Assembly (NCBI GenBank): GCA_947501605.1
Contig: CANMWZ010000006.1
Span: 22,897 to 86,896, forward strand
Origin: Planctomycetota bacterium
GTDB taxonomy: Bacteria; Planctomycetota; UBA1135; UBA2386
Reading direction: 5' to 3'
DNA length: 64,000 nucleotides
Position numbers and translations under genes: made by a program
The notes under the pieces: generated by a model
What the model was told of the DNA's origin: nothing
Database searches by the model: none
What the model saw: the letters and a program-made list of their open reading frames with translations, nothing else
Part shown: positions 1-64,000 of the stretch, piece by piece
Position numbering within the stretch: the stretch's first letter is position 1
Layout of the letters: each line of letters starts with the position of its first letter

Positions 1-42
1 GAAGAGCGCACTAGCAACTAGCGACTTGCCCTCGACGGTCGG

Positions 43-1224
43 TCACCTGCGGTGCTTCGCGACCAAGTGCTGCACCGACGCGATTACGTGGTCCACATCG
101 GCGTCTTCCATCCGCGAGTAGAGCGGCAGTGAGACCATGCGCAGGAAGTTCTGGTAGGCGACCGGGAAGTCGTTCGGCTGGAAGCCGTACTTGTCGCGGT
201 AGAAGGGATGCGTGTGGATCGGGATGAAGTGCACCGATGCCGTGATCCCGAGATCTGCGAGCTGGCGCATGAACTCGTCGCGGTCGACGCCGAGGCGCGC
301 GAGATTGAGGCGCAGAACATAGAGGTGATGCGCGGTCACGACCTCCTGTCGGACCGTCGGCGTCTCCAGTTCAGGCATCGAGGCAAACGCCGCGTTGTAG
401 CGAGCGACCAGCTCGTTGCGCCGCTTCTGGAAGTCGTTCATCCGCCGCAACTGCACGCGACCGATCGCCGAAGCCACGTCGGTGAGGTTGTATTTGAAGC
501 CGGGTGCGAGGATCTCGTACTTCCAGCTGCCGCCCTTCTCGTAGCGACGAGCGGCGTCTTTGCTCATTCCGTGGAGGTGAAGCACGCGCGCGCGCTCGAG
601 CAGTTTGGGGTCGCCCGTCAACATGCCGCCTTCGCAGGTCGTGATGTTCTTGGTCGCGTAGAAGCTCCACGCGGTCATGTTGCCGTGGCTGCCGATCGAC
701 TTGCCCTTGTAGCTGGCTGGCAGCGAGTGCGCGGCGTCCTCGACGATCGCGATGCCACGCTTCTTGGCCATGGCGAGGATCGGGTCGAGATCAACCGGGT
801 GCCCCGCGTAGTGCACGGCGATGATCGCCTTGACGTCCGGCGTGAGTCGCCGCTCGAGATCCTTCGGGCAGATGTTCAACGTGTCCGGTTCGACGTCGCA
901 CAGCAACGGCGTCGCGCCGACATGCTCGATCACGTTGACCGAAGCCGCAAAGGTCATCGTCGTGGTCGCGACCTTGTCACCCCGGCCGAGACCGAGCGTA
1001 GCCAGCGCGACATGCAGACCGGCCGTGCACGAGTTCATGGCAATGCCGGCGGGAGCATCCACGGCGGCGCAAAACTCGGCCTCGAATGCCTTCGTCTTCG
1101 GGCCGGTGGTGATCCAGTCCGTGCGCAGGGTGTCGACGACTTCATTGATCTCCTCCTCGGTGATGTTCGGCGGGGAGAAGGGAACGTTGCGAATGGCAAT
1201 ACCTGTTGGATCGATAGCAGTCAT
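43..1224 (-). CDS. DegT/DnrJ/EryC1/StrS-family PLP-dependent sugar aminotransferase (PglE/WecE-like)
   Basis: 393-aa ORF. N-terminus 'FSPPNITEEEINEVVDTLRTDWITTGPKTKAFE'; PLP-lysine context 'WSFYATKNITTCEGGML'. Last gene of a polysaccharide cluster. Confidence 0.9.
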   Translation of the reverse strand: MTAIDPTGIAIRNVPFSPPNITEEEINEVVDTLRTDWITTGPKTKAFEAEFCAAVDAPAGIAMNSCTAGLHVALATLGLGRGDKVATTTMTFAASVNVIEHVGATPLLCDVEPDTLNICPKDLERRLTPDVKAIIAVHYAGHPVDLDPILAMAKKRGIAIVEDAAHSLPASYKGKSIGSHGNMTAWSFYATKNITTCEGGMLTGDPKLLERARVLHLHGMSKDAARRYEKGGSWKYEILAPGFKYNLTDVASAIGRVQLRRMNDFQKRRNELVARYNAAFASMPELETPTVRQEVVTAHHLYVLRLNLARLGVDRDEFMRQLADLGITASVHFIPIHTHPFYRDKYGFQPNDFPVAYQNFLRMVSLPLYSRMEDADVDHVIASVQHLVAKHRR

Positions 1225-1245
1225 GGATAGAGACGCGGTGAGGCG

Positions 1246-2295
1246 TCAGTCGCCAGTGGGGTCGATGAACAAACCAAACTGAATGCGGAGCACCTGCGCG
1301 AACACCGAGCGCGTCCAGGTCGCGGCGGTGTGTTCGATGACGATCACGTCACCGGGCTTGATGCGAAGATTCGAGGACTGAACGAGACCGCCACCGGCGA
1401 TCTCGAACGTAGCCGGCACGATGCGGCCGTCGCGGTCGCGACGGAACACCGTGGCATAAGGCGGATCGGAGATCATGTCGACGCCGCCGGCGATCGCGAG
1501 CGCTTGCATGAGGTTGTAGGAAACCTCTGGTGGGTACTCGTAGGCGCCCGGCTTCACGACGAGGCCGATGACGGTGAACGTGTCGGGCTCGTAGCGCTCG
1601 ACCTCGACCGTGTCGCCGCGGCGCAGTTCGACATCGGTGAACGGGACGTTCAAGCCCTTCACCGGCAGTACGACGTCCTTGCCGTCGCCACCATCCTGGC
1701 GGCGGATGCGGATCGCGCGGGCACCGACCACCAAGTTGCTCGACTTGAGGATGCCACCGGCCGAAGAGAGCGCGCCGTAGAGCGTCATCTGATCATGCCG
1801 CAATTCGTGGATGCCCGGCACCTCAACAGCACCGAGCACGTTCACCACCTGTTTGTCGAACTCGAGAACGCGAGCGACGATCGCCGGTTTGGCGACCAAG
1901 AACTTCGGGTGCGCGGCGCTCTGCACCGCGGCTTCGAGTTCGAGCAGGGTCCGGCCGTTCGCTGTCACGGCGCCGACAAGTGGCACTTCGATCACCCCTT
2001 CGGCATCGACCCGAGCCTGATGCACCTCTGCGGGCGGCAACGCCTCGCTGCCAGAGGAAGTCCCGAGCAATGCGCGCGGGCCGCGCAGCTCGACAATGTC
2101 GCCAGGGCCCAGTCGATACGGACCGGGGACGGGAATCTGGGCGAGCATCGCTTCGCGATCGAGTTCTGGCAACACCGGGCCTGCAGCCTCGAATGCGCGC
2201 AGCTGCTCAGGATCAAGGAAGTAGCGCGTGGCACCGCAGCCGCCGACGACCATAGCCGCGCCCAAAGCGACCGCGCGGACGAGGGCACCGATCAT
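1246..2295 (-). CDS. Polysaccharide export protein, Wza-like (Poly_export + SLBB-type repeats)
   Basis: 349 aa with an N-terminal signal/lipoprotein-like segment 'AAMVVGGCG' and a 'YRLGPGDIVELRG' export motif. Its start overlaps the stop of the upstream Wzc-like gene by 4 nt (ATGA). Confidence 0.8.
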   Translation of the reverse strand: MIGALVRAVALGAAMVVGGCGATRYFLDPEQLRAFEAAGPVLPELDREAMLAQIPVPGPYRLGPGDIVELRGPRALLGTSSGSEALPPAEVHQARVDAEGVIEVPLVGAVTANGRTLLELEAAVQSAAHPKFLVAKPAIVARVLEFDKQVVNVLGAVEVPGIHELRHDQMTLYGALSSAGGILKSSNLVVGARAIRIRRQDGGDGKDVVLPVKGLNVPFTDVELRRGDTVEVERYEPDTFTVIGLVVKPGAYEYPPEVSYNLMQALAIAGGVDMISDPPYATVFRRDRDGRIVPATFEIAGGGLVQSSNLRIKPGDVIVIEHTAATWTRSVFAQVLRIQFGLFIDPTGD

Positions 2296-4433
2296 GCCTG
2301 CTCCCCCACGCGACGCTGGTCGGCCAAAAGCACGCTGTGCACGTCGGGCGACGGCAAGGCCAGCAGTTGGGCCGAGTGCAGCCGCTCGCTACGCAACTGC
2401 GAACGCGACGCGCCGCGAAACACCACACCGACCACCTGACCCGCAACCGCCGCAACTGCATCCTGCGCGGCCTGCACGGCTCCGACGGTCGAAGCCCCCG
2501 GACGCAGGACCAACAGCGAAGCATCGCAGACGGCAGCGAGAATGCGTGCGTCGACGGCCTGCAGCAAAGCCGGCGAGTCCACGAGCACGCGGTCCCATTG
2601 GCTGGCGAGTTGTTGCAGCAGCGTCGGCAGCGCCGCGGCATCAAGGACTCCTACCGACCCGTCGATCGCGCCGGCGGGCAGCACAAACAGACCTGGAAGT
2701 GCCGTCGCCTGGATCGCAGTGGCGACCGGCAGCTGCTGCGCCAACACCTGTCGCAAGCCGACCGACCCGTCGAGCCCGAAGTACTCGCACTGCGTCTGCT
2801 GACCGAAGTCGGCATCGACGATCAGCGTGCGCTGCCCCGCCTGGGCAGACGCAATGCCGAGGCCAGCGGTCGTGGCCGACGCACCGGCACCACGTTGTAG
2901 GCCGACGATCTGCAGCGTGCGGTAGCGCTTCGCGCGGGCGCCGAAGTGGAGAACAGCGCGCAGGGATTGCAGCGCCGCTTCGAGGTTCTTGCGCCGGCCC
3001 AGAGTCGCGATCATGCCGCCCGCCGCCATGCGCACCTTCGGCAGGGCCCCGAGCACCGGCACGTCAAGCGGGAGATCCGCGGCGCTGTGCACACGAGGCC
3101 ACACGATCGAGCGCCCAAAAGCCAACGCGAGCCCCAGCAGCACGCCGACGAAACCGCAGATGGCGGCCAATGAGGTCTTCGAGGCGGCGACCACTGCGCC
3201 CGCTGGCGTTGCGTACTCGTAAACGAGAGAGCTCCGCGGCGGCTGCTCTGAGTTGCCGAGGTTCTCGTTGATGTCGATGCCGCGAACACGCTCATAGAGC
3301 GCATCCGCGAGCTTGTGGGCCCGATCGAAGCGGATCTCGAGGCCGCGGAACTCGGCAATCGCCGGATCGATGTTGCGCAAGCGCTGCTCTTCGTCGCGGA
3401 TGCGCACGAGCAGGTCATCGCACAGACGGCGCTGACCGAGTTGACGCTGTTCGAGGCTCGCAATGTGCGCTGTCGTGATTCGCTCGGCAATGGCGTTGGC
3501 GAGTTCGAATTGCCGTGCGATGGTGCCTTCGAGCCGCTGCACTTCAGGATGCTCGGGGGTCATTGTTGCGAGCATCCGTAGACGCTGCTGCAGCAACTCA
3601 TCGATCTGGGCCTGCACATCGAGCGACTGCCGCATCGTCGCGTCGTCGATGCCGGGCATCGGCAGACGCAGGATCGGTTGCGTGGCTTCGGCCCGACTCT
3701 TGGCGGCGCGGAGCTGGGCCGACGATTCCATGGCCGCCAGCTCGGCCTGCGTCAACGCCAGGTTGAGTTCGCGCAGGCGGCTTGCTCCCTGCGTCTCCTT
3801 GGCATCGCCCAGCGACACACCCGGGTGCTGCTCGAGGAACGCGATCTGTTCCTGCTGCACGGTGCGAAGCTCGGCCTCGTAGCGCTCCAGTTCGCGCCGC
3901 AGTGCGATCAGAACCTCGCCCGCAGTCTGGTGCTGGCTTTGCGAATGGCGCTCGATGTAGGCATCAACGACCGCGTTGACGACGAGGCAGGCATCTTCCA
4001 CGGCCTCGGATTCGAGCGTGACGGTGATCAGGTCGTCCTCGGTGCCAACAGCTACCGACAACCGCTTGCGCAACCACGCGAGATGGTTGTCAGAATCGCC
4101 GAACATCGGGCTCGACTCGATTCCTGGCTGGGCCAAGCCCGCTTGCAACACCGGCGTCGACCTCAGCAGCGCCGCCTGGGTGTTGGCGTAGTTGCGCGAC
4201 TGCAGCCAGTGGGAGACTTCGCCTCCTGGCAGCATCGGGCTCTGGCGCTCGACGTAGAGCACGGACTTGGTGCGCCAGATGGTGCCGCGCTGCTCGGCGA
4301 CGAAGACGCCGATGCTGGCCGCGAGGATTGCACACGATGCGACCAGCCAGCGACCGCGCCAGACGAAGGCTAGGGCCTGGAGCGGCGACGGCTCGCGCAT
4401 GGCCGCGCCCGTTCGTTCTTCGATGGACCTCAC
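2292..4433 (-). CDS. Polysaccharide co-polymerase / Wzc(GumC)-like protein with a degenerate C-terminal BY-kinase-type ATPase domain
   Basis: 713 aa. Has an N-terminal Wzz-like region, long coiled-coil periplasmic part, second TM, and a C-terminal ParA/CpsD-like domain ('TLIVDADFG', 'VLVDSPAL'). The Walker A reads 'GLQRGAGAS', with no Lys. Confidence 0.8.
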   Translation of the reverse strand: MRSIEERTGAAMREPSPLQALAFVWRGRWLVASCAILAASIGVFVAEQRGTIWRTKSVLYVERQSPMLPGGEVSHWLQSRNYANTQAALLRSTPVLQAGLAQPGIESSPMFGDSDNHLAWLRKRLSVAVGTEDDLITVTLESEAVEDACLVVNAVVDAYIERHSQSQHQTAGEVLIALRRELERYEAELRTVQQEQIAFLEQHPGVSLGDAKETQGASRLRELNLALTQAELAAMESSAQLRAAKSRAEATQPILRLPMPGIDDATMRQSLDVQAQIDELLQQRLRMLATMTPEHPEVQRLEGTIARQFELANAIAERITTAHIASLEQRQLGQRRLCDDLLVRIRDEEQRLRNIDPAIAEFRGLEIRFDRAHKLADALYERVRGIDINENLGNSEQPPRSSLVYEYATPAGAVVAASKTSLAAICGFVGVLLGLALAFGRSIVWPRVHSAADLPLDVPVLGALPKVRMAAGGMIATLGRRKNLEAALQSLRAVLHFGARAKRYRTLQIVGLQRGAGASATTAGLGIASAQAGQRTLIVDADFGQQTQCEYFGLDGSVGLRQVLAQQLPVATAIQATALPGLFVLPAGAIDGSVGVLDAAALPTLLQQLASQWDRVLVDSPALLQAVDARILAAVCDASLLVLRPGASTVGAVQAAQDAVAAVAGQVVGVVFRGASRSQLRSERLHSAQLLALPSPDVHSVLLADQRRVGEQA

Positions 4434-4471
4434 GTGTCAGTTGCTCCAGTTCTGGCGTACTGCATTCGGCG

Positions 4472-6586
4472 TCATGACGACGCGGCAAGCCGGGGCGCGG
4501 TGTTGCGGCCGCTCCGACCGTGCACGGGCACGAACAACGGATCCGCGGAGGGCACCCGAAACTCCGGCAAGATGTCGCGCAGCGTCTGCCGCACTTCGTC
4601 TGGGGTGCTGCCCGGGTCGCGCAGACGCGTGAGCACCGACGACATCGGCACCGGCCAACCGTTGCCGCGCCAGACGAAGATCTTCTTGCAGTGCGTCTCC
4701 TCGACCATCTCGTCGGGCAACGCCAGCTCCTCATAGAGCTTCTCACCAGGCCGCATGCCAGTGAAGGTGATGTCGATCTGCTTGTAGGGCTCGAACCCAG
4801 ACAGCCGGATCATGTTCTCCGCGAGCGTGCGGATCTTCACCGGGCTGCCCATGTCGAGCAGCATCACTTCGCCGCCCTCGCACATACCCGCGGCCTCCAG
4901 AACGAGGCGCGAGGCCTCAGGAATGGTCATGAAGAACCGTTCCATGTCCGGGTGCGTAACCGTCACCGGACCACCGCGTGCGATTTGCTCGCGGAACAGC
5001 GGGATCACGCTGCCAGCCGAACCCATGACATTGCCGAAGCGAACCGAGACGAAGCGCACTTCGCTGCGCGCGTCCAGTTCCTTGATGTAGAGCTCCGCCA
5101 GTCGCTTGGTCGCCCCCATCACCGAAGACGGCCGCACGGCCTTGTCGGTCGACACGAACACAAAACGCTCCACGCCAAAACGGTCGGCGAGGTCGGCGAC
5201 CATCTTGGTGCCAAAGACGTTGTTCTTGATCGCCTCGCGCGGAACGCGCTCCATCATCGGCACGTGCTTGTGAGCCGCGGCGTGGAACACGATCTGCGGC
5301 CGGTGCTGCGCAAACACGTCGTTCATGCGCTGCTCGTCCGTGATGTCGGCGATCTCCGGAACCACGCGCTCCGCTTGGCCGCCGGTGGCCAGTTCGCGAT
5401 GGATCTCGTAGAGGTTGTTCTCATAACGCTCGACCAGCACGAGGCGCGCTGGTTCGAGGCGCAGGATCTGTCGACACAACTCGGAGCCGATGCTGCCGCC
5501 AGCGCCCGTGACCAGCACGACCTTGCCGACGATCGTCGACGGGGCAGCGCTGCCCTCGATCTCGATCGGTTCGCGACCCAACAGGTCTTCGATCGCGACG
5601 TCGCGCAATTGCGTGATGCGGATCTTGCCCGTCACGATCTCGTGCAGGCTCGGGATCATCTTGGTCTGGAGCGACGCGGACTTGCAGTGCTCCAGGATCC
5701 GGTGCACGTCGGCGCGGTCGGCGCTGGCGATGGCGATCAATGCAACCTTGGCGCCGTGCCGGCGGGCAACCTCGGTCAGCTGTGCGGTCGTGCCCTCGAC
5801 GCGAATGCCGCCGACCAGGCGACCGAGCTTCTCGCGATCGTCGTCGAGAAACGCAACCGGGCGGTAGCCGAGGTTGGCGAACTCGTCGAGTTCCTGCTGC
5901 AGCATGCGGCCAGCGACGCCGGCGCCGATCAGCACCGTCGGCGTGCCCTTCTCCGTGACGCGCGCGTGGCGCATGCGCATCCTCTCGCGTTGGAGACGGC
6001 GGAGACCGCGAACGCCCGCGATGCCAAGAATCCCGAACGCGGCGTCGAAGACGACGACACTGGACGGCACCAGCAGACCGTGCACGCGCGAACCCGGCTC
6101 GCTGAGCAGACCACCGCCGTAGCGGACCGTCAGCATCACGAGGGCCGCGGCGCCGAAGGCATTCACGATCGGGGGAACATCGCGGATCCCGATGAACACC
6201 CAAGAGAATCGGGGCACCTGCTGCCACGCGAGCATCGCGTACTGCAGGAGCACGACCCAGGGTAGGTTCCAGAGCATGGCGTCGACCATGCCGTCCGCCG
6301 CGCGACCCTCGTAGCGAACGAGGAAAGCGCCACAGAACGCAATGGCGAGCACAATGAGATCGAGGCCGAGACAGATCGAATCGCGCCGCAAGCGACGGAA
6401 ACGAACATCACGGTCCGAGAGACGAGGGGGCTGGCTGCTCGCGGACCGAGAGCCATCCTCCGCACCTTGCGAGGACTTGATTGTAGACACGTGGATAACG
6501 CCTTCGTTCTGCAGAACTCGCTCGCGACCGAACTCGTACCGGGTGAGGTGGTACGACCAGCCTGCCGAACGCGCAGAATGGAACAC
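4472..6586 (-). CDS. CapD/PglF/WbpM-family membrane-bound NDP-sugar 4,6-dehydratase
   Basis: 704-aa ORF. Has N-terminal TM segments, then a Rossmann motif 'VLVTGAGGSIGSEL' and 'VFHAAAHKHVPMME'. The true start may be internal to the ORF. Confidence 0.85.
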   Translation of the reverse strand: MFHSARSAGWSYHLTRYEFGRERVLQNEGVIHVSTIKSSQGAEDGSRSASSQPPRLSDRDVRFRRLRRDSICLGLDLIVLAIAFCGAFLVRYEGRAADGMVDAMLWNLPWVVLLQYAMLAWQQVPRFSWVFIGIRDVPPIVNAFGAAALVMLTVRYGGGLLSEPGSRVHGLLVPSSVVVFDAAFGILGIAGVRGLRRLQRERMRMRHARVTEKGTPTVLIGAGVAGRMLQQELDEFANLGYRPVAFLDDDREKLGRLVGGIRVEGTTAQLTEVARRHGAKVALIAIASADRADVHRILEHCKSASLQTKMIPSLHEIVTGKIRITQLRDVAIEDLLGREPIEIEGSAAPSTIVGKVVLVTGAGGSIGSELCRQILRLEPARLVLVERYENNLYEIHRELATGGQAERVVPEIADITDEQRMNDVFAQHRPQIVFHAAAHKHVPMMERVPREAIKNNVFGTKMVADLADRFGVERFVFVSTDKAVRPSSVMGATKRLAELYIKELDARSEVRFVSVRFGNVMGSAGSVIPLFREQIARGGPVTVTHPDMERFFMTIPEASRLVLEAAGMCEGGEVMLLDMGSPVKIRTLAENMIRLSGFEPYKQIDITFTGMRPGEKLYEELALPDEMVEETHCKKIFVWRGNGWPVPMSSVLTRLRDPGSTPDEVRQTLRDILPEFRVPSADPLFVPVHGRSGRNTAPRLAASS

Positions 6587-6743
6587 TAGTTACACGAAAC
6601 TGCCTAGGTAGGCTATGTGCATAATCCCATGCCGGCAGAGGGCGTGTGCGCGCCCGCGCAATTCCCGTGGCTGGCGGTGGCCTTGCTACTGCTGAACAAC
6701 GAAACCGCGACGCGTTGACTGAGGCCGCTAGAACCGACTGGCA

Positions 6744-7943
6744 ATGATGAACCCACGCCCGCGAGTTGCCCTGGTTGGCGGGCCCGATGTCGACGCGCGC
6801 GTCCCGCTGATGCGCGAGCTCGGCGCCCGGTTTGAGTTCACGGCCTACGGCAGCGACCCACGCGCAGGACCGAAAATCGCCGATGCCGGCTTCGCCTTCA
6901 GGCACTATCCCCTGAGTCGCCGGGTCGCCCCCTGGACTGACGTGCGCTCGTTCTGGCAACTGCGGGCCGCCTTCTTGCAGACACAGCCCGACGTCGTTCA
7001 CGCGTTCGACACCAAGCCAGGCGTCTTCGGCTGCCTCGCCGCCCGCTCGGCCGGCGTGCCCGTCGTGCTGGCGACGATCACGGGACTCGGCGCGCTCTAT
7101 GCCCAGCACGACCTGCGAACGCGGGGGCTGCGGAAGGCCTACGAGATGCTGCAGCGTCTCGCCTGCGATCGCGCCGACATCACCATCTTTCAGAACCACG
7201 ACGACGAACGGCAACTGGTCGCGGCCGGCGTCGCGACTGCGGGCAAGACTGCGGTAATCCTCGGTTCCGGGGTCGACACGCGCCGTTTCGCACCGAGAGG
7301 GGCCGACGCCTCCGCCCGCGCCCGCGTGCGGGCCGAACTCGGCATCCCCCTCGACGCGGTGACGGCGACGATGATCGCCCGCGTCACGCGCTCCAAGGGC
7401 GTGCTCGAGTTCATGGCCGCCGCTCGCACCGTTCGCGCTGCAACTCCCAACGCCCGCTTCCTGCTGATCGGCCCCGACGACCGCGAGAGCCGCGATCGGC
7501 TCAGCCAAGTCGAACTCGAGGAGCTGAGGCGGCTGGTGGTTTGGCCAGGCAGCCGCGACGACGTGCCCGACCTGCTCGCGGCCTCGGACCTGTTCGTGCT
7601 GCCCACGGCCTACCGCGAGGGAATCCCGCGCGTGCTCCTAGAGGCGGCCGCCAGCGGGTTGCCGCTGGTGACAACCGACTCGCCCGGCTGCAACGAGGCG
7701 TGCGTGCACGGGCACAACGGCATGCTGGTGCGCATCGGGGACGCCGACGCGCTCGCTGCGGCGATCGCGGCGTTGGCGACGGACGCCTCGCTTCGCCAGC
7801 GCTTCGCCGCAGCTTCGCGGGCTCGGGCCGAGACGATGTTCGACCTCGGCGTGATCTCAGGCCAGATGGCAGCCGCCTGGGAGCGGCTGCTGTCACAGAA
7901 GGTCGGCAATCAAGCAACCCGCGCCGGCTCGAGTTCGACCTGA
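6744..7943 (+). CDS. Glycosyltransferase family 4 (GT-B fold)
   Basis: 399 aa with the C-terminal signature 'EGIPRVLLEAAASGLPLVTTDSPGCNEACVHGHNGMLV'. Only plus-strand gene in the cluster; its 3' end overlaps the convergent WbqC gene by 34 nt. Confidence 0.85.
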   Translation: MMNPRPRVALVGGPDVDARVPLMRELGARFEFTAYGSDPRAGPKIADAGFAFRHYPLSRRVAPWTDVRSFWQLRAAFLQTQPDVVHAFDTKPGVFGCLAARSAGVPVVLATITGLGALYAQHDLRTRGLRKAYEMLQRLACDRADITIFQNHDDERQLVAAGVATAGKTAVILGSGVDTRRFAPRGADASARARVRAELGIPLDAVTATMIARVTRSKGVLEFMAAARTVRAATPNARFLLIGPDDRESRDRLSQVELEELRRLVVWPGSRDDVPDLLAASDLFVLPTAYREGIPRVLLEAAASGLPLVTTDSPGCNEACVHGHNGMLVRIGDADALAAAIAALATDASLRQRFAAASRARAETMFDLGVISGQMAAAWERLLSQKVGNQATRAGSSST

Positions 7944-8584
7944 AACAGCATGTCGAGGTAGCTCAAGTACGGCACGAACTCGCCGTGTCGCTGCGGGTAC
8001 ACCGGGTTCTGGTAGTCGTGGAACACGACCTCGACGCCTGCCGACGTGAACGGCGCCAGGTCGAGGTACTCACGGCCGAAGCCGCCTGAGAGGTAGGTGC
8101 CGGCGCCGAGGTGCTTGCAGATGTCGAGCAACAGCGGCGGACCCTTTCCCTGGCACGGCAGCTCGGAAGCGAGCACGAACTTGCACTTCGGGGAAAGCAG
8201 GCGCAACGCTGGTTCCCACGACGCGCGGTCGAGCCCGGTCAGAGTCTCGTGCCCAGCCTCGAGGATCGCCTTCACCTCGCCGATGTAGCGCTCGTAAAAC
8301 GGCGACTTGCCGTAGAGGTGCGCTAGGGTCTTCAAGGCGTCCTGATGCCACGGCTGCTCGTAGCTGATCCTGGTGTCCATGACGAGCTGCTCGCGCGGCC
8401 CTTTCTTGACGCCGGCGGTCAGCCACTGGGCGCCCTGCGGTCCCTTGACCTTGCAGCGATTCTCCTCGTGCCGCGGCGTGAACTGCACGTTGTCGAAGAT
8501 CACGAACCAGTCAGCGACCTGCATGCGTGACAGGTAGTGCATCCCAGGAAAGAACCGCGGCTGGCTGATGACGCAGGTGGTCAC
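7910..8584 (-). CDS. WbqC-family protein (unknown role in O-antigen/EPS loci)
   Basis: 'ISQPRFFPGMHYLSRMQVADWFVIFDNVQFTPRHEENRCKVK' matches the WbqC-like family. I chose the GTG start at 8584, which overlaps the upstream stop (GTGA). The ORF track extends to 8698. Confidence 0.75.
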   Translation of the reverse strand: MTTCVISQPRFFPGMHYLSRMQVADWFVIFDNVQFTPRHEENRCKVKGPQGAQWLTAGVKKGPREQLVMDTRISYEQPWHQDALKTLAHLYGKSPFYERYIGEVKAILEAGHETLTGLDRASWEPALRLLSPKCKFVLASELPCQGKGPPLLLDICKHLGAGTYLSGGFGREYLDLAPFTSAGVEVVFHDYQNPVYPQRHGEFVPYLSYLDMLFQVELEPARVA

Positions 8585-9360
8585 GTGTGCACCTCCTGGC
8601 CGTCTTCGCCTTGCGGCAGCAGCGACACCGCCCGCTTGCGCGGCGGCACCCAACTGCGAAACAGCACGCACGCGGCGGTCTGAAACAGCACTTTGCAATC
8701 GAGCCCCAGGCTCTGTTGCTCGACGTAGCGAACGCCCTCGGCGACTTGTGCCGGCATGTGCCGCGACAGATAGTGATCCTGCGTCGACACGCCGGTCGGC
8801 GCCGGGTCATGGAACGTGAGGTCGGGATACCAGCGGACTTCGGCGGTGCACGCGATCCCGGGCCTGGTCGCCAGTGACCGCATGTGGTCCTTCGTGTAGT
8901 GCTGAAGCACGAAGTCGTGGTCCTCGGGTCGCGGCCCGACAATCGACATCTCGCCGCGCAACACGTTCCAAAGCTGCGGCAACTCGTCGACCTTGGTCTT
9001 GCGCAACAACGCCCCCACCGGGGTAATGCGATCGTCCCGCGCATCCGTGATCTTCCGATCGGCGGTATCCGTTGCGACCCGCATCGTGCGGAACTTCAGC
9101 ATCGCGAACGGCCGTCCACACAGCCCTGCGCGACGCGCGCGATAGAGCACGGGCCCCGGCGTAGTCGCCTTGACAGCCAGCGCCGCGAGCAGCCAAATCG
9201 GCAACGTGAACAGCAGCAGACCACCAGCGACGACGATGTCGAAGGCTCGTTTGCAAACGCGATACCCGCGCTTGCCCTCAAGCTCGGGAGGTGCGACATG
9301 GAGCGCAGCGCCAAAGCGCTCGGGCGCGCCGCGCCGGTTCAAGGCAGGTGCGGGTGTCAT
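8581..9360 (-). CDS. Bacterial sugar transferase (PglC/WbaP C-terminal type phosphoglycosyl transferase)
   Basis: 'KRAFDIVVAGGLLLFTLPIWLLAALAVK...GPVLYRARRAG..FAMLKFRTMR...DELPQLWNVLRGEMSIVGPRP'. The ATG at 9360 overlaps the epimerase stop (ATGA). Confidence 0.85.
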   Translation of the reverse strand: MTPAPALNRRGAPERFGAALHVAPPELEGKRGYRVCKRAFDIVVAGGLLLFTLPIWLLAALAVKATTPGPVLYRARRAGLCGRPFAMLKFRTMRVATDTADRKITDARDDRITPVGALLRKTKVDELPQLWNVLRGEMSIVGPRPEDHDFVLQHYTKDHMRSLATRPGIACTAEVRWYPDLTFHDPAPTGVSTQDHYLSRHMPAQVAEGVRYVEQQSLGLDCKVLFQTAACVLFRSWVPPRKRAVSLLPQGEDGQEVHT

Positions 9361-10322
9361 GCGACACAACCCGCCTGCTGCTGCTGGCGATACCACTCCA
9401 CGAAGCGACGAAGGCCGTCTTTGACCGGAGTCGTGCACCGGTAGCCGAGTTCGCGCTCGGCCAGCGAAATGTCGGCGAAGGTGATCGGCACGTCACCGGG
9501 CTGGTCTGGCAGGCGATGGAGCAGCGCCTTGCTGGCAAGCGCGTGCTCCAGCGCGGCGACCAACTCGCTCAACGAGGTCGTGGCCGAACCGCCGAGGTTG
9601 TAGATCGAATAGCCCTTGGCTCGATCCAGCGATGCAACAACGCCGCTGACGATGTCGGCAACGTAGGTGTAGTCGCGTCGGCTCTCGCCATCGCCGAAGA
9701 ACGGCAGCGCCTTGCCGGTGCTGATGCAGCGCGCAAAATGGTGGATCGCCATCTCGGGCCGCTGACGCGGGCCGTAGACCGTGAAGAAGCGCAGGCACGT
9801 AACCGGATTGCCGTGCAAGTGGTGCCACGCGTGGCAGATCACTTCGCCGGCCTTCTTGCTGGCTGCGTACGGCGATACCGGTCGATCGACGGCATCGGCC
9901 TCAGCAAACGGAACCTTGGTGTTGCCGCCGTAGACCGACGAGCTGCTGCCGAACACGAAGGGAATCGCCTTGCTGTCGATCTGCTGCATCAGCACTTGCG
10001 TGCCGGTGACATTGACGTCCATGTAGCGGACGGGGTCGGCGATCGATGGTCGAACGCCGGCGAGAGCCGCGAGGTGAATCACACCGTCACAGCCGCGCAG
10101 CGCCTGCTGGCACGTGCGCGCATCGCGAATATCGCCCAGCTGGAACGAGAACCGCTCGCCGCCCGCGGCGGTGAGCAACGCGAGATTCTTCTGCTTCAGC
10201 GCTGGGTCGTAGAAAGGATCGAGATTGTCGAGCACCTGGACCGCATCGCCGCGGGCCAGAAGACGTTCACATAGATGGGAGCCGATGAAACCGGCGCCGC
10301 CAGTAACGAGGATACGTTGCAC
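9357..10322 (-). CDS. NAD-dependent epimerase/dehydratase (SDR, UDP-sugar epimerase/decarboxylase-like)
   Basis: 321 aa with 'MQRILVTGGAGFIGSHLCERLL' and a catalytic 'YAASKKAGE' (YxxxK). First gene of the minus-strand polysaccharide operon. Confidence 0.9.
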   Translation of the reverse strand: MQRILVTGGAGFIGSHLCERLLARGDAVQVLDNLDPFYDPALKQKNLALLTAAGGERFSFQLGDIRDARTCQQALRGCDGVIHLAALAGVRPSIADPVRYMDVNVTGTQVLMQQIDSKAIPFVFGSSSSVYGGNTKVPFAEADAVDRPVSPYAASKKAGEVICHAWHHLHGNPVTCLRFFTVYGPRQRPEMAIHHFARCISTGKALPFFGDGESRRDYTYVADIVSGVVASLDRAKGYSIYNLGGSATTSLSELVAALEHALASKALLHRLPDQPGDVPITFADISLAERELGYRCTTPVKDGLRRFVEWYRQQQQAGCVA

Positions 10323-10416
10323 AATGGTTCTCCGAAGGGCGGGGGTGAGCCGCGAAGCCGGAAAGACCTACGCTAGGAACGGAGCTACGTCCAGCCACCC
10401 CTACTGCGAAGTTCCT

Positions 10417-10529
10417 CTGCGCCTTAGCGGCTCACGGCCGATCACTGCGCCGCAGCCAGCCGATCTCTGCGCCGCAGCCAGAAGGAGAGCCAAGCCAGCC
10501 AGACGGGGAGCCAAGCCAACAAGAGAGCC
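10417..10529. repeat. Phased short direct repeats in the intergenic region upstream of the polysaccharide operon
   Basis: 'CTGCGCC' occurs at 10417, 10445 and 10467; the last two extend to 'CTGCGCCGCAGCCAG' with a 22-nt period. 'GAGCCAAGCCA' occurs at 10487 and 10508 (21-nt period), with 'GAGCC' again at 10525. Confidence 0.5.
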
Positions 10530-10556
10530 GAAAGGAGAAAAGCCTCCTCCGACGAC

Positions 10557-11228
10557 TCAGGGCGTCAGCAGGCCTTCGCGAATCGCAATGCGAGCGATCT
10601 CGGCGGCCGAATGGATATTGAGCTTGCGCTGCAGGTTCTCGCGGTGCTTCTTCACAGTGCCGAGGGAGATCTTGAGGATGCCGGCCACTTCCTTGTTGGC
10701 TTTCCCCACCGCGATCAACTGGAAGACTTCGCGTTCACGCACGGTCAGCCCGGACAGACTGCGGGCCGCCAAATCTGGCCCGCCTGCTGCATCGGCCGGA
10801 GCGGGACCCAAGAACGAAGCCGCGACGCGCGGGGTCACGAACGATTCGCCGCCGTGAATGGACTCGATCGCCGGCGCCAGTTCGCGCGGGTCCGAGGACT
10901 TCGTGATGTAGCCGTCGGCGCCGGCGCGCAGCGCCTGGAACACGAACTCGCGACTCTCGTGCTGCGAAGCAATCAGCACCTTGCTCGGCGCCGACGCCTT
11001 CTTGATCGGCGCAACCGCGTCGAGGCCCGACAGGCCCGGCATTCGAATGTCGAGGATGACGACCTGCGGCTTGAGCCGACCGATCTGATCGATCGCATCG
11101 CGCGCATCCCCTGCTTCGCCGACCACTTCGAAGGCTCCCGTCTTCTCGAGCAGTGCTCGCAATCCGGCGCGAACTAGAGACTCGTCGTCGACCAAGAAGA
11201 TCGTGATGGCTGGCCGTACCTCGGTCAT
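10557..11228 (-). CDS. Two-component response regulator, NarL/FixJ (LuxR-type HTH) family
   Basis: Receiver 'ITIFLVDDESLVRAGL...VVILDIRMPGLSG' plus C-terminal HTH 'LTVREREVFQLIAVGKANKEVAGILKISLGTVKKHRENLQRKL'. Start taken at the internal Met; the ORF track starts at 11285. Confidence 0.9.
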   Translation of the reverse strand: MTEVRPAITIFLVDDESLVRAGLRALLEKTGAFEVVGEAGDARDAIDQIGRLKPQVVILDIRMPGLSGLDAVAPIKKASAPSKVLIASQHESREFVFQALRAGADGYITKSSDPRELAPAIESIHGGESFVTPRVAASFLGPAPADAAGGPDLAARSLSGLTVREREVFQLIAVGKANKEVAGILKISLGTVKKHRENLQRKLNIHSAAEIARIAIREGLLTP

Positions 11229-11308
11229 AACTTCTTTGCTACTCTCAAGACTCGTCTCGTTGGTCACGCACGCCCTCCAGAGCAAGACCGCAGAATCGAA
11301 GCGAACTC

Positions 11309-11352
11309 ATGCTCAAAATGCTACCTGAATGCTACTTAGAATCCCGAGTAGC
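11309..11352 (-). promoter_or_regulatory. Candidate operator/promoter region upstream of the response regulator gene
   Basis: Locally AT-richer stretch. 'AATGCTAC' occurs at 11317 and 11328 (11-nt period), with an extra 'ATGCT' at 11309. An inverted repeat GCTACT(11331-36)/AGTAGC(11347-52) follows. Confidence 0.25.
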
Positions 11353-11550
11353 TCATCAGCTCGAGACCACGACAGGGTCGGAGTGGACCCAGTCCGACAT
11401 GGCAGCAGCGGTCAGGTCCCTGACAGGAATCCTCGCGCCCGCGAACGAGACGGAGACTTCCCGGCCGTAACTCGCACGCTCCCGACCTCGTCGCTAGCGC
11501 GCGTCGAGCAATGCGCGCCAACGCCTGGGTCGATGCTCTGCGAGGCCCGA

Positions 11551-12282
11551 TCAGCCGCGCGGCAAGGTGAACCAGGCGATGGTGCCGCCGCCGTCGCGCG
11601 CACGCAGTCCAAGTTCGCCACCGTGGCGGACGACTACCCGCCGCGAAGTGGCGAGCGACAGCCCCACGCCTGGGATCGAATCCCACGCGTGCAGCCGCTC
11701 GAAAGCCCCGCACACCCGCGCGCGCTGCTCCGCGGACAGGCCGATCCCGCGGTCTGCGATCTCAAACCGCCATGCCTCGCCTTGCGGCACCGCCGACACC
11801 AGCACGCGCGCCGGCACTTCGCGGGTGTAGCGAACCGCATTGTCGAGCAAGGAAACGAACACCCGCCGCAGCAGTCCGGTGTCGCCGTGCACCGTTGGCA
11901 GCGGCGCCATCACCTCGACGACGGCGCGCTCGAAGCGCGGTTCGCTAGCACGGAGGCCAGCCTGCGCCTCAGCGCACACGAGGCCGGAGTCGACTGCGAC
12001 CATCGTCGACACTGGCAGGTCTGCATCGACGAACTCGACGCAGGCGCGGACGATGCGCGTCGCCCTCTCGGTGGCAGTCAGGGCTTGGTCCAGCAGCCGA
12101 GCAAGATTGTCGTGGGCCCCGCCGTCGCGCGCCGCCGCCAGCAGCATCGTCAGTCCGGACAGCGGCGTCAGGAGTTCGTGGCGAGCACTGTGGGCAAAGT
12201 TCGAGCAGTCGCGAAGCCGCAGCAGGTCGTCGGGTTCTGGGTTCATCGGTATCGAGCCAGACATAGGTATCGAGCGAGACAA
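11551..12282 (-). CDS. Histidine kinase (HisKA + HATPase_c only; no TM or sensor domain)
   Basis: H-box 'HSARHELLTPLSGL', N-box 'LLDNAVRYT', G-boxes 'DRGIGL' and 'GVGLSLA'. At most 243 aa. Three in-frame candidate starts (12282 TTG, 12264 ATG, 12246 ATG). Confidence 0.75.
   Translation of the reverse strand: MSRSIPMSGSIPMNPEPDDLLRLRDCSNFAHSARHELLTPLSGLTMLLAAARDGGAHDNLARLLDQALTATERATRIVRACVEFVDADLPVSTMVAVDSGLVCAEAQAGLRASEPRFERAVVEVMAPLPTVHGDTGLLRRVFVSLLDNAVRYTREVPARVLVSAVPQGEAWRFEIADRGIGLSAEQRARVCGAFERLHAWDSIPGVGLSLATSRRVVVRHGGELGLRARDGGGTIAWFTLPRG
12247..12282. repeat. Imperfect 18-nt tandem duplication at the 5' end of the histidine kinase ORF
   Basis: 'cggtatcgagccagacat' is followed by 'aggtatcgagcgagacaa'. 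This encodes the duplicated 'S(R/G)SIPM' and duplicates the start-codon context. Confidence 0.6.
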
Positions 12283-12520
12283 TCAAGCGCCGGCACGCCG
12301 CGTTGTGGCCAACAGCATGCCGACGCCGGGCAGCTTCGCATTCGCCAGTCGCGCGCAACAGCAGGCGGCCAATTTCTTGATCGCGGCGGCTCGCTTGCGC
12401 CCACACTCGCGAGCGCGACCATCAGCCCGGGGCAACGACCGCAGCCATCGCTCTCAGCCTGCTGAAGAATGGCTCCGTCGCCGAGGGCTCGGGATCTGGT
12501 TCGAGATCAAGGAGCGAGCG

Positions 12521-12544
12521 GCGTCGAATCTGCAGATTCGACGC
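12521..12544. repeat. Perfect 24-nt palindrome (hairpin or dimeric-protein operator)
   Basis: GCGTCGAATCTGCAGATTCGACGC is its own reverse complement. Flanks cgagc/gctcg extend the pairing after one mismatch. Lies in the 460-nt gap between the CBS gene and the kinase gene. Confidence 0.6.
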
Positions 12545-12742
12545 AGCTCGTGCGCCGCAGAGATCGGACCAGTTACCGCAGCCGCAGGCAGGATGCGCTC
12601 TGCAACAGGCAGTTAGGCGACGCGAGCAGACAAAGCCGCACCGTCTTTCGCATCCGCGCCAAGGCCGTGACCTGGCCCTGAGTGGCGCGCCGAGCAACGG
12701 GTGAAGGCTCGAATCGCCGCCGATCGCCGACGGCAATCGGCT

Positions 12743-13279
12743 TCACTTCTGCGGCGTCAACGGGCGAGCAGGCGAGGGCGGAGTCCCGACCGTCGGCCGC
12801 GCCGGCACGATGACGGCTGCGGTTTGGGCCGTGGCCGAAACAGCTTTGGGAACTGCGCAGATCCCGCTCAGCGTTTGCACCAACTCGCGACCGACCTGCG
12901 CATCCTGGATCGCAACATTGGCGAGATCGGCGAGCGACAGCATGCCGACGAGCATGCCCTTGCCATCCACCACCGGCAGCCGGCGCACGCGGCGAGCGCG
13001 CATGGTCGCCGTTGCAGTCGCAACATCGTCGCCCTCGCGGCAGACCGCGAGATCCTGCGACATCGAATCGCGCACGGCGATGTCGGCCAACCGCAGGCCC
13101 TTGGTGTATGCCGCCATGCAGATGTCCCGGTCGGTCAGCAGCGCCTGCACGGCGCCCTTCGCGTCGATGACCGCCAATGCGCCACAGTCGTGCTCCCACA
13201 ACAAGTGCGCGGCGTGTTCGAGCGAGTCCTGCGGGTTGCAGGTCGTGGCCGGTGAAGTCATCAGTTCGCGAACGCGCAT
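12743..13279 (-). CDS. CBS domain pair protein
   Basis: 'MRVRELMTSPATTCNPQDSLEHAAHLLWEHDCGALAVID' and a second CBS 'VRDSMSQDLAVCREGDDVATATATMRARRVRRLPVVDGKGMLVGMLSLADL'. Pro/Ala-rich tail. Confidence 0.8.
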   Translation of the reverse strand: MRVRELMTSPATTCNPQDSLEHAAHLLWEHDCGALAVIDAKGAVQALLTDRDICMAAYTKGLRLADIAVRDSMSQDLAVCREGDDVATATATMRARRVRRLPVVDGKGMLVGMLSLADLANVAIQDAQVGRELVQTLSGICAVPKAVSATAQTAAVIVPARPTVGTPPSPARPLTPQK

Positions 13280-13613
13280 AGCTAGCTCCTCCGGGGCGCA
13301 CGCGGACATCGCGCAACACTCCCCAGGGCACGGATCATGCGCCGACGCTGGCCGATCTCGTTACGGATTGCGCCCAAGCCTGACTCCATAGGTGGGCGCT
13401 GGCAACGTCACCGCCGGCGCCGTCACAGTGCGAACTCGGGCTGATGCCGTCGTGCCCCTGGTCTCACACCACCGAGTCGAACCCAGCATGCCTGCTGAGC
13501 GGTCTGCCGGCCCAGCGTCGCCGCGGCCGCGATCTAGCGTAGTTCGTTCGGCCGGATGGCGGTCGAACACCAGCTACAGAGTACTCCGGCAACAGTCCGT
13601 ATCGTGCGCCCCT

Positions 13614-14489
13614 ATGAACCACGCCCTGCTCCTCGCCGCCGCGACTGTTCTCGCTGGTGGCACCGCCGCGTTGACCACGACCCTGCTGGCTCCGACGGCA
13701 GGCCCCCTCACTCCCGCCACCGATCCAGAGATCCTCGCCCTTCGTGGCCGGGTCGATGACTTGAAGAAAGAGCTCGACGAAGTGCGCGCACGGCCCAATG
13801 CGAGCGTCGCCGAGGCCGCTGCCGGCAGTACCGAACGGGTCGTCGCCCCTGCGGTGACCGAGACGCAGATCGACGAAGCCGTTCGCCGCTGGTTCGTTGC
13901 CAACGGCAGTGCCGCGGCGACCCTCAGTGACGGCGGCGCCAAGCAAGCCGGTGTCGACGTCGCCACCAGCCTCAAAGGGCTGCGGGGCAAGAGCGACTAC
14001 TGGTCGAACGCTGAGCTCTACAAGAAGCTGTTCGAAGCCGGGCTGATGGACGAGCTCATCGAAGAGTTCGAGATCGCAGCCGAAGGCGCACCTGGCGACC
14101 CGCAGGCGCAGATGGACCTCGGCAACGCCTACCTCGCGCACCTCCAGCTCGACCAGAGCAAGTGGCCGCTGTCGCAGAAGGCCGATGCCGCCTTCGACAA
14201 GGTCCTCGCCATCGACGAGCACCACTGGTCGGCGCGATTCACCAAGGCCATGAGCTACACGTTCTGGCCCGACTTCCTTGGCAAGAAGAAGGAAGCGATC
14301 TCGCACTTCGAGCGGCTCGTCGCGCAGCAGGATACGATGCCAGTGCAGGGCCATGAAGCGAACACCTACGTGTTCCTCGGCAACCTGCTCGAGCAGCGCG
14401 GTGAGACGGACAAGGCGCGGGCGACCTGGGAACGCGGCCTGCGCCGTCATCCCGACGACGCGCAGTTGCGCCAGAAACTCGGCCGCTGA
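13614..14489 (+). CDS. Membrane-anchored helical-repeat (TPR-like) protein, function unknown
   Basis: Internal Met gives 'MNHALLLAAATVLAGGTAALTTTLLA' (TM/signal anchor). Has a coiled-coil stretch and a C-terminal TPR-like 'GNAYLAHLQLDQ...FLGNLLEQRGETDKARATWERGLRRHPDD'. Confidence 0.6.
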   Translation: MNHALLLAAATVLAGGTAALTTTLLAPTAGPLTPATDPEILALRGRVDDLKKELDEVRARPNASVAEAAAGSTERVVAPAVTETQIDEAVRRWFVANGSAAATLSDGGAKQAGVDVATSLKGLRGKSDYWSNAELYKKLFEAGLMDELIEEFEIAAEGAPGDPQAQMDLGNAYLAHLQLDQSKWPLSQKADAAFDKVLAIDEHHWSARFTKAMSYTFWPDFLGKKKEAISHFERLVAQQDTMPVQGHEANTYVFLGNLLEQRGETDKARATWERGLRRHPDDAQLRQKLGR

Positions 14490-14496
14490 GCCGAGC

Positions 14497-15894
14497 TCAG
14501 CGCTGCCGCGCGGCGCCTTCGACCTGCTCGAGGTACTTCTGCCACGCTTCCTTCGGCTGGAGTTCGACGGCACGGCGCAGCAACGGCAGCGCCTCCTGGT
14601 ACTTGCCTTGCCGCACCAGCAATTGGCCGTGGCCGAGCTTTGCCTGTGCCTCGAAGGCGGCCACTGACGCAGCGCGCTCGAACTCGAAGATCGCTTGCTC
14701 GATGTTGCCCTTGCGATCGTGGAAGCGCGCCAGCAGCACGAGCGAGCCACCATCGAGTGGATCGAGCTCGACGAGCTTCTGCAGGACGGCCGCCTCTTCG
14801 TCCCCGGCCCCCATAGCGACGGCGATGCCCGCGCGCAGATTCAAGACGGCCTTGCGATCCTCGACCCCCAAGTCCTTTCGCTTCTGCTCGATGCCATCGA
14901 CGAGCGCGCGGGCCTCGGTGAGCGCTCCTGCCGCGTTCATGAACTTGGCCGCACGGAGTGCCCGATCGACCTTGGTCTTGTCGCTGGCCACCAACGCACC
15001 GAGGTACGCAGTGACCGCGAGATCGAACAACTGCTGGCTGGCGTAGAGATCGCCGAGGTTGTTGAGAACCGCCGGACTCGCCGCCGACAGCCGCGAGACC
15101 ATCTCGAACGACTCAATCGCTCGCATCGGCTCACCAAGCATCGCCTGGGCTTCGCCTTCGAAGCGCCAGAGATCGGCGCGTTCAGGGTGCTGATCGACGA
15201 GCGACCGAAACAACGATGAGGCGTCAGCAAACCGGCGCTGGCGGAACAGGCTCTCGGCAAGGCCCATCTTCCAATCAACGACTTCGGGCGCGAGTAGGCT
15301 GGCCATCCGAAACGCAGACTCAGCGGCGATGTCGTCGCCGACCCGCGCGTGGCAGACGCCTACGAGGCCATAGACGACGGCGTCGCCGCCACCGAGTTCG
15401 ATCACGCGTGCGAAGGCACGGCGCGCCTTCTGGAACTCGCCGCTGCGATAGTAGATCTGGCCCAGGTTTGCCCAGGCGCGGCGGAACTTGGGCCACTTGG
15501 CAACTGCGGTTTCGTAGGCCGCACCAGCCTCCGGCGCTCGCTCCCGTTGGTAGTGGATGTTGCCGATTGTGAAGTCGAACACCGCCGACGACTCCGGTTT
15601 CGCCAGGTCCTTCAGCGACACCAGAGCTTCGTCGAGTTTCTCGGCCGCGATCAACTGCATCGCTTGCGTGAGACCCTCGCGTTCCGCCGGTTCGACCTTG
15701 GGCTCGATGTCGCGGTCAGCGACGTAACTCTCTGCCAAGCGGCGCAAGAAGTCGGGCCCCTGGAGAACTGCGCGCTCGGCATCCGTGAGTTCGCGCGGAC
15801 GCGGCGAGAGCTCGACGGCTGGCACCTCCTGCGCGAACAGCGGTGCGGAGAACACAGCGACCAACAAGGTGCAGGCGAGTCGAAGACGGTTCAT
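14497..15894 (-). CDS. TPR-repeat protein, TtpD-like terminal gene of a TonB2-type cluster
   Basis: Signal peptide 'MNRLRLACTLLVAVFSAPLFAQE' and multiple TPR-like repeats. Starts 2 nt after the tonB stop. Position matches TtpD in Vibrio TonB2 loci. Confidence 0.75.
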   Translation of the reverse strand: MNRLRLACTLLVAVFSAPLFAQEVPAVELSPRPRELTDAERAVLQGPDFLRRLAESYVADRDIEPKVEPAEREGLTQAMQLIAAEKLDEALVSLKDLAKPESSAVFDFTIGNIHYQRERAPEAGAAYETAVAKWPKFRRAWANLGQIYYRSGEFQKARRAFARVIELGGGDAVVYGLVGVCHARVGDDIAAESAFRMASLLAPEVVDWKMGLAESLFRQRRFADASSLFRSLVDQHPERADLWRFEGEAQAMLGEPMRAIESFEMVSRLSAASPAVLNNLGDLYASQQLFDLAVTAYLGALVASDKTKVDRALRAAKFMNAAGALTEARALVDGIEQKRKDLGVEDRKAVLNLRAGIAVAMGAGDEEAAVLQKLVELDPLDGGSLVLLARFHDRKGNIEQAIFEFERAASVAAFEAQAKLGHGQLLVRQGKYQEALPLLRRAVELQPKEAWQKYLEQVEGAARQR

Positions 15895-15896
15895 GG

Positions 15897-16571
15897 CTAC
15901 TTGTCCGGGAACGTGATGGGCTGCCGCATGCGGAAGCGGACGGGTTGGCCCTTCCGCTTGCCGGGTTCGAACTTCCACTTCTTGATCGCATCGAGCGCGG
16001 CTCGATCGAAGACAGGATCCGGCGACTGCTGCACCACGGGGTTCTGTACGCGACCGTCCTCGTCGACGACGAAGACGACGTACACTGTGCCCGGCGCCTT
16101 GCGGCGGATCTGCGGCGTCATCTGTGGGTTGTGCGGGTAGACGACGCGCGGCTGCTGGTCGAGGTCAGCGACACTGAAGAGACCGGTGCTGTCGTCCGCA
16201 CTGTCGCCACCGCCGCGGTTGAGTTTGATGGCGAAGTCCGCCGTGCTCCAGCCGCCACCAACGCCGGGGTTGAGCGCCAACTCAAGCTGCGACAGGTCGA
16301 GCGGCGGCGCATCGGGCTGCATCTCCGGCGGTTTTTCGTCAGCCTCTGGCGGCTTGTCCTCTTCGACTTCGGGCGGCGGCGGCGGCGGTGGTGGTGGCAG
16401 CGCGACCGTGTCGACGCTGCGCAGCAGGGTGTCCGCTGCCGGCGTTGACGCAATCGCTTCGATCAGCGGCAACACCAGGAAGCATGCGATCGTCAAGGCC
16501 GTGGCACCTAGCGTCGTGCCCACGGCTCGGCGCATTCGTCCAGCCAATCTGCGTCGTTCTCGTTGCCCCAC
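15897..16571 (-). CDS. tonB: Energy transducer TonB
   Basis: N-terminal TM and a Pro-rich spacer 'PPPPPPPPPEVEEDKPPEADEKPPEMQPDAPP'. C-terminal TonB_C 'GTVYVVFVVDEDGRVQNPVVQQSPDPVFDRAALDAIKKWKFEPGKRKGQPV'. Confidence 0.85.
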   Translation of the reverse strand: MGQRERRRLAGRMRRAVGTTLGATALTIACFLVLPLIEAIASTPAADTLLRSVDTVALPPPPPPPPPEVEEDKPPEADEKPPEMQPDAPPLDLSQLELALNPGVGGGWSTADFAIKLNRGGGDSADDSTGLFSVADLDQQPRVVYPHNPQMTPQIRRKAPGTVYVVFVVDEDGRVQNPVVQQSPDPVFDRAALDAIKKWKFEPGKRKGQPVRFRMRQPITFPDK

Positions 16572-16582
16572 GTTGGATTTCC

Positions 16583-17005
16583 TCAGTTGCCGCTGGGCTT
16601 GCTGGTGGCAAGACTGACCTTCTGCGCACCGCCGAGCTTGGCCTCGTCGATCACGCGAACGAGCAGGCCGGTCGGCGCAGTCTCGTCTGCCTGGACGATG
16701 ACGGGGATGTCGCTCTCCTTTTGCAGCAGGCGGCGAACAACAGCGCGGACCGAGCCGATGCCGATGTCGCGCTTGTCGTAGACAACCTCGCCCTTTGCCG
16801 TGAGCGCAATCATGATGCTGGTCTTCTCCAACTGAACGGCAGACGCAGCTTGTGGCTTGTCGACCTCCACGCCGGTCTCCTCCACAAAGGTGGTGGTGAC
16901 GATGAAGAAGATCAGCAGGATGAAGACACAGTCGATCAGTGGCGACAGGTCGATGCCTGCGCCGTCGCCGTCGTCTTCGTTCATCGATTCGCGGAATCGT
17001 CCCAT
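16583..17005 (-). CDS. exbD: Biopolymer transport protein ExbD/TolR
   Basis: 140 aa with 'IDLSPLIDCVFILLIFFIVTTTF', typical of ExbD. Confidence 0.9.
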   Translation of the reverse strand: MGRFRESMNEDDGDGAGIDLSPLIDCVFILLIFFIVTTTFVEETGVEVDKPQAASAVQLEKTSIMIALTAKGEVVYDKRDIGIGSVRAVVRRLLQKESDIPVIVQADETAPTGLLVRVIDEAKLGGAQKVSLATSKPSGN

Positions 17006-17038
17006 CGTCGTTCTCCAGTCAGATGTGCAGCGCGCAGG

Positions 17039-17755
17039 TCAGCGTGAGCCGCCTTGCGCACGAAGTTGTTGGGCGATCTCCGAGGCCACCTGCCTCTTGG
17101 CGCGTGCTGTAGCAACGCGCTTCAGTTGCATGGCCAAGCGACGATGCACAGTCTGCGTGCACACGGTCTCGAGATGCGCGAGGAACGCCTTGTACCGCTG
17201 CAACCTGCGGCTCGTCGCGTACTGGTAGAAGACACCCGGCAAGGCGATGACGAGTCCCGTTTCGGTCGTGATCAGGGCCTCGGAGATGCCACTCGCGATC
17301 TTCCCCATGGTCTGGTCGCCGCCAGAACCCGAAGCCAGGGCGTCAAACGTCGTCAGCATGCCTGTCACGGTGCCGAGCAACCCAAACAGGGGCGCCGCAC
17401 TCACCGCGACCTTCATCACCTTGAGATCGCGCTCGAACGGGGCCGTCTCTTCGACACGCACTTGGTCGAAGGCCTTGACGATTGCCTGGTCGCTCGGCAG
17501 CGACTGTCCCACGACGCGATCGAGCAATCGACCGATCGGGCCGTGACGATCGCGTGGATGGTCGATCCAGCTGCGCCAGGTCGATTCCGGAACACTGGTG
17601 AACCCCTTGCCCAACAGTGCAAGAAAGACATTGGTCCCCATGCCGAACACCGCCAGCGCGGTGACCGCGATCGGCCACATCGCCCACCCACCGGCAATCC
17701 AGATGACCGTGGCCTGGTCGATCAGTCGCAGCAGGGTTTCGTGTAGGAAGTCCAT
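17039..17755 (-). CDS. exbB: MotA/TolQ/ExbB proton-channel protein (ExbB)
   Basis: 238 aa with 'APLFGLLGTVTGMLTTFDAL...IASGISEALITTETGLVIALPGVFYQY'. Confidence 0.9.
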   Translation of the reverse strand: MDFLHETLLRLIDQATVIWIAGGWAMWPIAVTALAVFGMGTNVFLALLGKGFTSVPESTWRSWIDHPRDRHGPIGRLLDRVVGQSLPSDQAIVKAFDQVRVEETAPFERDLKVMKVAVSAAPLFGLLGTVTGMLTTFDALASGSGGDQTMGKIASGISEALITTETGLVIALPGVFYQYATSRRLQRYKAFLAHLETVCTQTVHRRLAMQLKRVATARAKRQVASEIAQQLRAQGGSR

Positions 17756-17787
17756 GGTCCTGGTGAGTGGAGATTGTCGCCAGGAGG

Positions 17788-19356
17788 TCAGCGCGCGCGG
17801 GCCGAAGCGGCCCCGCCGTCATCGTCGAGCACCGGCCCGAGGATCTCGCCGAGCACTTCGCGGATCTGCATTCGGATCTGCGCCGGTTGCGTCGCGCCGC
17901 CGTCGAGGTCCGCCCCCGTCGAAGCACTGCCGCCACCAACGCCCGTTACGTTGGTGAACTGCACCGCAAGGGTCTCCATCTCGCTGACCAATCCACGCGC
18001 CTTGCGCGAGAGGAACGAATGCAAGAGCAACGACGGGATCGCAACGATCAACCCGTACTCCGTCGTGATGAGCGCTTCGGAGATACCGCCGGACAGCGAC
18101 GCGACGTCGCCACTGCCGTAGATCGTGATCTGCTTGAACGTCTCGATGATGCCGGTGACCGTTCCGAGCAGACCGAGCAACGGCGCCGATGAGGCCGAGA
18201 TGGCCAAGAATGGCAGCATGCTCTGGATGCGCAGCTTGGCCGTGAGGATGCGTTCGAACATGACCTCTTCGAGCAACTCACGCGACTCCTGCAGGCTGCC
18301 AACGCCGGCCCCGAGCATCTCGCCGATCGGCCCCTTCAGCTCGCTGGTCAGTGACTTCGCGCGGTCATAGTCTTTCTCGCGCAAGGACTCGAACAGTGAC
18401 TTCAGCTGCCGCCGAGTAGGCCGACGGATCAGACTGAGCGAGAGCCACTTCCACAAAGTGACGAGCAGCGCCGCAATCGCGAGCGCCAGGATGGGCCACA
18501 TGACCGCCCCGCCCTTCAGGAAGTGCTCCACCAAAGTCTCCTCGGTGGCAGCGACCTTGTGGGCCGATCCGAGCGTCGGATCGACAGGTAGTGCGCCCTT
18601 GCCGCTGGCGACAAAGGCCGCAGCTTCGGCGGCTTGCTCCGGCTGCGAGAACGAGGTCACCGAAGGCTCGAGCGACCCGAGCTTCGCATCGACGGTTCCC
18701 ACCGCGACTCCGTCCTTGCCGCGGAACACCGCGATGGGCCCCACGAGCGCGAAGGTCCCGTTTGTGAGCACACCATCGGCGCCGACTGCACGACCATCGA
18801 AGCGATTGCCGCCGAGGCAATCCTGCAACCGCTGGATCGAGCGCGTGACCACGTTCGCCTGCACGACAAACAGGTCCTTCGGCATCATCGTCCGGTCATC
18901 AGCAGCGAGCTTGGCCGCTGCGATGACGTCGTCGTAGAGCTGGACTTCGGCGATGTGCAGCGACGACTCGAAGTTGCGAACGAACTCGCCAAACACGTTG
19001 CCGAGGTAGTTCTGTTCGTCCTGTTTGCGCTTCTGCTCGGCCGTCAGATTGCCGAGGGCCTGCGAACCAGCATCGAGCTGACGGGTCCGGTCAGCGGCCG
19101 ACTGCCGCAGTTGCGAGAGCTCTGCTTCGAGTTCCCGAAGCGTCCGTCCGAGCGGAACTTTCTCTTCGGCAACCTGCTGCATGACCCGGTCGAGCTCGAC
19201 CAGACTCTCGGCCAGCTGCTTTTGCAGGTCCTGACTGGAGCGCTCGAGCACAGCCTGCAGGTCCTGCTGCTTGGCAACCGACTGTGGCTGCTGGGCCACG
19301 ACGGTCGAGGACAGCGCGAGCAACACCGCGGTCGCGATCAATGAGAAGTTGGTCAT
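17788..19356 (-). CDS. Long MotA/TolQ/ExbB-family protein, TtpC-like
   Basis: Internal Met gives the signal peptide 'MTNFSLIATAVLLALSSTVVAQQ'. About 300 aa of coiled-coil/periplasmic extension, then the channel core 'APLLGLLGTVTGIIETFKQI...GGISEALITTEYGLIVAIPSLLLHSF'. Confidence 0.85.
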   Translation of the reverse strand: MTNFSLIATAVLLALSSTVVAQQPQSVAKQQDLQAVLERSSQDLQKQLAESLVELDRVMQQVAEEKVPLGRTLRELEAELSQLRQSAADRTRQLDAGSQALGNLTAEQKRKQDEQNYLGNVFGEFVRNFESSLHIAEVQLYDDVIAAAKLAADDRTMMPKDLFVVQANVVTRSIQRLQDCLGGNRFDGRAVGADGVLTNGTFALVGPIAVFRGKDGVAVGTVDAKLGSLEPSVTSFSQPEQAAEAAAFVASGKGALPVDPTLGSAHKVAATEETLVEHFLKGGAVMWPILALAIAALLVTLWKWLSLSLIRRPTRRQLKSLFESLREKDYDRAKSLTSELKGPIGEMLGAGVGSLQESRELLEEVMFERILTAKLRIQSMLPFLAISASSAPLLGLLGTVTGIIETFKQITIYGSGDVASLSGGISEALITTEYGLIVAIPSLLLHSFLSRKARGLVSEMETLAVQFTNVTGVGGGSASTGADLDGGATQPAQIRMQIREVLGEILGPVLDDDGGAASARAR

Positions 19357-19373
19357 GGTCGTTCCTGATCGCC

Positions 19374-20222
19374 TCACAGAATCTCGATGGGCAGCGCAAC
19401 GAAGCTCGCCATCTGCTTGCTCTGATAGACCTTGATCGCGGCCTGCACTGCGACAGCCGCGTCGTTGCGCGGAGTCCACTTCCAACCCTCTGGCGTAGCG
19501 ACACCGACTCCGGCCGCATCGCCCTTGATCGTCACGTAGAAGGCCTGGCCGAGCCCAAGATAGAGGCATGCAACCTCGGCAGTCGAACCGTCGGGGAGCG
19601 AGCGGATCTCACTGGTCACCGTGACCTCTCGATTCCACTTGTTCACGAGGTTCAAGACGCTCAGCACATTGCCGAAGCGGACGCCGAGCGAGAGCTTCTT
19701 CTTGTTCGAGTCGTCACTCTGTGCGGTCGCAAACTGCTGAGTCAGAGGCGCAATCTTCTCACGGATGGGTTCAGGCAATCGAAGCAGCAGCGCCCGCGTC
19801 TGCTCCTCCATCGCAATGATGGCGACGTCCAGCGCCTGCTGCACGACATCGAGCTTCGAGCTCTCTTCGATCAGCGCAGCCTTCTGCCGGTCCGCCGCAG
19901 CGATGCTCGCCTCGGTTTCGACGATGCGCTGCTTTTGCGCGTCGATCGAACGGCGAACGACATCGATACGCTCCAGCACGGCCTCCTTCTCGACTCGCCA
20001 ATCGGTGCGTGCCTTGCTGATCTGCCGGCGCGCCTCGACCCATTTCTCCAACATCGCCCGCGTAGTCTCAGCGCCGGCCGTCACCGGCGCCGGCGCGGTG
20101 CCTGCTGCCGGATCTTGTTGCTGCGCGGATGCGTAACTCGTCGTCGCAACGCTCGCGAACATGGCCACTGCGAGCGCGCGAGAAAGCGCGAACGTGCGGG
20201 GTCGCTTCGTCTCTGGTTTCAT
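19374..20222 (-). CDS. DUF3450-family periplasmic coiled-coil protein, TtpB-like
   Basis: Signal peptide 'ALAVAMFASVATTSYASAQ' and a long coiled coil. C-terminus 'LYLGLGQAFYVT..G..AGVG...GWKW' resembles DUF3450. Sits immediately upstream of the TtpC-like gene, as in TonB2 systems. Confidence 0.7.
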   Translation of the reverse strand: MKPETKRPRTFALSRALAVAMFASVATTSYASAQQQDPAAGTAPAPVTAGAETTRAMLEKWVEARRQISKARTDWRVEKEAVLERIDVVRRSIDAQKQRIVETEASIAAADRQKAALIEESSKLDVVQQALDVAIIAMEEQTRALLLRLPEPIREKIAPLTQQFATAQSDDSNKKKLSLGVRFGNVLSVLNLVNKWNREVTVTSEIRSLPDGSTAEVACLYLGLGQAFYVTIKGDAAGVGVATPEGWKWTPRNDAAVAVQAAIKVYQSKQMASFVALPIEIL

Positions 20223-20266
20223 GTCGTTCGGTAGGTTGTTGGTCGTGGAGTCGAGGCGAGGCCCGG

Positions 20267-23209
20267 TCAGAAGGTCACGCGGCCGCCGATGCCAATCGAG
20301 TAGTCGACGCCGCGCGTGTAGGTGATCTTGGTGACATCGTCGCCGATGTAGGGCGAGCGGTAGACCTGCTCGATGGCCGGATTGGTCAGGTTCTTGGCCT
20401 GGAACTGGAGGTCGATGTGGTCCGACAGGCGCTGCGACAGGCTGAAATTCAAAGAGTCGAAAGCAACCTGGTAGACGTTGGGCACGTAGCGGTCGTTCGC
20501 TTGGCCAGCGCCCGAGATGAGGGTGTCCCCAGTGAGCGTGTAAAACAGGCCAATGCGCGTGCCGAGCCGGTCACTCTCCCAGGTGAGAAATGTGTTGAAG
20601 AGCGACTCGGGCGCATTCGTCATGTCGCGATGCGTCATTGGCGCACGGATCGCCGGCAGATTGAAACCGTCGATCTCCTCCTGGGTCAGCGTCACGTCGG
20701 ACTGGATCCACGTCGCGTTGGCGCCGACTCCGAAGCCGTCGAGTTCCTTGGCAAACTGCGCGAGTTGCTGACGCACCTCCAACTCAATGCCGTCGATCTT
20801 GCCCTCTGGGTAATTGACGGCCGACGTGTAGTCAAAAACAGAGGCGATGCGTTGCACGTACTCGATCGGGTTCTCGATGTCCTTGTGGAACCACGATGCA
20901 GAAAGGAGACCGCCCTCGTTCGGCGTCCAGTCAGCGCGCAAGTCGTAGTTCTTGAGCGCGCTCATCCCCAGCTCCGGGTTGCCGACGAACACTGGGCCGC
21001 CGAGATACTCCTGTTGGAGGATCGGGGTCAGCTCCTTGAACGTCTGCCGCGCAATCGTCTCGCTGTAGGCCGCGCGCAGAGTCACGTCAGGCACAACCTC
21101 ATAGATCACCGCGAGCGCTGGCAGGGCATCTTCCTGACGAAAGGCGACGTCCGCCTCTCCCGGCCCGAGCGGCGCCGGCGCCGATGAGCCGGGCGGAAAC
21201 CACACGACATCCGATTCGGCGTCGTTGACGATGTCGATGCTCGTGTTCTCGAAGCGAACGCCCGCAACGACATTGAGTCCTGCGACGATCGGCAGATCCA
21301 CCATCGAGTACCAGGCATCGATCTTCTGGTCGCCGACGTAATCGACGTCGATGAGGCCGGCGGTGATCGGATGGTTCTCGAAAGGGAAGCTGGCGCTCCA
21401 AAACTGCTCCCACGGGGCGTTGAAGGTCGAGTTGTCGCTGAAGTTGCTGAACGTGTCCTGGTCGTAGGTTCGCTTGACCGTGTCCTGGAAGTAGCCGAAC
21501 TTCAGATACCCCTCGAGATCCGACCACTGGTCGAAGGGGAGCTTGAGGTTCGTCGCGTACTGGTTGCTGTCTTCTTCGATCTCTTTGTAGATGCGCTGCA
21601 GATTGCCAACGGTGAAGTTCGCCGCCGGCTTGAACGGCTGGAAGGTACCACCATTGGTCGAGTCCCAGCGCGAGCCGAACACGCGCTTGTCGGGTTGCCG
21701 CTTGTCGGCCGCACTCTTGGACACGGTCCAGTCGAGCACCGGCGACTTGAGCGCGCCGCCAGGTTCGATGGGCAGCGTGTGGCGCCCGTTCAACTGCAGC
21801 GTGTCGGTGGATCGCTCTGAGTACTGCAGCGTCTCGAGTCGCAGGTAGGGGGCCGCGTTGCTCTCGGCGTGCCCAGGCGTCGACGTGTTGTTGGGGTCGT
21901 AGCCCGGAAAGTAGTAGGCCTTACCACGCGTGTCCTCGGCCAAGGTCGCCGAGTCCTCCGACGTCAGCGTGTTGAGCCAAGCAAAGGTGACCGAGTGGTT
22001 GTCGGTCTCGAGGCCAACCGTCGCCAACGATCCGAGCTGGACCTGCTGCGTGCTGCGGGTGATGTCGTAAAGGCGAGTTTGAAAGTCCTGGCTCTGGACA
22101 CCACTGCCGGTGACCTGTGGGGTCATCGGGTCCCCGGGAACGTCGACCCACCACGACTCGTCGCGGCCGTTGTTGTAGTGCGTGGTCTTGTGTTCGTAGA
22201 ACACGCTGAGGAATCCGCCGAGACGGACGCCGTCGGCGATCTCCGTCTTGCCGCCAACCGCACTCGAGAACTTGTAGTCGACTGGCGCCGCCTCGCGACG
22301 CACGCCGACAGCGCCGTCCCAGTTCTGCCCGAGAAGATCGATCTGCGGATCGCGATCGCCGCCGTCCCTACCCGAGAAGTGGACGCCACCACCTTCATAG
22401 CTGAGGAAGTTGCTCCGACCCGTGGCTTGCGTGTTGTGGCTCGATTGGATGCGCCACTGAAAGAACAGGGGCTCGGTCGGCACGCCCTTCAAGCGCACGT
22501 CGACGGCGCCACCCGACGCATCGCCCTGCTGGTCCGGCGTGAACGTCTTCGTAACCTGGACACTCTCGATGACGGCGGCAGGGAACTGGTCGAGTTCGAC
22601 TGCGCGCTTGTCCTCATCGGCCGACGGCAGGCGAACGCCGTTGAGCTGGGAGCTGACGTAGCGATCCGGGAGACCGCGAATCACCGCCGACTTGCCGTTC
22701 TGCAGCGACGCTCCAGCGACCAGACGAAGCGCGTCCGAAGCGTTGCTGGCGCCGGCGCGACCAATGATGTCGGCGCTGATCGAGTCCATCAGCGACGGGC
22801 TCTCGAACCGCAACTGCAGTTGGGACGCTTCGGACTCGCCGCCAAGCGCGAGGATGTCCTGGACGACGTATTCTTCGAGGTCGGTGAAGTCCCCCGCCAG
22901 TGCGACATCGATCTCGACCAAGGCGCCGGGGGCAACCACCACGTTCGGGCGCACCTGACGGACGTAGCCGTCCTTGGACACGATCAGGGTGTAGGTGCCT
23001 GGCGGCAGCTCACGCAGCAGGTAGTTACCTTGATCCGCGGTCTTTGCCGTCTCTGGCCGACCGATGATGGTCACGGTTGCCTCGATAACCGGACCACCGA
23101 AATCCTTGTCGGTGATGACGCCGCGGATGGAGCCAGCCTGCTGCGCGTGAAGAGCGCTGCTGAGCGGCCCTAGGGCTCCGAGCCACAGAAGTAGAGTCCG
23201 GTTCTTCAC
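20267..23209 (-). CDS. TonB-dependent receptor with N-terminal CarboxypepD_reg-like domain
   Basis: 980 aa, GTG start. Signal peptide, then 'GSIRGVITDKDFGGPVIEATVTIIG...GNYLLRELPPGTYTLIVSKDGY'. Plug 'VIRGLPDRYVSSQLNGVRLPSAD'; C-terminal 'IGIGGRVTF'. Confidence 0.9.
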   Translation of the reverse strand: MKNRTLLLWLGALGPLSSALHAQQAGSIRGVITDKDFGGPVIEATVTIIGRPETAKTADQGNYLLRELPPGTYTLIVSKDGYVRQVRPNVVVAPGALVEIDVALAGDFTDLEEYVVQDILALGGESEASQLQLRFESPSLMDSISADIIGRAGASNASDALRLVAGASLQNGKSAVIRGLPDRYVSSQLNGVRLPSADEDKRAVELDQFPAAVIESVQVTKTFTPDQQGDASGGAVDVRLKGVPTEPLFFQWRIQSSHNTQATGRSNFLSYEGGGVHFSGRDGGDRDPQIDLLGQNWDGAVGVRREAAPVDYKFSSAVGGKTEIADGVRLGGFLSVFYEHKTTHYNNGRDESWWVDVPGDPMTPQVTGSGVQSQDFQTRLYDITRSTQQVQLGSLATVGLETDNHSVTFAWLNTLTSEDSATLAEDTRGKAYYFPGYDPNNTSTPGHAESNAAPYLRLETLQYSERSTDTLQLNGRHTLPIEPGGALKSPVLDWTVSKSAADKRQPDKRVFGSRWDSTNGGTFQPFKPAANFTVGNLQRIYKEIEEDSNQYATNLKLPFDQWSDLEGYLKFGYFQDTVKRTYDQDTFSNFSDNSTFNAPWEQFWSASFPFENHPITAGLIDVDYVGDQKIDAWYSMVDLPIVAGLNVVAGVRFENTSIDIVNDAESDVVWFPPGSSAPAPLGPGEADVAFRQEDALPALAVIYEVVPDVTLRAAYSETIARQTFKELTPILQQEYLGGPVFVGNPELGMSALKNYDLRADWTPNEGGLLSASWFHKDIENPIEYVQRIASVFDYTSAVNYPEGKIDGIELEVRQQLAQFAKELDGFGVGANATWIQSDVTLTQEEIDGFNLPAIRAPMTHRDMTNAPESLFNTFLTWESDRLGTRIGLFYTLTGDTLISGAGQANDRYVPNVYQVAFDSLNFSLSQRLSDHIDLQFQAKNLTNPAIEQVYRSPYIGDDVTKITYTRGVDYSIGIGGRVTF

Positions 23210-23385
23210 GGGAGGGCGACAACTCTAGGATGTTCCGCAAAGGCACCGTGAAGACGCCGTGGTTCTCACGTGAACGCCAGACTAGGCTTCCAACAATCGC
23301 GCGCGAAGTGCTTCTTGCAGAACGGTGTCGGGGCGGAAGAACGGCAGGGAGGGAAGGCCGAGTCACCCTGGGCACTGGGCAGCAC

Positions 23386-24627
23386 TCACCAAGGATCGCC
23401 GAGGCCCTTCACGATGGCCTCGATCTTGCCCAGCAACTCTGACCCAGGCTCAAGGCCATGCTTGGCCAGCGACAGACACGTGGCCGAAACATCGTCGGCG
23501 CGCGGCCGCGAGTTCGGGTTGTCGAGTCCGGCTTCGACAGCCCCGCGATAGAGCTCCAGGGCACGATCGCGGTTGCCCATCGCCGCGGCAGCCTCGGCAA
23601 TCGCACGCATTGCCGAAGCGCGATAGATGTCGAGGATTGAAGCGTGGCGTTGGCCGTAGAGCGACTCGGCATGCTCGAGCAGCGATCTGCCGCGTGCGGA
23701 ATCGCCGGCGCGATGCACAACGGCCGCCGCCTGGGCATGCACGAACACCTCATCCTCCGGGTGCCACTTCACGCCCGCAATCAGCACGTCGATCTGGCGC
23801 ACGAGCTCGAGTGCGCGCATGCCGTCCCCGCCGTCCGCCGCGTAACCCGCAATCTCGATCAGGAGCTTCAGTCGCGCGTCGCGCGGCAACTTCGTGTAAC
23901 CGCTGGTGACTCGTTTCTCGAGTTGGTCGCGCTTCTCGGCATCCGGAAAGAACCGCTTGTACAGCTTGCAGCAGGTCTGCAGCGTCACCAGGATCTCGTC
24001 GAAGTTGTCGCCCGCGAACAGCTTGTCGGCCTGCTCGAGCCACGCGGAGAACGCCGCCTCCGGCATCGCCAAGGCTGCGTCCATCTGGATGCCGGCGCCA
24101 TCACTCGATTGGATGGACTTGCTGAACTTGGCGAACTTCTCAGCGTCGCCGAGGAGGAAGTGAGTGCGGGCGATCATCGCGAACACGCGATCTGCGCGCC
24201 ACGCCTGCTCGGTTGGGTCCGCCGCCGCTGCCTTTGCGACGCTTTCGGCAATCGCAAGATGCTGACCCACCTCGTCCATGCGACCAGCCTGTGCGCAATG
24301 ATGCGCAAACTGCGCGTGCGCAAGACCACGACGCCAATCCGGAATCGTGTCGCCGATCTGCAGCGCGAGGTCGGGCATCGCGAGTTCGAAGCAGGCCTCC
24401 ACTACCGCCATTTGACCGCGGCCTCGATTCTTGATGTGTGGCACCAACGGCATCCGCAGGAATGCTTGGTTTGCCAGCTCGAGAAGGTGCTTCTGAGACG
24501 CGCTTGCCTTGCCGGTCGGCGCCGCTGTTTTGGCGGCAGGTGCTGTCGCCGCCGAGCTCTCCTGAGCCAGGACTGAGGCAGTGCCGAAAGCAGCGAAGAA
24601 GACGGACGCACACAGTGCTACGCGCAT
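23386..24627 (-). CDS. Exported alpha-helical repeat protein, function unknown
   Basis: Internal Met gives the signal peptide 'MRVALCASVFFAAFGTASVLAQE'. The rest is helix-rich with TPR/HEAT-like periodicity. I recognise no catalytic motif. Confidence 0.6.
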   Translation of the reverse strand: MRVALCASVFFAAFGTASVLAQESSAATAPAAKTAAPTGKASASQKHLLELANQAFLRMPLVPHIKNRGRGQMAVVEACFELAMPDLALQIGDTIPDWRRGLAHAQFAHHCAQAGRMDEVGQHLAIAESVAKAAAADPTEQAWRADRVFAMIARTHFLLGDAEKFAKFSKSIQSSDGAGIQMDAALAMPEAAFSAWLEQADKLFAGDNFDEILVTLQTCCKLYKRFFPDAEKRDQLEKRVTSGYTKLPRDARLKLLIEIAGYAADGGDGMRALELVRQIDVLIAGVKWHPEDEVFVHAQAAAVVHRAGDSARGRSLLEHAESLYGQRHASILDIYRASAMRAIAEAAAAMGNRDRALELYRGAVEAGLDNPNSRPRADDVSATCLSLAKHGLEPGSELLGKIEAIVKGLGDPW

Positions 24628-24913
24628 GAGACTCCTACGATTCGGATCGAGTGGGAAACGCGACAACCCGGGGATTCCTAGAAGCTGTTTCACGATTGGC
24701 GTGCGAGCGAGGCCGAGCAACGAAGGCAGAGGGCAAGGAGCGGACTCGTAGCGGAATCCGTAGCTCCCGCGGAGAGTCTGCGACGCTGCCATCGGCCGAG
24801 GTGCCGACCGCAGCCGCTAGCGCTTGGTGAAACCACTTCTACGGTGCTCGGCTCGCAACCGCGGAGCTACGCGCTCGGAGCCGCAGGCGATAGTGGCGGA
24901 CATCACCGCAAAC

Positions 24914-24975
24914 GATCAAGGGCGATCGCCTCGCAGCGACCGCCCCTGATCGGATCGTTCCTGAGATGGCTCAGG
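24914..24975 (-). terminator. Two tandem hairpins directly after the stop of the 654-aa secreted protein gene
   Basis: CCTGAG-atgg-CTCAGG (24960-24975) abuts the stop codon. A 16-bp stem spans 24914-24951 (GATCAAGGGCGATCGC / GCGACCGCCCCTGATC); its two mismatches become G-U pairs on the minus-strand RNA. There is no clear U-tract. Confidence 0.45.
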
Positions 24976-26940
24976 TCAGTCGATCGAGACCGACAGAGCG
25001 TTCGACAGCGTCATGTTGCCAAACAGCGTCGGCGCACCAGCCGGATCGAAGGTCGCGGCCTGGAAGTAGAACGCGTAGCCCTGCGGGAAGCCCGTCGGGA
25101 TGCTCAGCGGCAAGGAGGCATTACCGCTACCGTCCGTGAAGACGGCGAAGGTGATGAGGTTGTTGATGAAGTCCGGGATCAGCGTGCCGCCAGCAAACGG
25201 CGTATCAAGGCGACCGCCACCGAAGATCGTGCCACCATTGACCGCGATGATCGACAGCGAGAAGGCCGGGGCCTTCAGCAGCGAGACGTTCCACGTGAGC
25301 GGAGCAAACGCGAGGTGCGTGCCGGTCGCCGACAGCACCGGAGCGCCGTTGGTGCCGACGTTGCTGCCAAAGCCGAGGTCGTGCCAGCCGTTCGTCGGCG
25401 TGTAGCCGTAGGCTTCCGATGCCGTCCAGCCGGCGAGCCAGCTGGCCGCGCCCGGGGCGAAGGCGCCGCGGTACTGGGACGACGTGAAGAAGCCGTCACC
25501 CGTGCTGAAGGCGACGCTCGAGAGCGCGTCATTGGCTGGCGCGGGATTGAGGCCGATGACCGGGGTCATCGTCTGCCCACCGCGGACGACCGACGGGCCA
25601 CGCGTGATGCTCGTGATTGGCGAAGCAACCGCGATCACGTTGTTGTTGGCCACGGCGAAGACACCGCGAGCGTTTGCTTCGGTGTAGGCCGCTGCCAAGT
25701 TGTTGTTGAAGAAGACGCTGTCACTGATCTGGCACAGGTTGCCCGACGACTGCGCGGTGTAGAACAGGGCGGGGTTCAACGGTGCGTTGACCAAGGAGGT
25801 CGCCGAGAACGGCGTCGTCCAGGTCGCGGCCCACGACAGCGTGCCGTTGAAGCCGTAACCAGCACCACCGTCACCGTCGACGTTGTCGAACGACACGACG
25901 CGCTCACCAGCGTCCATGAAAATGCTGTTGCGGAACTGCGCGCGTGCATTGTCGCGCCAGGCCGTCAGGTGGTCGCCCGACGCCGCACCGTTCGGCTGGC
26001 CGATGACCGTCATGTTGTAGAGCGTCGTGGTCGTTACCGGCTGGTAGTCACTCTGCTCAGCGCCATCCATCTCGAAGGCATTGTCGCCGACACCCGAGCC
26101 CTGGGCCGCGTTGACGCTGTAACCCTGGACGACCAAGCCATACTGCGCCTTGCCGCGCCAGCCCTGGTCGACGTCGAAGCTGTCGTCACCGATGTTCCAG
26201 ATGCTGAAGTGGCGCAGATTGACCGTGCCACCCCAGATCTCGATGCCGTCGTCGACGTTGTTCATGATCTCGAGGTAATCGATGTCCGTGCCGCGGCCGA
26301 TGCCGCCCAGAGACAACCCGTTCAACTCGTTGGCGGCACCGATCACCTTGCCGCCGTAGCGGATCGAGAGGTACTTGATCGAACCGCTGTCGTCATCGTC
26401 GTTCGAAGGCAGCAGAACACTGCCACCGTAGTCCGCAAGGCCGCTGCCGCTCGGTGGAGCGAGACCCTCCATCACCGCAAAGTTCGTCGAACCTGGAGCC
26501 GGCGTGTTGGTCAGAATCGCGTTCTCCGACACGTAGCCACGACCCATGACCGTCAGGTTGCCCCATTCGTTGGCCGCTTCGCGCCACGTGCCAGTCTTTG
26601 GGTTGCCACCAACCCAGGTCGCGCGATCGGCGGCCGAGGTCAGGATCACTGGATTGAACTGGTTGCCGTTGACGAAGATTTGCGCGCCACGGCACACCGC
26701 GAGGCTGCCGCCCGATGGTGGCGTGCTCAGGGGGACAGTCGAAGACGCGATGACCGTGCCCGGCTCGATCGTCAAGGTCGCGCCTGGCAGCACGTAGATC
26801 TGGGCCTGCAGGTCATAAACGTTGTTGGCGGTCCAGGTGGTCGAGACCGCGATGTTGGCAGTGACAGGAATCTGCGCCTGGGCGACTGCCGCCAGCGCAA
26901 CAACCGCGCAAGCGGCCTTGATGGTAGAGTTCATGAGCAT
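24976..26940 (-). CDS. Secreted beta-rich protein, function unknown (possible beta-helix core plus a C-terminal ~130-aa module shared with 61618-62598)
   Basis: Internal Met gives the signal peptide 'MLMNSTIKAACAVVALAAVAQAQ'. Motifs 'IDYLEIMNNVDDGIEIWGGTVNLRHFSIWNIGDDSFDVDQGWRG'. The ORF track extends artefactually to 27255. Confidence 0.65.
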   Translation of the reverse strand: MLMNSTIKAACAVVALAAVAQAQIPVTANIAVSTTWTANNVYDLQAQIYVLPGATLTIEPGTVIASSTVPLSTPPSGGSLAVCRGAQIFVNGNQFNPVILTSAADRATWVGGNPKTGTWREAANEWGNLTVMGRGYVSENAILTNTPAPGSTNFAVMEGLAPPSGSGLADYGGSVLLPSNDDDDSGSIKYLSIRYGGKVIGAANELNGLSLGGIGRGTDIDYLEIMNNVDDGIEIWGGTVNLRHFSIWNIGDDSFDVDQGWRGKAQYGLVVQGYSVNAAQGSGVGDNAFEMDGAEQSDYQPVTTTTLYNMTVIGQPNGAASGDHLTAWRDNARAQFRNSIFMDAGERVVSFDNVDGDGGAGYGFNGTLSWAATWTTPFSATSLVNAPLNPALFYTAQSSGNLCQISDSVFFNNNLAAAYTEANARGVFAVANNNVIAVASPITSITRGPSVVRGGQTMTPVIGLNPAPANDALSSVAFSTGDGFFTSSQYRGAFAPGAASWLAGWTASEAYGYTPTNGWHDLGFGSNVGTNGAPVLSATGTHLAFAPLTWNVSLLKAPAFSLSIIAVNGGTIFGGGRLDTPFAGGTLIPDFINNLITFAVFTDGSGNASLPLSIPTGFPQGYAFYFQAATFDPAGAPTLFGNMTLSNALSVSID

Positions 26941-26944
26941 TGGG

Positions 26945-26979
26945 CTTCGGAGTTTGAGTTGCTTTCGGAGTTTGAGTTG
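26945..26979. repeat. 17/18-nt tandem direct repeat in the 5' leader of the 654-aa secreted protein gene
   Basis: 'cttcggagtttgagttg' (26945-26961) is followed by 'ctttcggagtttgagttg' (26962-26979). On the coding strand this is an A/C-rich, G-poor 'CAACTCAAACTCCGAA(A)G' x2 ending 4 nt before the ATG. Confidence 0.7.
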
Positions 26980-27092
26980 GTTGGCGGACGGTGCGAGGCT
27001 GTCCTCGCACCATGGACACCCTAGGGATCTGTGTTTGTTTGCAGTGAAGGCTGCAAGGAGCCTTCGCGAGTGTCCGTACGCTCGGACGAAGC

Positions 27093-28217
27093 TCAGTTGG
27101 CGCCTTGGATGGGCTGGCCATTGACCGTGCCCGACGTCAACACGCCAGCAATGCCGGCGACCTGGACGGCAATCGGGCCGACGCCGCGAGCCAAGGTCAT
27201 CACCACGGCCGCAGACTGTCGCGCTCCGTTCGGAGCACGCGCTTCCATGCTCCAATCCAACTGGAACACGTCGTCGAAGCGGCCGACTGCGGTTCGGAGC
27301 GGTGGCACGCCCGTCGGCAACACGCGCAGGATGGTGGTCGCCGAAGTCGTCGGGGCCGCAGTTCCGTACGGCTGGTAGAGCAGCGCCGGAAGAACGCTCA
27401 GCATCGGCTGACCCAGCGTCACTTCCGCCGGCAGGAACAGGCTCAGGTCATGGATCTCCTGGTAGTCCGTGCCACCATTGGTGGAGTACTCACCGAGGAC
27501 ATCGGTCGGGCCATAGGCAAAGGGCGGCGAATCAATGCGGCGCAGGTAGAGACCGAGATTCTGGTCGGGCGTCTCGATGAGCAGGCGAAAGACCGTCACG
27601 CCTTGCAGGTTGGGCTCGGCCGCCGAGGCCGTCAGCGTGATGGTGATGCCGTTGCTGAAGTTCCAGCGGTTGCCGGTCTGCAGCGGCAAGAACCCCGGCG
27701 TCGAACCAAAGACACCCTGCGGGTTGGTGGTCACCCACCCGAGCAGTCGTTGCGCCACCCAGTAGACGGCCGGGAAGTTGAGCGTCTGGAATCGGACCTT
27801 GCCGGTATCCGGCTCGGTAACCCCAGCGATCTCGATCACGCGACCATCTTGCTGGCGAGCCAGGACGACCGCAGCTCGCCCCTGCCGTCCAGCCTCGAAC
27901 GGCAACGTGACCGCGACCGGCAGCGCGAATTCCCGCGGACTCGGGCCGAGCAGAATGCCGCGACTGAGGTTGCTGAAACCCGGCTGGATCTGTGCAAAGC
28001 TGGTCGCAACCGTGAGTTGCACCGGCGCGGTAGTCGCGCCGGGCGGAACCGCGATTTCGAGGCCTGCGAGTTCCCCGGTGGTCAACTGCAGCACGCCGCC
28101 GGCGACGCCGACCCGTTGGCCAGCGACCACCTGAGCGGCACCACCGCCGCCGCCACCGCCAGAACAGGCAGCGAGCAGGCAGAGGGAGAACAAGAACACG
28201 TTGCGGCACTGGCCCAT
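27093..28217 (-). CDS. Lipoprotein, function unknown
   Basis: 'MGQCRNVFLFSLCLLAACSGGGGGGG' has a lipobox 'LAAC' followed by a Gly linker. The remainder is beta-rich with no recognisable motif. Confidence 0.6.
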   Translation of the reverse strand: MGQCRNVFLFSLCLLAACSGGGGGGGAAQVVAGQRVGVAGGVLQLTTGELAGLEIAVPPGATTAPVQLTVATSFAQIQPGFSNLSRGILLGPSPREFALPVAVTLPFEAGRQGRAAVVLARQQDGRVIEIAGVTEPDTGKVRFQTLNFPAVYWVAQRLLGWVTTNPQGVFGSTPGFLPLQTGNRWNFSNGITITLTASAAEPNLQGVTVFRLLIETPDQNLGLYLRRIDSPPFAYGPTDVLGEYSTNGGTDYQEIHDLSLFLPAEVTLGQPMLSVLPALLYQPYGTAAPTTSATTILRVLPTGVPPLRTAVGRFDDVFQLDWSMEARAPNGARQSAAVVMTLARGVGPIAVQVAGIAGVLTSGTVNGQPIQGAN

Positions 28218-28325
28218 GCGGGAATGCTGGTGCGTCCCCGGCAAGCGACCGTGAGTGTCAGATTAAGGATCGCTACAAGCCCATTCGGCCGCACCGCATT
28301 GGGAAGGCCCCCTCACGCAAGACCG

Positions 28326-28352
28326 CCGACGCGCGGATCGCACCGCGGTCGG
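28326..28352 (-). terminator. GC-rich hairpin downstream of the giant gene
   Basis: CCGACGCGCGG-atcgca-CCGCGGTCGG (10 bp with one bulge), 13 nt after the stop at 28365. No U-tract. Confidence 0.35.
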
Positions 28353-28364
28353 GAGCACCCCGTC

Positions 28365-31300
28365 TCATCGGTTCGGCGCATCCAGCTCGCGCAAGACAGC
28401 GCCGTCGGTCTCGCTCAGCACCAGCAGTGCGTAGCGCTGCGCGCCCGAGCTGCCGGATTCGCTGACTGAGACGTAATCGAAGCGGCCCCGAAGGTCGGTG
28501 TAGCCATCCTTGTGGAAGCGCACCGAGCCATCGGCGCCACGCGCATAGCACTTCACGTAGACCTTGGCGAGCGGCGCGCCTTTCTGCGACCGCACTTCCA
28601 CCTGCCCGTACGAGCCGATGGCCTGCACCACCATCGTGCTGGCGAGGCTCTGCGCGCGGCGCACGAGGCCGCCGCCGCGAACCTCGATGACGACATTGCC
28701 TTGCGCGAACTCGGCCGGCAGCGGGACGGTTGTCTGCTGGGCGCCCTTGCCGAGCTCGACCGCGTCCTTGCGCATCGGTTCGACCCACCCGACGGCGGCG
28801 AGGCCCTGTTGCTGGAACGGGCTGTTGCTGAACGCGAACTCGACGTCGAGCCGGTGGTAGCGCACTTCGCACACCTCGAGATTGCGATGACGGATCGCGA
28901 TCACGCCACCTTCGACCACGACATCGAGTTGCGGCTCGGTCGCCGCGAGCTGCGTCTGCTGCGCGTCCCGCAGTTCCTCGTCGGTGGCCACGACGGCCGC
29001 GCCGTCGATCTCGTCCGCCTGCTGCAACACCGAGCGGAACAGCGTGCGCCAACGGTCCACCGGATGATCCTTGTGCACGCTCGCGATACTGCGCGCCGCG
29101 GCGACGTCAGCGCGGAAGAACGCGAGGTAAGCCGCCAAGTAGTCGTACTGCAGCGCAGTCGTCAACGACTCGCGGTCGATGCGCGCGAACGCGGCGAGCG
29201 CATCCTCGGTGCGACCTTGGACCAAGTGGTAGTAGGTCACCTCGGCCCAGTCGGCCGCCGCGAGTTGCGGCCGTCGACATAGGATCGCGAGGCACTGTTG
29301 CCACTGCTGTGTGACATCGCGGTTCTGGATGCCCTGCCACGCACCGATGCGGTGCGCGCGCGCGTGCACCAGCGGATCGAACTCGAGGTGCTCGTAGGCG
29401 CGTTCGACGAGCGGTTCGACCGTGAGCAGCGGCGAACGCAACACGTAGCCGATCGATTGCCCGAGGTCCGCACGGCGAGCCAGGTACTCACGCGCCACCG
29501 GCAGATCGCCGTGCCTCACTCCGAACGACCACACCGTGTCGTCGTATTGGAGTTGCGAACGCAGCAGCTCCACCACCTTGCCGAAGAACACACGGTCGCG
29601 CAGACGCCAAGCGATGCGCGACAGGTCGACCCGCCGAAGGTTGTGGGTTCGCAGATACTCGAGAACGGCATCGGCCTCTGCCATCTGCGACACGTGGTCC
29701 CACGAAGCGGAGTCGACGACGGTCGGCGTCGCGACGACGTGACGGACCGCGGCCTCGGCGGCGCCGACGAACACGCCGTCGGCACTGACCTGCGCGGGGT
29801 AGTGGGCGAAGTCACCGGGCAGCGGGAAGTAGAACGAGAACTCGAAGGTCGTCGTCGCGAACGCGTCGAGCTGGAGCGGCACGCTGTGCGTGGCGAAGCC
29901 GCCTTGCAGCGGCAACGCACCGGCCGGGATCTGGATCAGCAGCGACAACGTGCGCGGCGCCTCGGTCGGGTTCGTCAGCACGATCTGACTGCCGTAGACC
30001 ACGCCGGCGGTGAACTCACTCGTCACGGACTTCTGGCGACGGACGTTGCCGTCATAGCTGTAACGATCGTCGAGGCGGAAACAGGCCTGACGGATCAACA
30101 CCGGATCGATCCCGTCCTTCTGCACGACCGGCAGGATCTCGCTGCGCGCGAGCAACAGCGGGCCCTCGGTCCGCAGCGTCGCCGCCGCACCATCGCGCAC
30201 CGAGCTCGGTTGCTTGCCCTCGAACGGCAGATCGAGCACCGCCAGCGCGAACATCGCCTCGGTGAAGCTGCCGCGCGCTTCGGCGACGTTCGGCGACACG
30301 AACGGTGTTCCCTGCGACGCCGCGAAGTCGCGCCAGAACGAGTTGGCACGGATGCGATCGGCCGTCTCGTCCGTGCGCTGCATCTTCCAGTAGTAGCTCT
30401 CGGCGAAGATGCGCGTCGGATCGAGGTCGCGGAAGAAGCTGCGCTGCACCTTGCGACGCTCCCGGTCTTGCTCGTCATCCTCCTTCGCGAGTTCCGCGTC
30501 CTTGTCGGTCAACTCGGTGAGCAAGCCACCAGCCTGCCCCTGCTCGACCGACGCGGACAGATCCTGCTTGGCCTTCTCGGCGCTCTCCGGCTTTGGCGCC
30601 GGCGCGCCCGGGTCAGCGGCACGTCGTCCGGTCGCAGGACCGGCAGGGCCGGCACTGGCGGGCCCACCTGCACTCGGCTCGGCCGCGGACAGCTTCCGTT
30701 CGAGTCGATCCACTACGTCGAGCCCGAGCAGGGTTTTGGCATCGCCTTCCGCGCCGGCATCGAGATCGGCGGTGCGCAGGGCCGCGCGGAACACGAGCTT
30801 CTTGCCCTCGAGGTCGATGGGCTCGAGCTCGCCGAGTTCGCGCGCGTGGCGAACGAGTGCCTCGCGTTGGCCCGGCAATCGCTGCAGCAGAAGGATGCGC
30901 TCGACGAGGTTGAGCGTCGCGAAGCGCGCGGGCTCGAGGTAGCTGGCAACGTCCTCACCGAGCATCCAGTCGTCGAGGAACTCGCGATGGGCTTTGTTCG
31001 CGAGATACGGCTTCAACACCGAATCGAAGAAGGCGCGGTCCTTGAAGTAGAGGAACAGGTGCAGCTCGTGGCACGCGTGCGTGCGGTAGAGCTGCAGTCG
31101 CTCGTCCGCGGTCAGCGACGGCCAGCGCGTGACAAAGGCGAAGTCGGCGAGGTCGGGGCCCTGAACCAACGTGCCCAGCAGTCGATGCACCTCTTGGAGC
31201 GAAGTGAACGGCCGCAACTTCGTCGTCGCGACATCGGGAACGCGGGTCTCGCTGCCGGCGGCGACGAACTCGATGCGCTGCTGCTCGGCCAGGTGCTGAG

Positions 31301-34300
31301 CCGCGTCGAAGGCCTTCGGCAGGCGAAGATCGCGCGGATCGAGGGCCTTCAGCGGCATCGCCACGCTGCGGTAGTCGAAGTCGTCGCCGTCGACGGCGAT
31401 CACGTGCAGCAGCTGGCCCGCGCCGAGGTCCTTGCGCGGGATGCGCAGCGTGCCGTTCGCATCGGGGCGAAGGTTGGCGAGCAGCGACGTGGCGCCGTCG
31501 AGGAAGTCGATCGTGGCGTAAGCGTTCGGGTCCGAACCCGTTGCGCGCATGGAGTTGGCCGTCTCGGCTGGCGGCGCCTCGGCCCTGCCGCCGCGTCGGC
31601 GGCCATAGCCACCGCCGGCACCACCCCCGAACCGGCCGGTGTCCGAGGCTCGATCGATCGCCCACGGATTCAGCAGCAGGCTCGGCCGCTGCAGCATGTT
31701 GCCGGGGAACTTGGTCGCGTAGCGACGCTCGAACACGTAGCGAAGTTCGTCCCCCACGCGGCGCTCGGCGGCGTAGTCCGAGAAGCGCGGTTCGAGCAGC
31801 ACTCGAGACGCGCCGCCATAGACGGGCGGCAACGCCAGAGCGAACGCATCGAAGGCCGGCAAGTAGCGCGTCGCGAACGCGTGCACGCGGGCGGAGGCAC
31901 CGGCGTTGCCGAGCCGGACCGACACGGTGTCCGCATCGGCGTCGAGTCGGAGGATCGCGAGCGGCGTCTGGCCGCGCAGCAACAACGCGCGCGTCGCACC
32001 GAGAACGAAGCGACCTTGCTCGGTACCGTTCGTCACGGCAACGTCGATCTCGACGTCGAAGCGCGGCAATCGCAGCACGTAGTCACCGGCCGGCACAGCG
32101 CGCAGTTCGAGCCAACCCTCGGTGAGAGCCAGGAGCGCGGAGGCATCGCGCACCGGTCGATCGTCACGGCGCTCGACCAATGTCGCGATCGAGGCGTCGA
32201 GTTGCGTTCCATTCTCTGGATACGCGACGCGAAGTGTTGCGCCGGCGATTCCCTGCAGGCTCTTCGGCCATGCTCGCCGTTCGACCAGGAACCACGAGGA
32301 TCCGGCGACCGACGACGAGCCGAGCAGGCGGACCTCGTCGATGCCCTCGAGCGCGCCGAGTGCGACCTTGCCTGCGGCATCCGATTGCAGAACAACCTGC
32401 ACTTGGTCGCGGAAGTCGCAGTGGCGCAGCGAGAGTTCGACTGTCCGCGTCGCCAGCGGCTCGCCGGTGCGCCCGCGCACTTCGACGAACCAACCGTCCT
32501 GTTCCCGACCGAGGATCGAGGCCGCAACTTCCGCGGTCGCCTCGATGCCGTTCACGACGAACGTGCCGCCGTCTTGCTGCACGTCGACCGTCTGCCCCGT
32601 GCTCGCCTTCTGGTAGCGGGCGCGCATGGCGACCGACAAGCTCACGAGCCCGCGCGGAACCTCGAAGTCGTGCACGTACTCGCCGTTCGAGTCGAAAGCC
32701 GCGACCGCGATCGTCTGCATCGACTGGGCGCCGTCGCGCAAGCGGGCCGTGATCACGAACTCCGGCTCCTGCAGCAGCGCGAGCGAGACCGGCACACCGC
32801 CGACTTCGAACCTCGGGCGCAGCAGCAATCGACTGGGTTCCCCGCCGCGCAGGGACTCGCGATCGACGAACGCCGCGAGTCGCAGCTCGGCCGACTCGAC
32901 CGCGTGGGCGAAGCGATGCAGCGTCGCGACGGCACCGCGCCGCACCACGATCGTCCGCTGAGCAGGCTCGGGCGAGAACGGAACGGCGAGTTCGCCGCGG
33001 TCGTCGGCGACGATCTCGCGGCCGGCACAGAACGCGACGGCATCGCGCACGGGTTGCCCGTTCTCGTCGAACACCGAGAACACGTGGCCCGCGGCGCCGA
33101 TGCGCGACAGCACATCGAGGCGGCCCTTCTGCACCACCGCGCGGCTCGACATGCCGTTGCCGACGAACTCGACGACGTAGGTGCCGGGCTGGTTGAGCGA
33201 GTCGGGTTGGAACTGCCGCCGCACGCGCCGCAACGGTGGCTCGGAGTACTGCACGACCTGCTCTTCGTTGGCGACGACGCCGTCGAGGTCGATCGAGGCA
33301 TCGACGTCTTTGCCGACCGCCTTCAAGTAGGCATACGCGTCGATCCGGTAGACCTTGACCAGCAAGGTCGGCACGTTCTTGACGTCGAGCTCGATCGTGA
33401 CCTTCGCATCCGCCGCGAAGTGCTGCTGCGCCCGCTTTGCGAACGAGAGTTCGACGCGTTGCACCAGCTGCTCGTAGTACGACGGATCCGCAAGCATCGA
33501 GTACCAGCGCTCCATGTCACCTTGACCGAGCAGGATCTTGGTCTCGGCGAACACGCGACGCAGCCAATCCTCGCGCACATGCTCGGTCCACGGAGCAATC
33601 GTGTCCGCAGTCGCGAAGATCTGTTCGAAGCACGCACGCACGAGCTCTTCGTCGCTGCCGACCGCGTCGAGACCGGTGCTGCTGCGGAAACCGTCGTCGA
33701 CGATATCCTGCCCGCGACTCTTGCGAATCCACTCGGGATTGGCGTAGCCGGCACGCCGTGGCAATCGCAGATACGAACCGAGGCGGTCGGTGTCGACCTT
33801 TCCAAGTTCGAGATCGTGCCGCAACCGGTGGAACAGCACATGGCTCTTGAGGCTGTTGTGCACGGGCGACAACCGCTCCACGAAGCCAAGGAGCGCGTCG
33901 AGGTAGGCTTCGCGCGCGCGCACGTCGACCTGCCAAGCGACATCGGCGTTCGGCCGCAGTCGACGCACGTACTCGTCGACATATCGACGGTCATCGCGCA
34001 AGTTGGGGACCTGCTGCAGCACCTCGTCGAGCTGCGACTGCAACAAGAACTCGTGCACCCGCAGAGAGCCGAAGCCGCCGCTGTCGCGCAACCGCAGTTC
34101 GCGCGCAACGAGCAGCGCGAGACCTGGCACGTCGGAACGCTGAAGACGATTCAAGAGCTCGCGCAGCAGGTTGTCCGGCACCTTCGTCGCCAACAATGCA
34201 GCGAGACCGCGATCCGTCAGACCGTCGAGCGAGTTTGAGTGCAGCGCGAGCGCGCGCTGCAGGAGTTGCGCCGCCGCGATCGAGCGATTGTCGAACTGAG

Positions 34301-34709
34301 TCGGCAACTCAGGCTGCTGACCCGGGACCTGCCGCTGCTGGTCAAAGGACAGTCCCAATCGCTGCTGCAGCCATGCATAGGTGCCCTTCTCATCGCGTTC
34401 GTAGGAGAGCAGTGCTTGGCGCACTTCGATCTCCTCGACCCGCGACGTACGCCCGTGCCTTTCAACCCATGCAGCGAGGAGCACCGGAACAGCATCGAGC
34501 GCCCCTTCGTGCTGCTTCTGCAAGCACTGATAGTAGTAAGCGTCCTCCGTCCCCGGGATCAGCTGCGCGAGCGCCGCTGCGCGATCGGGCGCAAGCGCGA
34601 ACGTCTCGGCGAATCCTCCCGGCGGCGTCTGCGCCAACAGCGCCGAGGACATGGCCAGGAGGGTCAGCGGAAACACAACACACGACAGCCGCAGGAGTGG
34701 ATTGCGCAT
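28365..34709 (-). CDS. Giant (2114 aa) exported protein, function unknown
   Basis: Uninterrupted 6.3-kb ORF. Signal peptide 'MRNPLLRLSCVVFPLTLLAMSSALLAQ', helical N-terminal third, repeated beta-rich modules, and a Gly/Pro/Ala plus acidic linker near nt 30440-30700. C-terminus 'VYVKCYARGADGSVRFHKDGYTDLRGRFDYVSVS'. Confidence 0.8.
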   Translation of the reverse strand: MRNPLLRLSCVVFPLTLLAMSSALLAQTPPGGFAETFALAPDRAAALAQLIPGTEDAYYYQCLQKQHEGALDAVPVLLAAWVERHGRTSRVEEIEVRQALLSYERDEKGTYAWLQQRLGLSFDQQRQVPGQQPELPTQFDNRSIAAAQLLQRALALHSNSLDGLTDRGLAALLATKVPDNLLRELLNRLQRSDVPGLALLVARELRLRDSGGFGSLRVHEFLLQSQLDEVLQQVPNLRDDRRYVDEYVRRLRPNADVAWQVDVRAREAYLDALLGFVERLSPVHNSLKSHVLFHRLRHDLELGKVDTDRLGSYLRLPRRAGYANPEWIRKSRGQDIVDDGFRSSTGLDAVGSDEELVRACFEQIFATADTIAPWTEHVREDWLRRVFAETKILLGQGDMERWYSMLADPSYYEQLVQRVELSFAKRAQQHFAADAKVTIELDVKNVPTLLVKVYRIDAYAYLKAVGKDVDASIDLDGVVANEEQVVQYSEPPLRRVRRQFQPDSLNQPGTYVVEFVGNGMSSRAVVQKGRLDVLSRIGAAGHVFSVFDENGQPVRDAVAFCAGREIVADDRGELAVPFSPEPAQRTIVVRRGAVATLHRFAHAVESAELRLAAFVDRESLRGGEPSRLLLRPRFEVGGVPVSLALLQEPEFVITARLRDGAQSMQTIAVAAFDSNGEYVHDFEVPRGLVSLSVAMRARYQKASTGQTVDVQQDGGTFVVNGIEATAEVAASILGREQDGWFVEVRGRTGEPLATRTVELSLRHCDFRDQVQVVLQSDAAGKVALGALEGIDEVRLLGSSSVAGSSWFLVERRAWPKSLQGIAGATLRVAYPENGTQLDASIATLVERRDDRPVRDASALLALTEGWLELRAVPAGDYVLRLPRFDVEIDVAVTNGTEQGRFVLGATRALLLRGQTPLAILRLDADADTVSVRLGNAGASARVHAFATRYLPAFDAFALALPPVYGGASRVLLEPRFSDYAAERRVGDELRYVFERRYATKFPGNMLQRPSLLLNPWAIDRASDTGRFGGGAGGGYGRRRGGRAEAPPAETANSMRATGSDPNAYATIDFLDGATSLLANLRPDANGTLRIPRKDLGAGQLLHVIAVDGDDFDYRSVAMPLKALDPRDLRLPKAFDAAQHLAEQQRIEFVAAGSETRVPDVATTKLRPFTSLQEVHRLLGTLVQGPDLADFAFVTRWPSLTADERLQLYRTHACHELHLFLYFKDRAFFDSVLKPYLANKAHREFLDDWMLGEDVASYLEPARFATLNLVERILLLQRLPGQREALVRHARELGELEPIDLEGKKLVFRAALRTADLDAGAEGDAKTLLGLDVVDRLERKLSAAEPSAGGPASAGPAGPATGRRAADPGAPAPKPESAEKAKQDLSASVEQGQAGGLLTELTDKDAELAKEDDEQDRERRKVQRSFFRDLDPTRIFAESYYWKMQRTDETADRIRANSFWRDFAASQGTPFVSPNVAEARGSFTEAMFALAVLDLPFEGKQPSSVRDGAAATLRTEGPLLLARSEILPVVQKDGIDPVLIRQACFRLDDRYSYDGNVRRQKSVTSEFTAGVVYGSQIVLTNPTEAPRTLSLLIQIPAGALPLQGGFATHSVPLQLDAFATTTFEFSFYFPLPGDFAHYPAQVSADGVFVGAAEAAVRHVVATPTVVDSASWDHVSQMAEADAVLEYLRTHNLRRVDLSRIAWRLRDRVFFGKVVELLRSQLQYDDTVWSFGVRHGDLPVAREYLARRADLGQSIGYVLRSPLLTVEPLVERAYEHLEFDPLVHARAHRIGAWQGIQNRDVTQQWQQCLAILCRRPQLAAADWAEVTYYHLVQGRTEDALAAFARIDRESLTTALQYDYLAAYLAFFRADVAAARSIASVHKDHPVDRWRTLFRSVLQQADEIDGAAVVATDEELRDAQQTQLAATEPQLDVVVEGGVIAIRHRNLEVCEVRYHRLDVEFAFSNSPFQQQGLAAVGWVEPMRKDAVELGKGAQQTTVPLPAEFAQGNVVIEVRGGGLVRRAQSLASTMVVQAIGSYGQVEVRSQKGAPLAKVYVKCYARGADGSVRFHKDGYTDLRGRFDYVSVSESGSSGAQRYALLVLSETDGAVLRELDAPNR

Positions 34710-35188
34710 CGGTCAGAATCGTCAAGCCAAGTACGAAAACAAGGCGGCGGTGCGCGCCATCTGCGACTCGCACCACCGCAACGGAACATCGAGGGTAGCG
34801 GGCAACGGCATCCACAGCACCGTGTTCCCGGCACGCAGGCAAACAGCGGCAAGACGCCGCTGCGTTCCGGGTCGACATGGCAACAGCTTTCGACTGGGCT
34901 TCTGGCCAAGCATCGTTCGTGTTGCTTGGCAAAGTGCCCGACGCTCGAGTTCCGCGAGGGTCGTTGTCGGCTTGCTCCAGACTCGACGGCGCACGCAGCT
35001 ACCCGGGACGGTCGACTGCAGGGCCTTTGCCACGCTGCCCCGCCACTTCTAGCGCAACGCCCCGTGGCGGTGATGAACGCGGCGAGACGGCGGCACAGCC
35101 TCCGTCACGACCGAAGACGATCCGCCGGGAAGACCGTGCGGGCGCGACACCGACCGACGACAGCAACGCGGAAGCGCCGGCGCGCTAC

Positions 35189-37165
35189 TCAGCGGGGAGT
35201 CGGCACCGCGCCAGCGTCGCGCGGCGTCTGCAGCGGGGCGAAGAAGCCCCAGATCGCGACCGTCGCGTCCCACGCGACCGGTTCATCGGCGCCGAGGTAG
35301 TTGCCGCGCGTGCCGCCCGGCCAAGCGTGGCCACCGCCGCCGATCGTGACGACGCAAACGGGCAGGGTACGTTCATCGGCCTGCCAGGTCTCGATGCGCA
35401 CGCCGCCATCGACTGTGGTCTCGGGTTCGCCGGTGAGCCCGTTGCGCGTGCGATAGTACTTGGCTGCGTCCGCAACCGCGGCGTCAACGCGACGGCCAGC
35501 GCGGCCCATGCTGCGCTCGGGCTTGCCGCCGTCGTAGCGAACGTGAAGATCCGCAGTGCCGTGCACGATCATCACGGCGACTGGGGAGGTTGCATCGGTA
35601 TCGGTGAAGTTCATCGCACCGGACACCGGCGCGATGCCAGCGAACAGGTCTGCAGCCTCGCGCGCCAAGCGATGACACATCATGCCGCCGTTGCTCATGC
35701 CCGTTGCAAACACTCGATCTGGATCGACGGCGATCCGCTGCTTCAGGTCAGCGAGAACTGCTCGCACGAACTCGGTGTCGTCGACGTTCTTGTCTCCGGC
35801 GTAGACAGGGATGCCACCGCTGTTCCAGGTCAAGAGCTTGTTGCGCAACAGACCCGTTCCATCGGGATAGACGGCAACGAAACCGCGGCGATCAGCGAGC
35901 TTGGAGAAGCCAGTCGACTCCTCCACTTGCGCGCTGTTGCCACCGCCACCGTGGAACACCATTACGACTGGGAGCTTCGCCGCCGACGACCCGCCGGGCG
36001 GGACGTGCAGGCGATAACTGCGAGTTCGACCGCCGCACTCGAGTCGGACCAGTTCGTCGGTGCCGCTGATGGCGGGCGACTTGACGAACGCGCGCGCCGC
36101 TGCCTGCACTGCACCGATGCGCGGCAGGACGCGCGCGACACGATCTTGGATGGCGAGCACACCCCACAAGCCTTGATCCCGATCTACCCACGGCAAGAAC
36201 CCGAACGCGCCTGGATCACTGCCTCGCACCACCCCTGCTTGCGGCTCCTGAAGCCAAGTGGCGAGACCGTAGGCGAGATCGCCTTCAAAACCCGGGAAAC
36301 GAACCAGTGTTCGAGCAGTCTGCGACCGGAACATGCGATCCAGCGATTCCGGCTTCAGGACACGCACGCCGCGAAGTTCGCCACCATTGCCGAGCATCGC
36401 ACAGAATCGCTCATAGTCGCGCAGCGACGACACTGCTCCCCCTGCGATCCAAGGAACAGTCGCTGCGCCAGCATCGCTGCCGACCGGCGACAGCCGACCA
36501 AACGCGGTGTTCATCATGCCCAGGCGGTCGGCCACGCGATCGCGAAACAAGGTGTGCCAGTTGGTCTTGGTGGCGCGCACCGCGACGCACGCGGCCACTT
36601 GGAACCCCACACCGCTGTAGACGAAGTCGATGCCGGGCTCATACTGCAGCGGCTCCTCGGCAAGCTCGCGAGCCACGCCGTCCATGTCGAGATCGCGATC
36701 GAGTGCGGTTCGCGATTGCGCGGCGAAGCCCGCGGTGCACGACAGACACTGACTCAGCGTCAGGTACTTCTTGTCCGGGCGATCGAACTCTTTCAGGTAG
36801 CGCGACACCGGCAGCTCGATATCGAGCAACCCATCATCGTGCAGCGAGAGGATGACCGCGGTCGCGAGCCACTTGCTGGCCGAAGCAATCGGCAGTGTCT
36901 GGTCAGCGGAGAAGTCACCGACGGTGCCAAGGTGGAGCAACCTGTCCTTGAGACCGACCGCCAGCCCCGCACCCTCGACGCCGATCGGCCGGGTCAGGTG
37001 GGCGAGCGCTTCCGTCAGTTCCTTCGCTGACGGAGCGGTGCGTTCGGGGGGCGTCGCCAACTCTTGCGCCGAGGGGTCCTGGCCGAGGACCTGCGTCGCC
37101 GCACCGAGAAGCAGCACCAGGTTGAGGGAGATCCGCAGTGGGAAGCCGGCAAGCCGCATGTTCAT
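35189..37165 (-). CDS. Exported fusion: beta-lactamase-fold serine hydrolase (N) + PHB-depolymerase-family esterase (LpqC-like, C)
   Basis: Signal peptide 'MNMRLAGFPLRISLNLVLLLGAATQVLGQ'. N-domain has SxxK 'IASASKWLA' and 'VYSGVGF'. C-domain has 'RSYRLHVPPG..LPVVMVFHGGGGN...AVYPDG...WNSGG' and a nucleophile elbow 'GMSNGGMM'. Confidence 0.8.
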   Translation of the reverse strand: MNMRLAGFPLRISLNLVLLLGAATQVLGQDPSAQELATPPERTAPSAKELTEALAHLTRPIGVEGAGLAVGLKDRLLHLGTVGDFSADQTLPIASASKWLATAVILSLHDDGLLDIELPVSRYLKEFDRPDKKYLTLSQCLSCTAGFAAQSRTALDRDLDMDGVARELAEEPLQYEPGIDFVYSGVGFQVAACVAVRATKTNWHTLFRDRVADRLGMMNTAFGRLSPVGSDAGAATVPWIAGGAVSSLRDYERFCAMLGNGGELRGVRVLKPESLDRMFRSQTARTLVRFPGFEGDLAYGLATWLQEPQAGVVRGSDPGAFGFLPWVDRDQGLWGVLAIQDRVARVLPRIGAVQAAARAFVKSPAISGTDELVRLECGGRTRSYRLHVPPGGSSAAKLPVVMVFHGGGGNSAQVEESTGFSKLADRRGFVAVYPDGTGLLRNKLLTWNSGGIPVYAGDKNVDDTEFVRAVLADLKQRIAVDPDRVFATGMSNGGMMCHRLAREAADLFAGIAPVSGAMNFTDTDATSPVAVMIVHGTADLHVRYDGGKPERSMGRAGRRVDAAVADAAKYYRTRNGLTGEPETTVDGGVRIETWQADERTLPVCVVTIGGGGHAWPGGTRGNYLGADEPVAWDATVAIWGFFAPLQTPRDAGAVPTPR

Positions 37166-37444
37166 CGTGAGCGTGTGATAGGGAACTCGAGTCTCGATCT
37201 GGACCGGAGCAGTAGCTTCTCGGAGCGCCTGCGGCTGGTCGGTCCCGCGCACAGGCCAATTGTGCACTCACTTCTATCGACCGGCGGCAAACGAACCTTC
37301 GCACCGACGTTCGGCGCGGCGACGAGAACGCACAGTTCGCGGCGTACCAACAATCCGACGAGCAGCACGCTGTGGCGCGCCTTGCTCGCCGCCGGACGGC
37401 AAAGGCACTGGTGCCTGAGCCGCCAATCCGACCGAGTCTGCTAC

Positions 37445-37594
37445 ATGACGAACCCAATGGAACGCCGCGTGTTCTTGTCCCGAGTTCTTTGCCTCCTATT
37501 GCTCGCAGTCACCAGCACCGCCTGCCATTTCCACGGGCACCACGGGTGCGGCAGATCCTTCAGCTACTGCCAGCCGATCCGCCACTGCAGGTGA
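37445..37594 (+). CDS. Candidate small ORF: signal/lipoprotein-like peptide with a Cys/His-rich 23-aa tail
   Basis: 'MTNPMERRVFLSRVLCLLLLAVTSTA|CHFHGHHGCGRSFSYCQPIRHCR'. Only 9 of 49 third codon positions are A/T by my count. Lies in a 500-nt gap, 70 nt upstream of the DUF423 gene. I see no SD. Confidence 0.3.
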   Translation: MTNPMERRVFLSRVLCLLLLAVTSTACHFHGHHGCGRSFSYCQPIRHCR

Positions 37595-37663
37595 ACCCAC
37601 CGCGCGCCACCTACGGACACGGTTGCGTTGACGGCGACCGCCAGCTGCGCGACAACCAACCGC

Positions 37664-38056
37664 ATGACGCCAGCTCGCATGCTGACCCTCGCCGCGCTCC
37701 TGGGTGGCTCCGGAGTCTTGATCGGGGCCTTCGGCTCGCACGGCCTGAAGTCGATCGCAACGCCGCAGGGACTGGAATGGTGGGAGACCGGGTCGCGCTA
37801 CCAGATCTACCACTCCTTGGCGCTGCTCTTGTGCGGACTCCTCGGACGAACGGGCTCCGCACCGAGGCTATCGGCGTGGGCGTTCGTCGTCGGCATTTCG
37901 CTGTTCAGTGGTTCGCTCTACGCGATGGCCTTGACCGACCAACGTTGGTTCGCGTTTGCGACCCCCCTGGGGGGCGCCTCGTTGGCCTTGGGCTGGCTCA
38001 GTCTGCTGCCGCACTGCGGCTCCCGTCCAGACGGAACGCGCCCTTGCCCAGACTGA
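37664..38056 (+). CDS. DUF423 (YgdD/TMEM256-like) small membrane protein
   Basis: 'MTPARMLTLAALLGGSGVLIGAFGSHGLK...WWETGSRYQIYHSLALL..' with four TM segments. Confidence 0.8.
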   Translation: MTPARMLTLAALLGGSGVLIGAFGSHGLKSIATPQGLEWWETGSRYQIYHSLALLLCGLLGRTGSAPRLSAWAFVVGISLFSGSLYAMALTDQRWFAFATPLGGASLALGWLSLLPHCGSRPDGTRPCPD

Positions 38057-38255
38057 GCGCCTCGCTCCTCGGAACGCCTCTTCGCCCGCATCACCGAGAC
38101 CGCCCTAGGGTCTGCCCGCGACCAAGAGACAGCAGGGCCTTGGCACGGAGCCGCGCGCCCACAACAATCTTCGGCTACCCCCTCTGCTTCGCTAGGATCC
38201 GCGCCCCCGGGCCGGACCCGGCTCGCCTACAGACCCCTAGCCCTTCGACTCGCTG

Positions 38256-40238
38256 ATGACTACCGCACAGCGTTCCGTCGCAACGCGCCGACTCCTCGCG
38301 TTCGCGGCTGCCCTTGCTCCACTTGCAGCCCAAGAGCCGCAAACCCCGGCCCCGGCCAGCGCCACTGCACCGGCGGCGGCCACCGCTGTCGGTCTTCCGA
38401 GTTTTCTGCTGCCTGTCCCTGCCGGCAAAGTCCAGATGGGCATGACGATCGAGCAGCTCGTTGGAGCTGCGAGCCAGGCCATCAATCCCCGCCGCCCCGA
38501 CCAAGCCGCCAAGGAAGTCGAGAAGCTGGCGCTGCGTCTCCGACAGACGGCCTCACAGCTTGGCATGGAGACACGCGACGTGCCGGCGTTCCTGCTCGGC
38601 AACTCGCCGGTCACCAACAAGCAGTGGAAGGCCTACATGGAGAGGATGGCGGCCAACGGGGTCAAGGTGCGCCCGCCATTCCATTGGTGGCGCTACGGTC
38701 GCAAGGATGACTACGACGCCAAGCTCGTGGACATCAACACCGAGTTCAAGGGAGATGGCAAGCTGGGCCCGGTCCTCTACTGGGAACGACACGGGGAGAC
38801 GCTGCCTTGGGACCTGAAAGATGAGAACGGCAAACCCATCGACGACCTGCCCGTCGTCTACATCAGTCGCAAGGACGCGGTGCGATTCGCCGAATGGATC
38901 GGTATGCGTCTCCCGACCGAAGAAGAATGGACGCGCGCAGCTCGCGGCGACGGCACCAATGTTTGGCCCTGGGGCAACAACAAAGAACTGGGCGACAAGT
39001 ATCAGGAGAAGGTCCTTGAGCTAATGAAGCTGGCGAACAACCGAGACCGCCACCTGAACCCGGTCGGCTCCGTCGCGTTTGGCACTGGCCCGTTCGGCCA
39101 CGTTGACATGAGCGGCCAAGTCTGGGAGTTCGTTGGCGGCAATGGCTTCGGCCCGATCACCGGTCAGAAGGTGTTCGGCGAGGAGTGGAAGAAGACTCAG
39201 AAGGACAAACTCGGCATGCTGCTGAAGGATGTGCCGGTGTGGAAGAGCGAGTTGTTCGTCGTCAAGGGCGGCTCCTTCCTCTCGTCGGGTGACCCCATCC
39301 AGCTGCAGATCGACTGCCGAGTGGGCGTTCCGAACGACGAGGTTATCGAGGGCCTCGGCATGCGCCTCGCGAAGAGCCTGAAGCCGGGTTTCGACCTGCT
39401 GATTTCGCTCGTCACCAGCGACTACAACATGGACCTGTTCGAGACCGGCGTGGCCGACCAGAAGGTCGACTTCGCTGCGCAAACAGGCATCGAGCGCTAC
39501 GTGCTCGACGCGGCCGGCTTCCCGACCGAGTATCACGCCGTATCGATGGCGCCCGTCGACTGGCTGACCAGCGAGAAGAACGGCACGTTGACGAAGCTAC
39601 TGGAGCGGAGCCAGACGACGCCGTTGTTGCTGGGCACGCTGGCTGTGACCGACCCACTGGCAGTACCAAAGATGCCCGCGGGGCTCTACTCCGTCGCTTT
39701 CCGTGCTGAGGGTGTGCCAAAGGAACTCAAGGAAGCCATCAAGCTCGGCTACAAAGAGGTCCAGGCAGAGATCAAGCGAAAGGAGCGTGCGGCCAAGGGT
39801 GGCGAAGCGGAGGCCGCCGCAGAACCGGAACTCAAGAAGACCGACTGGCGCATTGTGCTCACGCGCTACGGCCTCACGGACAAGGACCTGGAGCCAAAGG
39901 GCGCCGACACCGACCTGAAAATCGTCCGCCTCGGAACGCTCGAAGTGCCTGTGGAGCACAACACATTCGTGTTCTTCGACAACAAGGGCAAGTGGATGGC
40001 TGCGTGCAAGGCCCAGGATCTGGTCGCCGGCACCCTCTCCGCCGGCGAGGTGCTTTTCGGCACCGGCAAGGACGGAAAGACCGAGCACGCCAAGGTCGAG
40101 TTGAAGTTCCGGGTGCCCCTTCTCAAGGACCAGAAGAAGGCGGTCGAATACAAGCTCGACCTGCTCCTGGAGCAGGGCCCGCCGGCCGCTGGCGAGACCT
40201 GGCGTCTCCCGGTCGCTCCGCCCGCGGGAGACAAGTGA
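38256..40238 (+). CDS. Exported formylglycine-generating-enzyme (SUMF1/FGE-sulfatase) domain protein with a long C-terminal extension
   Basis: Signal peptide 'LLAFAAALAPLAAQE'. FGE-type motifs 'NSPVTNKQWKAYM', 'ISRKDAVRFAEWIGMRLPTEEEWTRAARG', 'GHVDMSGQVWEFV', 'VVKGGSF'. About 300 aa of unassigned C-terminus. Confidence 0.8.
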   Translation: MTTAQRSVATRRLLAFAAALAPLAAQEPQTPAPASATAPAAATAVGLPSFLLPVPAGKVQMGMTIEQLVGAASQAINPRRPDQAAKEVEKLALRLRQTASQLGMETRDVPAFLLGNSPVTNKQWKAYMERMAANGVKVRPPFHWWRYGRKDDYDAKLVDINTEFKGDGKLGPVLYWERHGETLPWDLKDENGKPIDDLPVVYISRKDAVRFAEWIGMRLPTEEEWTRAARGDGTNVWPWGNNKELGDKYQEKVLELMKLANNRDRHLNPVGSVAFGTGPFGHVDMSGQVWEFVGGNGFGPITGQKVFGEEWKKTQKDKLGMLLKDVPVWKSELFVVKGGSFLSSGDPIQLQIDCRVGVPNDEVIEGLGMRLAKSLKPGFDLLISLVTSDYNMDLFETGVADQKVDFAAQTGIERYVLDAAGFPTEYHAVSMAPVDWLTSEKNGTLTKLLERSQTTPLLLGTLAVTDPLAVPKMPAGLYSVAFRAEGVPKELKEAIKLGYKEVQAEIKRKERAAKGGEAEAAAEPELKKTDWRIVLTRYGLTDKDLEPKGADTDLKIVRLGTLEVPVEHNTFVFFDNKGKWMAACKAQDLVAGTLSAGEVLFGTGKDGKTEHAKVELKFRVPLLKDQKKAVEYKLDLLLEQGPPAAGETWRLPVAPPAGDK

Positions 40239-40251
40239 CCCCCGAGACTCT

Positions 40252-40830
40252 GTGAACCAAACCGTGAAACCGTCTTCTCACCCGCAGGCCAAGGCCAACA
40301 TCAACGAAAAGGCCAAGAAGTCCTTCTCGGTGCAGGAGTATGGCGGCCGCATCGCCATCGACGGCGTGCAGATCGTCGAACTCAAGCGGTTCAACGACGA
40401 CGGCGGCGCCATCACAGAACTCGGCCGCCTCGACAGCGGGTTGCACAAGCAGTTGCCCGGTTTTGAGTGCCGCCAAGTCAACTACAGCGAGGTCGAGCCG
40501 GAGGCCGTGAAGGCCTACCATTTGCACCACCGCCAGACCGACGTCTGGTACGTGCCGCCGTGCGACAAGCTGCTGCTCGTGCTGCATGACTGCCGCAAAG
40601 GCTCGTCGACCGAAGGCCAGACCATGCGTTTCGTGCTCGGCGACGGCAAGGACCGCATCGTTCGTATTCCGCCGGGCGTCGCCCACGGAACGAAGAACCT
40701 GGCACCCACGACCGGTCGGATCATCTACATGGTCGACGTGCAGTTCTCGCCGGACCCTGTCGAGTGTGACGAGGGCCGCCTGCCTTGGGACTTCCTCGGT
40801 GCCGAGATCTGGGACGTCGTGAAGGGCTGA
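40252..40830 (+). CDS. Cupin, dTDP-4-dehydrorhamnose 3,5-epimerase (RmlC)-related
   Basis: 192 aa, GTG start. 'IDGVQIVELKRFNDDGGAITEL...AYHLHHRQTDVWYVPPCDKLLLVLHD.R..S.T.G....FVLGD...IVRIPPGVAHG'. Confidence 0.7.
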   Translation: MNQTVKPSSHPQAKANINEKAKKSFSVQEYGGRIAIDGVQIVELKRFNDDGGAITELGRLDSGLHKQLPGFECRQVNYSEVEPEAVKAYHLHHRQTDVWYVPPCDKLLLVLHDCRKGSSTEGQTMRFVLGDGKDRIVRIPPGVAHGTKNLAPTTGRIIYMVDVQFSPDPVECDEGRLPWDFLGAEIWDVVKG

Positions 40831-40894
40831 TCCAAGCGTCAACGCCGCGCCTCCGGCCATGGCCGGAGGCCCTCGCCAAGACCGTCCTGGGCGT

Positions 40895-41701
40895 TCAGCT
40901 GTCCGCGAGCATTTCGGCGAGGCTCCGCTGCGGGAAGTCGCTGCGGAGCGACACATCGCGCGGCCGCAGCGGATCCTGGCACTCCGCCGGAAGAAGCATG
41001 TGCGGTTGCCGCCCGTGCACCGAGCACAGCCGCTGACCGAACTCCCACCTCGAGACGCGCTCGGGGCCGGCCAGGTGCACGACTCGCGACAGGTCCGTTT
41101 GCAGCAGCACCGAGGCCAGCGCGCGGGCCGCGTCCCGACAGTGCAGAGGTGTGCGGTACTCGTTGGTGAACAGTGACACGGGCCGCTGCCCCGCGATGGC
41201 CGAGAGGATCATCGAACTGGCACCGCGCCCTTGGTCGTCGGGCCCGAACAGCAACGGCAATCGCGCCACACGGCCGCCGGCGGCCACCACACGCTCCTCG
41301 CCCTCCGCCTTGGTCACGCCATACACAGACAGTGGCGCCACAGGATCGCGAGCGCCGTACGGAGCGCAGCGGCCGTCGAAGACGAGGTCCGTTGAGACCA
41401 ACAGGAACCGCCCGCCGTAGCGGGCCGCGAGCTGCGCTGGCACATCGACGTTGTTGCGGCGCGCGCCATCGGGATCGGCCTCACAGGCGGCCATGCGCGA
41501 TGCGGCCGCAAGGTGGAGCACGAAGTCGGGCCGCGCCGCGTCCAGCATCGCGTTTGCTTCCGCGCGGTCGCCCAGATCGACCGCGAAGTCCCCGCCGCGG
41601 CGCGAAGTGGTGACCAGAGTGAACGCGTGCCGGAACTCGGCAACCACGTGGCCGCCAAGAAACCCGGTCGCGCCGGTCACGAGCACGCGGGGCATCGTCA
41701 T
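40895..41701 (-). CDS. SDR oxidoreductase, dTDP-4-dehydrorhamnose reductase (RmlD)-like
   Basis: 'MPRVLVTGATGFLGGHVV' and 'YGVTKAEGE' (YxxxK). Start is either Met at 41701 or Met at 41695; the ORF track extends to 41803. Confidence 0.75.
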   Translation of the reverse strand: MTMPRVLVTGATGFLGGHVVAEFRHAFTLVTTSRRGGDFAVDLGDRAEANAMLDAARPDFVLHLAAASRMAACEADPDGARRNNVDVPAQLAARYGGRFLLVSTDLVFDGRCAPYGARDPVAPLSVYGVTKAEGEERVVAAGGRVARLPLLFGPDDQGRGASSMILSAIAGQRPVSLFTNEYRTPLHCRDAARALASVLLQTDLSRVVHLAGPERVSRWEFGQRLCSVHGRQPHMLLPAECQDPLRPRDVSLRSDFPQRSLAEMLADS

Positions 41702-42656
41702 GGATGCTCGGAATCGTGGCGTACCGGCGCCGCCGGCAAAAGCCCTCGCCCGCGGCAACCGCCTGCGGCAGCATGCGCGGACGGTGTCTGCACGCATCCT
41801 CATCCTCGCGAACCCGATCGCCGGCGGCGGCCGCTCACGACGGCTCGCGCCCGAGCTGGCGACGATCCTTCAATCGCTGGGCTGCCATGCCGAGGTGTAC
41901 TTCACCAAAGCCGCTGGCGACGCCGCAGCGCGCGCACGAGTTGCCGGCCCAGAACCGTGGGACGCACTCGTTGCCGTCGGCGGCGACGGCACGCTGAATG
42001 AAGTGCTGAACGGCATGCCAGATCCGACACGGCCACTCGGCGTGCTACCGGTCGGCACGGCCAATGTGCTCGCGTCCGAGTACCGCATCCCACGCAGCCC
42101 GCGCGCACTGGCTCCCGTGATCGCCTCGCTGCGAACGACACCGCACGCGATCGGTCTCGCCGGGTCACGTCGCTTTCTGTTGTTTTGCGGCGCCGGCCTC
42201 GACGCTGCGATCGTCGAGCACCTGCACCATCGTCGCAGCGGCACCCTCGGCAAGACCAAGTGGTTGCCGTCGATCGGCGCCATTGTGCACCAATGGCCTC
42301 AACACACCCTGCGGGCAACGCTTGCAGACGGCGAGGTCCTCGACGATCTCTCTTCGGTCTTGGTAACGCGGGTGCGCAACTACGGCGGCGTCGCCAGACT
42401 GCCGCGGCACATCGACCCCGCGTCGGACCAGTTGTACGTGCTGTGTTTTCGCAGCCGTTCGCGCATTGCCTGGGCTGCGATGGGTCTTTGTGCAGCCCTC
42501 GGTGTCCTCCGCTCCGGGCGCAACCTGGTCATGCGAACGACGCGCGAGGTGCTGGTTCTCGGGAATGCACCAACCCAGGTCGACGGCGATCTGGGCAGCC
42601 GCTCGCCGCTCCGCATTGGCCTACACGACGTCACTGCCCGATTGCTCGTGCCGTAG
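41700..42656 (+). CDS. Diacylglycerol-kinase-family lipid kinase (YegS/LCB5-like)
   Basis: 'ARILILANPIAGGGRS' and 'LVAVGGDGTLNEVLNGM'. The ATG at 41700 overlaps the divergent gene's start, so the GTG at 41784 ('VSARILILANP') is an equally plausible start. Confidence 0.8.
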   Translation: MDARNRGVPAPPAKALARGNRLRQHARTVSARILILANPIAGGGRSRRLAPELATILQSLGCHAEVYFTKAAGDAAARARVAGPEPWDALVAVGGDGTLNEVLNGMPDPTRPLGVLPVGTANVLASEYRIPRSPRALAPVIASLRTTPHAIGLAGSRRFLLFCGAGLDAAIVEHLHHRRSGTLGKTKWLPSIGAIVHQWPQHTLRATLADGEVLDDLSSVLVTRVRNYGGVARLPRHIDPASDQLYVLCFRSRSRIAWAAMGLCAALGVLRSGRNLVMRTTREVLVLGNAPTQVDGDLGSRSPLRIGLHDVTARLLVP

Positions 42657-42679
42657 CCAGCGGCCCGCTGCGAGGTAGG

Positions 42680-43528
42680 ATGCGCCGCATGCAGCAAGCC
42701 TCGGCACCACCGTGCACGGTCAAGATCGGCGACGCGACGTTTGGCGGCGGTCAACCGTTCGCGCTGATCGCCGGCCCCTGCGTGATCGAGAGCCGTGACC
42801 ACACGTTGCGTCATGCCGAGGCCATCGCGAAAGCGTGCCGGCAGCGAGGCATCGGCCTCGTCTTCAAGAGCAGCTTCGACAAGGCCAACCGAACCTCTGG
42901 CAATGCCTTCCGAGGCCCTGGCATGGACGAAGGCCTCGCAACGCTTGCAGCGGTGAAGGCACAACTCGGCTTGCCGACCTTGACCGACGTCCATGACATC
43001 TCGCATTGCGAGGCCGCCGGTGAGGTCGTGGACTGCCTGCAGATCCCTGCGTTCCTGTGCCGTCAGACCGATTTGCTGCTCGCGGCGGCGGCGACCGGCA
43101 AAGCGGTGAACGTGAAGAAGGGCCAGTTCCTGGCGCCCGAGGATGTCGGCAACGTGCTCTCCAAGATCACTGGCGCCGGCAATTCGCGGGCGATGATCAC
43201 CGAACGCGGTGCGAGCTTTGGTTATCGCACCCTGGTCGTCGACTTCGCCGGCTTCCCGACGATGCGCTCGTTCGGCCAGCCGCTGATCTTCGACGTGACA
43301 CACTCCGTGCAGCGCCCCGGCGCAGCCGGGACTTCGACGGGCGGCGATCGCACCAAGGTGCCATTCCTCGCGCGCGCTGGAGTTGCGTGCGGCGTCGACG
43401 GACTGTTCCTCGAAGTGCACGAAGATCCCGACCATGCGCCGAGCGACGGACCGAACATGCTCGTCTTGAAGGACCTCGGCTCGCTCCTCGACACCCTGCT
43501 GCGCATCCAGGACGCCACGCGCGGTTGA
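42680..43528 (+). CDS. kdsA: 3-deoxy-8-phosphooctulonate synthase
   Basis: 'FALIAGPCVIESRDH...GLVFKSSFDKANRTS...GLPTLTDVHD...VDCLQIPAFLCRQTDLL...VNVKKGQFLAP' is classical KdsA. An 'aggtagga' lies just upstream of the ATG. Confidence 0.95.
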   Translation: MRRMQQASAPPCTVKIGDATFGGGQPFALIAGPCVIESRDHTLRHAEAIAKACRQRGIGLVFKSSFDKANRTSGNAFRGPGMDEGLATLAAVKAQLGLPTLTDVHDISHCEAAGEVVDCLQIPAFLCRQTDLLLAAAATGKAVNVKKGQFLAPEDVGNVLSKITGAGNSRAMITERGASFGYRTLVVDFAGFPTMRSFGQPLIFDVTHSVQRPGAAGTSTGGDRTKVPFLARAGVACGVDGLFLEVHEDPDHAPSDGPNMLVLKDLGSLLDTLLRIQDATRG

Positions 43529-43552
43529 GCCAGATCCTGTGAGCCCCGCGCC

Positions 43553-45445
43553 GTGACCCAGCATCCGGACTTTGGCCTTGCCCGCGACATCTACACGTTC
43601 GCGCCCGAGGCACTGGGTGAGGCGCTGCCCCTGTTCGAGATCGTGCGCGAGATCGGCAAGGGCTCCATGGGCATCGTCTACGAGGCTCGCCGTCGCAGCG
43701 ATGGGCAACGGTTGGCCCTCAAGGTCCTGCCGCCAAGCCTGACGCTCAGCGAACGCACCATCGCGCGCTTTCTGCGCGAGGGCCGACTCATGGCGCGCGT
43801 CGAGCACCCGGACATCGTCCGGTTCTTGGGTCAGGGCTCGGGCACGGCCGGCGGCGTGCGCCTGTTCTGGTTCGCCATGGAACTCATCGATGGCAGTTCG
43901 CTACAGGAGCGCTTCTGCATCGGGCCGCTGCCAGTTCGCACGGCTTGCGCCATCGCCGCGCGAACGGGTCGCGCGTTGCAGTTCGCGCACGAACGCGGCG
44001 TGGTGCATCGCGACATGAAGCCAAGCAACATCCTGCTGCGCGCCGAGTCTGACGGCAGCAGTAGCGAGTCGCCGCCGGTCGCCATCTCCGACTTCGGCCT
44101 CGCGCGCGAAACCGGCACGGGATCGATGACCGAGAGTGGTGCGCTGGTCGGCACGCCCATGTACATGGCTCCCGAGCTCGTGCTCAACGGCAGCGCACAG
44201 GCAGGAACACTCGCCGACGTCTACGGTCTCGGCGCCACGCTCTACACGCTGCTGAGTGGACAGCCGCCGTTCGACGGCCCGACGGCACAGAGCGTCCTCC
44301 GCGATGTCCTCGATCGCGAGCCGCCGAGACTGCGCCGACTTCGCGCCGACTTGCCGCAACCGGTCGAGGCCATCGTGCGCAAGGCGATGAGCAAGGAGCC
44401 GAGGAACCGCTACGGCTCCGCCCTCGAGCTCAGCCTGGACCTCGAGCGCTACTTGCGTGGCGAGCGAGTGCTTGCGCGTGCTCCAGGCCCGGTGGCGACC
44501 ACGCTGCGTGCGATTCGTCGGCGGCCGTTGCTCGCAGCGACCGCGCTGCTCGCAGTCCTGTTCGGCCTCGGCACGCTCTACTTGCTGCACGAGCGCCATC
44601 ACGGTTTGATCGAACAGGGCATTGCTGAAGCCGAGAACTGGCTTGCGCAAGCGAGCAGTTCGCGCGACGAGCGCGATCGACCACTGTCGGAATCGAAGCG
44701 ACGCGAATTGCTGCTAGCCGCCCTGTCGGCGGCAACCGACGTGCTGGCTCGAGATGCCGCGGTGCCGATGGCGCACGTAGTGCGCGCCAAGGCTCACTAC
44801 CGCCTTCGGCAACTCGAGGAAGCGCTGCTCGACATCGACGCCGCCGAACGGCTATCGGGGGGGCCGCAGCCGGAGCTACTTCACTTCCGCATCGACGTGC
44901 TACGACAACGCGCGGACCCCGCGTCGACGCGGCGCTTGCAGGAGGACCTCACAACCCTGTTGCAACTCGATCGCGGCAGTCGCACTCGGGCGATGGTCGC
45001 CGAGCACTTGCTCGAGATCGGACTGCAGGCGAGCCAGGCCGAGCGGGAGGCGGCGCTCTCAGCCGCCTACCAGGTGCTCGAGCCCATCGGCGACGACAAT
45101 GCCCGCACCGCCGTATTGCGTGCACGACTCCTCGAAGCCGAAGGCCTGACCAATGACGCGCTCGAGGCCATGCGCGCGGCGCGACGTCACTTCCAGGGTG
45201 ACGTTTACGTGCACTTGCAAGCCGCCGCGATGTTCGACCGGCTCGGTCTCGCTGCCGAAGGCCGCGCCGAGAAGGAGACCGCCAGCATCCTGCAACCTAC
45301 CAACTCATCGACCAGCACCGCGCCGGTCGACCTCCAGGGGATCGGCGACTTCTTGGGCGAGGTGAACCGACTGCTACAAGCACTTGACCCGCCACCCGAA
45401 GGGGAACCCGCCGCCACCGGCAAAACCGACAAGCAGCGCGACTGA
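43553..45445 (+). CDS. Ser/Thr protein kinase (Hanks type) with one TM and a C-terminal helical-repeat domain
   Basis: 'GKGSMGIVYEA', 'ALKVL', 'HRDMKPSNILL', 'DFGLAR', 'GTPMYMAPE'. TM 'LLAATALLAVLFGLGTLYLL', then a TPR-like region. Confidence 0.9.
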   Translation: MTQHPDFGLARDIYTFAPEALGEALPLFEIVREIGKGSMGIVYEARRRSDGQRLALKVLPPSLTLSERTIARFLREGRLMARVEHPDIVRFLGQGSGTAGGVRLFWFAMELIDGSSLQERFCIGPLPVRTACAIAARTGRALQFAHERGVVHRDMKPSNILLRAESDGSSSESPPVAISDFGLARETGTGSMTESGALVGTPMYMAPELVLNGSAQAGTLADVYGLGATLYTLLSGQPPFDGPTAQSVLRDVLDREPPRLRRLRADLPQPVEAIVRKAMSKEPRNRYGSALELSLDLERYLRGERVLARAPGPVATTLRAIRRRPLLAATALLAVLFGLGTLYLLHERHHGLIEQGIAEAENWLAQASSSRDERDRPLSESKRRELLLAALSAATDVLARDAAVPMAHVVRAKAHYRLRQLEEALLDIDAAERLSGGPQPELLHFRIDVLRQRADPASTRRLQEDLTTLLQLDRGSRTRAMVAEHLLEIGLQASQAEREAALSAAYQVLEPIGDDNARTAVLRARLLEAEGLTNDALEAMRAARRHFQGDVYVHLQAAAMFDRLGLAAEGRAEKETASILQPTNSSTSTAPVDLQGIGDFLGEVNRLLQALDPPPEGEPAATGKTDKQRD

Positions 45446-45605
45446 CCAAGCCTCCGATGGCACGGGGTCGTTGCCCTCGACTGCCCGTTTCGAGACGGTC
45501 TCGAGTCGGCGTTCGCGGTTGCGGTAGTCCGGAGAGTTACTATTCCTCGTCAGTCCATCCGCCGACGCGGCCCCACCGCCCGGCAACCCCCACCCCTCCT
45601 GTCCT

Positions 45606-46733
45606 ATGCGTCCCCGCGACTCGGTGCTTTCTGGTGGCGCGTTCGCCCTCTTGGCGATCGCTGCCTTCGCGTGGCTGGGTGATCCTACGGTCGCCGGCGA
45701 ACTGCCTCCGCCAGCTGGCGACATGCCGTTCGTGATTGCCGCAGAGTTGGACAGTCATGGCGATGCGCCGGGCGCGGCGGTCGTCGACGGTGGGCCCGTG
45801 CATGCGAACGACGTGGCCGTTGCCGACCCTGTGTTCCACCCGTCGCGAGGACGCGACACGACCGGTTGGACCTCCGGCGTCATTGCCGGTGACATCCCCC
45901 TGACGCCCAACATCGTGCAGCAGATCCAGTCGATCTCCGTGGTCGTCGACGAACTCAAGAACCTACGAGCCGCGAGCACACCACCGTTCCGCAAGGTTGT
46001 CCCCGTCATCCTCGGACAAGGCACGCCGACGTTCGAAGTGCACGATGTGCCGTTCTCGGATTACGGCTACGTGGTCCGCGTTCACTCGCCCGGATTGAAC
46101 GGCGGACAGAGCACGGTCTCGATCACTCAGGACCACCCGTTCGTCAACGACGTCAAGCTACCGATCACCCCAGGATCGCCCTACTCCGTGCTGTTGCGCG
46201 ACCAGGACCGAGCGCCGCTGGCCATGACCGAGGTACGGCTGGTCCCGCATCTGGAGCCCCGTGGACGCCCGACCTTCTTCGGTTCGTCAGACAACTACGG
46301 CAGCGTGGTCTTCGAAAACGTGCTGGAAGGGCTCTACCACGCCCATGTCGGCCCCCAGGCCCAGCCGTTGATGGAACCAGTGGAGCTCAACGTCCAACCG
46401 GGTTCGTTCCTGCGCCAGGGCTCGGTCGTGATGCCGCAGGGCACCACCATTGTCGTGCCGCGCGGTCTACCGCTGCAGACCACGGTTGTGCAGGCCGGCG
46501 GTTGGCCGCTGCCAGGAGCGCTCGTCCAAGTGCGCGCCACCGATCGCAGGCATGTCGTCGAACTCGAGGACGTGACAGATGTCCGGGGCCAAGTGCACTT
46601 CCCGAACATCCTGCCTGGGCAATGGGAGATCGAAGTGAGCAAGCCGGATTTCGAACGCCGACTCGCGCAGTTCGAGGTCAAGATCGGCGAAGAGCTGCCC
46701 GCTCAGCGGTTTGATCTGGTGCGGTTGCGCTAG
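45606..46733 (+). CDS. Exported protein with CarboxypepD_reg-like beta-sandwich repeats
   Basis: Signal/anchor 'GGAFALLAIAAFAWLG'. Repeats of the type 'RDQDRAPLAMTEVRLV...SDNYGSVVFENVLEGLYHAHV' and 'GWPLPGALVQVRA...TDVRGQVHFPNILPGQWEIEVSKPDF'. Confidence 0.65.
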   Translation: MRPRDSVLSGGAFALLAIAAFAWLGDPTVAGELPPPAGDMPFVIAAELDSHGDAPGAAVVDGGPVHANDVAVADPVFHPSRGRDTTGWTSGVIAGDIPLTPNIVQQIQSISVVVDELKNLRAASTPPFRKVVPVILGQGTPTFEVHDVPFSDYGYVVRVHSPGLNGGQSTVSITQDHPFVNDVKLPITPGSPYSVLLRDQDRAPLAMTEVRLVPHLEPRGRPTFFGSSDNYGSVVFENVLEGLYHAHVGPQAQPLMEPVELNVQPGSFLRQGSVVMPQGTTIVVPRGLPLQTTVVQAGGWPLPGALVQVRATDRRHVVELEDVTDVRGQVHFPNILPGQWEIEVSKPDFERRLAQFEVKIGEELPAQRFDLVRLR

Positions 46734-46819
46734 CAGGTTTCGGCGAGTTCTTCGCTGCGGCGACCCTCTCGGGTAGAAATTCTGCCCGCCGTCGCCACCG
46801 TGCTGCGGTACCGCAACTC

Positions 46820-47299
46820 ATGGCTCGCCCGCTGGTCGATTTCGCATTGCTCGACGTCTCCAAAGACGTCATTCCGCAGGCCGAACTGCGCAGCATGGTG
46901 CCGCACCGTGACGCCTTCCAGTTGCTCGACGGCATCTGCTACTACGACCCAGAACAGTCGCTGCTCATCGCCTACAAGGATTGGACCGTCGATGCGTGGT
47001 GGGCAGCGGGCCACATCCCGGGCAAGCCGCTGATGCCAGGCGTGCTCATGATCGAAGGCGCGGCGCAGGCGGCGACCTTCTTGCTGAAGAAGTTCAACAA
47101 CTGGCCACCTGAGAAGTTCGTCGGCCTCGGTGGTCTGGACGATGTGCGGTTTCGCGGTCAGGTGGTGCCGCCCGCACGAGTGCACTTCGTCGTCGGCCGC
47201 GGCACCTTGAGTGGCAGCCGCATGGCCAAGTTCCCAACGCAGGCCTTCTGCAACGGGCAAATGATCATGGACATGGTCCTGCTGGGCGTGATCCTCTGA
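46820..47299 (+). CDS. Hot-dog fold 3-hydroxyacyl-ACP dehydratase, FabZ-like
   Basis: 'GHIPGKPLMPGVLMIEGAAQAA' (catalytic His and Glu context) and 'LGGLDDVRFRGQVVP'. Confidence 0.8.
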   Translation: MARPLVDFALLDVSKDVIPQAELRSMVPHRDAFQLLDGICYYDPEQSLLIAYKDWTVDAWWAAGHIPGKPLMPGVLMIEGAAQAATFLLKKFNNWPPEKFVGLGGLDDVRFRGQVVPPARVHFVVGRGTLSGSRMAKFPTQAFCNGQMIMDMVLLGVIL

Positions 47300-47416
47300 C
47301 CAGCAGAGGAGACATCATGATGCAGCCTCTCCGCTCGCTCCTGGTGGCCGCCCCTGCGACCACGCGGAGTGTGCGCAGCCCCTTCTCCCGCACGCTCTGA
47401 GCCGGCCCTATCTCCA

Positions 47417-49300
47417 ATGCTGCCTCGAGCCGATGCTCCAGATGTGGGCCTACCGCGCTGGTTCTGGTGGCTCCCAGCGGTCGTCTTCGCCGCATGGTTT
47501 CCGATCGCGCCGTTCTGGGCCAGCGACGACTACTTTGCGCTGCACTGGGCCAAAGACCTCGAGCACGTGCTCGCCGACTTCACGGGACCGTGGTACGGCG
47601 CCACCGACCTGTTCTTCTTCTACCGCCCACTGATCACGCTGAGTCTGTGGCTCGAAGTCCAGGTCGCGGGCAGCGACCCATGGCTTGCACATATCAACAA
47701 CGTGCTCGTCCATGCGTGCAGCGCCACGATGGTCGCGCTGCTGTGGCGACGTTGGCTTTCGATCGGCTACGCCTTTGCTGCGGGACTCGTCTGGGGCCTG
47801 TCGCCCATCCACATCGGCGCCATTGGCTGGGCGATCGCGCGCACCGACGGGTTCAGTTGCGCATTCGCACTGATGAGCACCTTGCTGCTCGCGCGCTATG
47901 TCGAAGGGTCGACGACCCGACGGTGGCCGTCGCTGGTCTGCTTTGCGCTGGCGCTGTTGTGCAAGGAGACCGTGCTGTGCCTACCGGGCTTGCTGTTCTT
48001 GGTGGCTTTCGCCAAGCAAGACCCCGCAGCGATCACACCCCGCGCCAAGAGAGCGCTGAGCGCGATCTGGCCGCACATCGCACTCCTCATTGCCTACGTC
48101 GCCTGGCGCGTCGCGATTCTGGGGCGAATGGGAGGTTACGACGCCGCGGCCTACGAGCCTCTGCAGATGGCAGCAGGGCTCAGTGAGTACGCCTTGGGCC
48201 TCCTGAACCCTCTGTACTGGTCGCCACCTCCAGAACGGATCGAGCTGCTGCCGCGCGTCCTACACCTCGCCCTCGCACCACTCGGCTTCGCGCCGGCACT
48301 CCTGGCGGTGACCGTCCTTCTGGGCAAGGGTCGAGCCAAGACGCTCGGCTTCGCGGTCGCGTGGTTCTTGCTCGCGAGCGTGCCGATGGCCGGATTCTTC
48401 GCCCAGGCCGACAACCACCACAACCTCCGCTATTTCTGCCTCGCATTCGCGGGGTTGGCGGCGCTACTCGTGACCGGTGGGCGCGTCGCAACAGCACTCG
48501 CCCTCACATGCACTCTCCTCATGCTGGTACGCGTTCGGGTCGAGCAACACGATGCCGACATGCAGTCGCGCAGCATGCACGAGCAGTTGGTTTCGTTGCT
48601 CGATGACGATCTGCCAGGCCCGTGGTTCGTCGCCGGCCTGCCGCATCAGAGCCAGAACGCCGTGGCACTTCAGTTTCACTTCGGGATCGACCGGATGCTG
48701 ACGCCGCCGTTCGCAAACGGCACGACTCGCGTGTTTGCGCATCGGCCGACCTTCGCATTACCGGGTGCAGTAGACCTCACCGACGAGGACGGGCTGCCGA
48801 TCGCGCCGCCGATGGGAACGACGCTGCTGTTCCGTGGCAGCGAACTGCTGGTGACCGTGCCACAAAAGCCACTGCCTGAACTGCCGCTCGACGCGCCTAC
48901 GGAGGTCGACGCCACGAGCCCGGCACTCTATCGACTCAACAACGGTTCCGGGCCGGTGCGCTTCACGATGCCCGGCGTGCGTACGCCCGCGTTGCGCCTG
49001 ACGTTCTTCACTGCAAGCGGGTATCTCGGTGCGCTGGTGCCAAACCACGCTGCCGCCGACGAGCAGGACGGCAGGCTCGACCTGCTGACTTTCTTCAAGA
49101 CCGCGCAGTGGTCCGCTGGGCGCGAACTGATTCGGGGCCTCGAGCCCTCGACGATCATGGACTTGGCCACGGACTTCCCGGTGCTCATCGAAGGCGGGGA
49201 CTACCGCGACGACACCTTCACGCCGACCCACCGAGCCCGCCGCATGGTGATGTTCCGCTTCGACCGCGGCCTGCCCAAGGTGATGCGCGGCGGCGATTGA
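47417..49300 (+). CDS. Polytopic membrane protein, GT-C-fold glycosyltransferase-like (PMT_2/TMTC-like) with a soluble C-terminal domain
   Basis: At least 10 predicted TM segments. First-loop acidic motif 'WASDDYF', then 'FFFYRPLITLSLWLE' and 'HINNVLVHA'. C-terminal ~200 aa are non-membrane. Confidence 0.65.
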   Translation: MLPRADAPDVGLPRWFWWLPAVVFAAWFPIAPFWASDDYFALHWAKDLEHVLADFTGPWYGATDLFFFYRPLITLSLWLEVQVAGSDPWLAHINNVLVHACSATMVALLWRRWLSIGYAFAAGLVWGLSPIHIGAIGWAIARTDGFSCAFALMSTLLLARYVEGSTTRRWPSLVCFALALLCKETVLCLPGLLFLVAFAKQDPAAITPRAKRALSAIWPHIALLIAYVAWRVAILGRMGGYDAAAYEPLQMAAGLSEYALGLLNPLYWSPPPERIELLPRVLHLALAPLGFAPALLAVTVLLGKGRAKTLGFAVAWFLLASVPMAGFFAQADNHHNLRYFCLAFAGLAALLVTGGRVATALALTCTLLMLVRVRVEQHDADMQSRSMHEQLVSLLDDDLPGPWFVAGLPHQSQNAVALQFHFGIDRMLTPPFANGTTRVFAHRPTFALPGAVDLTDEDGLPIAPPMGTTLLFRGSELLVTVPQKPLPELPLDAPTEVDATSPALYRLNNGSGPVRFTMPGVRTPALRLTFFTASGYLGALVPNHAAADEQDGRLDLLTFFKTAQWSAGRELIRGLEPSTIMDLATDFPVLIEGGDYRDDTFTPTHRARRMVMFRFDRGLPKVMRGGD

Positions 49301-49349
49301 GTTAGCGCGCCAGCGTGACTGCGCCTGCGCGCCAGCGGGCGCTCGCACC

Positions 49350-50210
49350 TCAGATCCCGTCGGCGAACGGCGACTCTGGCGTCAGGATCTCTTCGACATC
49401 GAGCAGGTCGCAACGGCAAGCAACGCCGAGCAGCGACGACAAGGATGGCGTCGTTCGCCCCTCATCGCCACTGATGAACTCCTTCACGTAGGTACCGTGC
49501 TGGCACTGCACCTTCAGCTGCAGCCGCATGTCCGCGATGTACTCGAGTCCCTTCACGCTGACGAGTCGTTCGCGGTCCAGGTCGGCACGGCGATGCGAGA
49601 CGCGCTGCGGCGTGCGCTGGACGACAACACCGTGAAACGCGAGCGCGGCATCGAGACTCGCCGGCAATTGTTCGAGCGCGACCTCGGCACGATAGATCTT
49701 CTCGAAGTTCGTCTGCTTCCAGTAAGCGACGCGGTTCTTGCTGACCGGCACGAACGCCGACAACTCGATCGCGCCCTCGGCCCGCTGCTCGATCTCCTTG
49801 CGCAGTTCGTCGAGGTCCACGTCGAGCTTGCGCGCACCGATCACTTCGTAGACGAACGGACGACCGCGACCGAGCATCAGCACGTCGATGTCTTCACGGC
49901 CGGCACCGTGGAAGCGTCCCGTCCGAGCTTGGAACGCCGGCATCATGCGGCGGCCGATCAGCTCTTGGACGGATTCCTTGGTCAGCTTGCCGAAGCCCTC
50001 GCAGGGCACGCAACCTTCGCGTCGGCGGCGGTCACCCTTGCAGGTCGGGCACCAAAAAATGGTCTGCGGCAAACCGCGTCGAAGTTTGCGATACCTCGAC
50101 TCGAAGAAGAGGTTGCGGCGTGAGACGCGCGGACGCGGGTTGCGCGCTGGATCGGCGGACGAGGGTTCCACAGAGCCGCAGTATAGGCACACCCCCACGG
50201 CCGACTGCAA
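49350..50210 (-). CDS. pus10: Pus10-type tRNA pseudouridine synthase homologue (Zn-ribbon + catalytic domain, no THUMP domain)
   Basis: 'FHGAGREDIDVLMLGRGRPFVYEV', 'KIYRAEV', 'QRTPQRVSHRR', 'HGTYVKEFISGDEGRTTPSLSSLLG..CDLLDVEEI' match Pus10 signatures. Has CxxC x3 N-terminally. Start is uncertain (TTG 50210 or GTG 50198); the upstream ORF portion overlaps the receiver gene. Confidence 0.8.
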   Translation of the reverse strand: MQSAVGVCLYCGSVEPSSADPARNPRPRVSRRNLFFESRYRKLRRGLPQTIFWCPTCKGDRRRREGCVPCEGFGKLTKESVQELIGRRMMPAFQARTGRFHGAGREDIDVLMLGRGRPFVYEVIGARKLDVDLDELRKEIEQRAEGAIELSAFVPVSKNRVAYWKQTNFEKIYRAEVALEQLPASLDAALAFHGVVVQRTPQRVSHRRADLDRERLVSVKGLEYIADMRLQLKVQCQHGTYVKEFISGDEGRTTPSLSSLLGVACRCDLLDVEEILTPESPFADGI

Positions 50211-50244
50211 GCGGGCGACAGCGACTCTGCTTGCGATCCTCGCC

Positions 50245-50670
50245 TCACTTTGTGCGGGCGGTGGAACGCGGCGCCGAAGACGGCCGACGATTGGCGTCGT
50301 CGCGGCCGGAATGGCGTTCGATGAAGCGACCGAGGAACGAGAACAGTTCCTTGCAGTCAATCGGCGTTCGCAGCAGCGAATGGATCTCGAAACGCTGCTT
50401 CTCGTTGCTCATCGCCTTTGGCTCGCGCCCAGCCACCAGTGCGACCAACTCGGTCGCCTGGTCGAACGAGCGCAGGTGCTGCAGCATCCCCATCGACTCC
50501 TGATCGAGCGGCTCGACCCCGAGGAAGACGCAGTCGAAAGTGCGGGATCTGAGTTCGTTGATACCGCGATAGCCGGAGCCCACGGTCACCTTGATGCCAG
50601 GGAACTGCTGCAACCCGACCTTCAGTTGGTCTCGAACCAGCGCATCCTTCTCGATCAACAAAACATCCAT
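50245..50670 (-). CDS. Single-domain response-regulator receiver (atypical)
   Basis: 'MDVLLIEKDALVRDQLK....FDCVFLGVEP' has a CheY-like fold pattern with the phospho-Asp context retained. The Thr/Ser ('LVALVAG') and Lys ('LLRTPI') positions look substituted. Confidence 0.7.
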   Translation of the reverse strand: MDVLLIEKDALVRDQLKVGLQQFPGIKVTVGSGYRGINELRSRTFDCVFLGVEPLDQESMGMLQHLRSFDQATELVALVAGREPKAMSNEKQRFEIHSLLRTPIDCKELFSFLGRFIERHSGRDDANRRPSSAPRSTARTK

Positions 50671-50803
50671 CGGCGTATCGAGCCTCCAGAGTCGTGTATC
50701 GGCCGTGCGCTAGTTCCGACGCGACCCGCGGCACCGTCCCATCCAAGGTGATGCGGCGATTGCAGGCTTGACCGCGATGGCATGGGCTGGTTCGGTGCAG
50801 GTC

Positions 50804-51751
50804 ATGAACTGCCTCGCCGGAATCGACGAAGCGGGCCTCGGGCCAATCCTCGGGCCGATGGTCGTCGCCGGCTGTGCGTTCACCGGCCCCGACGGCGCCG
50901 ATCCGTGGGCGCTGCTCGAAGAGTACGTCGGCCGCACCCGCCACCAGAAGGACAAGGTCCGCGTCGCCGACAGCAAGAAGGTGCACCAAGGACCGCACGG
51001 ACTGCGACGCATCGAGGAGACCGCACTCTGCTTCTGGGCCGTACTGCACGGCGAGGTCCCGACCGACGTCGCCAGCTGGCTGCAGCGGCTCGGTGTCGAC
51101 CTCGACCAACTGGCGAAGTGTCCGTGGTACGAGGGCCTCGCGCAGAAACTGCCTCTGCATGCCGACCGCCAGTGGCTCGAACTGCACGCCGAACTCGTGC
51201 GTCGGTCGATGGCCAGCGTCGGCATCGCCATGCGCACGATCGCCGTTCGCGCAGTCGACGTCGAAGAGTGGAACCTCTTGATCGCCGAGACCGACAACAA
51301 GAGCCGCGCCCACTTCCGCGCCTACGCCAGCGTGCTCGCGCGCCTGCTCGACGCGATGCCCGGTCGCGGTCACCTCGTCGCCGATCGCTGCGGCGGCCGC
51401 ATGCACTATGCGCGCGATCTCAAAGAGCTGCGCCCTGGTGTCGCCGTCGCGACTGTGCACGAAGCAACCGCGAGTTCGAGCTACCGCCTCGGTCGCGAAC
51501 CTGACGTCGTCACGGTCACGTTTGCCGAGAAGGGCGACGACCGCTCGTTCCCAACCGCGCTCGCCAGCTGTTTTGCCAAGTACGTGCGCGAGCTGATGGT
51601 GCACGTGATGAACGACTGGTTTTGCAGCAAGGTGCCGGGCCTGCAACGCACTGCCGGTTACTACGTCGATGGCCATCGCTTTCTGCAGGACCTCGCGCCA
51701 CACATGAACGCGCTCGACCTTCCGACTCAGCGCCTCGTGCGCGTGCGGTGA
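50804..51751 (+). CDS. RNase HII-family protein with a large internal insertion
   Basis: 'GIDEAGLGPILGPMVVAG', 'VADSKKV' and C-terminal 'AEKGDDRSFPTALASCFAKYVRE' match RNase HII catalytic blocks. About 150 extra aa lie between blocks 2 and 3. Confidence 0.7.
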   Translation: MNCLAGIDEAGLGPILGPMVVAGCAFTGPDGADPWALLEEYVGRTRHQKDKVRVADSKKVHQGPHGLRRIEETALCFWAVLHGEVPTDVASWLQRLGVDLDQLAKCPWYEGLAQKLPLHADRQWLELHAELVRRSMASVGIAMRTIAVRAVDVEEWNLLIAETDNKSRAHFRAYASVLARLLDAMPGRGHLVADRCGGRMHYARDLKELRPGVAVATVHEATASSSYRLGREPDVVTVTFAEKGDDRSFPTALASCFAKYVRELMVHVMNDWFCSKVPGLQRTAGYYVDGHRFLQDLAPHMNALDLPTQRLVRVR

Positions 51752-51755
51752 CACG

Positions 51756-53687
51756 ATGACGCCAGTCCTCACCGCCGCGATCGCCGCCGCCTGCGTGCTG
51801 CCGCTGTCGCTGCGACTCCTCGCAGCCCGACGAGTCGTTCTGGCCAATGTGCTCTGGCTCACGGTCGCCATCGTCATTGGCATCGCCGCACGAACGGTCA
51901 CGCCCGACGTCCCGCTGGAGCCGACCTCACGTCCCGTCGAGCGGCTCGGCGACGGCTACGTCGGCAGCGGCACGTGCACCAAGTGCCATCCCGGCGAGCA
52001 TGCAAGTTGGCAGCAGTCGTTCCATCGCACGATGACACAGAGCGTCTCGCGCCCGGCGCTGCGCGCGATCTTCGACGACCTGCAACTCGACTACTTCGGC
52101 GCCCCGGTGTCGCTGCACTGGCGCGGGTCCGAGCTGTTCGTGCGGTTGTCGCCCGACGCGCGCGGTCGCCGCAACGAACGCAAAGTCGTGCAGCTGACCG
52201 GATCGCACCACGCGCAAGTGCTCTGGTACGAAACCGGCAACCAGCGCGAACTCGGCATCGTGCCGATGGTCTACCGCATCGCAGAACAGCGCTGGCTGCC
52301 GTTCCCCGCCGTGTTCTTGATACCGCCGCAGCTGCGCGAGCCGCCGCTGCCGGGAACGTGGAATGGCAACTGCAACGGGTGCCACACGACCCACAGCATG
52401 CCGCGGCTCGATACCGATCGTGTCGACACCATGGCGGCGGAGTTCGGCATCGCCTGCGAGGCGTGCCATGGCCCGGGCGAGCGCCACACGACCGCGAACG
52501 CGAACCCGCTACGTCGCTACGGCCTGCACTACGGTGGCAAGTCCAGCGACGACACCGTTGCCCAGCCAACGCGTATGTCGAGCGCGCGCAGCAACGAGGT
52601 CTGTGGGCAGTGCCACTCTGTGTCGATCGTCAAGCAGCAGCACTTCGACACATGGCGCGACCATGGCTCGCCGTTCCGGCCGGGCGAAGAACTGGCGCAG
52701 AGCCAGCTCGTGGTCTCGCCGCAGGACAGGAGTGCGCCCGAGTTGCACCGCAAGCTCGAGCAGGACCCACAGTTCTTTGCGCACACCTTCTGGAACGACG
52801 GTCTGCCGCGCGTGACCGGCCGCGAACTGCACGGCATCCGAGCCTCTCCGTGCTACGTCGGCGGCGAGGGCGAGCGTTCTCTGTCCTGCACCAGCTGCCA
52901 CCGTATGCACCGGGAGCAGGACGACGCCCGCGAACCGAGCGCGTGGGCAAGCTCGCAACTGGGCCAAGGCATGGACGGCAACGCCGCCTGCACGCAGTGC
53001 CATCCGAAGTTCGAGGATGCCACCGCTCTACAAGCGCACACCCACCACGCGCCACGATCTGCCGGCAGCTCGTGCTACGACTGCCACATGCCGCATACGA
53101 GCTATGGGCTCATGAAGGCGATGCGCAGTCATTCGATCGAGTCGCCGAGCGTTGCCCGCGAACTGCAGACCGGCAGGCCGAACGCATGCAATCTGTGCCA
53201 TCTCGATCGCACGCTGCAGTGGACGCAGAACCGACTGCAGGAGTGGTACGGAACCGAACCGAGCCCCCTCGACGAGGACCAGCGCAGCGTTGCCGCGGGG
53301 CCGCGTTGGCTGCTGCAGGGCGACGCCGGCATCCGCGCTCTCGCCGCGTGGAGCTCGGGCTATGAGCCGGCGCGCGCGGCCTCGGGCCACGACTGGCTGC
53401 AGCCGTACCTCGCGCAACTGCTCAGCGATCCCTACTACGCCGTGCGGTTCGTCGCGCGGCGGTCGCTCATGACGCTGCCCAGTGCGCCATCGCTCGCGGG
53501 CTACGACGAGTTGGCCGAGACCGGGCGCTGCCAGGAAACCACAGCCCGCCTCCAGCTCGAGTTCGCCGCCACCTCGACTCGCAGCGCGCGCACCGAGATC
53601 CTGCTGGACGAAGGCGGGATGCAGTGGGACACCTTCCGCCGCATCCTCGCCCGCCGCGACGACCGCCCCGTGTTCCTCGCCGAATGA
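51756..53687 (+). CDS. Membrane-anchored octahaem c-type cytochrome with a C-terminal helical (HEAT-like) region
   Basis: N-terminal TM and eight CxxCH motifs (CTKCH, CNGCH, CEACH, CGQCH, CTSCH, CTQCH, CYDCH, CNLCH). Starts 4 nt after the RNase HII-like stop. Confidence 0.9.
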   Translation: MTPVLTAAIAAACVLPLSLRLLAARRVVLANVLWLTVAIVIGIAARTVTPDVPLEPTSRPVERLGDGYVGSGTCTKCHPGEHASWQQSFHRTMTQSVSRPALRAIFDDLQLDYFGAPVSLHWRGSELFVRLSPDARGRRNERKVVQLTGSHHAQVLWYETGNQRELGIVPMVYRIAEQRWLPFPAVFLIPPQLREPPLPGTWNGNCNGCHTTHSMPRLDTDRVDTMAAEFGIACEACHGPGERHTTANANPLRRYGLHYGGKSSDDTVAQPTRMSSARSNEVCGQCHSVSIVKQQHFDTWRDHGSPFRPGEELAQSQLVVSPQDRSAPELHRKLEQDPQFFAHTFWNDGLPRVTGRELHGIRASPCYVGGEGERSLSCTSCHRMHREQDDAREPSAWASSQLGQGMDGNAACTQCHPKFEDATALQAHTHHAPRSAGSSCYDCHMPHTSYGLMKAMRSHSIESPSVARELQTGRPNACNLCHLDRTLQWTQNRLQEWYGTEPSPLDEDQRSVAAGPRWLLQGDAGIRALAAWSSGYEPARAASGHDWLQPYLAQLLSDPYYAVRFVARRSLMTLPSAPSLAGYDELAETGRCQETTARLQLEFAATSTRSARTEILLDEGGMQWDTFRRILARRDDRPVFLAE

Positions 53688-54103
53688 ACGGTCTCGACAC
53701 ACCTTCTAGTTTGCGCACGCGCCACCTGCGGATCGGCTGGTGGGCACTGTTCGTGTTCGCGCTGCTCGGCGTCAGCTTGGAAGCGCTGCACGGCTTCAAG
53801 GTCGCGGCCTATCTCGACGCGAGCAACGAACCGCGGCGGCTCCTGTGGCGACTCGCGCACGCGCACGGCATCGGGCTGTCGCTGGTCCACATCGCGTTCG
53901 CGTTCACTGCGGGCGCGATGCCGAGTCCGCCGCGATGGGCCTCCCCGTGCCTGACCGGGGCACTGCTGGCGATGCCGGCCGGGTTCTTCCTCGGCGGGCT
54001 TTTGCCGGTCGGCGGCGATCCGGGTGCGGGCATCGTGCTCGTGCCGCTCGGGGCCTTGTTGCTGCTGGTCGCGATCGGGGCCACGGCGCGCGGGCTACGC
54101 TGA
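53684..54103 (+). CDS. Small four-TM membrane protein, function unknown
   Basis: The ATG overlaps the cytochrome stop (ATGA). 'WWALFVFALLGVSLEALHGF', 'LAHAHGIGLSLVHIAFAF' carry several intramembrane His. Confidence 0.6.
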   Translation: MNGLDTPSSLRTRHLRIGWWALFVFALLGVSLEALHGFKVAAYLDASNEPRRLLWRLAHAHGIGLSLVHIAFAFTAGAMPSPPRWASPCLTGALLAMPAGFFLGGLLPVGGDPGAGIVLVPLGALLLLVAIGATARGLR

Positions 54104-54151
54104 GCGCCCAGCGTTCCGATCGCGACAAACAACGGATCAGGCTGACGTCAA

Positions 54152-54982
54152 CTAGCGGCGAGAACGCGCAGCGGCCAAGAAGATAGACCGAACGGCGATC
54201 TCGAACTCCGCGCGTTGAAGCTTGATTGCGTCCTGCGCGGCAAAGAAGGCTGGGTACCTCGATTGCTCGAGAAACACGAATCGATTGTGAGAGAAGTCCG
54301 ACCCCGGCAACTCCCCCGACAGCCACCTGCCATCGGGATTACGTGCCTTGGCCTCCGCCCGGAGTTTCCGTCCGATTCCATCAGGATCCGAGCCATTTGG
54401 CTTGGTCACGAAGTCGCCGTTCTGGATCGCTTCGGCCAGTGCGAGTCGGTCGGCGAGATGAACGTCTCGCTTGGCCGATCGCAGTTTCGCACCATACTCT
54501 GCAATCAACTCTTCCAGGACTCGGAGGTCTTCTCCTCCGAGTTCGGCACGCGCGGGGTTGTAGTCCTTGTTCTGCCGAAGCTCGTCCACCGAGGGCATTG
54601 GCTCCACAAACGGATCTAACTCAGCAGGCGGCTGCAGCGCGCTTTGAAGGGCTTTGCGAATGGTGTTGATGCCTACATCGCTACCGCTCGGCTGGGCCAG
54701 GAACGCCATAGCCTGAGCCTCGAGGGTAGGTTCCACCGCAGCTGCGACCCGAACCACCGTCTCAGCGGAACTAGCGCTCTCGCTCGTAGCGGCTGGTTCT
54801 GCCTTCACTGGCGTCGGGCCATCTTCTCCACGAACTGGCAGCGGCGTTGCTTCCTGATGAGCCCTGGGGACAGAGTGTTCTGTCACCGGCACCTCGACCA
54901 CTGAGTTCCTGCTGGCAAACCATGCACCGACCAGGACGACCAGGACAACAGAGAGGATCCGTGCCCACTTGTGGCTCACCAT
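54152..54982 (-). CDS. Membrane-anchored protein, function unknown
   Basis: 'MVSHKWARILSVVLVVLVGAWFA' anchor, Pro/Ala/Glu linker, helical C-domain. Starts 3 nt after the stop of the Cys-rich protein gene. Confidence 0.55.
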   Translation of the reverse strand: MVSHKWARILSVVLVVLVGAWFASRNSVVEVPVTEHSVPRAHQEATPLPVRGEDGPTPVKAEPAATSESASSAETVVRVAAAVEPTLEAQAMAFLAQPSGSDVGINTIRKALQSALQPPAELDPFVEPMPSVDELRQNKDYNPARAELGGEDLRVLEELIAEYGAKLRSAKRDVHLADRLALAEAIQNGDFVTKPNGSDPDGIGRKLRAEAKARNPDGRWLSGELPGSDFSHNRFVFLEQSRYPAFFAAQDAIKLQRAEFEIAVRSIFLAAARSRR

Positions 54983-54985
54983 GAC

Positions 54986-55492
54986 TCAGCCCCCTGCTGG
55001 CACGAAGTTCTGGGGACAGGCACTGCAGGTACCGCTCGGGGCAGCGATGATCTGGACCGGTTGGTTGCCGTAGTAGCGTCGGAAGACCCAACTGTCCTGC
55101 TTGCCGCACACAACTGGATAGTCGGTGACGGAACTCGGATTGGCGAAGAGGAACGACTCAGCAGTGCAGGCTGGTGATCCGACAGGATGCCCGGCCGCGT
55201 CCACGTGCTGAGTGCAGTAAGACTGGCTGTAGAGAACGCCGCATCCGTGATCCACGATCTGGATTGTGACGGAGAAGAGGCAGTTCGCACGAGCGACGCA
55301 CTTCGGGGGAGGGTTCAGCTTGCACTCCCCGGAAAGGGAACCACCCCAAGTGACGATGACCGTAGTGCACGCATCGTTGACCGGGCTACCGTCGTCCACG
55401 ACCGGGTTGCACACGGCGCACACTTGCGCAAACGCAAGGTTGCCGACCAGAACCAAACAGGCGAAGGCCTTTCGCAGAAGTTCGAGCTTCAT
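54986..55492 (-). CDS. Small secreted cysteine-rich protein, function unknown
   Basis: Internal Met gives the signal peptide 'MKLELLRKAFACLVLVGNLAFAQ'. The mature ~145 aa carries 12 Cys by my count ('VCAVCNP', 'GECKLNPPPKC', 'GTCSACP'). Confidence 0.6.
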   Translation of the reverse strand: MKLELLRKAFACLVLVGNLAFAQVCAVCNPVVDDGSPVNDACTTVIVTWGGSLSGECKLNPPPKCVARANCLFSVTIQIVDHGCGVLYSQSYCTQHVDAAGHPVGSPACTAESFLFANPSSVTDYPVVCGKQDSWVFRRYYGNQPVQIIAAPSGTCSACPQNFVPAGG

Positions 55493-55506
55493 CGAAGCAA
55501 TCTCAT

Positions 55507-55558
55507 GGGCCCTTGCCGGGGGCCCTTGCCGGGGGCCCTTGCCGGGGGCCCTTGCCGC
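55507..55558. repeat. 13-nt tandem repeat x4 (GGGCCCTTGCCGG) in the leader/promoter of the Cys-rich protein gene
   Basis: Units at 55507-19, 55520-32, 55533-45 and 55546-58; the last ends in C instead of G. The array ends 15 nt upstream of the ATG at 55492. Unit length is not a multiple of 3. Confidence 0.85.
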
Positions 55559-55729
55559 GAGGCTGACCCTCAGCCCCGAGATCACTCTCCTACCCCGAAC
55601 TACCAATGCAATCAATGCCCAGTCCATGACGCTTTCGGCACTCGCGCCGACCCACGTCTCGATAGCCAGGACGACCCAGTACGGTTCCTGTTGACTGACG
55701 CCTCGCGACCTCGGCGAAGCGACATGCCC

Positions 55730-57757
55730 TCACTTGCCGTCGACGACGATCTGCTGCCCGGGGACCACCGTGACATCGCGCCGCGCGATCGCGCGCCCGC
55801 GAACGAAGAACACCACCGTCCACGACCCCGACGGCACCGCGGCCTCGCCCGGCAATCCGCGTTCGAGCGGCCCGCGCATCGCCACGTCGTCGCCGCGCAC
55901 CACCGCGAACGCATCCGCCAGCGGGTGCATCGGCCGCACCACGCCGCCGCGCGCGAGTTCGACCACGACATCGTCCGTCGATTGTTGTGCCGTCACGACG
56001 ACGCCGTGCACAACACCGACGCGCCCGGAACCATCCTGGGCCACGAAGTCCCAAGTGCCCTCCCGCAAGCGGCCGTACTCGAACCGACCATCGAGATCGA
56101 CGCGCCCGCCGACCACTTCGCCGCCCGCGCGACGAAAGCCGCGCACGAACGTGTCTGGCTGCACTTCGCCCGAGCCGCTGACGCGTCCACGCAACGATCC
56201 GCTTACCGATGCGACTTTGACCTCGAGCCCCGTTCGCCCCGCCGGCACGTTGACCGGTTCGCGCATCGCCAAGTCCTGGTCGTAGAGCTCCGTGGTGACC
56301 TCGTAATCGCCCGGCGCGAGGGACTCGATCGTGAACAGGCCGTCGCGATCGGTGACCGCCGAGGCCACCTGCGTGTCGCCCCTCATGGCATGCACTTCGA
56401 AGGCGCTGATCGGACGATTCCCCGGGCCGGTCAGTCGTCCTGAAATCGACAGCGAGCGCTGGACCTTCAGCTCCATGCGGGCGGTCGCGCCAGCCTGAAC
56501 CTCGACGCGAGCGCAGGGCGATACCCAACCCGGCGTCCCCTGCACGGCCAAAGCCCAGGATCCGGGATCGAGTTCCTTCAACTCAAAGCTGCCATCGGGT
56601 TCGGTCAGCACCGCGAGACCATCGACGTTCTCGGCGAGGACATCCAACACCGCATCGCCGTGGACCAGCACTGCCGCGACACGTGCAGAGGGCACCGGAG
56701 TCCCGGCCGCGTCGAGCACACGGCCTACAATGGCACCGAGCGACGTCAGTTGGATGCGATGGGCGTTGGCGCCGGACGCTAGTTCCAACGTCTGCGTCGC
56801 CGCCGCCGCGGTCCCCACTGGGGGCTGTACAGCAATCACCAGCGACACGGCGGCCGGGAGGTCGGCAAACCCACAGGCACCGCGATCGTCGAGCTGCGCG
56901 GTCCACACTTCGGGCATGCCGCGCGGTGGCGCGTTGGCGGGATACACCAGCGACCACGGCATCGCCGTCACCGTGACCAGGCCATCGGGCAAGGGTTCGC
57001 CCGAGGCATCGACAACGGTGATCGACAAGTCCGCCGCAGTTGCCAATGGCACCTCGATGACGCCGTCTTCGCCAAAGCTCTTGGCGATCGGCACGACACG
57101 GCGCATGGCGCGACCTTCTTTCTGCACGACCAAGAACTCGTAGTCACCGGCCACATCGATCGCGACCAGGCCCTCCGCATCGGTTACGGACTCGGTTTCC
57201 CCGTACGGGTAGACGAGCACGTGTGCGCCCTCCAGCGGGGTATTGGCTTCGGCAGCGACCACGCGGCACCAGACTTGGCCACCGGCATCGGCAACGAGTA
57301 CGGCGCGCGCCTCGACGACTTCCCCCGCTGTGGCAGTGACACGTTGGCGCAGCACGTTGCCGGCACGTGCGTCGGCAGGCTTGATCTCGATCCAGTGGCG
57401 GCCTGGCTTCAGTTCGAACTCGGCAATGCCGTTCTCGTCCGAGGTCTTGGGCGCAACCTTGCCGGGTTGAATCACGCAACCCGCGACCGGGACGCCGGCC
57501 CCGTTGCAAACCAACACCCGCACGATGGCGATTCCGGCTGCGGGCTTCGGCCGCGTCGGCCCGACCTCCGTGCGCCGATCGGGGCTCCTGGTCTCCGATT
57601 GCCGCGGCAGTTCCCGCTCTTGCATCTCCGTCTCGATCGGGACCTGCGCCACCACGGCGACTTCCTCGATCGGCCAGAAGAAGTACGCCAGCACAAAGGA
57701 CGCGACAGCCAAGAGCAGCAGCAGCAACGAGGAACGCACATGGGGATTGGACCTCAC
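55730..57757 (-). CDS. Membrane-anchored protein made of repeated CarboxypepD_reg-like beta-sandwich domains
   Basis: TM 'SSLLLLLLAVASFVLAYFFW', then about 6-7 repeats of the type 'G.V.D..G.P...A.V........T.....DG.F....L.PG.Y'. Start is uncertain: GTG 57757 just before the TM, or TTG 57940 as in the ORF track. Confidence 0.7.
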   Translation of the reverse strand: MRSNPHVRSSLLLLLLAVASFVLAYFFWPIEEVAVVAQVPIETEMQERELPRQSETRSPDRRTEVGPTRPKPAAGIAIVRVLVCNGAGVPVAGCVIQPGKVAPKTSDENGIAEFELKPGRHWIEIKPADARAGNVLRQRVTATAGEVVEARAVLVADAGGQVWCRVVAAEANTPLEGAHVLVYPYGETESVTDAEGLVAIDVAGDYEFLVVQKEGRAMRRVVPIAKSFGEDGVIEVPLATAADLSITVVDASGEPLPDGLVTVTAMPWSLVYPANAPPRGMPEVWTAQLDDRGACGFADLPAAVSLVIAVQPPVGTAAAATQTLELASGANAHRIQLTSLGAIVGRVLDAAGTPVPSARVAAVLVHGDAVLDVLAENVDGLAVLTEPDGSFELKELDPGSWALAVQGTPGWVSPCARVEVQAGATARMELKVQRSLSISGRLTGPGNRPISAFEVHAMRGDTQVASAVTDRDGLFTIESLAPGDYEVTTELYDQDLAMREPVNVPAGRTGLEVKVASVSGSLRGRVSGSGEVQPDTFVRGFRRAGGEVVGGRVDLDGRFEYGRLREGTWDFVAQDGSGRVGVVHGVVVTAQQSTDDVVVELARGGVVRPMHPLADAFAVVRGDDVAMRGPLERGLPGEAAVPSGSWTVVFFVRGRAIARRDVTVVPGQQIVVDGK

Positions 57758-58087
57758 GGAAGGGCAGTTGTCAGCCGGGCACCTTGCCGGACCCCCGATC
57801 GGCCTCGGGCTACCTGGCACCTGGCCGTACCATCGACCCAACGCCGCCGCCACGCCCGGCCAGGGGCGAGACGTTCGCACGATGCAGGTGTACGCGTGCT
57901 TCGCCCCGCTCTCATGCCGACAGCACCGCTCCTGGTCCAAGACCGGAGCACGGCGAGAGCGGGCAAGGACTAGATTCGGAACGGGATCTGGAGGTTCGGC
58001 AGTGAGTTCGCGACGCTGGCATCGGGCGTCGGGGCCGATCGCGGCTGCTGGTGCTTTCTGAATCCACTTCTAGACTCCCCCGCCCAG

Positions 58088-61000
58088 ATGACGACCGAGC
58101 TGCCCGCCAAGTACGAACCCGCCACCCTCGAACCCGCGGTGACCTCGCGTTGGCGCGAGCACAAGGCCTTCGCCGCCTTCCCCGACGCACGCGAGCATCG
58201 CTACGTCGTCATGATGCCGCTGCCCAACGTCACCGGCGCGCTGCACATGGGGCACGCGATGGACAACGTCATGCAGGATCTGCTGATTCGTTGGCATCGC
58301 ATGCGCGGCGACAACACGCTGTGGCAAGCGGGCACCGACCACGCCGGCATCGCCACCCAAGCGGTGGTCGAGAAGCGCCTCAAGGAAATCGAAGGCAAGA
58401 CGCGCCACGACATCGGTCGCGAGGCTCTCGTCGAGCGCATCTGGGAATGGAAGGAGCAGAGTCAAAAGCGCATCATCGCGCAGCAGCAGGGCATGGGCTG
58501 CTCGTGCGACTGGGACCGCACCCGCTTCACCATGGATGCGGTGTGTGCCCGCGCTGTGCGCCACACGTTCTTCAAGATGTTCCGGGACGGACTCATCTTC
58601 CGCGGCAACCGACTCGTCAACTGGGACTGCGCGCTGCAGACCGCCGTCGCCGACGACGAGCTCTACAAGGAGACCGTTCAGGGCAAGTTCCACTACCTGC
58701 GCTACCCGTTGCACGAACGCAAGCCCGGCGAGCCCGAGCACGTGATCGTGGCGACGACGCGGCCCGAGACGATGCTCGGCGACACCGCCGTCGCGATTCA
58801 TCCCGATCCGGCGATGGCGTTGCGTGCCGCCATCGAGGCGCAGCGGCACAAGGTGCAAGGCGCCGCCGACAAGGAGCGCGCCGTCGCCGAACAGGAGCTC
58901 GAACGCCTGCTGCAGCGCGAGCAAGAGTTGCTGCCGCATCTCATCCAGATCGCTGCCCTGGCCAAGCAGGGCCGCAAGATCACGCTGCCACTGACCGGCC
59001 GCACGATCCCGCTGATCACGGACGAATGGGCCGATCCGGCGCTCGGCACCGGCTGCGTCAAGATCACGCCCGCGCACGACCCCAACGACTACCAAGTGTG
59101 GCAGCGGCACCGTTCGATCGGTGCAATCAACGTGCTGAATGGCAACGGCACGATCAGCGCCGAAGGCCCGTATCTCGGCCTCGATCGCTTCGACGCCCGC
59201 AAGCAGATCCTGCGGGACCTGCAGGCGCAGAACCTGGTCGAGAAGATCGAGGACCGCACGATTGAGATCGACCACAGCGACCGCAGCAAGACCATCGTCG
59301 AGCCGTGGCTCAGCAAGCAGTGGTTCGTGCACATGGCCGATGTCGACGGCGGCATCACCATGGGTGCTGGCACGCCAAAGCAGTTTCGCTCGAAGGGGCT
59401 CGCACAAGCAGCACTCGACGCCGCCGCGGGGGCGCTGCCGGCATTGGCCGACGGCAACGCCCGCATGCAAGTGCGCTTCCATCCCGACCAGGACCGCTAT
59501 CGCAAGATGTACGACCAGTGGCTTGCCGAGAAGCGCGACTGGTGCATCAGCCGCCAGCTCTGGTGGGGCCATCGCATTCCGGTGTGGCGCGGCGAGATGC
59601 AGAAGCAGCACCTCTTGATGCTCGAGTCGGTGCTGCAAGGCCAACTGCGGCGCGACGATGTCGCGGCCTGGATCGTGCTGCCCGACGGCTCGCGTCTGTC
59701 GGTCGCCGATGCGCTACTAGCCCTCAAGAGGGAAGGCGCGCCGGCCACCGTCGAAGTGCAGATCTGCTTCCGCGACGACACTGCCGACGCGACGACTGGT
59801 GTGGTGCTGCAAGGTGCCGGACTCGAACTCGATCCCGATGTCCTCGACACCTGGTTCAGTTCGGCATTGTGGCCTCACAGCACGCTGGGCTGGCCTGACC
59901 CTCTGTCCGCCAGGGTCGACCCCGGCCAACCGTCGCTCGGTGCGCGCGGCGACAACCAGAGCGCGCTCGACTACTGGTATCCCGGTTCGTGCCTCGTGAC
60001 CGGCCGCGACATCATCACGCTGTGGGTCGCGCGCATGGTGATCACTGGGCTCTACAACCTTGGCGACGTGCCGTTCAGCGACGTCTTCTTGCACGCCACC
60101 ATCCTCGATGGCAAGGGCGAGCGGATGAGCAAGAGCAAGGGCAACGGCATCGACCCGCTCGACATCATCAAGCGGTATGGCGCCGACGCACTTCGCTATG
60201 TGGTCTGCGAACTGCAGACCGGCACGCAGGACATTCGCTTGCCGGTGCAAGCGATCTCGCCGTTCACCAAAGACGGCGAGCCAGAGCAACTGATCGACCT
60301 CGCGACCGCGAAGCCCGGTCCGTACCTTGGCACCTACATCGACCCCGTCACCAAACAGCCGTTCGATCTCGTCGGCCAGTACGGAAAGCAGGGGCTCGCG
60401 CCGGCGAAAGCTGTGAGCGATCGCTTCGCAGTCGGCGCCAACTTCTGCAACAAGCTGTTCAACGCGGCGCGGTTTGCCTTCCTCAACCTCGACGGCGCCT
60501 CGTTCACCGAGCGCCCGCTCGCGTCGCTGCCGCTCGAAGACCGCTGGATCCTGTCGCGCCTGGCGGCCGCCCATGCCAACGTGCACGGAGCCCTGTCGTC
60601 GTACAACCCGGCTGCAGCGATTGCAGCAGCGCGTGAGTTCTTCTGGGGCGAGCTGTGTGACTGGTACCTCGAACTGGTCAAGCCGCGCTTCCGCGACGAG
60701 GCGCCGGCGGCCGAACGTGCCCTCGCGCAGCAGGTGCTCGCCGCCGTGCTCGACCAGACGCTGCGCATCCTGCACCCGTTCGTGCCGTTCTTGACCGAGA
60801 CGCTCTGGCAAAACCTGTGCGACCTCGCGCCCGTCCGGGGTATCGATCGCGAACTCGAAGGGAGCGCGCTGCTGGTGCACGCGCGGTGGCCGGAACACAC
60901 GGCAACGTGGATTTCCGAGGAGGCCGACAGCGACCTCAAGTGCGTGCAGCAATGGTGCGCCGCGATCCGCGAAGCGCGCGCCAGCTACCAAGTCGCACCA

Positions 61001-61390
61001 CGCACGCGCATCGCGCTGCGGATCCAGGCGAGCGGTCAGACCGCCAAGATTCTGCTGCGCGGGCAAGCGCTCCTTGCGCACATGGCCACCGCCGAGTCGA
61101 TCGCGATCTCCCCTACGCAGGAGCGTACACGAGATAGCGCCGCAGTCGTCGTCGGGGACGGAACGGCCTTCTTGCTCGGGGTCGTCGACCTCGACAAGGA
61201 ACGCGACAAGCTGGGCAAGCAGCAGGACAAGCTGCGATCACAGATCGCGAGTATGGCGGCAAAGCTGGGCAACGAGGGCTTCCGCGCCAAAGCGCCGCCG
61301 CAGGTGATCGCGCAGCAGGAGGCGACCCTCCAGGGCCTACGCCAACAACTCCTCGCCGTCGAGCAAGGCCTGCGCGACCTCGACCACTGA
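58088..61390 (+). CDS. valS: Valine--tRNA ligase
   Basis: HIGH motif 'PNVTGALHMGHA', 'KMSKSKGN', and a C-terminal coiled coil. 1100 aa, with insertions relative to typical ValS. Confidence 0.97.
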   Translation: MTTELPAKYEPATLEPAVTSRWREHKAFAAFPDAREHRYVVMMPLPNVTGALHMGHAMDNVMQDLLIRWHRMRGDNTLWQAGTDHAGIATQAVVEKRLKEIEGKTRHDIGREALVERIWEWKEQSQKRIIAQQQGMGCSCDWDRTRFTMDAVCARAVRHTFFKMFRDGLIFRGNRLVNWDCALQTAVADDELYKETVQGKFHYLRYPLHERKPGEPEHVIVATTRPETMLGDTAVAIHPDPAMALRAAIEAQRHKVQGAADKERAVAEQELERLLQREQELLPHLIQIAALAKQGRKITLPLTGRTIPLITDEWADPALGTGCVKITPAHDPNDYQVWQRHRSIGAINVLNGNGTISAEGPYLGLDRFDARKQILRDLQAQNLVEKIEDRTIEIDHSDRSKTIVEPWLSKQWFVHMADVDGGITMGAGTPKQFRSKGLAQAALDAAAGALPALADGNARMQVRFHPDQDRYRKMYDQWLAEKRDWCISRQLWWGHRIPVWRGEMQKQHLLMLESVLQGQLRRDDVAAWIVLPDGSRLSVADALLALKREGAPATVEVQICFRDDTADATTGVVLQGAGLELDPDVLDTWFSSALWPHSTLGWPDPLSARVDPGQPSLGARGDNQSALDYWYPGSCLVTGRDIITLWVARMVITGLYNLGDVPFSDVFLHATILDGKGERMSKSKGNGIDPLDIIKRYGADALRYVVCELQTGTQDIRLPVQAISPFTKDGEPEQLIDLATAKPGPYLGTYIDPVTKQPFDLVGQYGKQGLAPAKAVSDRFAVGANFCNKLFNAARFAFLNLDGASFTERPLASLPLEDRWILSRLAAAHANVHGALSSYNPAAAIAAAREFFWGELCDWYLELVKPRFRDEAPAAERALAQQVLAAVLDQTLRILHPFVPFLTETLWQNLCDLAPVRGIDRELEGSALLVHARWPEHTATWISEEADSDLKCVQQWCAAIREARASYQVAPRTRIALRIQASGQTAKILLRGQALLAHMATAESIAISPTQERTRDSAAVVVGDGTAFLLGVVDLDKERDKLGKQQDKLRSQIASMAAKLGNEGFRAKAPPQVIAQQEATLQGLRQQLLAVEQGLRDLDH

Positions 61391-61423
61391 GCCCCCAGGT
61401 CGCCAAGGCGGGACGGGCCCCCA

Positions 61424-61457
61424 GGTCGCCAACGGCGTCGGGGCCCGTTGGCCGACC
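61424..61457 (+). terminator. Hairpin after valS, preceded by a 16-nt direct repeat
   Basis: GGTCGCCAACGG-cgtcggggc-CCGTTGGCCGACC (one bulge). 'GCCCCCAGGTCGCCAA' occurs twice (61391-61406 and 61417-61432). No U-tract. Confidence 0.4.
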
Positions 61458-61617
61458 AAAGACTCCGGGCCACTCACGTGGACCGGAAAGGCCGCCGCCA
61501 TGGCCGGAATGGTGGAACCGCGCCCGCCGGCGCGGCTATCCTCCGTCCTCCCGAACGACCCCACACCCGTCGAGCGCTCGACTCCCTGCCAACGTGCGCT
61601 CGCAAGGAAGCCCTCCC

Positions 61618-62598
61618 ATGTCCCTGATGCGCACGTCCCTCGCGCTCGGCAGCCTCCTGGCACCTCTGTGTGCCCAGGTCACCGAGATCCCCGCCATGAC
61701 CACAGTGTCGACGCGCGTCGATGTCGATGCGCTGCCGGTGGGCCCAACGAACCTCGATGCCCTGCGCGGCGCCGGCAGCCCCTACACCGCGCAGATCGCG
61801 AACCTGGTACTCAGCCCGAACGTCGCAGTACAGGGCTTCTACAACTTCAACGTCGGCGGCGGTGAAGGCTTGGCGCGCGACGCGACGACCGGAGCCCTCT
61901 CAGTCGTGGCGCCGCTGTCGTTCTTCAACGCCTTCGACGCGACCATCGATCTGCAAGTGCCGGGCATCGAGTTCGGTTGCTCGGTCGGCGACTGGAGCGG
62001 TGGCCTGGTGATCGAGTTTCGCCGCCGCAGTGACAACTCGCTGGTTGCACAGATCAACTCATCACAGTTCGCGACCGTCGCTCCGAAGTTCTTTCAGACC
62101 ACGGCACTCTTCGACCGCGTCGTCATCAAGGCCGACAGCGAGACCGGCAACTGGGTACTGACGGAGTTCCACATCCCCGCGAACGAGCCATGGGTCTCGT
62201 TCGGCACGGGCTGCGCCGGCACCGTCGGCATTCCGATCATGACCGCAGTCACTGCGCCCTCGCTCGGCGACCCGTTCAACCTCTCGATCAACAACATGCC
62301 GACCGCCGGCGGTGTCTACATCATGACGCTCGGCACCTCGGTCACGATCGACTCGCAGCTCGGGGTGCTCCCGATCGACCTTGGGCCGCTTGGTGCTCCC
62401 GGTTGCCCGATCCTGAGTTCCGTCGATTCGACGTTCTTCCAACTGCAGACAGCTGGAACGGCAACGTTCACCTTGCCAGTGCCAAGCCTCGTCGGCCTGC
62501 TGGGTCAGCGCTTCACCAATCAGGCCTTCGTCAGCGACGCGGCGAACGCGCTGGGCTTTGTCGCCAGCAACGCCGGTATCGGGACCATCCAGCCCTGA
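61618..62598 (+). CDS. Secreted protein, function unknown, with a C-terminal module shared with the 24976-26940 product
   Basis: Signal peptide 'MSLMRTSLALGSLLAPLCAQ'. C-terminus 'FGTGCAGTVGIPIM...GAPGCPIL...AGTATFTLPVPSLVGLLGQRFTNQAFVSDAANALGFVASNAGIGTIQP'. Confidence 0.6.
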   Translation: MSLMRTSLALGSLLAPLCAQVTEIPAMTTVSTRVDVDALPVGPTNLDALRGAGSPYTAQIANLVLSPNVAVQGFYNFNVGGGEGLARDATTGALSVVAPLSFFNAFDATIDLQVPGIEFGCSVGDWSGGLVIEFRRRSDNSLVAQINSSQFATVAPKFFQTTALFDRVVIKADSETGNWVLTEFHIPANEPWVSFGTGCAGTVGIPIMTAVTAPSLGDPFNLSINNMPTAGGVYIMTLGTSVTIDSQLGVLPIDLGPLGAPGCPILSSVDSTFFQLQTAGTATFTLPVPSLVGLLGQRFTNQAFVSDAANALGFVASNAGIGTIQP

Positions 62599-62658
62599 TG
62601 TCGAAGCCGCGGCGCGCAAGCGCGGCCCTGCGAAGCGCCGCGTAGGATCGGCCCGCCG

Positions 62659-63498
62659 ATGCCCGAGCTGCCAGAAGTCGAGACCGTTCGTCGTGGCGCC
62701 GAGCCGCTGCTCGCAGGCAGACGCCTCCTCGCGGTCGAATTGAAGCGGCACGACCTGCGCTTCCCGATCCCGCTCGAGGCGGTTCACGACCTTGCTGGCC
62801 GCACCTGCCTGCGCATCGATCGCCGGTCGAAGTACCTCCTGCTGCGCTTCTCGGGCGACGGCATGCCGTCGGCCATCGTGCATCTGGGGATGACGGGGCG
62901 GTTCCTCGTCGACCCGATCGGAGCCCGCGCAGCGCGGCCGGAGTGGCGTCTGCACGAGCACTGGCGCATGGACTTCGGCGATCAACTAGTTCGCTTCATC
63001 GATCCACGCCGCTTCGGCATGCTCGACGTGGCGAGGGCCGAGACCTTTGCGACCCACAAGTTGCTTCGCGGACTCGGACAGGAACCGCTCGAAGAGGCAT
63101 TCGACGGCGCCTTCTTGTTCGCGTGCAAACGAGGCAAGAAGGCGAGCGTGAAGTCGATGCTGATGGACGGCCGCGTCCTGGTCGGGGTCGGCAACATCTA
63201 CGCCAGCGAGGCCTGCCATCGCGCCCACGTGCGTCCGCGCCGCGCTGCGGGCACCCTCACTCTCGCCGAGTGCGAAGCACTTGCGTGTGCGATCCGCACG
63301 GTGCTCGCGAGCGCCATCGAGGCCGGGGGCACATCGTTCCGCGACTATGTCGGTGTCGGCGAAGAGCAGGGCTACTTCGCGCAGCAACTCGATGTCTACG
63401 AACGTGAAGGGGAACCGTGTCGCCGCTGCCGCTCGGCGATCCGTCGTACGACGGACGCGGGGCGAAGCACCTACTGGTGCGCCGGCTGCCAGCGCTGA
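62659..63498 (+). CDS. mutM: Formamidopyrimidine-DNA glycosylase
   Basis: 'MPELPEVETVRRG', H2TH region, and a C-terminal zinc finger 'CRRCRSAIRRTTDAGRSTYWCAGCQR'. Confidence 0.95.
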   Translation: MPELPEVETVRRGAEPLLAGRRLLAVELKRHDLRFPIPLEAVHDLAGRTCLRIDRRSKYLLLRFSGDGMPSAIVHLGMTGRFLVDPIGARAARPEWRLHEHWRMDFGDQLVRFIDPRRFGMLDVARAETFATHKLLRGLGQEPLEEAFDGAFLFACKRGKKASVKSMLMDGRVLVGVGNIYASEACHRAHVRPRRAAGTLTLAECEALACAIRTVLASAIEAGGTSFRDYVGVGEEQGYFAQQLDVYEREGEPCRRCRSAIRRTTDAGRSTYWCAGCQR

Positions 63499-63504
63499 CC
63501 GACC

Positions 63505-64000
63505 TCAGAGATCGATATGGATGAACCACAGGAGCCGCACGCAGTCGCGGCGCGGTGAGTTCTCCACGCGCACGAGACCCAGCAGGGCGCGGAAGACCTC
63601 GCGCGTCGCCGGCGCGCGACCGGGAGGATCGGAGACGTAGGTCGACTCGTTGCTCACCAACAACCCGAGCGGACCGACCGTCCATTCGTCCTTTTCGGCT
63701 TCGTCCCTCACGCGGAAGAGCAACGGAAACCAGATGTGCGTGCCTTCGGTGTAGTCCTCGAGCTGCATGGATGCCGCGTGGGACTCGGTGCCGCGCTGCA
63801 CCGAGAATGCGATCGACTCGCCGCGCGTGCCGCGATCGTGGACCATCGCCGCGAGGTCTTCGATGGGCGGCACGGGCCCGCCGTCGACGCGTTCGAGGAC
63901 GTCGCCAGGACGGAAGCCCGCGACCCAGGCCGGCGAACCGACATCGACCGAGCCGATGATGATGCCGCTGCGGTCGTCGTCGAAGATCCGCTCGCTCCAC
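63505..64000 (-). CDS. PDZ-domain protein, 5'-partial (continues beyond the window end)
   Basis: The reading frame is open to nt 64000. It translates as '..SGIIIGSVDVGSPAWVAGFRPGDVLERVDGGPVPPIEDLAAMV' (PDZ), then an unassigned C-terminus. The stop is 6 nt from the convergent mutM stop. Confidence 0.6.
   Translation of the reverse strand, partial: WSERIFDDDRSGIIIGSVDVGSPAWVAGFRPGDVLERVDGGPVPPIEDLAAMVHDRGTRGESIAFSVQRGTESHAASMQLEDYTEGTHIWFPLLFRVRDEAEKDEWTVGPLGLLVSNESTYVSDPPGRAPATREVFRALLGLVRVENSPRRDCVRLLWFIHIDL

Follow-up and report, generated by a model that had tools for sequence, protein, structure and literature searches.

In Caulobacter crescentus, the exported protein ElpS (CC0170) is encoded next to its own TonB-dependent receptor, in the layout cc0170(elpS)-cc0171-T2SS (Le Blastier et al. 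2010, PMC2996285). This ~50-kDa lipoprotein is made under phosphate starvation and released by the neighbouring type II secretion system (T2SS), which belongs, together with TonB-dependent receptors, to the PhoB regulon (PMC2996285, PMC11208175). BT4055/BT4056 of Bacteroides are a receptor-lid pair that includes a pectin-lyase-fold protein (Price 2023, bioRxiv 10.1101/2023.03.17.533168). Depletion of Pi strongly induces the lipoproteins FI, FII and FIII of Flavobacterium johnsoniae, of which FI adjoins a TonB-dependent transporter and tops the exoproteins in abundance (PMC8115612). Six-gene motors are known from the Vibrio TonB2 and TonB3 systems (TtpB-TtpC-ExbB-ExbD-TonB-TtpD; PMC6957404).

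Here, we analysed a 64-kb stretch of planctomycete DNA, referred to below as the window. We put at roughly 0.6 the probability that positions 14497-27054 hold a nine-gene, self-energised, ElpS-type outer-membrane import cassette, made of two co-regulated units and responsive to phosphate starvation. On this reading, the locus is a Planctomycetota variant of a known, putative phosphorus-scavenging import system.

Organisation of the locus

Twelve ORFs, all on the minus strand, were found at 14497-37165, with the sizes and Pfam domains reported in a preliminary description of the sequence. Such a run of same-strand genes is not by itself beyond chance; the meaningful statistical signal is cross-genome conservation, which covers only nine of the twelve (14497-26940). 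In the order of reading, these encode an exported beta-helix protein (24976-26940, 654 aa; PF28492 Beta_helix_4 in precomputed Pfam annotation), an exported all-alpha protein modelled by AF2 as a TPR-like solenoid, hereafter the helical protein (23386-24627, 413 aa), and a TonB-dependent receptor (20267-23209, 980 aa; CarboxypepD_reg and Plug in Pfam). Six further genes encode a DUF3450 (TtpB-like) protein (19374-20222, 282 aa; PF11932, E = 1e-21), a long TtpC-like MotA/ExbB-family protein (17788-19356, 522 aa; PF01618 over residues 343-461) whose N-terminal extension is a periplasmic coiled-coil, ExbB (17039-17755, 238 aa; PF01618 MotA_ExbB, E = 2e-22), ExbD (16583-17005, 140 aa; PF02472, E = 2e-29), TonB with a Pro-rich linker (15897-16535, 212 aa; PF03544 TonB_C, E = 2e-17) and an exported TPR/TtpD-like protein (14497-15894, 465 aa; many TPR families in Pfam), conserved in other loci as the final motor gene. 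Upstream of the nine lie genes for a lipoprotein (27093-28217, 374 aa; lipobox LLAAC), a giant protein (28365-34709, 2114 aa) and a hydrolase/esterase fusion (35189-37165, 658 aa; Beta-lactamase and Esterase_PHB in Pfam).

Pfam domains and gene order bore out the view that the distal six genes follow the Vibrio TonB2-type order behind the receptor. The six genes, their order and their domains are those of Vibrio TonB2/TonB3, a likeness established at the level of domains and order, and the leading receptor gene is that of the TonB3 operon (PMC6957404). ElpS-like or TPR-like accessory genes have not been described for the Vibrio operons, whereas the window has both. The receptor is thus joined by a full motor of the Ttp/TonB2 type; self-powered import, earlier ascribed to all twelve genes, would hold for the nine-gene cassette and not for the twelve-gene unit.

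With the start codons chosen here, the intergenic gaps of the distal block are 2, 47, 33, 32, 17 and 44 nt, i.e. short as reported but with a range of 2-47 rather than 2-44 nt, and those upstream of the receptor are exactly 176, 348, 152, 147 and 479 nt. Several gaps hold stable hairpins by MFE folding, as had been noticed, and sites resembling canonical terminators show no enrichment (10 observed versus 10.8 expected). Two stable hairpins, one of them with a perfect 18-bp stem, lie directly 3' of the beta-helix stop codon in the fold of the 348-nt gap (24910..24975, minus strand). They were ruled out as a canonical terminator by the absence of a T-tract; an attenuator between the beta-helix and helical genes is possible.

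Conservation of the cassette and families of its proteins

The nine-gene cassette is widely conserved. Linkage was assessed on 83 loci (numbered with the prefix L) retrieved via the beta-helix protein. The helical gene lies directly downstream of the beta-helix gene in 57 of the 59 testable loci, and the receptor with at least seven of the eight remaining genes occurs in all 12 loci having at least 9 kb on both sides. The identical nine-gene order surrounds the beta-helix homologues of L085, L086 (Sedimentisphaera, Phycisphaerae), L087, L168 and L169. The units of the cassette are also found in at least four permuted orders and in divergent arrangements, which favours selection on proximity over inherited synteny. 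Other flanking families each recur in at most five of the 83 loci, and no phosphatase, nuclease or phosphodiesterase is conserved in these flanks as a cassette member.

In chromid clusters of Alteromonas and Pseudoalteromonas, genes for a beta-helix homologue, a receptor and the complete six-gene motor stand side by side, as in the window. The Alteromonas order is homologue-receptor-DUF3450-...-TPR, and the three Pseudoalteromonas records inspected all read DUF3450-TtpC-ExbB-ExbD-TonB-hypothetical-homologue-receptor. These clusters differ from the window by lacking the helical gene, by their much longer beta-helix proteins (540-1366 aa) and by receptors without CarboxypepD_reg, whose alignments begin at about residue 83-131. 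In L170, the domain homologous to the beta-helix protein occurs twice, in tandem. The clusters are annotated, and we found no published description of them.

The AF2 model of the beta-helix protein (pLDDT 83, pTM 0.89) comprises a beta-helix (residues 20-515) and a beta-sandwich (520-654) that is predicted to be Ig-like. The protein carries a Sec signal peptide and is predicted to be exported; lacking a lipobox, it is only putatively surface-exposed. A tblastn search of plasmids retrieved 23 records from Proteobacteria and Bacteroidota (E 2e-13 to 7e-28). Identity with receptor-adjacent proteins of Sphingomonas and Parabacteroides reaches 31-32% (E = 4e-27 to 4e-31), with motifs shared as far as the C-terminal YxGAF...W.AGWT. 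The window receptor aligns full-length with that of Parabacteroides, and all 14 plasmid records matching it at E <= 1e-20 are receptors adjoining beta-helix homologues. Behind the homologue of Sphingomonas and Indioceanicola come the receptor and then gspN/D/E/F, as in cc0170(elpS)-cc0171-T2SS, and the link to the ElpS family is drawn through these homologue-receptor-T2SS loci. In Parabacteroides the receptor comes first and the homologue (31% identity, E = 4e-31) second, in the order of BT4055/BT4056. These comparisons suggest that the beta-helix protein is a homologue of the ElpS/BT4056/Flavobacterium FI-FII family of pectin-lyase-fold receptor partners; orthology to ElpS and BT4056 proper would follow from synteny and from statements in the papers.

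The window would thus share with CC0170/CC0171 an exported protein of the same family adjoining its own receptor. Unlike ElpS, the window protein bears an ordinary signal peptide and an extra C-terminal Ig-like domain; its gene has no T2SS genes nearby and is joined by those for a TPR-like protein and a dedicated TonB motor. BT4055/BT4056 and F. johnsoniae FI/FII/FIII likewise pair a pectin-lyase-fold protein with a CarboxypepD_reg-type TonB-dependent transporter, but the Bacteroidota counterparts are lipoproteins of the cell surface whose genes follow that of the receptor, whereas the window protein lacks a lipobox and is encoded upstream; the Bacteroidota pairs also have neither the dedicated motor nor the TPR-like partner.

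The helical protein (AF2 model with 19 helices, pLDDT 90) is a Planctomycetota-specific TPR-like protein whose sequence and fold matches are to generic TPR proteins only, and whose homologues share the invariant basic motifs PHxKNRGRGQ, DWRRG and NPNSRPRADD. Certain of these homologues are lipoproteins. SusC/SusD loci also join a CarboxypepD_reg-type receptor to an exported all-alpha protein of TPR-like fold and to another binding protein that is exported or surface-located. However, Pfam/NCBIfam profile comparisons of the window gave no SusC-type (TIGR04056) or SusD-type match and no CAZyme, the fold search returned generic TPR proteins instead of SusD, and the helical gene precedes that of the receptor instead of following it. 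The PUL-like logic proposed earlier is retained as a loose analogy only.

In addition to its N-terminal CarboxypepD_reg domain, the receptor has a plug, a barrel and a TonB-box-like EEYVVQD segment, and its best NCBIfam match is TIGR01782 (249 bits, under the cutoff of 310), a Xanthomonas/Caulobacter subfamily. Many members of this subfamily are carbohydrate transporters. Together with the SusC-like N-terminal domain and the pectin-lyase fold of the beta-helix family (AF2 model; Price 2023), this would suit a glycan-uptake module, in which the beta-helix protein, as a pectate-lyase- or polygalacturonase-like enzyme, would cleave an acidic polysaccharide into oligomers taken up through the receptor as a carbon source; in a speculation of Lidbury et al. 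(PMC8115612), plant cell-wall material is the target of FI and FII, as a source of organic phosphorus. We consider such a module unlikely, since, at E <= 0.01, the beta-helix protein has no Pfam match among lyases, hydrolases or other beta-helix families, its helix part has no PDB match, the flanks adjoining the cassette show no conserved gene for a CAZyme, for sugar transport or for catabolism, and ~60% identity of the protein across classes suits one universal ligand better than variable glycans. Given its membership of the ElpS/BT4056 family, whose Caulobacter and Flavobacterium representatives respond to phosphate starvation (PMC2996285, PMC8115612), a phosphorus source is a more likely substrate than a structural polymer used for carbon.

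A shared promoter-like motif and a probable link to phosphate

A Pho-box-like element, GCCTTCACTGCAAACAAACACAGATCCCTAGGGT (27018..27054, minus strand), lies 111 nt upstream of the beta-helix start codon, and a second copy, identified by pattern match, GTCTTCACGGTGCCTTTGCGGAACATCCTAGAGT (23222..23256, minus strand), lies 44 nt upstream of that of the receptor. The second repeat is degenerate at both sites. With a PWM built on sites from other loci, the first copy is the sole match above 12 bits on both strands of the 64 kb, and the pattern CTTCAY-N15-21-YTAGNNT was observed 3 times versus 0.04 expected; within the window, the motif occurs only at these two expected places. The beta-helix and receptor genes each having their own copy agrees with the several transcription units proposed earlier. 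In other loci, the motif is found 70-190 nt upstream of the beta-helix gene (24 loci) and before the receptor (7-8 loci), at 45-54 nt from the start in L005, L088, L100 and L103 and at 94-242 nt in L107, L119, L121 and L125. It also occurs within the pstS/phoU divergent promoter of L092 (CTTCACG-cagc-ATTCACG).

The window contains no pst or pho genes; such genes or PhoB-like regulators adjoin the cassette in 4 of 85 planctomycete loci and in one Alteromonas plasmid. The cassette is flanked by pstS-pstC and phoU in L092 and by phoU in L117, and response regulators in L147 and L168 have PhoB as best NCBIfam match (264 and 250 bits, the equivalog cutoff being 296). Ars-like genes stand beside the L147 regulator. 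In Alteromonas macleodii pBGP9, the cassette, in the gene order of the window, lies directly behind phoB-phoR-pstS, and Pho-box-like repeats precede the beta-helix homologue. On the basis of the L092 promoter and of gene adjacency, we interpret the motif as a putative Pho box and regard phosphate starvation as the probable trigger of the cassette.

Under phosphate limitation, a PhoB-type regulator would bind the 11-bp-spaced direct repeats before both units, i.e. a first unit of the beta-helix and helical proteins and a second of the cognate receptor followed by the six-gene Ttp-type motor, in the layout of the Vibrio TonB3 operon. This direct PhoB control would differ from that of the PUSIII cluster, which is under an ECF sigma/FecR pair (PMC8115612). 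The beta-helix protein may capture a phosphorus-containing ligand or present it at the receptor, and the helical protein, with its many invariant Arg, Lys and His residues, may serve as an adaptor or as a second binding subunit. The dedicated motor would use the proton-motive force to open the receptor plug, and Pst would then carry phosphate over the inner membrane.

Direct repeats spaced by 11 bp are targets of OmpR-family regulators of many kinds. The motif could accordingly answer to another regulator, or to a specialised sigma factor, and to a different signal, as the ars-like genes of L147 and the reliance of the Pho assignment on a single pstS/phoU promoter would allow. This seems improbable given the independent adjacency to phoU, pstS and PhoB-like regulators, the phoBR-pstS genes directly upstream in Alteromonas and experiments in two other phyla in which phosphate starvation induced homologues (PMC2996285, PMC8115612).

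Less probable still is iron or siderophore uptake, with the beta-helix protein as a hemophore- or siderophore-binding partner. The make-up of the motor equals that of the Fur-regulated Vibrio TonB2 operon (PMC6957404), and iron chelates are the classic cargo of TonB-dependent receptors. However, no Fur-box-like site was found at <=3 mismatches in the whole window, siderophore, heme and ABC iron genes are neither present in the window nor recurrent in the flanks, and the leading-receptor layout is that of Vibrio TonB3, which is not iron-regulated (PMC6957404). Moreover, Lidbury et al. (PMC8115612) report that Fe and N limitation tightly represses the uncharacterised low-Pi-inducible loci of Flavobacterium, among them those of the homologous FI-FIII lipoproteins.

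The three upstream genes

The giant belongs to a solitary family of at least 592 species, and only within the clade of the window does it lie close to the cassette. Of 80 species loci, 79 show no link between it and a receptor; only L005 has the receptor, DUF3450/TtpC, beta-helix and helical genes beside it. That all twelve genes form one PUL-like locus, in which the receptor imports a polymeric or ester-linked substrate once giant, lipoprotein and esterase have captured and processed it, is very unlikely: for it speak the common strand, the giant-lipoprotein-beta-helix order kept in the closest relatives L088-L090 (giant-beta-helix in L005) and a weak Pho-box-like motif before the lipoprotein gene in L088-L090 (degenerate in the window), and against it the lack of any conserved neighbour of the giant, its unrelated neighbours in Pla163 and a Phycisphaerae MAG, the ~1.9 Mb separating it from the cassette in genome JADKAF, the hydrolase, which in other loci is never linked to giant or cassette and is absent beside the giant even in L005 and L088, and the absence of the motif before giant and hydrolase in the PWM and pattern scans of the window.

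Giant and hydrolase are unrelated neighbours. What the preliminary description observed is confirmed, and its interpretation is partly right. Of the five proteins it coupled to the receptor, the beta-helix and helical proteins recur with receptor and motor across many genomes, while giant (1 of 80 loci), lipoprotein and hydrolase lack the recurrent linkage by which that coupling was to be judged. The lipoprotein is probably an unrelated neighbour too, rare and at most a lineage-restricted accessory outside the core; by iterative search, its homologues occur in four loci only, between giant and beta-helix genes in L088-L090 and between phoU and the beta-helix gene in L092.

Extent of the conserved cassette

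The preliminary description had tentatively treated twelve consecutive minus-strand genes (14497-37165, in a window of 65 % G+C) as one functional locus, in which five exported proteins were coupled to a TonB-dependent receptor and its motor. All twelve were recovered by the ORF check with the lengths reported, the gaps 5' of the receptor gene are exactly 176, 348, 152, 147 and 479 nt as described, and Pfam agreed with the domain calls (DUF3450, ExbB, ExbD, TonB_C, multi-TPR, and CarboxypepD_reg + Plug for the receptor). The functional grouping held in part: nine of the genes recur together, the giant adjoins them elsewhere only in close relatives, the hydrolase in no other locus, and homologues of the lipoprotein were found in four loci only. 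With a probability of about 0.9, the functional unit is an ElpS-type receptor cassette of nine genes that includes a Ttp-type motor of its own, the giant and the hydrolase being bystanders. It comprises the genes of a 654-aa beta-helix protein (beta, 24976-26940), a 413-aa TPR-like protein (helical, 23386-24627), the 980-aa TonB-dependent receptor (20267-23209) and the six motor proteins (14497-20222).

About 2000 relatives of beta were found at roughly 60 % identity, every one with the Beta_helix_4 domain (PF28492). In the five neighbourhoods inspected, among them those of Sedimentisphaera (Phycisphaerae) and of a MAG labelled as Omnitrophica, the gene order was the same, i.e. Beta_helix_4, an unannotated protein of ~390-430 aa, CarboxypepD_reg receptor, DUF3450, long MotA_ExbB, ExbB, ExbD, TonB and TPR. 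A metagenome scan added 80 beta loci, bringing those examined to 83. Helical lies directly 3' of beta in 57 of the 59 loci with at least 1.5 kb downstream; in L086 (Sedimentisphaera salicampi), one of the two exceptions, it is adjacent too, the beta protein being longer there. Twelve loci had 9 kb or more of sequence on each side, and every one of them contained the receptor and no fewer than seven of the eight other genes. The blocks are arranged as beta-helical-receptor-motor, receptor-motor-beta-helical, motor-beta-helical-receptor, beta-helical-motor-receptor or divergently, and since they stay close despite rearrangement, functional coupling is indicated more strongly than frozen synteny would allow. 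No further conserved member was detected in the cassette flanks, where every other family occurred in at most 5 of the 83 loci.

The linkage of the giant (2114 aa, 28365-34709) to the receptor and motor was not borne out. When the other eleven window proteins were searched against 80 retained giant loci (up to 10 kb of flank each), only L005, the closest relative (57 % identity), carried beta, helical, receptor and TtpB/C beside it. ORF clustering yielded no conserved giant neighbour, the commonest flanking ORF family being found in at most 9 of the 80 loci, and the recurrent flanking families look, by their sequences, like large paralogous planctomycete families, e.g. sulfatases and Ser/Thr kinases. 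In strain Pla163 the giant has patatin, ECF sigma pair and GH38 genes as neighbours, and in a Phycisphaerae MAG those of PEP-CTERM proteins; the giant (about 3.40 Mb) and the cassette (about 5.32 Mb) of genome JADKAF are well separated. The genome scan, tblastn synteny, three neighbourhood look-ups and flank clustering thus ruled out the giant as a cassette member. At one genome per species, its family occupies at least 592 loci in Planctomycetota, Verrucomicrobiota, Kiritimatiellia, Lentisphaerota, Hydrogenedentota, Riflebacteria, Ca. Uabimicrobium (two copies) and a few Myxococcota. Length is near-constant (about 2060-2170 aa) and no member has a Pfam domain; for the giant itself, Pfam, NCBIfam, a PDB profile search and segment-wise Pfam returned nothing significant, the best domain match being a faint bMG3 (E = 0.07). 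The giants form a large orphan family, conserved but without a fixed gene context, whose members share an invariant C-terminal motif, F[HY]KDGYTDLRGRFDY.

The exported hydrolase (35189-37165) is a Beta-lactamase + PHB-esterase fusion according to Pfam, and its C-terminal half belongs to the type-1 short-chain PHA depolymerase catalytic-domain family (NCBIfam NF050058, 160.5 bits vs a cutoff of 150). No other locus has it near the giant or the cassette; even in L005 and L088 the giant lacks it as a neighbour. As for the 374-aa lipoprotein (27093-28217), an iterative HMM search across all fetched loci gave four homologues only, and among the 83 beta loci the giant and lipoprotein lie 5' of beta only in L088-L090, whose beta is at least 71 % identical to that of the window. 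These three unrelated genes entered the twelve-gene model because strand co-orientation alone was relied on, a caution on method: co-orientation had over-extended the operon reading, which is now corrected.

Family assignment of the beta-helix protein, its partner and the motor

When annotated plasmids and chromids were searched by tblastn, 23 Proteobacteria/Bacteroidota records matched beta (E = 2e-13 to 7e-28), over beta residues ~24-340 at 28-34 % identity. The Sphingomonas and Indioceanicola records carry the order homologue-receptor-gspN-gspD-gspE-gspF, i.e. the elpS (cc0170)-cc0171-type II secretion layout described by Le Blastier et al. and conserved in Sphingomonas (PMC2996285). In Parabacteroides the receptor precedes the beta homologue, as in the BT4055/BT4056 layout, which is conserved in 621 genera; BT4056 is of the pectin-lyase superfamily and has been tied to ElpS and Fjoh_0546 (Price 2023, bioRxiv 10.1101/2023.03.17.533168). 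Pairwise BLASTP of beta against the Sphingomonas and Parabacteroides homologues gave E = 4e-27 and 4e-31, and motifs common to beta and its homologues run along the helix to a terminal YxGAF...W.AGWT. Reciprocally, all 14 plasmid records matching the window receptor at E <= 1e-20 were receptors adjoining beta homologues. Judged by sequence, beta is a member of the ElpS/BT4056/FI-FII receptor-partner family; as the sequences compared were the plasmid homologues and not ElpS or BT4056 themselves, orthology to those two is deduced from synteny. Unlike this family, which bears a lipoprotein signal, beta of the window has no canonical lipobox at its N-terminus (MLMNSTIKAACAVVALAAVAQAQ).

Fold prediction and fold searching, suggested for the unassigned proteins, gave models for beta and helical, whose PDB matches were weak or generic. 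The AlphaFold (AF2) model of beta (pLDDT 83, pTM 0.89) shows a right-handed beta-helix of stacked short strands over residues 20-515 and a beta-sandwich over residues 520-654. In a Foldseek search against the PDB the C-terminal Ig-like sandwich alone was matched, weakly; neither this search nor a PDB sequence-profile search found a solved relative of the helix part. Helical was modelled (pLDDT 90) as a 19-helix TPR-like solenoid following a disordered linker of ~40 residues. Its fold search returned generic TPR or designed repeats, and neither this nor the per-member Pfam scans (TPR only) assigned it to SusD or another specific family. Its invariant positions are mostly basic (PHxKNRGRGQ, DWRRG, NPNSRPRADD), and a lipobox occurs in several homologues and is absent from the window copy. 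Directly 3' of the beta stop, two very stable hairpins (24910-24975, minus strand), one with an 18-bp perfect stem, were observed without a T-tract; they might attenuate read-through into helical and so set the beta:helical ratio.

The motor consists of six contiguous genes in the order ttpB-ttpC-exbB-exbD-tonB-ttpD with gaps of 2-47 nt: the TtpB-like protein is DUF3450 (PF11932, E = 1e-21), the 522-aa TtpC-like protein has its MotA_ExbB domain (PF01618) at the C-terminus and the terminal gene encodes a TPR protein. This order is that of the Vibrio TonB2/TonB3 Ttp system, and receptor plus motor reproduce the receptor-first seven-gene operon of Vibrio TonB3, which is not iron-regulated (PMC6957404). 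The receptor-motor link reaches beyond Planctomycetota: three Pseudoalteromonas chromids carry DUF3450-TtpC-ExbB-ExbD-TonB-hypothetical-homologue-receptor, and Alteromonas macleodii pBGP9 carries homologue-receptor-DUF3450-TtpC-ExbB-ExbD-TonB-TPR, i.e. the order of the window minus the helical gene. A secretion role like that of Oar was also considered for the receptor, but nothing supports it. Compared with the window, the motor genes of twelve loci (L095, L096, L101, L113, L116, L123, L127, L129, L138 and L145-L147) form two groups of different divergence, with ExbD identity of about 70 % in one and about 30 % in the other (TtpC about 50 % vs about 33 %), which suggests that two Ttp-type motor lineages serve one beta/helical/receptor set.

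Promoter-like motif and the probable phosphate link

Alignment of the regions upstream of beta revealed a recurring element, CTTCAC(G/A), 4 bases, a second repeat ending CAC(G/A), 8-9 bases and CTAGnnT, with window copies at 27018-27054 (before beta) and 23222-23256 (before the receptor). A weight matrix built from twelve sites in other loci had one match above 12 bits in the whole window, both strands considered, 111 nt 5' of beta. The pattern CTTCAY-N15-21-YTAGNNT occurred three times in the window vs 0.04 expected (5' of beta, 5' of the receptor, and one overlapping opposite-strand match due to the palindromic CTAG), but it was written after the sites had been seen, so that only the matrix counts as independent evidence. 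Over all loci, its matches lay 70-190 nt 5' of beta in 24 loci and 5' of the receptor in L005 and seven others (45-54 nt in L005, L088, L100 and L103; 94-242 nt in the other four), against a background of about 22 matches in 1.58 Mb of giant loci. Both promoter-like sites of the window have a 7-4-7-8-hexamer architecture, which may represent a PhoB-type direct-repeat box ahead of a -10 element. For these Planctomycetota the motif is a candidate Pho box. Neither sigma-70 promoters nor intrinsic terminators in the window were above chance, and no Rfam element or riboswitch reached its gathering threshold there.

Gene neighbours in related loci point the same way. In L092 the cassette adjoins a divergent pair of genes, phoU (198 bits vs a cutoff of 130) and a gene of the PstS family (299 bits vs 207) that precedes a permease gene; their shared promoter is filled by the motif as CTTCACG-cagc-ATTCACG and GTTCACA-atca-CTTCACG, with the 7-4-7 architecture of E. 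coli Pho boxes. In L117 phoU lies directly 5' of beta, and in L147 and L168 this place is taken by response regulators with PhoB as their best NCBIfam match (264 and 250 bits, under the cutoff of 296). In pBGP9 of Alteromonas, phoB-phoR-pstS lies immediately ahead of the cassette, and E. coli-like Pho-box repeats (TTGTAACAAAAATGTCAC) precede the homologue, ten bases ahead of TACTCT. Among characterised relatives, ElpS is produced by cells starved of phosphate and raises the activity of extracellular phosphatase (PMC2996285), and the Caulobacter PhoB regulon takes in TonB-dependent receptors and the ElpS-releasing type II secretion system (PMC11208175). In Flavobacterium, Pi depletion induces few genes as strongly as FI, FII and FIII, of which FI adjoins a TonB-dependent transporter and is the most abundant exoprotein, at 18.7 % (PMC8115612). 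On balance, we favour the view that in this organism the cassette belongs to the Pho regulon and scavenges phosphorus; what we infer is its regulator, its ligand, and where the two accessory proteins sit and what they do.

Control by a different regulator is an unlikely alternative, against which the phoU, pstS and PhoB-like neighbours of related loci speak; within the 64-kb window no pst or pho gene was present. Glycan uptake is about as unlikely. It would accord with the PUL-like logic previously ascribed to the locus, a receptor accompanied by exported partners, but SusCD-type PULs are marked by a SusC-family receptor (TIGR04056) and a SusD-family lipoprotein, traits that the window receptor (best NCBIfam match TIGR01782, under its cutoff) and helical do not share, and co-localised carbohydrate-active enzymes were absent from the cassette and formed no recurring family in its flanks. 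Iron uptake, which the Fur and iron control of Vibrio TonB2 would suggest, is the least likely of the three, with no Fur-box match within 3 mismatches in the 64-kb window and with low-Pi-inducible uncharacterised Flavobacterium loci, FI-FIII lipoproteins included, tightly repressed under N and Fe limitation (Lidbury et al., PMC8115612).

Returning to Pho-regulon scavenging, several further observations were made in related loci. Three 11-nt-spaced repeats (CTTCACG / CTGAACG / CTGAACA) occur on the minus strand in L152 (~1945), L157 (~263) and L167 (~9754). Those of L152 and L167 lie 31 nt 5' of 360-aa outer-membrane-protein-like ORFs, in tandem pairs beside the cassette, which may be Pho-regulated porins; in L157 no ORF was called downstream. 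A CX5R phosphatase-like ORF is present in the same islands (e.g. L155, 1407-2570). Arsenic-resistance-type genes, i.e. an ACR3/SBF transporter, an ArsC-type LMW phosphatase and an ArsR-type HTH protein, adjoin the PhoB-like regulator that precedes the cassette (L147, 2894-4602; L168, 6667-6984), and an arsenate/phosphate link would fit. In a Hymenobacter plasmid (L178, 621-13892), an ElpS-like gene mis-annotated as 'cell shape-determining protein MreB' and its receptor adjoin a DNA/RNA non-specific endonuclease, a T9SS-sorted protein and a porin, neighbours that would fit phosphorus scavenging from nucleic acids.

Wider bearing and other window features

Hundreds of genera encode ElpS-type protein/receptor pairs, which in Caulobacter and Flavobacterium belong to the products that phosphate starvation induces most strongly. 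Planctomycetota carry such a pair as a compact, highly conserved nine-gene cassette with an extra partner and its own Ttp-type motor, which gives a likely role to nine genes annotated as 'hypothetical' or generically in many of their genomes. The known parts are the ElpS/BT4056 pair and the Ttp-type TonB operon, and the cassette is a useful and testable variant of them, with no new kind of biology. In the literature searched there was no description of pair and motor as one conserved cassette in Planctomycetota or Alteromonadales, of the TPR-like partner, of the non-lipoprotein beta-helix form or of the candidate Pho box, nor anything on Planctomycetes TonB/beta-helix systems or on TonB2 with PhoB, and an Alteromonas TBDT transcriptome paper does not mention phosphate. 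What ElpS-type pairs bind or import, a question standing since 2010, becomes easier to attack, and since pair and motor sit behind phoBR-pstS in Alteromonas, tractable marine gammaproteobacteria can be used for tests. The cassette also suggests a function for TonB3-type operons.

A broader proposal has two parts, which we consider unlikely to hold jointly. The six-gene Ttp motor, including Vibrio TonB3, would be the dedicated energiser of ElpS-type PhoB-controlled receptors across phyla, in Planctomycetota and Alteromonadales; and the Planctomycetota receptor, with a two-protein capture device (the ElpS-like beta-helix and the TPR-like protein with its invariant Arg/Lys/His), would import a polyanionic phosphorus compound, e.g. 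polyphosphate, phytate or nucleic-acid fragments. Were both true, a function would be gained for ElpS/BT4056 pairs (>600 genera) and for TonB3-type operons.

Elsewhere in the window, 3' of the cassette (1-10400 and 10560-12282), a NarL-type response regulator and a histidine kinase are followed by a polysaccharide biosynthesis/export cluster (DegT aminotransferase, Poly_export, Polysacc_synt_2, GT4, WbqC, Bac_transf and epimerase genes); these regulator, kinase and polysaccharide genes (1-12282) are unrelated to the cassette. Pus10 is an archaeal/eukaryotic-type tRNA pseudouridine synthase, unusual in bacteria, and a strong Pus10_C match (189.6 bits) was observed in the minus-strand ORF at 49353-50408.

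Follow-up and report, generated by a model that had tools for sequence, protein, structure and literature searches.

A planctomycetotal 6.3-kb open reading frame very likely encodes an exported bacterial member of the CAGE family of hollow-cage proteins

The window, a stretch of 64,000 nucleotides from a Planctomycetota bacterium, contains an unbroken open reading frame on the minus strand that runs from position 34709 to 28365, begins with ATG and encodes 2114 amino acids, in agreement with the original prediction of one uninterrupted 6.3-kb reading frame. The strand, which that prediction had left unstated, is minus. The initiator ATG was the first possible start 3' of the in-frame upstream stop, and the GC content at the three codon positions (0.72/0.45/0.84) is of the coding type for this 65% GC genome. 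An open reading frame of 1646 aa on the opposite strand (29298-34238) was read as a high-GC shadow, because the scan of GC content by codon position did not find the coding-type pattern in its frame. The 2114-aa gene is genuine, as indicated by its coding-type codon bias, signal-peptide-like N-terminus, more than 500 homologs and confident AlphaFold models. Downstream on the same strand were three genes of unknown function, followed by an Oar-like receptor (CarboxypepD_reg and Plug domains), a DUF3450 protein, a long MotA/ExbB protein, ExbB, ExbD, TonB and a TPR protein.

The N-terminus, MRNPLLRLSCVVFPLTLLAMSSALLA/Q, was judged to be signal-peptide-like by inspection and by a simple hydrophobicity heuristic applied to the relatives, which found a signal peptide in 111 of 125 full-length homologs. 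The consensus of the homologs in this region ends in A-Q-G. The clean signal peptide that had been predicted was borne out at this level. The features of the gene and its product are collected in Table 1.

Table 1. Features of the 2114-aa protein and its gene (positions in the window; CAGE1 domain equivalents and family assignment as predicted)
Feature	Residues	Position	Strand	Basis
Complete gene, very likely of the CAGE family (2114 aa and stop codon)	1-2114	28365..34709	-	ORF/translation, GC3 0.84, homologs, Table S2 listing
Signal-peptide-like N-terminus (MRNPLLR, hydrophobic core, ...ALLA/Q)	1-26	34632..34709	-	Sequence reading
N-terminal all-helical region (CAGE1 domains 1 and 2)	27-419	33453..34631	-	AF2 model
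Six consecutive Ig/macroglobulin-like beta-sandwich domains (CAGE1 domains 3-8)	420-1010	31680..33452	-	AF2 secondary structure
Flexible Gly/Arg-rich linker (GRFGGGAGGGYGRRRGG...)	1011-1058	31536..31679	-	Low pLDDT, gaps
Beta-sandwich domain 7, with the sole weak Pfam hint	1059-1170	31200..31535	-	AF2 and Pfam
Compact helical domain (part of CAGE1 domain 11)	1171-1317	30759..31199	-	AF2, pLDDT 85-95
Disordered hypervariable loop, Gly/Pro/Ala-rich running into Asp/Glu/Lys-rich	1318-1401	30507..30758	-	pLDDT, alignment
Long helix and small alpha/beta segment	1402-1500	30210..30506	-	AF2; 10 near-invariant positions
Beta-sandwich domains 8-9 (CAGE1 domain 12)	1501-1665	29715..30209	-	AF2
C-terminal helical region (CAGE1 domains 13-14)	1666-1925	28935..29714	-	AF2, 14 helices
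Two terminal beta-sandwiches (CAGE1 domain 15), the last CarboxypepD_reg-like	1926-2114	28368..28934	-	AF2

The protein was modeled with AF2 as two halves, with pLDDT values of 86.5 for the N-terminal half, which was globally confident (pTM 0.78), and 76.6 for the C-terminal half, where global confidence was moderate (pTM 0.58). Altogether the models contained eleven beta-sandwiches, and helical domains made up approximately 40% of the protein. In the N-terminal model (m69b09dc44c6c) helices continued as far as model residue 391 (pLDDT largely 85-96); the helical N-terminal part of about 480 residues in the original prediction is indeed helical but ends near residue 420. The beta-rich segments it described were also recovered, and the peptide quoted as an example, GTYVVEFVGNG... 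(aa 509-533), lies inside the first sandwich. The fold class of the array of six sandwiches is, in the model, clearly Ig/macroglobulin-like. The Gly/Arg-rich linker had low pLDDT at the end of the first model and the start of the second, and 21% gaps among the homologs. In the disordered loop, pLDDT fell below 50 at model residues 267-352 (approximately aa 1316-1401), and an alignment of 90 homologs had 39% gaps and no conserved position. The Gly/Pro/Ala then Asp/Glu/Lys linker predicted near nt 30440-30700 was found at aa ~1346-1420 (nt ~30450-30674), within or adjoining this low-confidence stretch.

No match above threshold was obtained in Pfam or NCBIfam, nor in sequence searches of the PDB, and RTX, cadherin and autotransporter signatures were lacking, as the original prediction had claimed. 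The nearest approaches in Pfam were bMG3 in domain 7 (E = 0.044 and 14 bits, where the curated cut-off is 34.9; found in 3 of 23 members, all sub-threshold) and CarboxypepD_reg in the region of the last sandwich (seen in 4 of 23 members, with E values down to 5.5e-5). Homologs numbered 502; the 120 listed shared 39-56% identity with the protein, were almost all full length and were without exception "hypothetical" proteins lacking Pfam domains. Relatives occur in at least 593 species-level genomes, which belong to Planctomycetota, Verrucomicrobiota, Kiritimatiellia, Lentisphaerota, Hydrogenedentota, Ozemobacter/Riflebacteria and Myxococcota.

Conservation of at least 97% was observed at 137 positions that are spread over the whole length of the protein and hold across several phyla. 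The helical domain in the middle of the protein has 14 such positions. Its motif A-[C/S]-H-E-L, spanning aa 1212-1216 (nt 31062-31076), is nearly invariant: His1214 was found in 89 of 90 homologs, Glu1215 in all 90 and Cys1213 in 68, the other 22 having serine. Sandwich domains 8-9 contain the conserved motifs VVTNPT, LLQIPxG and YFPxxG, and the C-terminal helical region has 21 near-invariant positions. Conservation across the family is highest at the C-terminal motif (aa 2050-2083). In the last domain 20% of the positions are near-invariant, and the last sandwich has F-H-K-D-G-Y-T-D-L-R-G-R-F-D-Y at aa 2065-2079 (nt 28473-28517). The C-terminal motif, like every other peptide quoted in the original prediction, was located in the translation.

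The CAGE family was described by McCafferty et al. (2025/2026; bioRxiv 10.1101/2025.09.22.677704, also PMC12485934), its founding members being Tetrahymena CAGE1-3 (I7MLD7, I7M9Z0, I7MGF4) and Dictyostelium AbpF (XP_635154.1). In their account, CAGE proteins have ~2100-2400 residues, lack Pfam matches and have sandwich domains closest to alpha-2-macroglobulin (A2M) in Foldseek, and the eukaryotic ones form hollow, D2-symmetric homotetrameric cages of ~1 MDa. The members are mostly bacterial (Planctomycetota, Verrucomicrobiota), and most of the bacterial ones have a signal peptide of 21-22 aa by DeepTMHMM. The eukaryotic proteins generally have no secretion signal and came from ciliary-matrix and soluble cell fractions; their shells, determined by cryo-EM, measure ~22 x 16 x 12 nm and enclose a cavity of ~600 nm3 with slit-like openings.

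Transitive homology and a matching architecture make it very likely that the 2114-aa protein is a bacterial member of this family; as such it would be the subunit of an exported hollow cage. 1) Ten relatives aligned over the full length with 43-47% identity and E = 0 (P0101, P0116, P0044, P0023, P0024, P0041, P0045, P0053, P0077 and P0114). With P0126, which clusters with P0044 at 90% identity, as the eleventh, all 11 NCBI accessions of close homologs that were tried appear in Table S2 of that study. There BLASTP matches them to XP_635154.1 from D. discoideum at 25-29% identity and 69-97% coverage, the E values lying between 0 and 1e-141; the link to the founding members passes through shared relatives. 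2) The protein lies within the expected size range (~1900-2400 aa), and its AF2 models, compared by eye with the printed boundaries, follow the published order of 15 domains, in which helical domains 1-2, 11 and 13-14 alternate with beta domains 3-10, 12 and 15; the boundaries are shifted by ~25-100 aa relative to those of Tetrahymena CAGE1. In CAGE1, too, a stretch that follows domain 11 (approximately aa 1414-1496) is assigned to no domain (McCafferty et al.). 3) Pfam domains are absent and the sandwiches are nearest to A2M in Foldseek. 4) The N-terminus reads as a secretion signal like that of bacterial members, and the heuristic was positive for most relatives. 5) The bacterial spread reported by McCafferty et al. 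is the same as that found here. The CAGE coordinates cited by those authors (PDB entries 11KS and 11KT) were not among the matches when the PDB was searched by sequence and by fold, and nothing CAGE-like was retrieved; the two entries are presumably not yet released, since they were missing from these results. The original prediction had taken the protein for the core of something undescribed, a claim overtaken by the published family with its signal-peptide members in Planctomycetota. It had also named assignment to a family already described, and with its role established, as the contrary outcome; here the family is described but the role is not known.

A large exported protein with eleven beta-sandwiches, whose fold matches in a viral library were Big-1/FN3 arrays and phage surface proteins, might instead be a surface or secreted adhesin of tandem Ig-like domains. 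We regard this as very improbable, in view of an unusually constant length (2050-2150 aa in nearly all members), 34-57% identity across phyla and the 137 near-invariant positions. Moreover, self-BLAST detected no repeats, Pfam and NCBIfam revealed no anchor, sorting or autotransporter domain, the pTM of the N-terminal half implies domains packed into a fixed, compact whole and not strung out like beads, and the eukaryotic homologs are closed cages (McCafferty et al.).

Planctomycetes are rich in glycoside hydrolases and other carbohydrate enzymes. The C-terminal half matched GH2 enzymes (an exo-chitosanase and beta-galactosidases) in Foldseek with E ~1e-5, so a large enzyme that resembles glycoside hydrolases or binds carbohydrate was also considered. 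These alignments had rmsd values of 33-38 Å and TM-scores of ~0.1, and for this reason probably rest on accessory beta-sandwiches; strands and helices did not alternate in the C-terminal model as they would in a TIM barrel, and Pfam gave no GH match, leaving this reading scarcely credible.

The fold matches also raise the possibility of a thioester-less, bacterial A2M-like protease trap in the periplasm, an explanation that would be compatible with CAGE membership. The loop at aa 1318-1401 would serve as bait, and its cleavage would reshape the macroglobulin-like shell and entrap the protease. When the array of six sandwiches was compared with the PDB, the top 50 matches were all C3/C4/C5, A2M, A2ML1, CD109 or TEP1, with E values of 5e-11 to 3e-8 over ~600-650 columns, a span equal to the length of MG1-MG6, although the TM-scores were ~0.1. 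The sub-threshold bMG3 hint, the export of so large a protein and the long disordered mid-protein loop, variable in both sequence and length, also suit a trap, and McCafferty et al. liken CAGE to A2M as a molecular container. However, the match is not specific, because generic viral Big-1/FN3 arrays fit the same model with E 3.5e-9, nearly equal to the A2M-type scores. The C-terminal half fits the C3b alpha chain and the GH2 enzymes equally weakly, and in the fold search with this half as a whole no CUB or TED arrangement, as in the MG7-CUB-TED-CUB-MG8 module, was recognisable. No A2M-family domain (MG/bMG, A2M, TED or A2M receptor-binding domain) reached the Pfam threshold, the family profile found no A2M chain in the PDB, and hhalign against E. 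coli YfhM gave a probability of 0.2%.

The original prediction was correct that there is no conserved thioester (C-[GL]-E-Q, a motif absent from the YfaS/MagD subtype), but a look-alike does exist: CFEQ at aa 360-363, in the N-terminal helical region and not at a TED-like position. Its cysteine was present in 18 of 90 homologs, and cysteine and glutamine together in 5 of 90. PBP1c-type and Mag-type genes, the known partners of YfhM and MagD, were not found nearby. Finally, a protease trap has no obvious role in the ciliary-matrix and soluble fractions in which eukaryotic CAGE occurs. On balance, a protease trap appears unlikely.

The original prediction had based a core role on a position upstream of a dedicated receptor and motor, a premise that failed, since three genes intervene and only 2 of 87 homologous loci keep the gene close to a TonB-dependent receptor and an ExbB/ExbD/TonB motor. 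In these two (L005 and L008) the order of the same-strand downstream cluster is preserved, as would be expected if the protein were the core of a dedicated TonB system, for example a periplasmic partner or cargo of the Oar-like transporter. These loci belong to the nearest relatives (55-57% identity), whereas none of the receptor/ExbB/ExbD/TonB cluster genes was near the other 85. Among those 85 are the isolate Rohdeia mirabilis Pla163 and a 7-Mb MAG with three tandem CAGE copies. There was no family-wide neighbour, as no neighbour family occurred in more than 11 of the 87 loci; the gene itself is set apart by gaps of 479 nt upstream and 120 nt downstream, and eukaryotes possess CAGE without a TonB system (McCafferty et al.). 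A dedicated TonB system is therefore highly unlikely.

If the protein is a CAGE subunit, it would leave the cytoplasm by Sec export, and four copies may then form a hollow shell of ~0.93 MDa (4 x ~233 kDa, an estimate) in the periplasm of this organism; the tetramer, the shell size and the periplasmic site are extrapolated from the eukaryotic cryo-EM structures. A stand-alone gene with no conserved partner fits a homo-oligomer. More tentatively, the shell probably serves as a container into which macromolecules are taken up or in which they are sequestered, and a conventional enzyme or adhesin role is less likely. The [C/S]-H-E-L motif of the mid helical domain and KDGYTD-RG-FDY of the last sandwich would then provide assembly or cargo/ligand contacts. 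Conservation this strong along the entire protein could also indicate an undiscovered catalytic activity.

Compared with known systems, the protein resembles Big-1/FN3 surface proteins (invasin/intimin-type adhesins, phage decoration proteins) in its strings of sandwiches, with viral-library Foldseek E values of ~1e-8, but differs in its lack of repeats and anchor, its fixed conserved architecture and its large helical share. With the A2M/C3 superfamily, including YfhM/ECAM and YfaS/MagD, it shares large size, a long macroglobulin-like sandwich array, a variable flexible mid-protein loop and, as predicted, a periplasmic location and cage-like assembly. Some bacterial A2Ms likewise have no thioester (PMC5764988). 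The protein shows no profile similarity to the superfamily and has no conserved thioester or recognisable CUB-TED-RBD module; its helical parts, 400 aa at the N-terminus and two domains further on, have no counterpart in A2Ms, and, unlike bacterial A2Ms, it lacks a lipobox and pbpC or mag-type neighbours. It differs from eukaryotic CAGE in being bacterial and exported. In this lineage the gene adjoins a TonB-type cluster, which is probably incidental. Its identity to AbpF is expected to be ~25-30%, judged from the values of its relatives. In size, domain order, absence of Pfam domains, A2M-like sandwiches and bacterial spread it is like Tetrahymena CAGE1-3 and AbpF, and it shares the N-terminal signal peptide with the bacterial members of the family.

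The exported protein that was originally predicted to be the core of an undescribed system belongs to a family that has already been published as CAGE (bioRxiv 10.1101/2025.09.22.677704), and the gene can be said with high confidence to encode a bacterial CAGE subunit. The CAGE proteins, which include Tetrahymena CAGE1-3 and Dictyostelium AbpF, are ~1900-2400 residues long and form a hollow, D2-symmetric homotetrameric shell that is ~22 x 16 x 12 nm in size and encloses a cavity of ~600 nm3 (bioRxiv 10.1101/2025.09.22.677704). The subunit has 15 domains, with domains 1, 2, 11, 13 and 14 helical and the others beta; it has no Pfam or SCOP match, while in Foldseek its sandwiches lie next to alpha-2-macroglobulin (A2M). 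Of the 3,521 homologs listed in the same study, over two thirds are bacterial, mostly from the Planctomycetota and Verrucomicrobiota; the authors found a signal peptide of 21-22 residues in most bacterial members and reported the function as unknown.

The assignment is based on three observations. The NCBI accessions of ten homologs of the window protein and of one 90%-identity cluster mate were checked against the paper, and all 11, including WP_145188693.1 from the isolate Rohdeia mirabilis Pla163, were present in its Table S2 as BLASTP matches of Dictyostelium XP_635154.1 (E = 0 to 1e-141, 25-29% identity, 69-97% coverage). The window protein is 43-47% identical to the listed homologs over its full length. 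Moreover, the domain boundaries of the predicted models agree with those published for CAGE1, shifted by ~25-100 residues; the agreement extends to a second sandwich of small size, the region left unassigned behind the central helical domain and a C-terminus that is first helical and then beta. Together these indicate a CAGE subunit. As the family, its bacterial distribution and its signal peptides have been described, the window protein is a new member.

The coordinates of the open reading frame were correct, its minus strand having been left out of the original prediction. The frame is uninterrupted, its ATG is the first possible start downstream of an in-frame stop, and the GC content at the three codon positions (0.72/0.45/0.84) is a coding signature for a 65% GC genome. 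A 1646-aa frame runs antisense to it; this frame is missing from the lists of those with coding-type GC by codon position and is therefore regarded as a shadow ORF of high-GC DNA. The 233 kDa product is exported-looking and has the CAGE architecture. Its N-terminus (MRNPLLR, a hydrophobic core and ALLA|Q) reads as a Sec-like signal peptide, as predicted, and 111 of 125 full-length relatives were positive in a simple hydrophobicity test. All of the peptides quoted in support of the prediction were found in the protein. The zincin motif HExxH was looked for and is absent, and self-BLAST gave no internal repeats.

Features of the window and of the CAGE-family protein
Feature	Position	Strand	Remarks
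TPR protein	14497-15978	minus	TonB cluster
TonB	15897-16571	minus	TonB cluster
ExbD	16583-17005	minus	TonB cluster
ExbB	17039-17755	minus	TonB cluster
Long MotA/ExbB	17788-19569	minus	TonB cluster
DUF3450	19374-20222	minus	TonB cluster
Oar-like TonB-dependent receptor	20267-23209	minus	CarboxypepD_reg and Plug
468-aa protein	within 23386-28244	minus	no match
ORF of ~640-760 aa (up to 759 aa)	within 23386-28244	minus	ortholog in L005 (639 aa) matches Beta_helix_4
383-aa protein	within 23386-28244	minus	borderline, weak ZU5 match (E = 2.5e-4)
CAGE-family gene	28365-34709	minus	one ORF, ATG start, 2114 aa
1646-aa ORF	29298-34238	plus	antisense to the CAGE gene
Beta-lactamase-fold (serine hydrolase) fused to esterase/PHB-depolymerase-type alpha/beta-hydrolase	35189-37267	minus	directly upstream of the CAGE gene
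660-aa protein	38256-40238	plus	FGE-sulfatase (formylglycine-generating enzyme-like) domain
Multihaem cytochrome c-like protein	51708-53687	plus	Cytochrome_C7 and paired CXXCH matches
779-aa protein	55730-58069	minus	CarboxypepD_reg repeats
Valyl-tRNA synthetase	57974-61390		
A-[C/S]-H-E-L	aa 1212-1216		compact helical domain; near-invariant hot spot
F-H-K-D-G-Y-T-D-L-R-G-R-F-D-Y			last beta-sandwich; near-invariant hot spot

The domain libraries gave no family, which was identified through Table S2 instead. Searches of Pfam, NCBIfam and, by phmmer, the PDB sequences with the window protein alone found no significant match. The sole PDB sequence matched by a profile of 30 homologs was histone H5, a spurious hit in the low-complexity loop, and no A2M chain was matched by this profile. 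When 23 members were searched against Pfam, CarboxypepD_reg was found in 4 and bMG3 in 3, all sub-threshold, and the A2M-type domains were far under threshold. Similarly, hhalign of the family profile with the E. coli YfhM sequence showed no similarity. Nothing CAGE-like was found in the PDB sequence or fold searches, although the coordinates are cited as deposited under 11KS and 11KT (bioRxiv 10.1101/2025.09.22.677704), with a set in Zenodo (10.5281/zenodo.18925749); the PDB versions searched presumably predate these entries.

The two halves of the protein were predicted separately, each with an alignment of 36 maximally diverse homologs. The N-terminal half (aa 27-1016) gave a confident model (pLDDT 86.5, pTM 0.78) that consists of helices to ~aa 419, followed by six beta-sandwich domains in succession, so that the helical part, thought to extend to ~480 residues, ends nearer aa 420. 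The less confident model of the C-terminal half (aa 1050-2114; pLDDT 76.6, pTM 0.58) starts with a sandwich and a compact helical domain. A disordered loop of 85 residues comes next, then a long helix and two sandwiches, and the model ends with a 255-residue helical region and two terminal sandwiches. Whole half models were used as the queries in the fold searches. The top 50 PDB matches of the N-terminal half were all complement C3/C4/C5, alpha-2-macroglobulin, A2ML1, CD109 or TEP1, with E values of 5e-11 to 3e-8 and TM-scores of only ~0.1 over ~600-650 aligned columns, which is the length of the macroglobulin domain ring, MG1-MG6, in these proteins. In a control search of a viral library, the same model matched generic Big-1/FN3 arrays (E = 3.5e-9), and the A2M match is therefore not specific. 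The structure predictions thus gave the fold class, a sandwich array, and the safe reading of the N-terminal model is an array of Ig/macroglobulin-like sandwiches whose homology to A2M is unproven. The C-terminal half matched the C3b alpha chain as weakly as it did GH2 glycosidases (E ~1e-5, rmsd >30 Angstrom), and these ambiguous multi-sandwich matches were not accepted in favour of either family.

Of the specific ideas on the function of CAGE, the most attractive is a macroglobulin-like trap that lacks the thioester and uses the variable loop as bait. In its bacterial form, to which we give a low probability, CAGE would be a periplasmic relative of the macroglobulins and complement proteins, the sandwiches would share ancestry with MG1-MG6, the hypervariable loop would act as bait or gate, and the cage would capture foreign proteins, for example proteases or toxins entering the periplasm. 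The idea stays a minority hypothesis, an unlikely one, because 1) all sequence-level tests of A2M membership failed, 2) the fold match is unspecific and 3) the eukaryotic CAGE proteins generally have no secretion signals and come from ciliary-matrix and soluble cell fractions (bioRxiv 10.1101/2025.09.22.677704). The absence of a thioester had been noted from the sequence, and there is indeed no conserved motif, but a look-alike of the macroglobulin motif C-[GL]-E-Q had been missed, CFEQ at aa 360-363 (33621-33632, minus strand). Of 90 homologs, 18 have Cys at this site and 5 have both the Cys and the Gln; CLEQ is found there in 11 of 125 relatives. The site is unconserved and was dropped as a thioester; the likeness is considered a chance resemblance, since most homologs have Tyr...His at this position.

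A search of a large protein collection returned 502 relatives. Among the 120 matches listed, nearly all were 2050-2150 aa long and 39-56% identical over the full length, and all were annotated 'hypothetical', none with a Pfam domain. The nearest known relative is ~56% identical. As for the phyletic distribution, when each species was represented by a single genome, at least 593 genomes encoded a relative. The carriers include, in the Planctomycetota, the Gemmataceae, Pirellulaceae, Planctomycetaceae, Phycisphaerae, Brocadiae and Ca. Uabimicrobium (two copies) and, in other lineages, Verrucomicrobiota, Kiritimatiellia, Lentisphaerota, Hydrogenedentota, Ozemobacter/Riflebacteria and Myxococcota. 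The two copies in Ca. Uabimicrobium amorphum are unlinked (loci L067 and L069). Culturable carriers include Rohdeia mirabilis Pla163 (Pla163_25370), Limnoglobus roseus (WP_149110087.1) and a species of Gemmata.

Conservation was assessed with 90 full-length sequences, taken from homologous loci and sharing 34-57% identity with the window protein. Among these, 137 positions were at least 97% conserved and the near-invariant positions were densest in the last beta-sandwich and the compact helical domain. A Gly/Arg-rich linker (aa 1011-1058) was gap-rich, as was the Gly/Pro/Ala then Asp/Glu/Lys loop (aa ~1318-1420), which had no conserved position. The fixed length, the strong conservation and the lack of repeats, anchors and a catalytic barrel make it unlikely that CAGE is an adhesin or, the GH2 matches notwithstanding, a glycosidase.

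The position of the gene upstream of a dedicated receptor and motor had been put forward, with its size, as an argument that it is the core of something undescribed. Downstream of the CAGE gene, on the same strand, a complete TonB2/Ttp-type energy-transduction cluster does lie behind an Oar-like receptor (14497-23209). The order of its genes matches the Vibrio TonB2/Ttp system, and the receptor resembles Myxococcus Oar. Among the 87 homologous loci, however, only L005 and L008, which belong to the two closest relatives (55-57% identical), share this arrangement together with the three genes that separate the receptor from the CAGE gene. The CAGE genes of isolate Pla163, the 7-Mb metagenome-assembled genome (MAG) with three tandem copies, a Phycisphaerae MAG and others have unrelated neighbours. 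A tblastn search of the 87 loci with 12 window neighbours and all-against-all clustering of 3506 flanking ORFs revealed no family-wide partner gene, any one neighbour family occurring in at most 11 loci, and the positional argument is therefore not supported. The gene is flanked by gaps of 479 nt upstream and 120 nt downstream (28245-28364), and scans for promoter and terminator consensus sequences gave nothing above shuffled expectation. The CAGE gene behaves as one that stands alone, in keeping with a homo-oligomer. In a weaker variant of the trap idea, the cage would be functionally coupled to the adjacent Oar-like TonB-dependent transporter in the window lineage.

Other neighbours were also recorded. 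The hydrolase fusion upstream has an ortholog that adjoins the CAGE gene in L005. In another CAGE-bearing locus (L006, 1-6276), two large neighbouring genes combine the FGE-sulfatase domain with TIR and NACHT domains, which suggests defence or signalling proteins.

By analogy with the eukaryotic cryo-EM structures, four copies of the window protein would form a closed hollow shell of ~0.9 MDa, located in this organism in the periplasm. The shell might be a container for macromolecules, with the variable disordered loops perhaps at or near its openings, and the conserved patches might serve assembly or cargo contact.

Very few protein shells of megadalton size have come to light recently, and CAGE, one of them, occurs in thousands of bacteria and many unicellular eukaryotes. 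Experiments have so far been carried out on two eukaryotes, yet bacterial, exported proteins make up over two thirds of the known members. If CAGE were a macroglobulin-like trap, this would be the first mechanism for the entire family, including the eukaryotic members, and an evolutionary tie to innate-immunity proteins. The additions made here are modest, 1) no gene partner is conserved, 2) the near-invariant residues have been listed, with two hot spots, [C/S]-H-E-L in the middle helical domain and KDGYTD-RG-FDY in the C-terminal sandwich, as candidate functional sites, 3) the whole six-sandwich array, not single domains only, aligned with MG1-MG6 chains, a likeness that the control showed to be unspecific, and 4) the gene is triplicated in tandem in at least one genome. 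Large orphan proteins of this kind should be compared with the recent literature as well as with domain libraries. The triplication is found on a 7.06 Mb contig of a planctomycetal MAG (JADKAF010000001.1; L002, 1-16324), where three CAGE genes, encoding >2080, 2110 and 2107 aa, follow one another head to tail; Tetrahymena, with its three paralogs, offers a eukaryotic parallel.

Follow-up and report, generated by a model that had tools for sequence, protein, structure and literature searches.

Primary papers and reviews published between 2006 and 2025 hold that Bacteria lack Pus10 (PMC1616971, PMC7749629, PMC7912444, PMC9957541). The stretch of DNA analysed here, a window of 64,000 nucleotides from a Planctomycetota bacterium, contains a minus-strand gene that a first-pass annotation read as a homologue of Pus10 lacking the THUMP domain. 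The locus thus raises the question of whether a Pus10 enzyme exists in this bacterial lineage, whether its short architecture is genuine and what such a protein might do. Full-text literature searches on bacterial Pus10, on Pus10 in Planctomycetes and on COG1258 found no report of a lineage of this kind. What is new is a bacterial, THUMP-less subfamily of Pus10 rather than a new kind of enzyme, and the surprise is bounded both for this reason and because automatic pipelines already label members as Pus10.

Gene boundaries and family membership

The longest open reading frame ending at 49350 on the minus strand starts at TTG 50360, encodes 336 residues and runs into the upstream gene, which ends at 50245. 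Starting instead at TTG 50210 yields a protein with the N-terminus M-QSAVG, which shares both this N-terminus and its length with the nearest homologue (P0001, 286 aa, 84% identity); lengths in the family range from 265 to 306 residues. The start codon nevertheless remains uncertain between TTG 50210 and the GTG codons at 50198 and 50192. The public gene call for the window protein, P0010, is a fragment of 219 residues with a later start at GTG V118, which is probably wrong because V118 falls within the Cys knuckle. Comparison of the gene with its nearest relatives gave dN/dS values of 0.17-0.20, and it is under purifying selection. The positions of the gene, its sequence elements and the two upstream genes discussed below are collected in Table 1.

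Table 1. Positions in the window of pus10, its sequence elements and the upstream genes.
Feature	Position	Strand	Remarks
THUMP-less 'mini' Pus10 gene	49350..50210	-	286 aa with the TTG 50210 start; stop codon 49350-49352
Variable N-terminal tail, residues 1-30	50121..50210	-	Holds the non-conserved 'CLYC'; unaligned and variable in homologue alignments
Pus10 catalytic domain, residues 35-275	49386..50108	-	PF21238 match; alignable over its whole length to the catalytic domains of full-length Pus10 from archaea
Cys4 knuckle C54-P-T-C57 KGDRRRREG C67-V-P-C70, forefinger-loop region	50001..50051	-	Aligned to archaeal CxxCxGxGCxxC
Active-site motif G104-R-E-D107-I-D109	49884..49901	-	Codon of putative catalytic Asp107 at 49890-49892; His101 at -6
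Thumb loop T200-PQRVS-H206-R207-R208	49587..49613	-	His-Arg 'hook' retained; aligns to human 'TPLRVLHRR'
CheY-like pseudo-receiver gene	50245..50670	-	141 aa; directly upstream of pus10, 35-nt gap
RNase HII-like gene	50768..51751	+	327 aa; divergently transcribed; Pfam RNase_HII 44.7 bits

Profile searches place the window protein in the Pus10 family. Its match to Pfam PF21238 (Pus10_C) scores 189.8-190.5 bits (cutoff 27, E=7e-56) and spans positions 1-231 of the 232 in the profile. NCBIfam TIGR01213 ('tRNA pseudouridine(54/55) synthase Pus10') scores 257.8 bits, with a cutoff of 200, in this case over positions 155-401 of 402 only. Among proteins of solved structure, human PUS10 (2v9k) is matched at the sequence level with E=3e-26 across chain residues 312-522. 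An AF2 model built from a 75-sequence alignment reached pLDDT 88 and pTM 0.79 (a model from a shallow 21-sequence alignment, with pLDDT 67, was discarded). Compared with the PDB, the retained model found human PUS10 2v9k as its best match (E=5e-22, TMq 0.72, rmsd 2.9 A, 253 columns, 29% identity), followed by a second-best match at E=1.6e-6 and then by TruA, Cbf5 and TruB. The matched part of human PUS10 corresponds to its catalytic domain, Gly286-Asp528; the human enzyme differs in having a 285-residue, THUMP-containing accessory domain (PMC7749629). Similarly, the catalytic domains of archaeal Pus10 (TIGR01213, COG1258), including those of M. jannaschii and P. furiosus, are collinear with the window protein over the whole stretch between the first beta-strand (vFieGRYrKl.RG.PQT) and the C-terminus, with 44-46% identity. 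The Pfam, NCBIfam and PDB matches together with the predicted fold thus bear out the first-pass assignment, and the three sequence blocks on which that assignment was based all lie in frame. We conclude that the window protein is a complete Pus10 catalytic domain belonging to the Pus10 family (PF21238 / TIGR01213 / COG1258). In sequence and structure it agrees with the catalytic family throughout, and it departs from the canonical two-domain architecture.

The usual bacterial tRNA Psi55 synthase, TruB, shares with the window protein the presumed T-loop site, the general pseudouridine-synthase fold and independence from a guide RNA, but it belongs to a different family. Scores of the window protein against the TruB and Cbf5 models remain far below threshold (TIGR00431, 13.5 bits against a cutoff of 151.45; Cbf5, 14.7 bits against 242), and TruB folds match the AF2 model with a TMq of only 0.34-0.42. 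TruB further differs from mini-Pus10 in possessing a PUA domain and in lacking a forefinger loop.

Active site, thumb loop and Cys knuckle

In order to assess whether the active site is intact, we used an alignment of 75 homologues with 45-84% identity to the window protein, in which 68 columns are invariant. The first-pass annotation had allowed that the catalytic Asp or the core motifs might prove not to be conserved; they are conserved across this alignment. The active site reads H101-G-A-G-R105-E-D107-I-D109, with H101, R105 and D107 invariant and D109 present in at least 90% of the sequences. This agrees with the Pus10 consensus GREDxD, which has Arg at -2, Asp at +2 and, in non-Thermococcales archaea, His at -6 relative to the catalytic Asp (PMC3753934). 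Further along the chain, Y173 and L270 are invariant and V242-K243 occurs in at least 90% of the homologues. The residues R105, D107, D109, Y173, V242-K243, L270 and H206-R207 align with R273, D275, D277, Y339, I412-K413, L440 and the thumb residues H376-R377 of MjPus10, as defined by Joardar et al. (PMC3753934), a correspondence obtained by alignment to human and archaeal sequences with no solved structure behind it. Within the thumb loop, T200, P201, R203, V204, H206, R207 and R208 are all invariant. The low pLDDT of this loop (58) suggests that it is flexible.

Archaeal Pus10 and the window protein therefore have in common the GREDxD motif, the His at -6, the thumb His-Arg, the Tyr, the Val/Ile-Lys and the Leu, and to these can be added a Cys4 knuckle in the forefinger region. 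Its four cysteines (C54, C57, C67 and C70) are the same in all 75 sequences, and the AF2 model has pLDDT 83-90 across it. The first-pass annotation had taken three CxxC motifs to form a Cys-rich N-terminus preceding the catalytic domain. Two of these, CPTC and CVPC, are the invariant pairs of the knuckle; they fall within the Pus10_C profile, 40-50 residues ahead of the catalytic Asp, and match the CxxCxGxGCxxC knuckle of archaeal Pus10, so that they form part of the catalytic domain and are no remnant of the accessory domain. The third, CLYC, belongs to the non-conserved tail, and even the nearest homologue has CLYS instead; residues 1-20 of this tail have pLDDT values below 55, and residues 1-25 are disordered in the model. 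Weak matches to DnaJ_CXXCXGXG were also obtained at the knuckle. Most planctomycete members differ from archaeal Pus10 in having a 5-residue, Arg-rich insert (KGDRRRRxGC) between the two CxxC pairs, whereas the sublineage L072 keeps the archaeal spacing. In the aligned stretch, the final 'FGKL' of the planctomycete knuckle corresponds to 'ERKL' in human PUS10. The human enzyme is not known to have a Cys knuckle at this position.

In MjPus10, the forefinger segments ffl1 (C227-R231) and ffl2 (C238-V249) are needed for Psi54 and dispensable for Psi55 (PMC3753934). The features tied to Psi54 activity in archaea, namely the long forefinger loop with its Cys knuckle, the His at -6 and the thumb His-Arg hook, are all kept in the window protein, which makes a dual Psi54/Psi55 enzyme plausible.

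The conservation of the active site also bears on whether catalysis matters at all. The main task of the protein might be to bind or chaperone tRNA or other RNA, a role proposed for TruB and for nuclear human PUS10. Pseudouridylation-independent functions are known for the nuclear human protein (PMC9957541), and a review of the T-loop places Pus10 ('probably') among the Psi55 synthases that double as chaperones (PMC7912444). If binding alone mattered, however, the catalytic residues would not be expected to stay invariant, or nearly so, in homologues as distant as about 45% identity, and we regard a main role independent of catalysis as very unlikely.

Distribution of the short form and absence of the THUMP domain

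Relatives number in the thousands in the protein database. Among the best 120 matches to the window protein, and likewise among the best 120 to the Saltatorellus protein, every entry is short and has Pus10_C as its sole precomputed domain, apart from an additional PF27659 in P0064; named sources are labelled Planctomycetota except for one given just as 'bacterium'. At least 566 relatives emerged when one genome per GTDB species was scanned. The best 80 comprise 74 labelled bacterial, nearly all of them 'Planctomycetota bacterium' metagenome-assembled genomes (MAGs), and six archaeal genomes with 44-46% identity. The short form occurs in at least 74 species-level genomes labelled Planctomycetota, which include the finished genome of the cultured strain Saltatorellus ferox Poly30 (Poly30_41950, annotated 'hypothetical protein') as well as two MAG records of 6.6-7.2 Mb, one of which is labelled a chromosome. 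The first-pass annotation had also considered that the family might turn out to be common and already characterised in bacteria. It is indeed common within one planctomycete clade, and NCBI and JGI automatically label many relatives Pus10 and others 'hypothetical protein'; it is uncharacterised.

In a neighbour-joining (NJ) tree of 114 sequences, the planctomycete short forms are monophyletic (99/100 bootstrap). Their nearest relatives outside the clade include labelled archaeal full-length Pus10 (44-46% identity), along with others that carry no label. The earlier proposal of horizontal acquisition fits this topology. Two carrier contigs labelled Myxococcota and Paracoccaceae are probably mis-binned, because they nest deep in the planctomycete clade and share its synteny.

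The window gene is surrounded by ordinary bacterial chromosomal genes (ValRS, FabA-like, DAHP synthase, polysaccharide synthesis, ExbB and Fpg), and no integrase or transposase was found among the neighbouring genes scanned. At carrier loci, the DNA upstream of pus10 encodes conserved genes unrelated to it, which are CheY-like, Lgt-like and RNase HII-like. The CheY-like gene scores 18.5 bits against Pfam Response_reg, below the cutoff, and immediately precedes pus10 at 33 loci; at the alignment position of the CheY phospho-acceptor D57, all 12 aligned members have G, T or Q. It is a probable operon partner of pus10 in the subclade of the window. The RNase HII-like gene, whose best matches in a profile search of the PDB are eukaryotic RNase H2A and archaeal RNase HII, is present upstream of pus10 at 71 of the 86 loci, with its identity falling as low as 31-40%, and at none of six archaeal loci. 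No mechanism for a functional link between the two is evident, and plain synteny accounts for the conservation equally well. Taken together, monophyly, purifying selection, the ordinary chromosomal context and conserved synteny indicate that the gene was acquired once, long ago, and has since been inherited vertically as a core gene of the chromosome.

We turned to the missing N-terminal region. Archaeal Pus10 has an N-terminal zinc-ribbon and THUMP domain of about 160-230 residues that the window protein lacks, a second difference being the bacterial host. As the first-pass annotation had suggested, the THUMP domain is absent: neither Pfam THUMP nor Pus10_THUMP_arc matches the window protein or any of 74 homologues, while full-length relatives do match PF22023. 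Positions 1-154 of TIGR01213, its N-terminal part, likewise have no match in the window protein. Five archaeal N-terminal domains used as tblastn queries produced no match in the window or in any of the loci of 76 non-archaeal relatives, ruling out, for the neighbourhood, a THUMP domain supplied in trans by an adjacent gene. Gene layout tells the same story, in that labelled archaeal loci hold a gene of 400-447 residues in which 220-270 residues precede the catalytic motif, compared with 75-100 residues at about 75 planctomycete loci. Some loci contain stop-to-stop reading frames of up to 929 residues that resemble fusions. Those that were checked overlap the oppositely oriented RNase HII-like gene, and we take all of these long frames to be high-GC artefacts. 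The Pus10-family enzymes characterised to date all carry the accessory domain.

These observations also address the concern that the short form is itself an artefact, whether a truncated pseudogene, a gene-calling error hiding an upstream THUMP exon or reading frame, or archaeal contamination of a metagenome bin. Such a concern is prompted by the 219-residue public gene call, by the predominance of MAGs among the carriers and by the Myxococcota and Paracoccaceae labels on two carrier contigs. Yet the same short architecture recurs at about 75 loci, among them the finished genome of a cultured strain, the upstream DNA is occupied by the unrelated conserved genes described above, and archaeal N-terminal domains find no counterpart at any bacterial locus. 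With the dN/dS values and the bacterial flanking genes considered as well, pseudogene, fragment and contamination are ruled out as far as sequence analysis allows, and we judge the chance of an artefact to be minimal.

Short proteins that match Pus10_C only are also encoded on unrelated bacterial contigs (P0204/P0287, P0177 and P0269). Like planctomycete mini-Pus10 they lack THUMP, at 248-269 residues, and have bacterial flanks (FliG, sigma-70 and TGT; RelA/SpoT; GidB). Unlike it, they fall outside the clade in the NJ tree, have the archaeal knuckle spacing and reside in different neighbourhoods. They are probably independent acquisitions or reductions, which means that loss of the accessory domain or repeated transfer happened more than once.

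Predicted function and RNA target

Since the protein keeps every element for catalysis and for gripping the T-loop, the simplest interpretation is that the window gene encodes an active, stand-alone Pus10-type tRNA T-loop pseudouridine synthase for U55, and possibly U54, that consists of the catalytic domain only and was acquired once from Archaea; we assign this reading a probability of roughly 0.68. On the molecular level, the enzyme would convert U55, and possibly U54, in the tRNA T-loop to pseudouridine, with Asp107 as the presumptive catalytic residue. The substrate would be gripped by the thumb loop with its His-Arg hook and by the Cys4-stabilised forefinger loop, in the way archaeal Pus10 holds the T stem-loop, and Arg105 (-2) and His101 (-6) would fill the space vacated by the flipped-out uridine, as proposed for the archaeal enzyme. 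Anchoring of the acceptor stem and CCA end by the N-terminal zinc-ribbon/THUMP domain would have been lost. The Arg-rich insert of the Cys knuckle may make up for part of this loss, a role that is conjecture and that could not extend to sublineage L072, which has no insert. We further infer that the gene entered the ancestor of Saltatorellus-like Planctomycetota once, most likely from Archaea, and has since been passed on vertically.

The predicted substrate exists in the clade, as tRNA-Pro genes of two members have canonical T-arms, GGTTCAAATCC and GGTTCGAATCC (consensus GGTTCRAATCC, U54-U55 T-loops). The window contains no tRNA gene and the clade loci only these two, too few to judge peculiarities of the T-loop.

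Would a Pus10 without its accessory domain still recognise tRNA? Kamalampeta et al. reportedly proposed in 2013 that the THUMP-containing domain binds the acceptor stem, for which reason an enzyme lacking it might conceivably bind tRNA poorly. Full-length enzymes are nonetheless tolerant of reduced substrates: PfuPus10 modifies tRNA without the 3' CA and also a mini-substrate (PMC1616971), MjPus10 modifies a T-arm microhelix and human PUS10 works without CCA (PMC9957541). For characterised Pus10 enzymes, neither the chemistry nor the choice of site strictly requires the accessory domain, and THUMP is in principle dispensable.

The same considerations apply to the possibility that the enzyme is active with the same fold but has been retargeted. 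Freed from the THUMP/acceptor-stem ruler, it could modify another T-loop-like hairpin, in rRNA, tmRNA or mRNA, while TruB maintains tRNA Psi55. Consistent with this, the lost domain contributes to tRNA anchoring in other THUMP enzymes (PMC9957541), most members carry the clade-specific basic insert in the forefinger knuckle, and TruB is normally already present in bacteria (PMC7912444). Retargeting is harder to reconcile with the unchanged state of every mapped T-loop recognition determinant and with the acceptance of bare T-arm substrates by full-length Pus10, and the gene context points to no alternative target. We therefore consider retargeting unlikely. The remark in the first-pass annotation that the RNA target may differ is, as such, neither supported nor excluded, every known determinant of T-loop Psi54/Psi55 formation being retained in the sequence.

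How an active T-loop synthase would share its task with TruB depends on whether TruB is present. A tblastn search with an approximate E. coli TruB sequence gave no match in the window or in 86 loci (about 1.36 Mb in total, only about 20 kb per genome), and searches for S15, RbfA and TrmA, intended to find the usual truB neighbourhood, likewise gave no match at about 20 kb per genome. Should TruB be present as well, mini-Pus10 would be redundant for Psi55 and might be under selection for Psi54 or for another function. A more far-reaching proposal, which we put forward tentatively and at less than even odds, is that Saltatorellus-like Planctomycetota use the catalytic-domain-only Pus10 as their T-loop synthase, with TruB displaced or archaeal-style Psi54 being made. 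Whether a bacterium has replaced TruB, or makes archaeal-type Psi54, can be addressed directly in Saltatorellus ferox or by complementation of E. coli truB trmA, an approach that has served for archaeal Pus10.

The phyletic statement that Pus10 is absent from Bacteria needs correcting. The natural deletion of the THUMP/zinc-ribbon domain asks, in turn, what this domain contributes to the choice between U54 and U55. If the clade does use mini-Pus10 as its T-loop synthase, the THUMP/zinc-ribbon domain would be dispensable for Pus10 function in vivo, and the textbook absence of Pus10 and of Psi54 from Bacteria would be overturned.

Genes flanking mini-Pus10

One gene flanking mini-Pus10, the THUMP-less Pus10 of the window, encodes a highly divergent RNase HII-like protein and adjoins it in divergent transcription in 71 of the 86 loci compared, spanning the whole planctomycete clade; none of the six archaeal loci has this neighbour beside Pus10. 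Resemblance to RNase HII is confined to the N-terminal GIDEAGLGPxLGP motif and a C-terminal 'ALASCxAKYxRE' region, with D20, E21 and D206 invariant; among PDB entries, eukaryotic RNase H2A and archaeal RNase HII match it best. The adjacency could reflect either old synteny or a functional link.

Directly 5' of pus10 lies a gene for a CheY-like pseudo-receiver, kept in this position in 33 loci. Each of the 12 aligned members has G, T or Q where CheY has its phospho-acceptor Asp57, so phosphorylation by the usual route is not possible. On the other side, a gene for a predicted membrane protein, for which Pfam and NCBIfam searches returned no match, is kept downstream of pus10 in 27 loci. The multihaem cytochrome gene, which begins 4 nt past the RNase HII-like gene and whose product weakly matches DmsE and the GSU2203 decahaem protein, is limited to the closest relatives (8 loci). 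Elsewhere in the window, three consecutive large ORFs have gene-like GC3 values (0.75-0.84) and no Pfam match at E<=1e-4.

Coordinates of mini-Pus10 gene calls, neighbouring genes and related features (L-numbers, loci fetched around Pus10 relatives)
Feature	Location	Strand	Remark
Public mini-Pus10 call P0010, 219 aa	window 49350-50006		
Saltatorellus ferox orthologue Poly30_41950	L065 9932-10843		NCBI name 'hypothetical protein'
RNase HII-like, 327 aa	window 50768-51751	+	
RNase HII-like, second example	L065 7943-8929	-	
CheY-like pseudo-receiver, 141 aa	window 50245-50670	-	same strand as pus10, gap 35 nt
Membrane protein, 643 aa	window 47369-49300	+	convergent to pus10, stop codons 49 nt apart
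Multihaem c-type cytochrome, 643 aa	window 51756-53687	+	several CXXCH motifs
ORF, 2114 aa	window 28365-34709	-	first of three
ORF, 759 aa	window 24976-27255	-	second of three
ORF, 468 aa	window 23386-24792	-	third of three
Pus10_C protein	L087 8001-8783		
Pus10_C protein	L089 3888-4634		
Pus10_C protein	L090 5001-5810		
Pus10_C protein	L091 6001-7215		
tRNA-Pro(TGG)	L072 464-540	-	clade member
tRNA-Pro(TGG)	L055 12-88	-	clade member

Annotation and membership of the planctomycete clade

The mini-Pus10 gene is poorly annotated in public records, where the call for the window's own copy starts at a GTG codon (V118) within the conserved Cys knuckle. Two mini-Pus10 proteins from MAGs labelled Myxococcota (L051) and Paracoccaceae (L068) are nested deep within the planctomycete clade, and the latter is the one closest to Saltatorellus ferox. 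Both loci retain the RNase HII-like gene, and their contigs probably come from planctomycetes and were mis-binned. In two members of the clade (L072 and L055), tRNA-Pro(TGG) is encoded with its 3' CCA end, and the T-arms, GGTTCAAATCC and GGTTCGAATCC, are canonical.

Pus10_C proteins in other bacteria

Four further Pus10_C proteins (L087, L089, L090 and L091; 248-404 aa), short or with a different N-terminus, do not group with the planctomycete clade in the tree. As their contigs also carry clearly bacterial neighbours (FliG, sigma-70 and TGT; RelA/SpoT; GidB; Rho), the Pus10 of Bacteria is not restricted to a single lineage.
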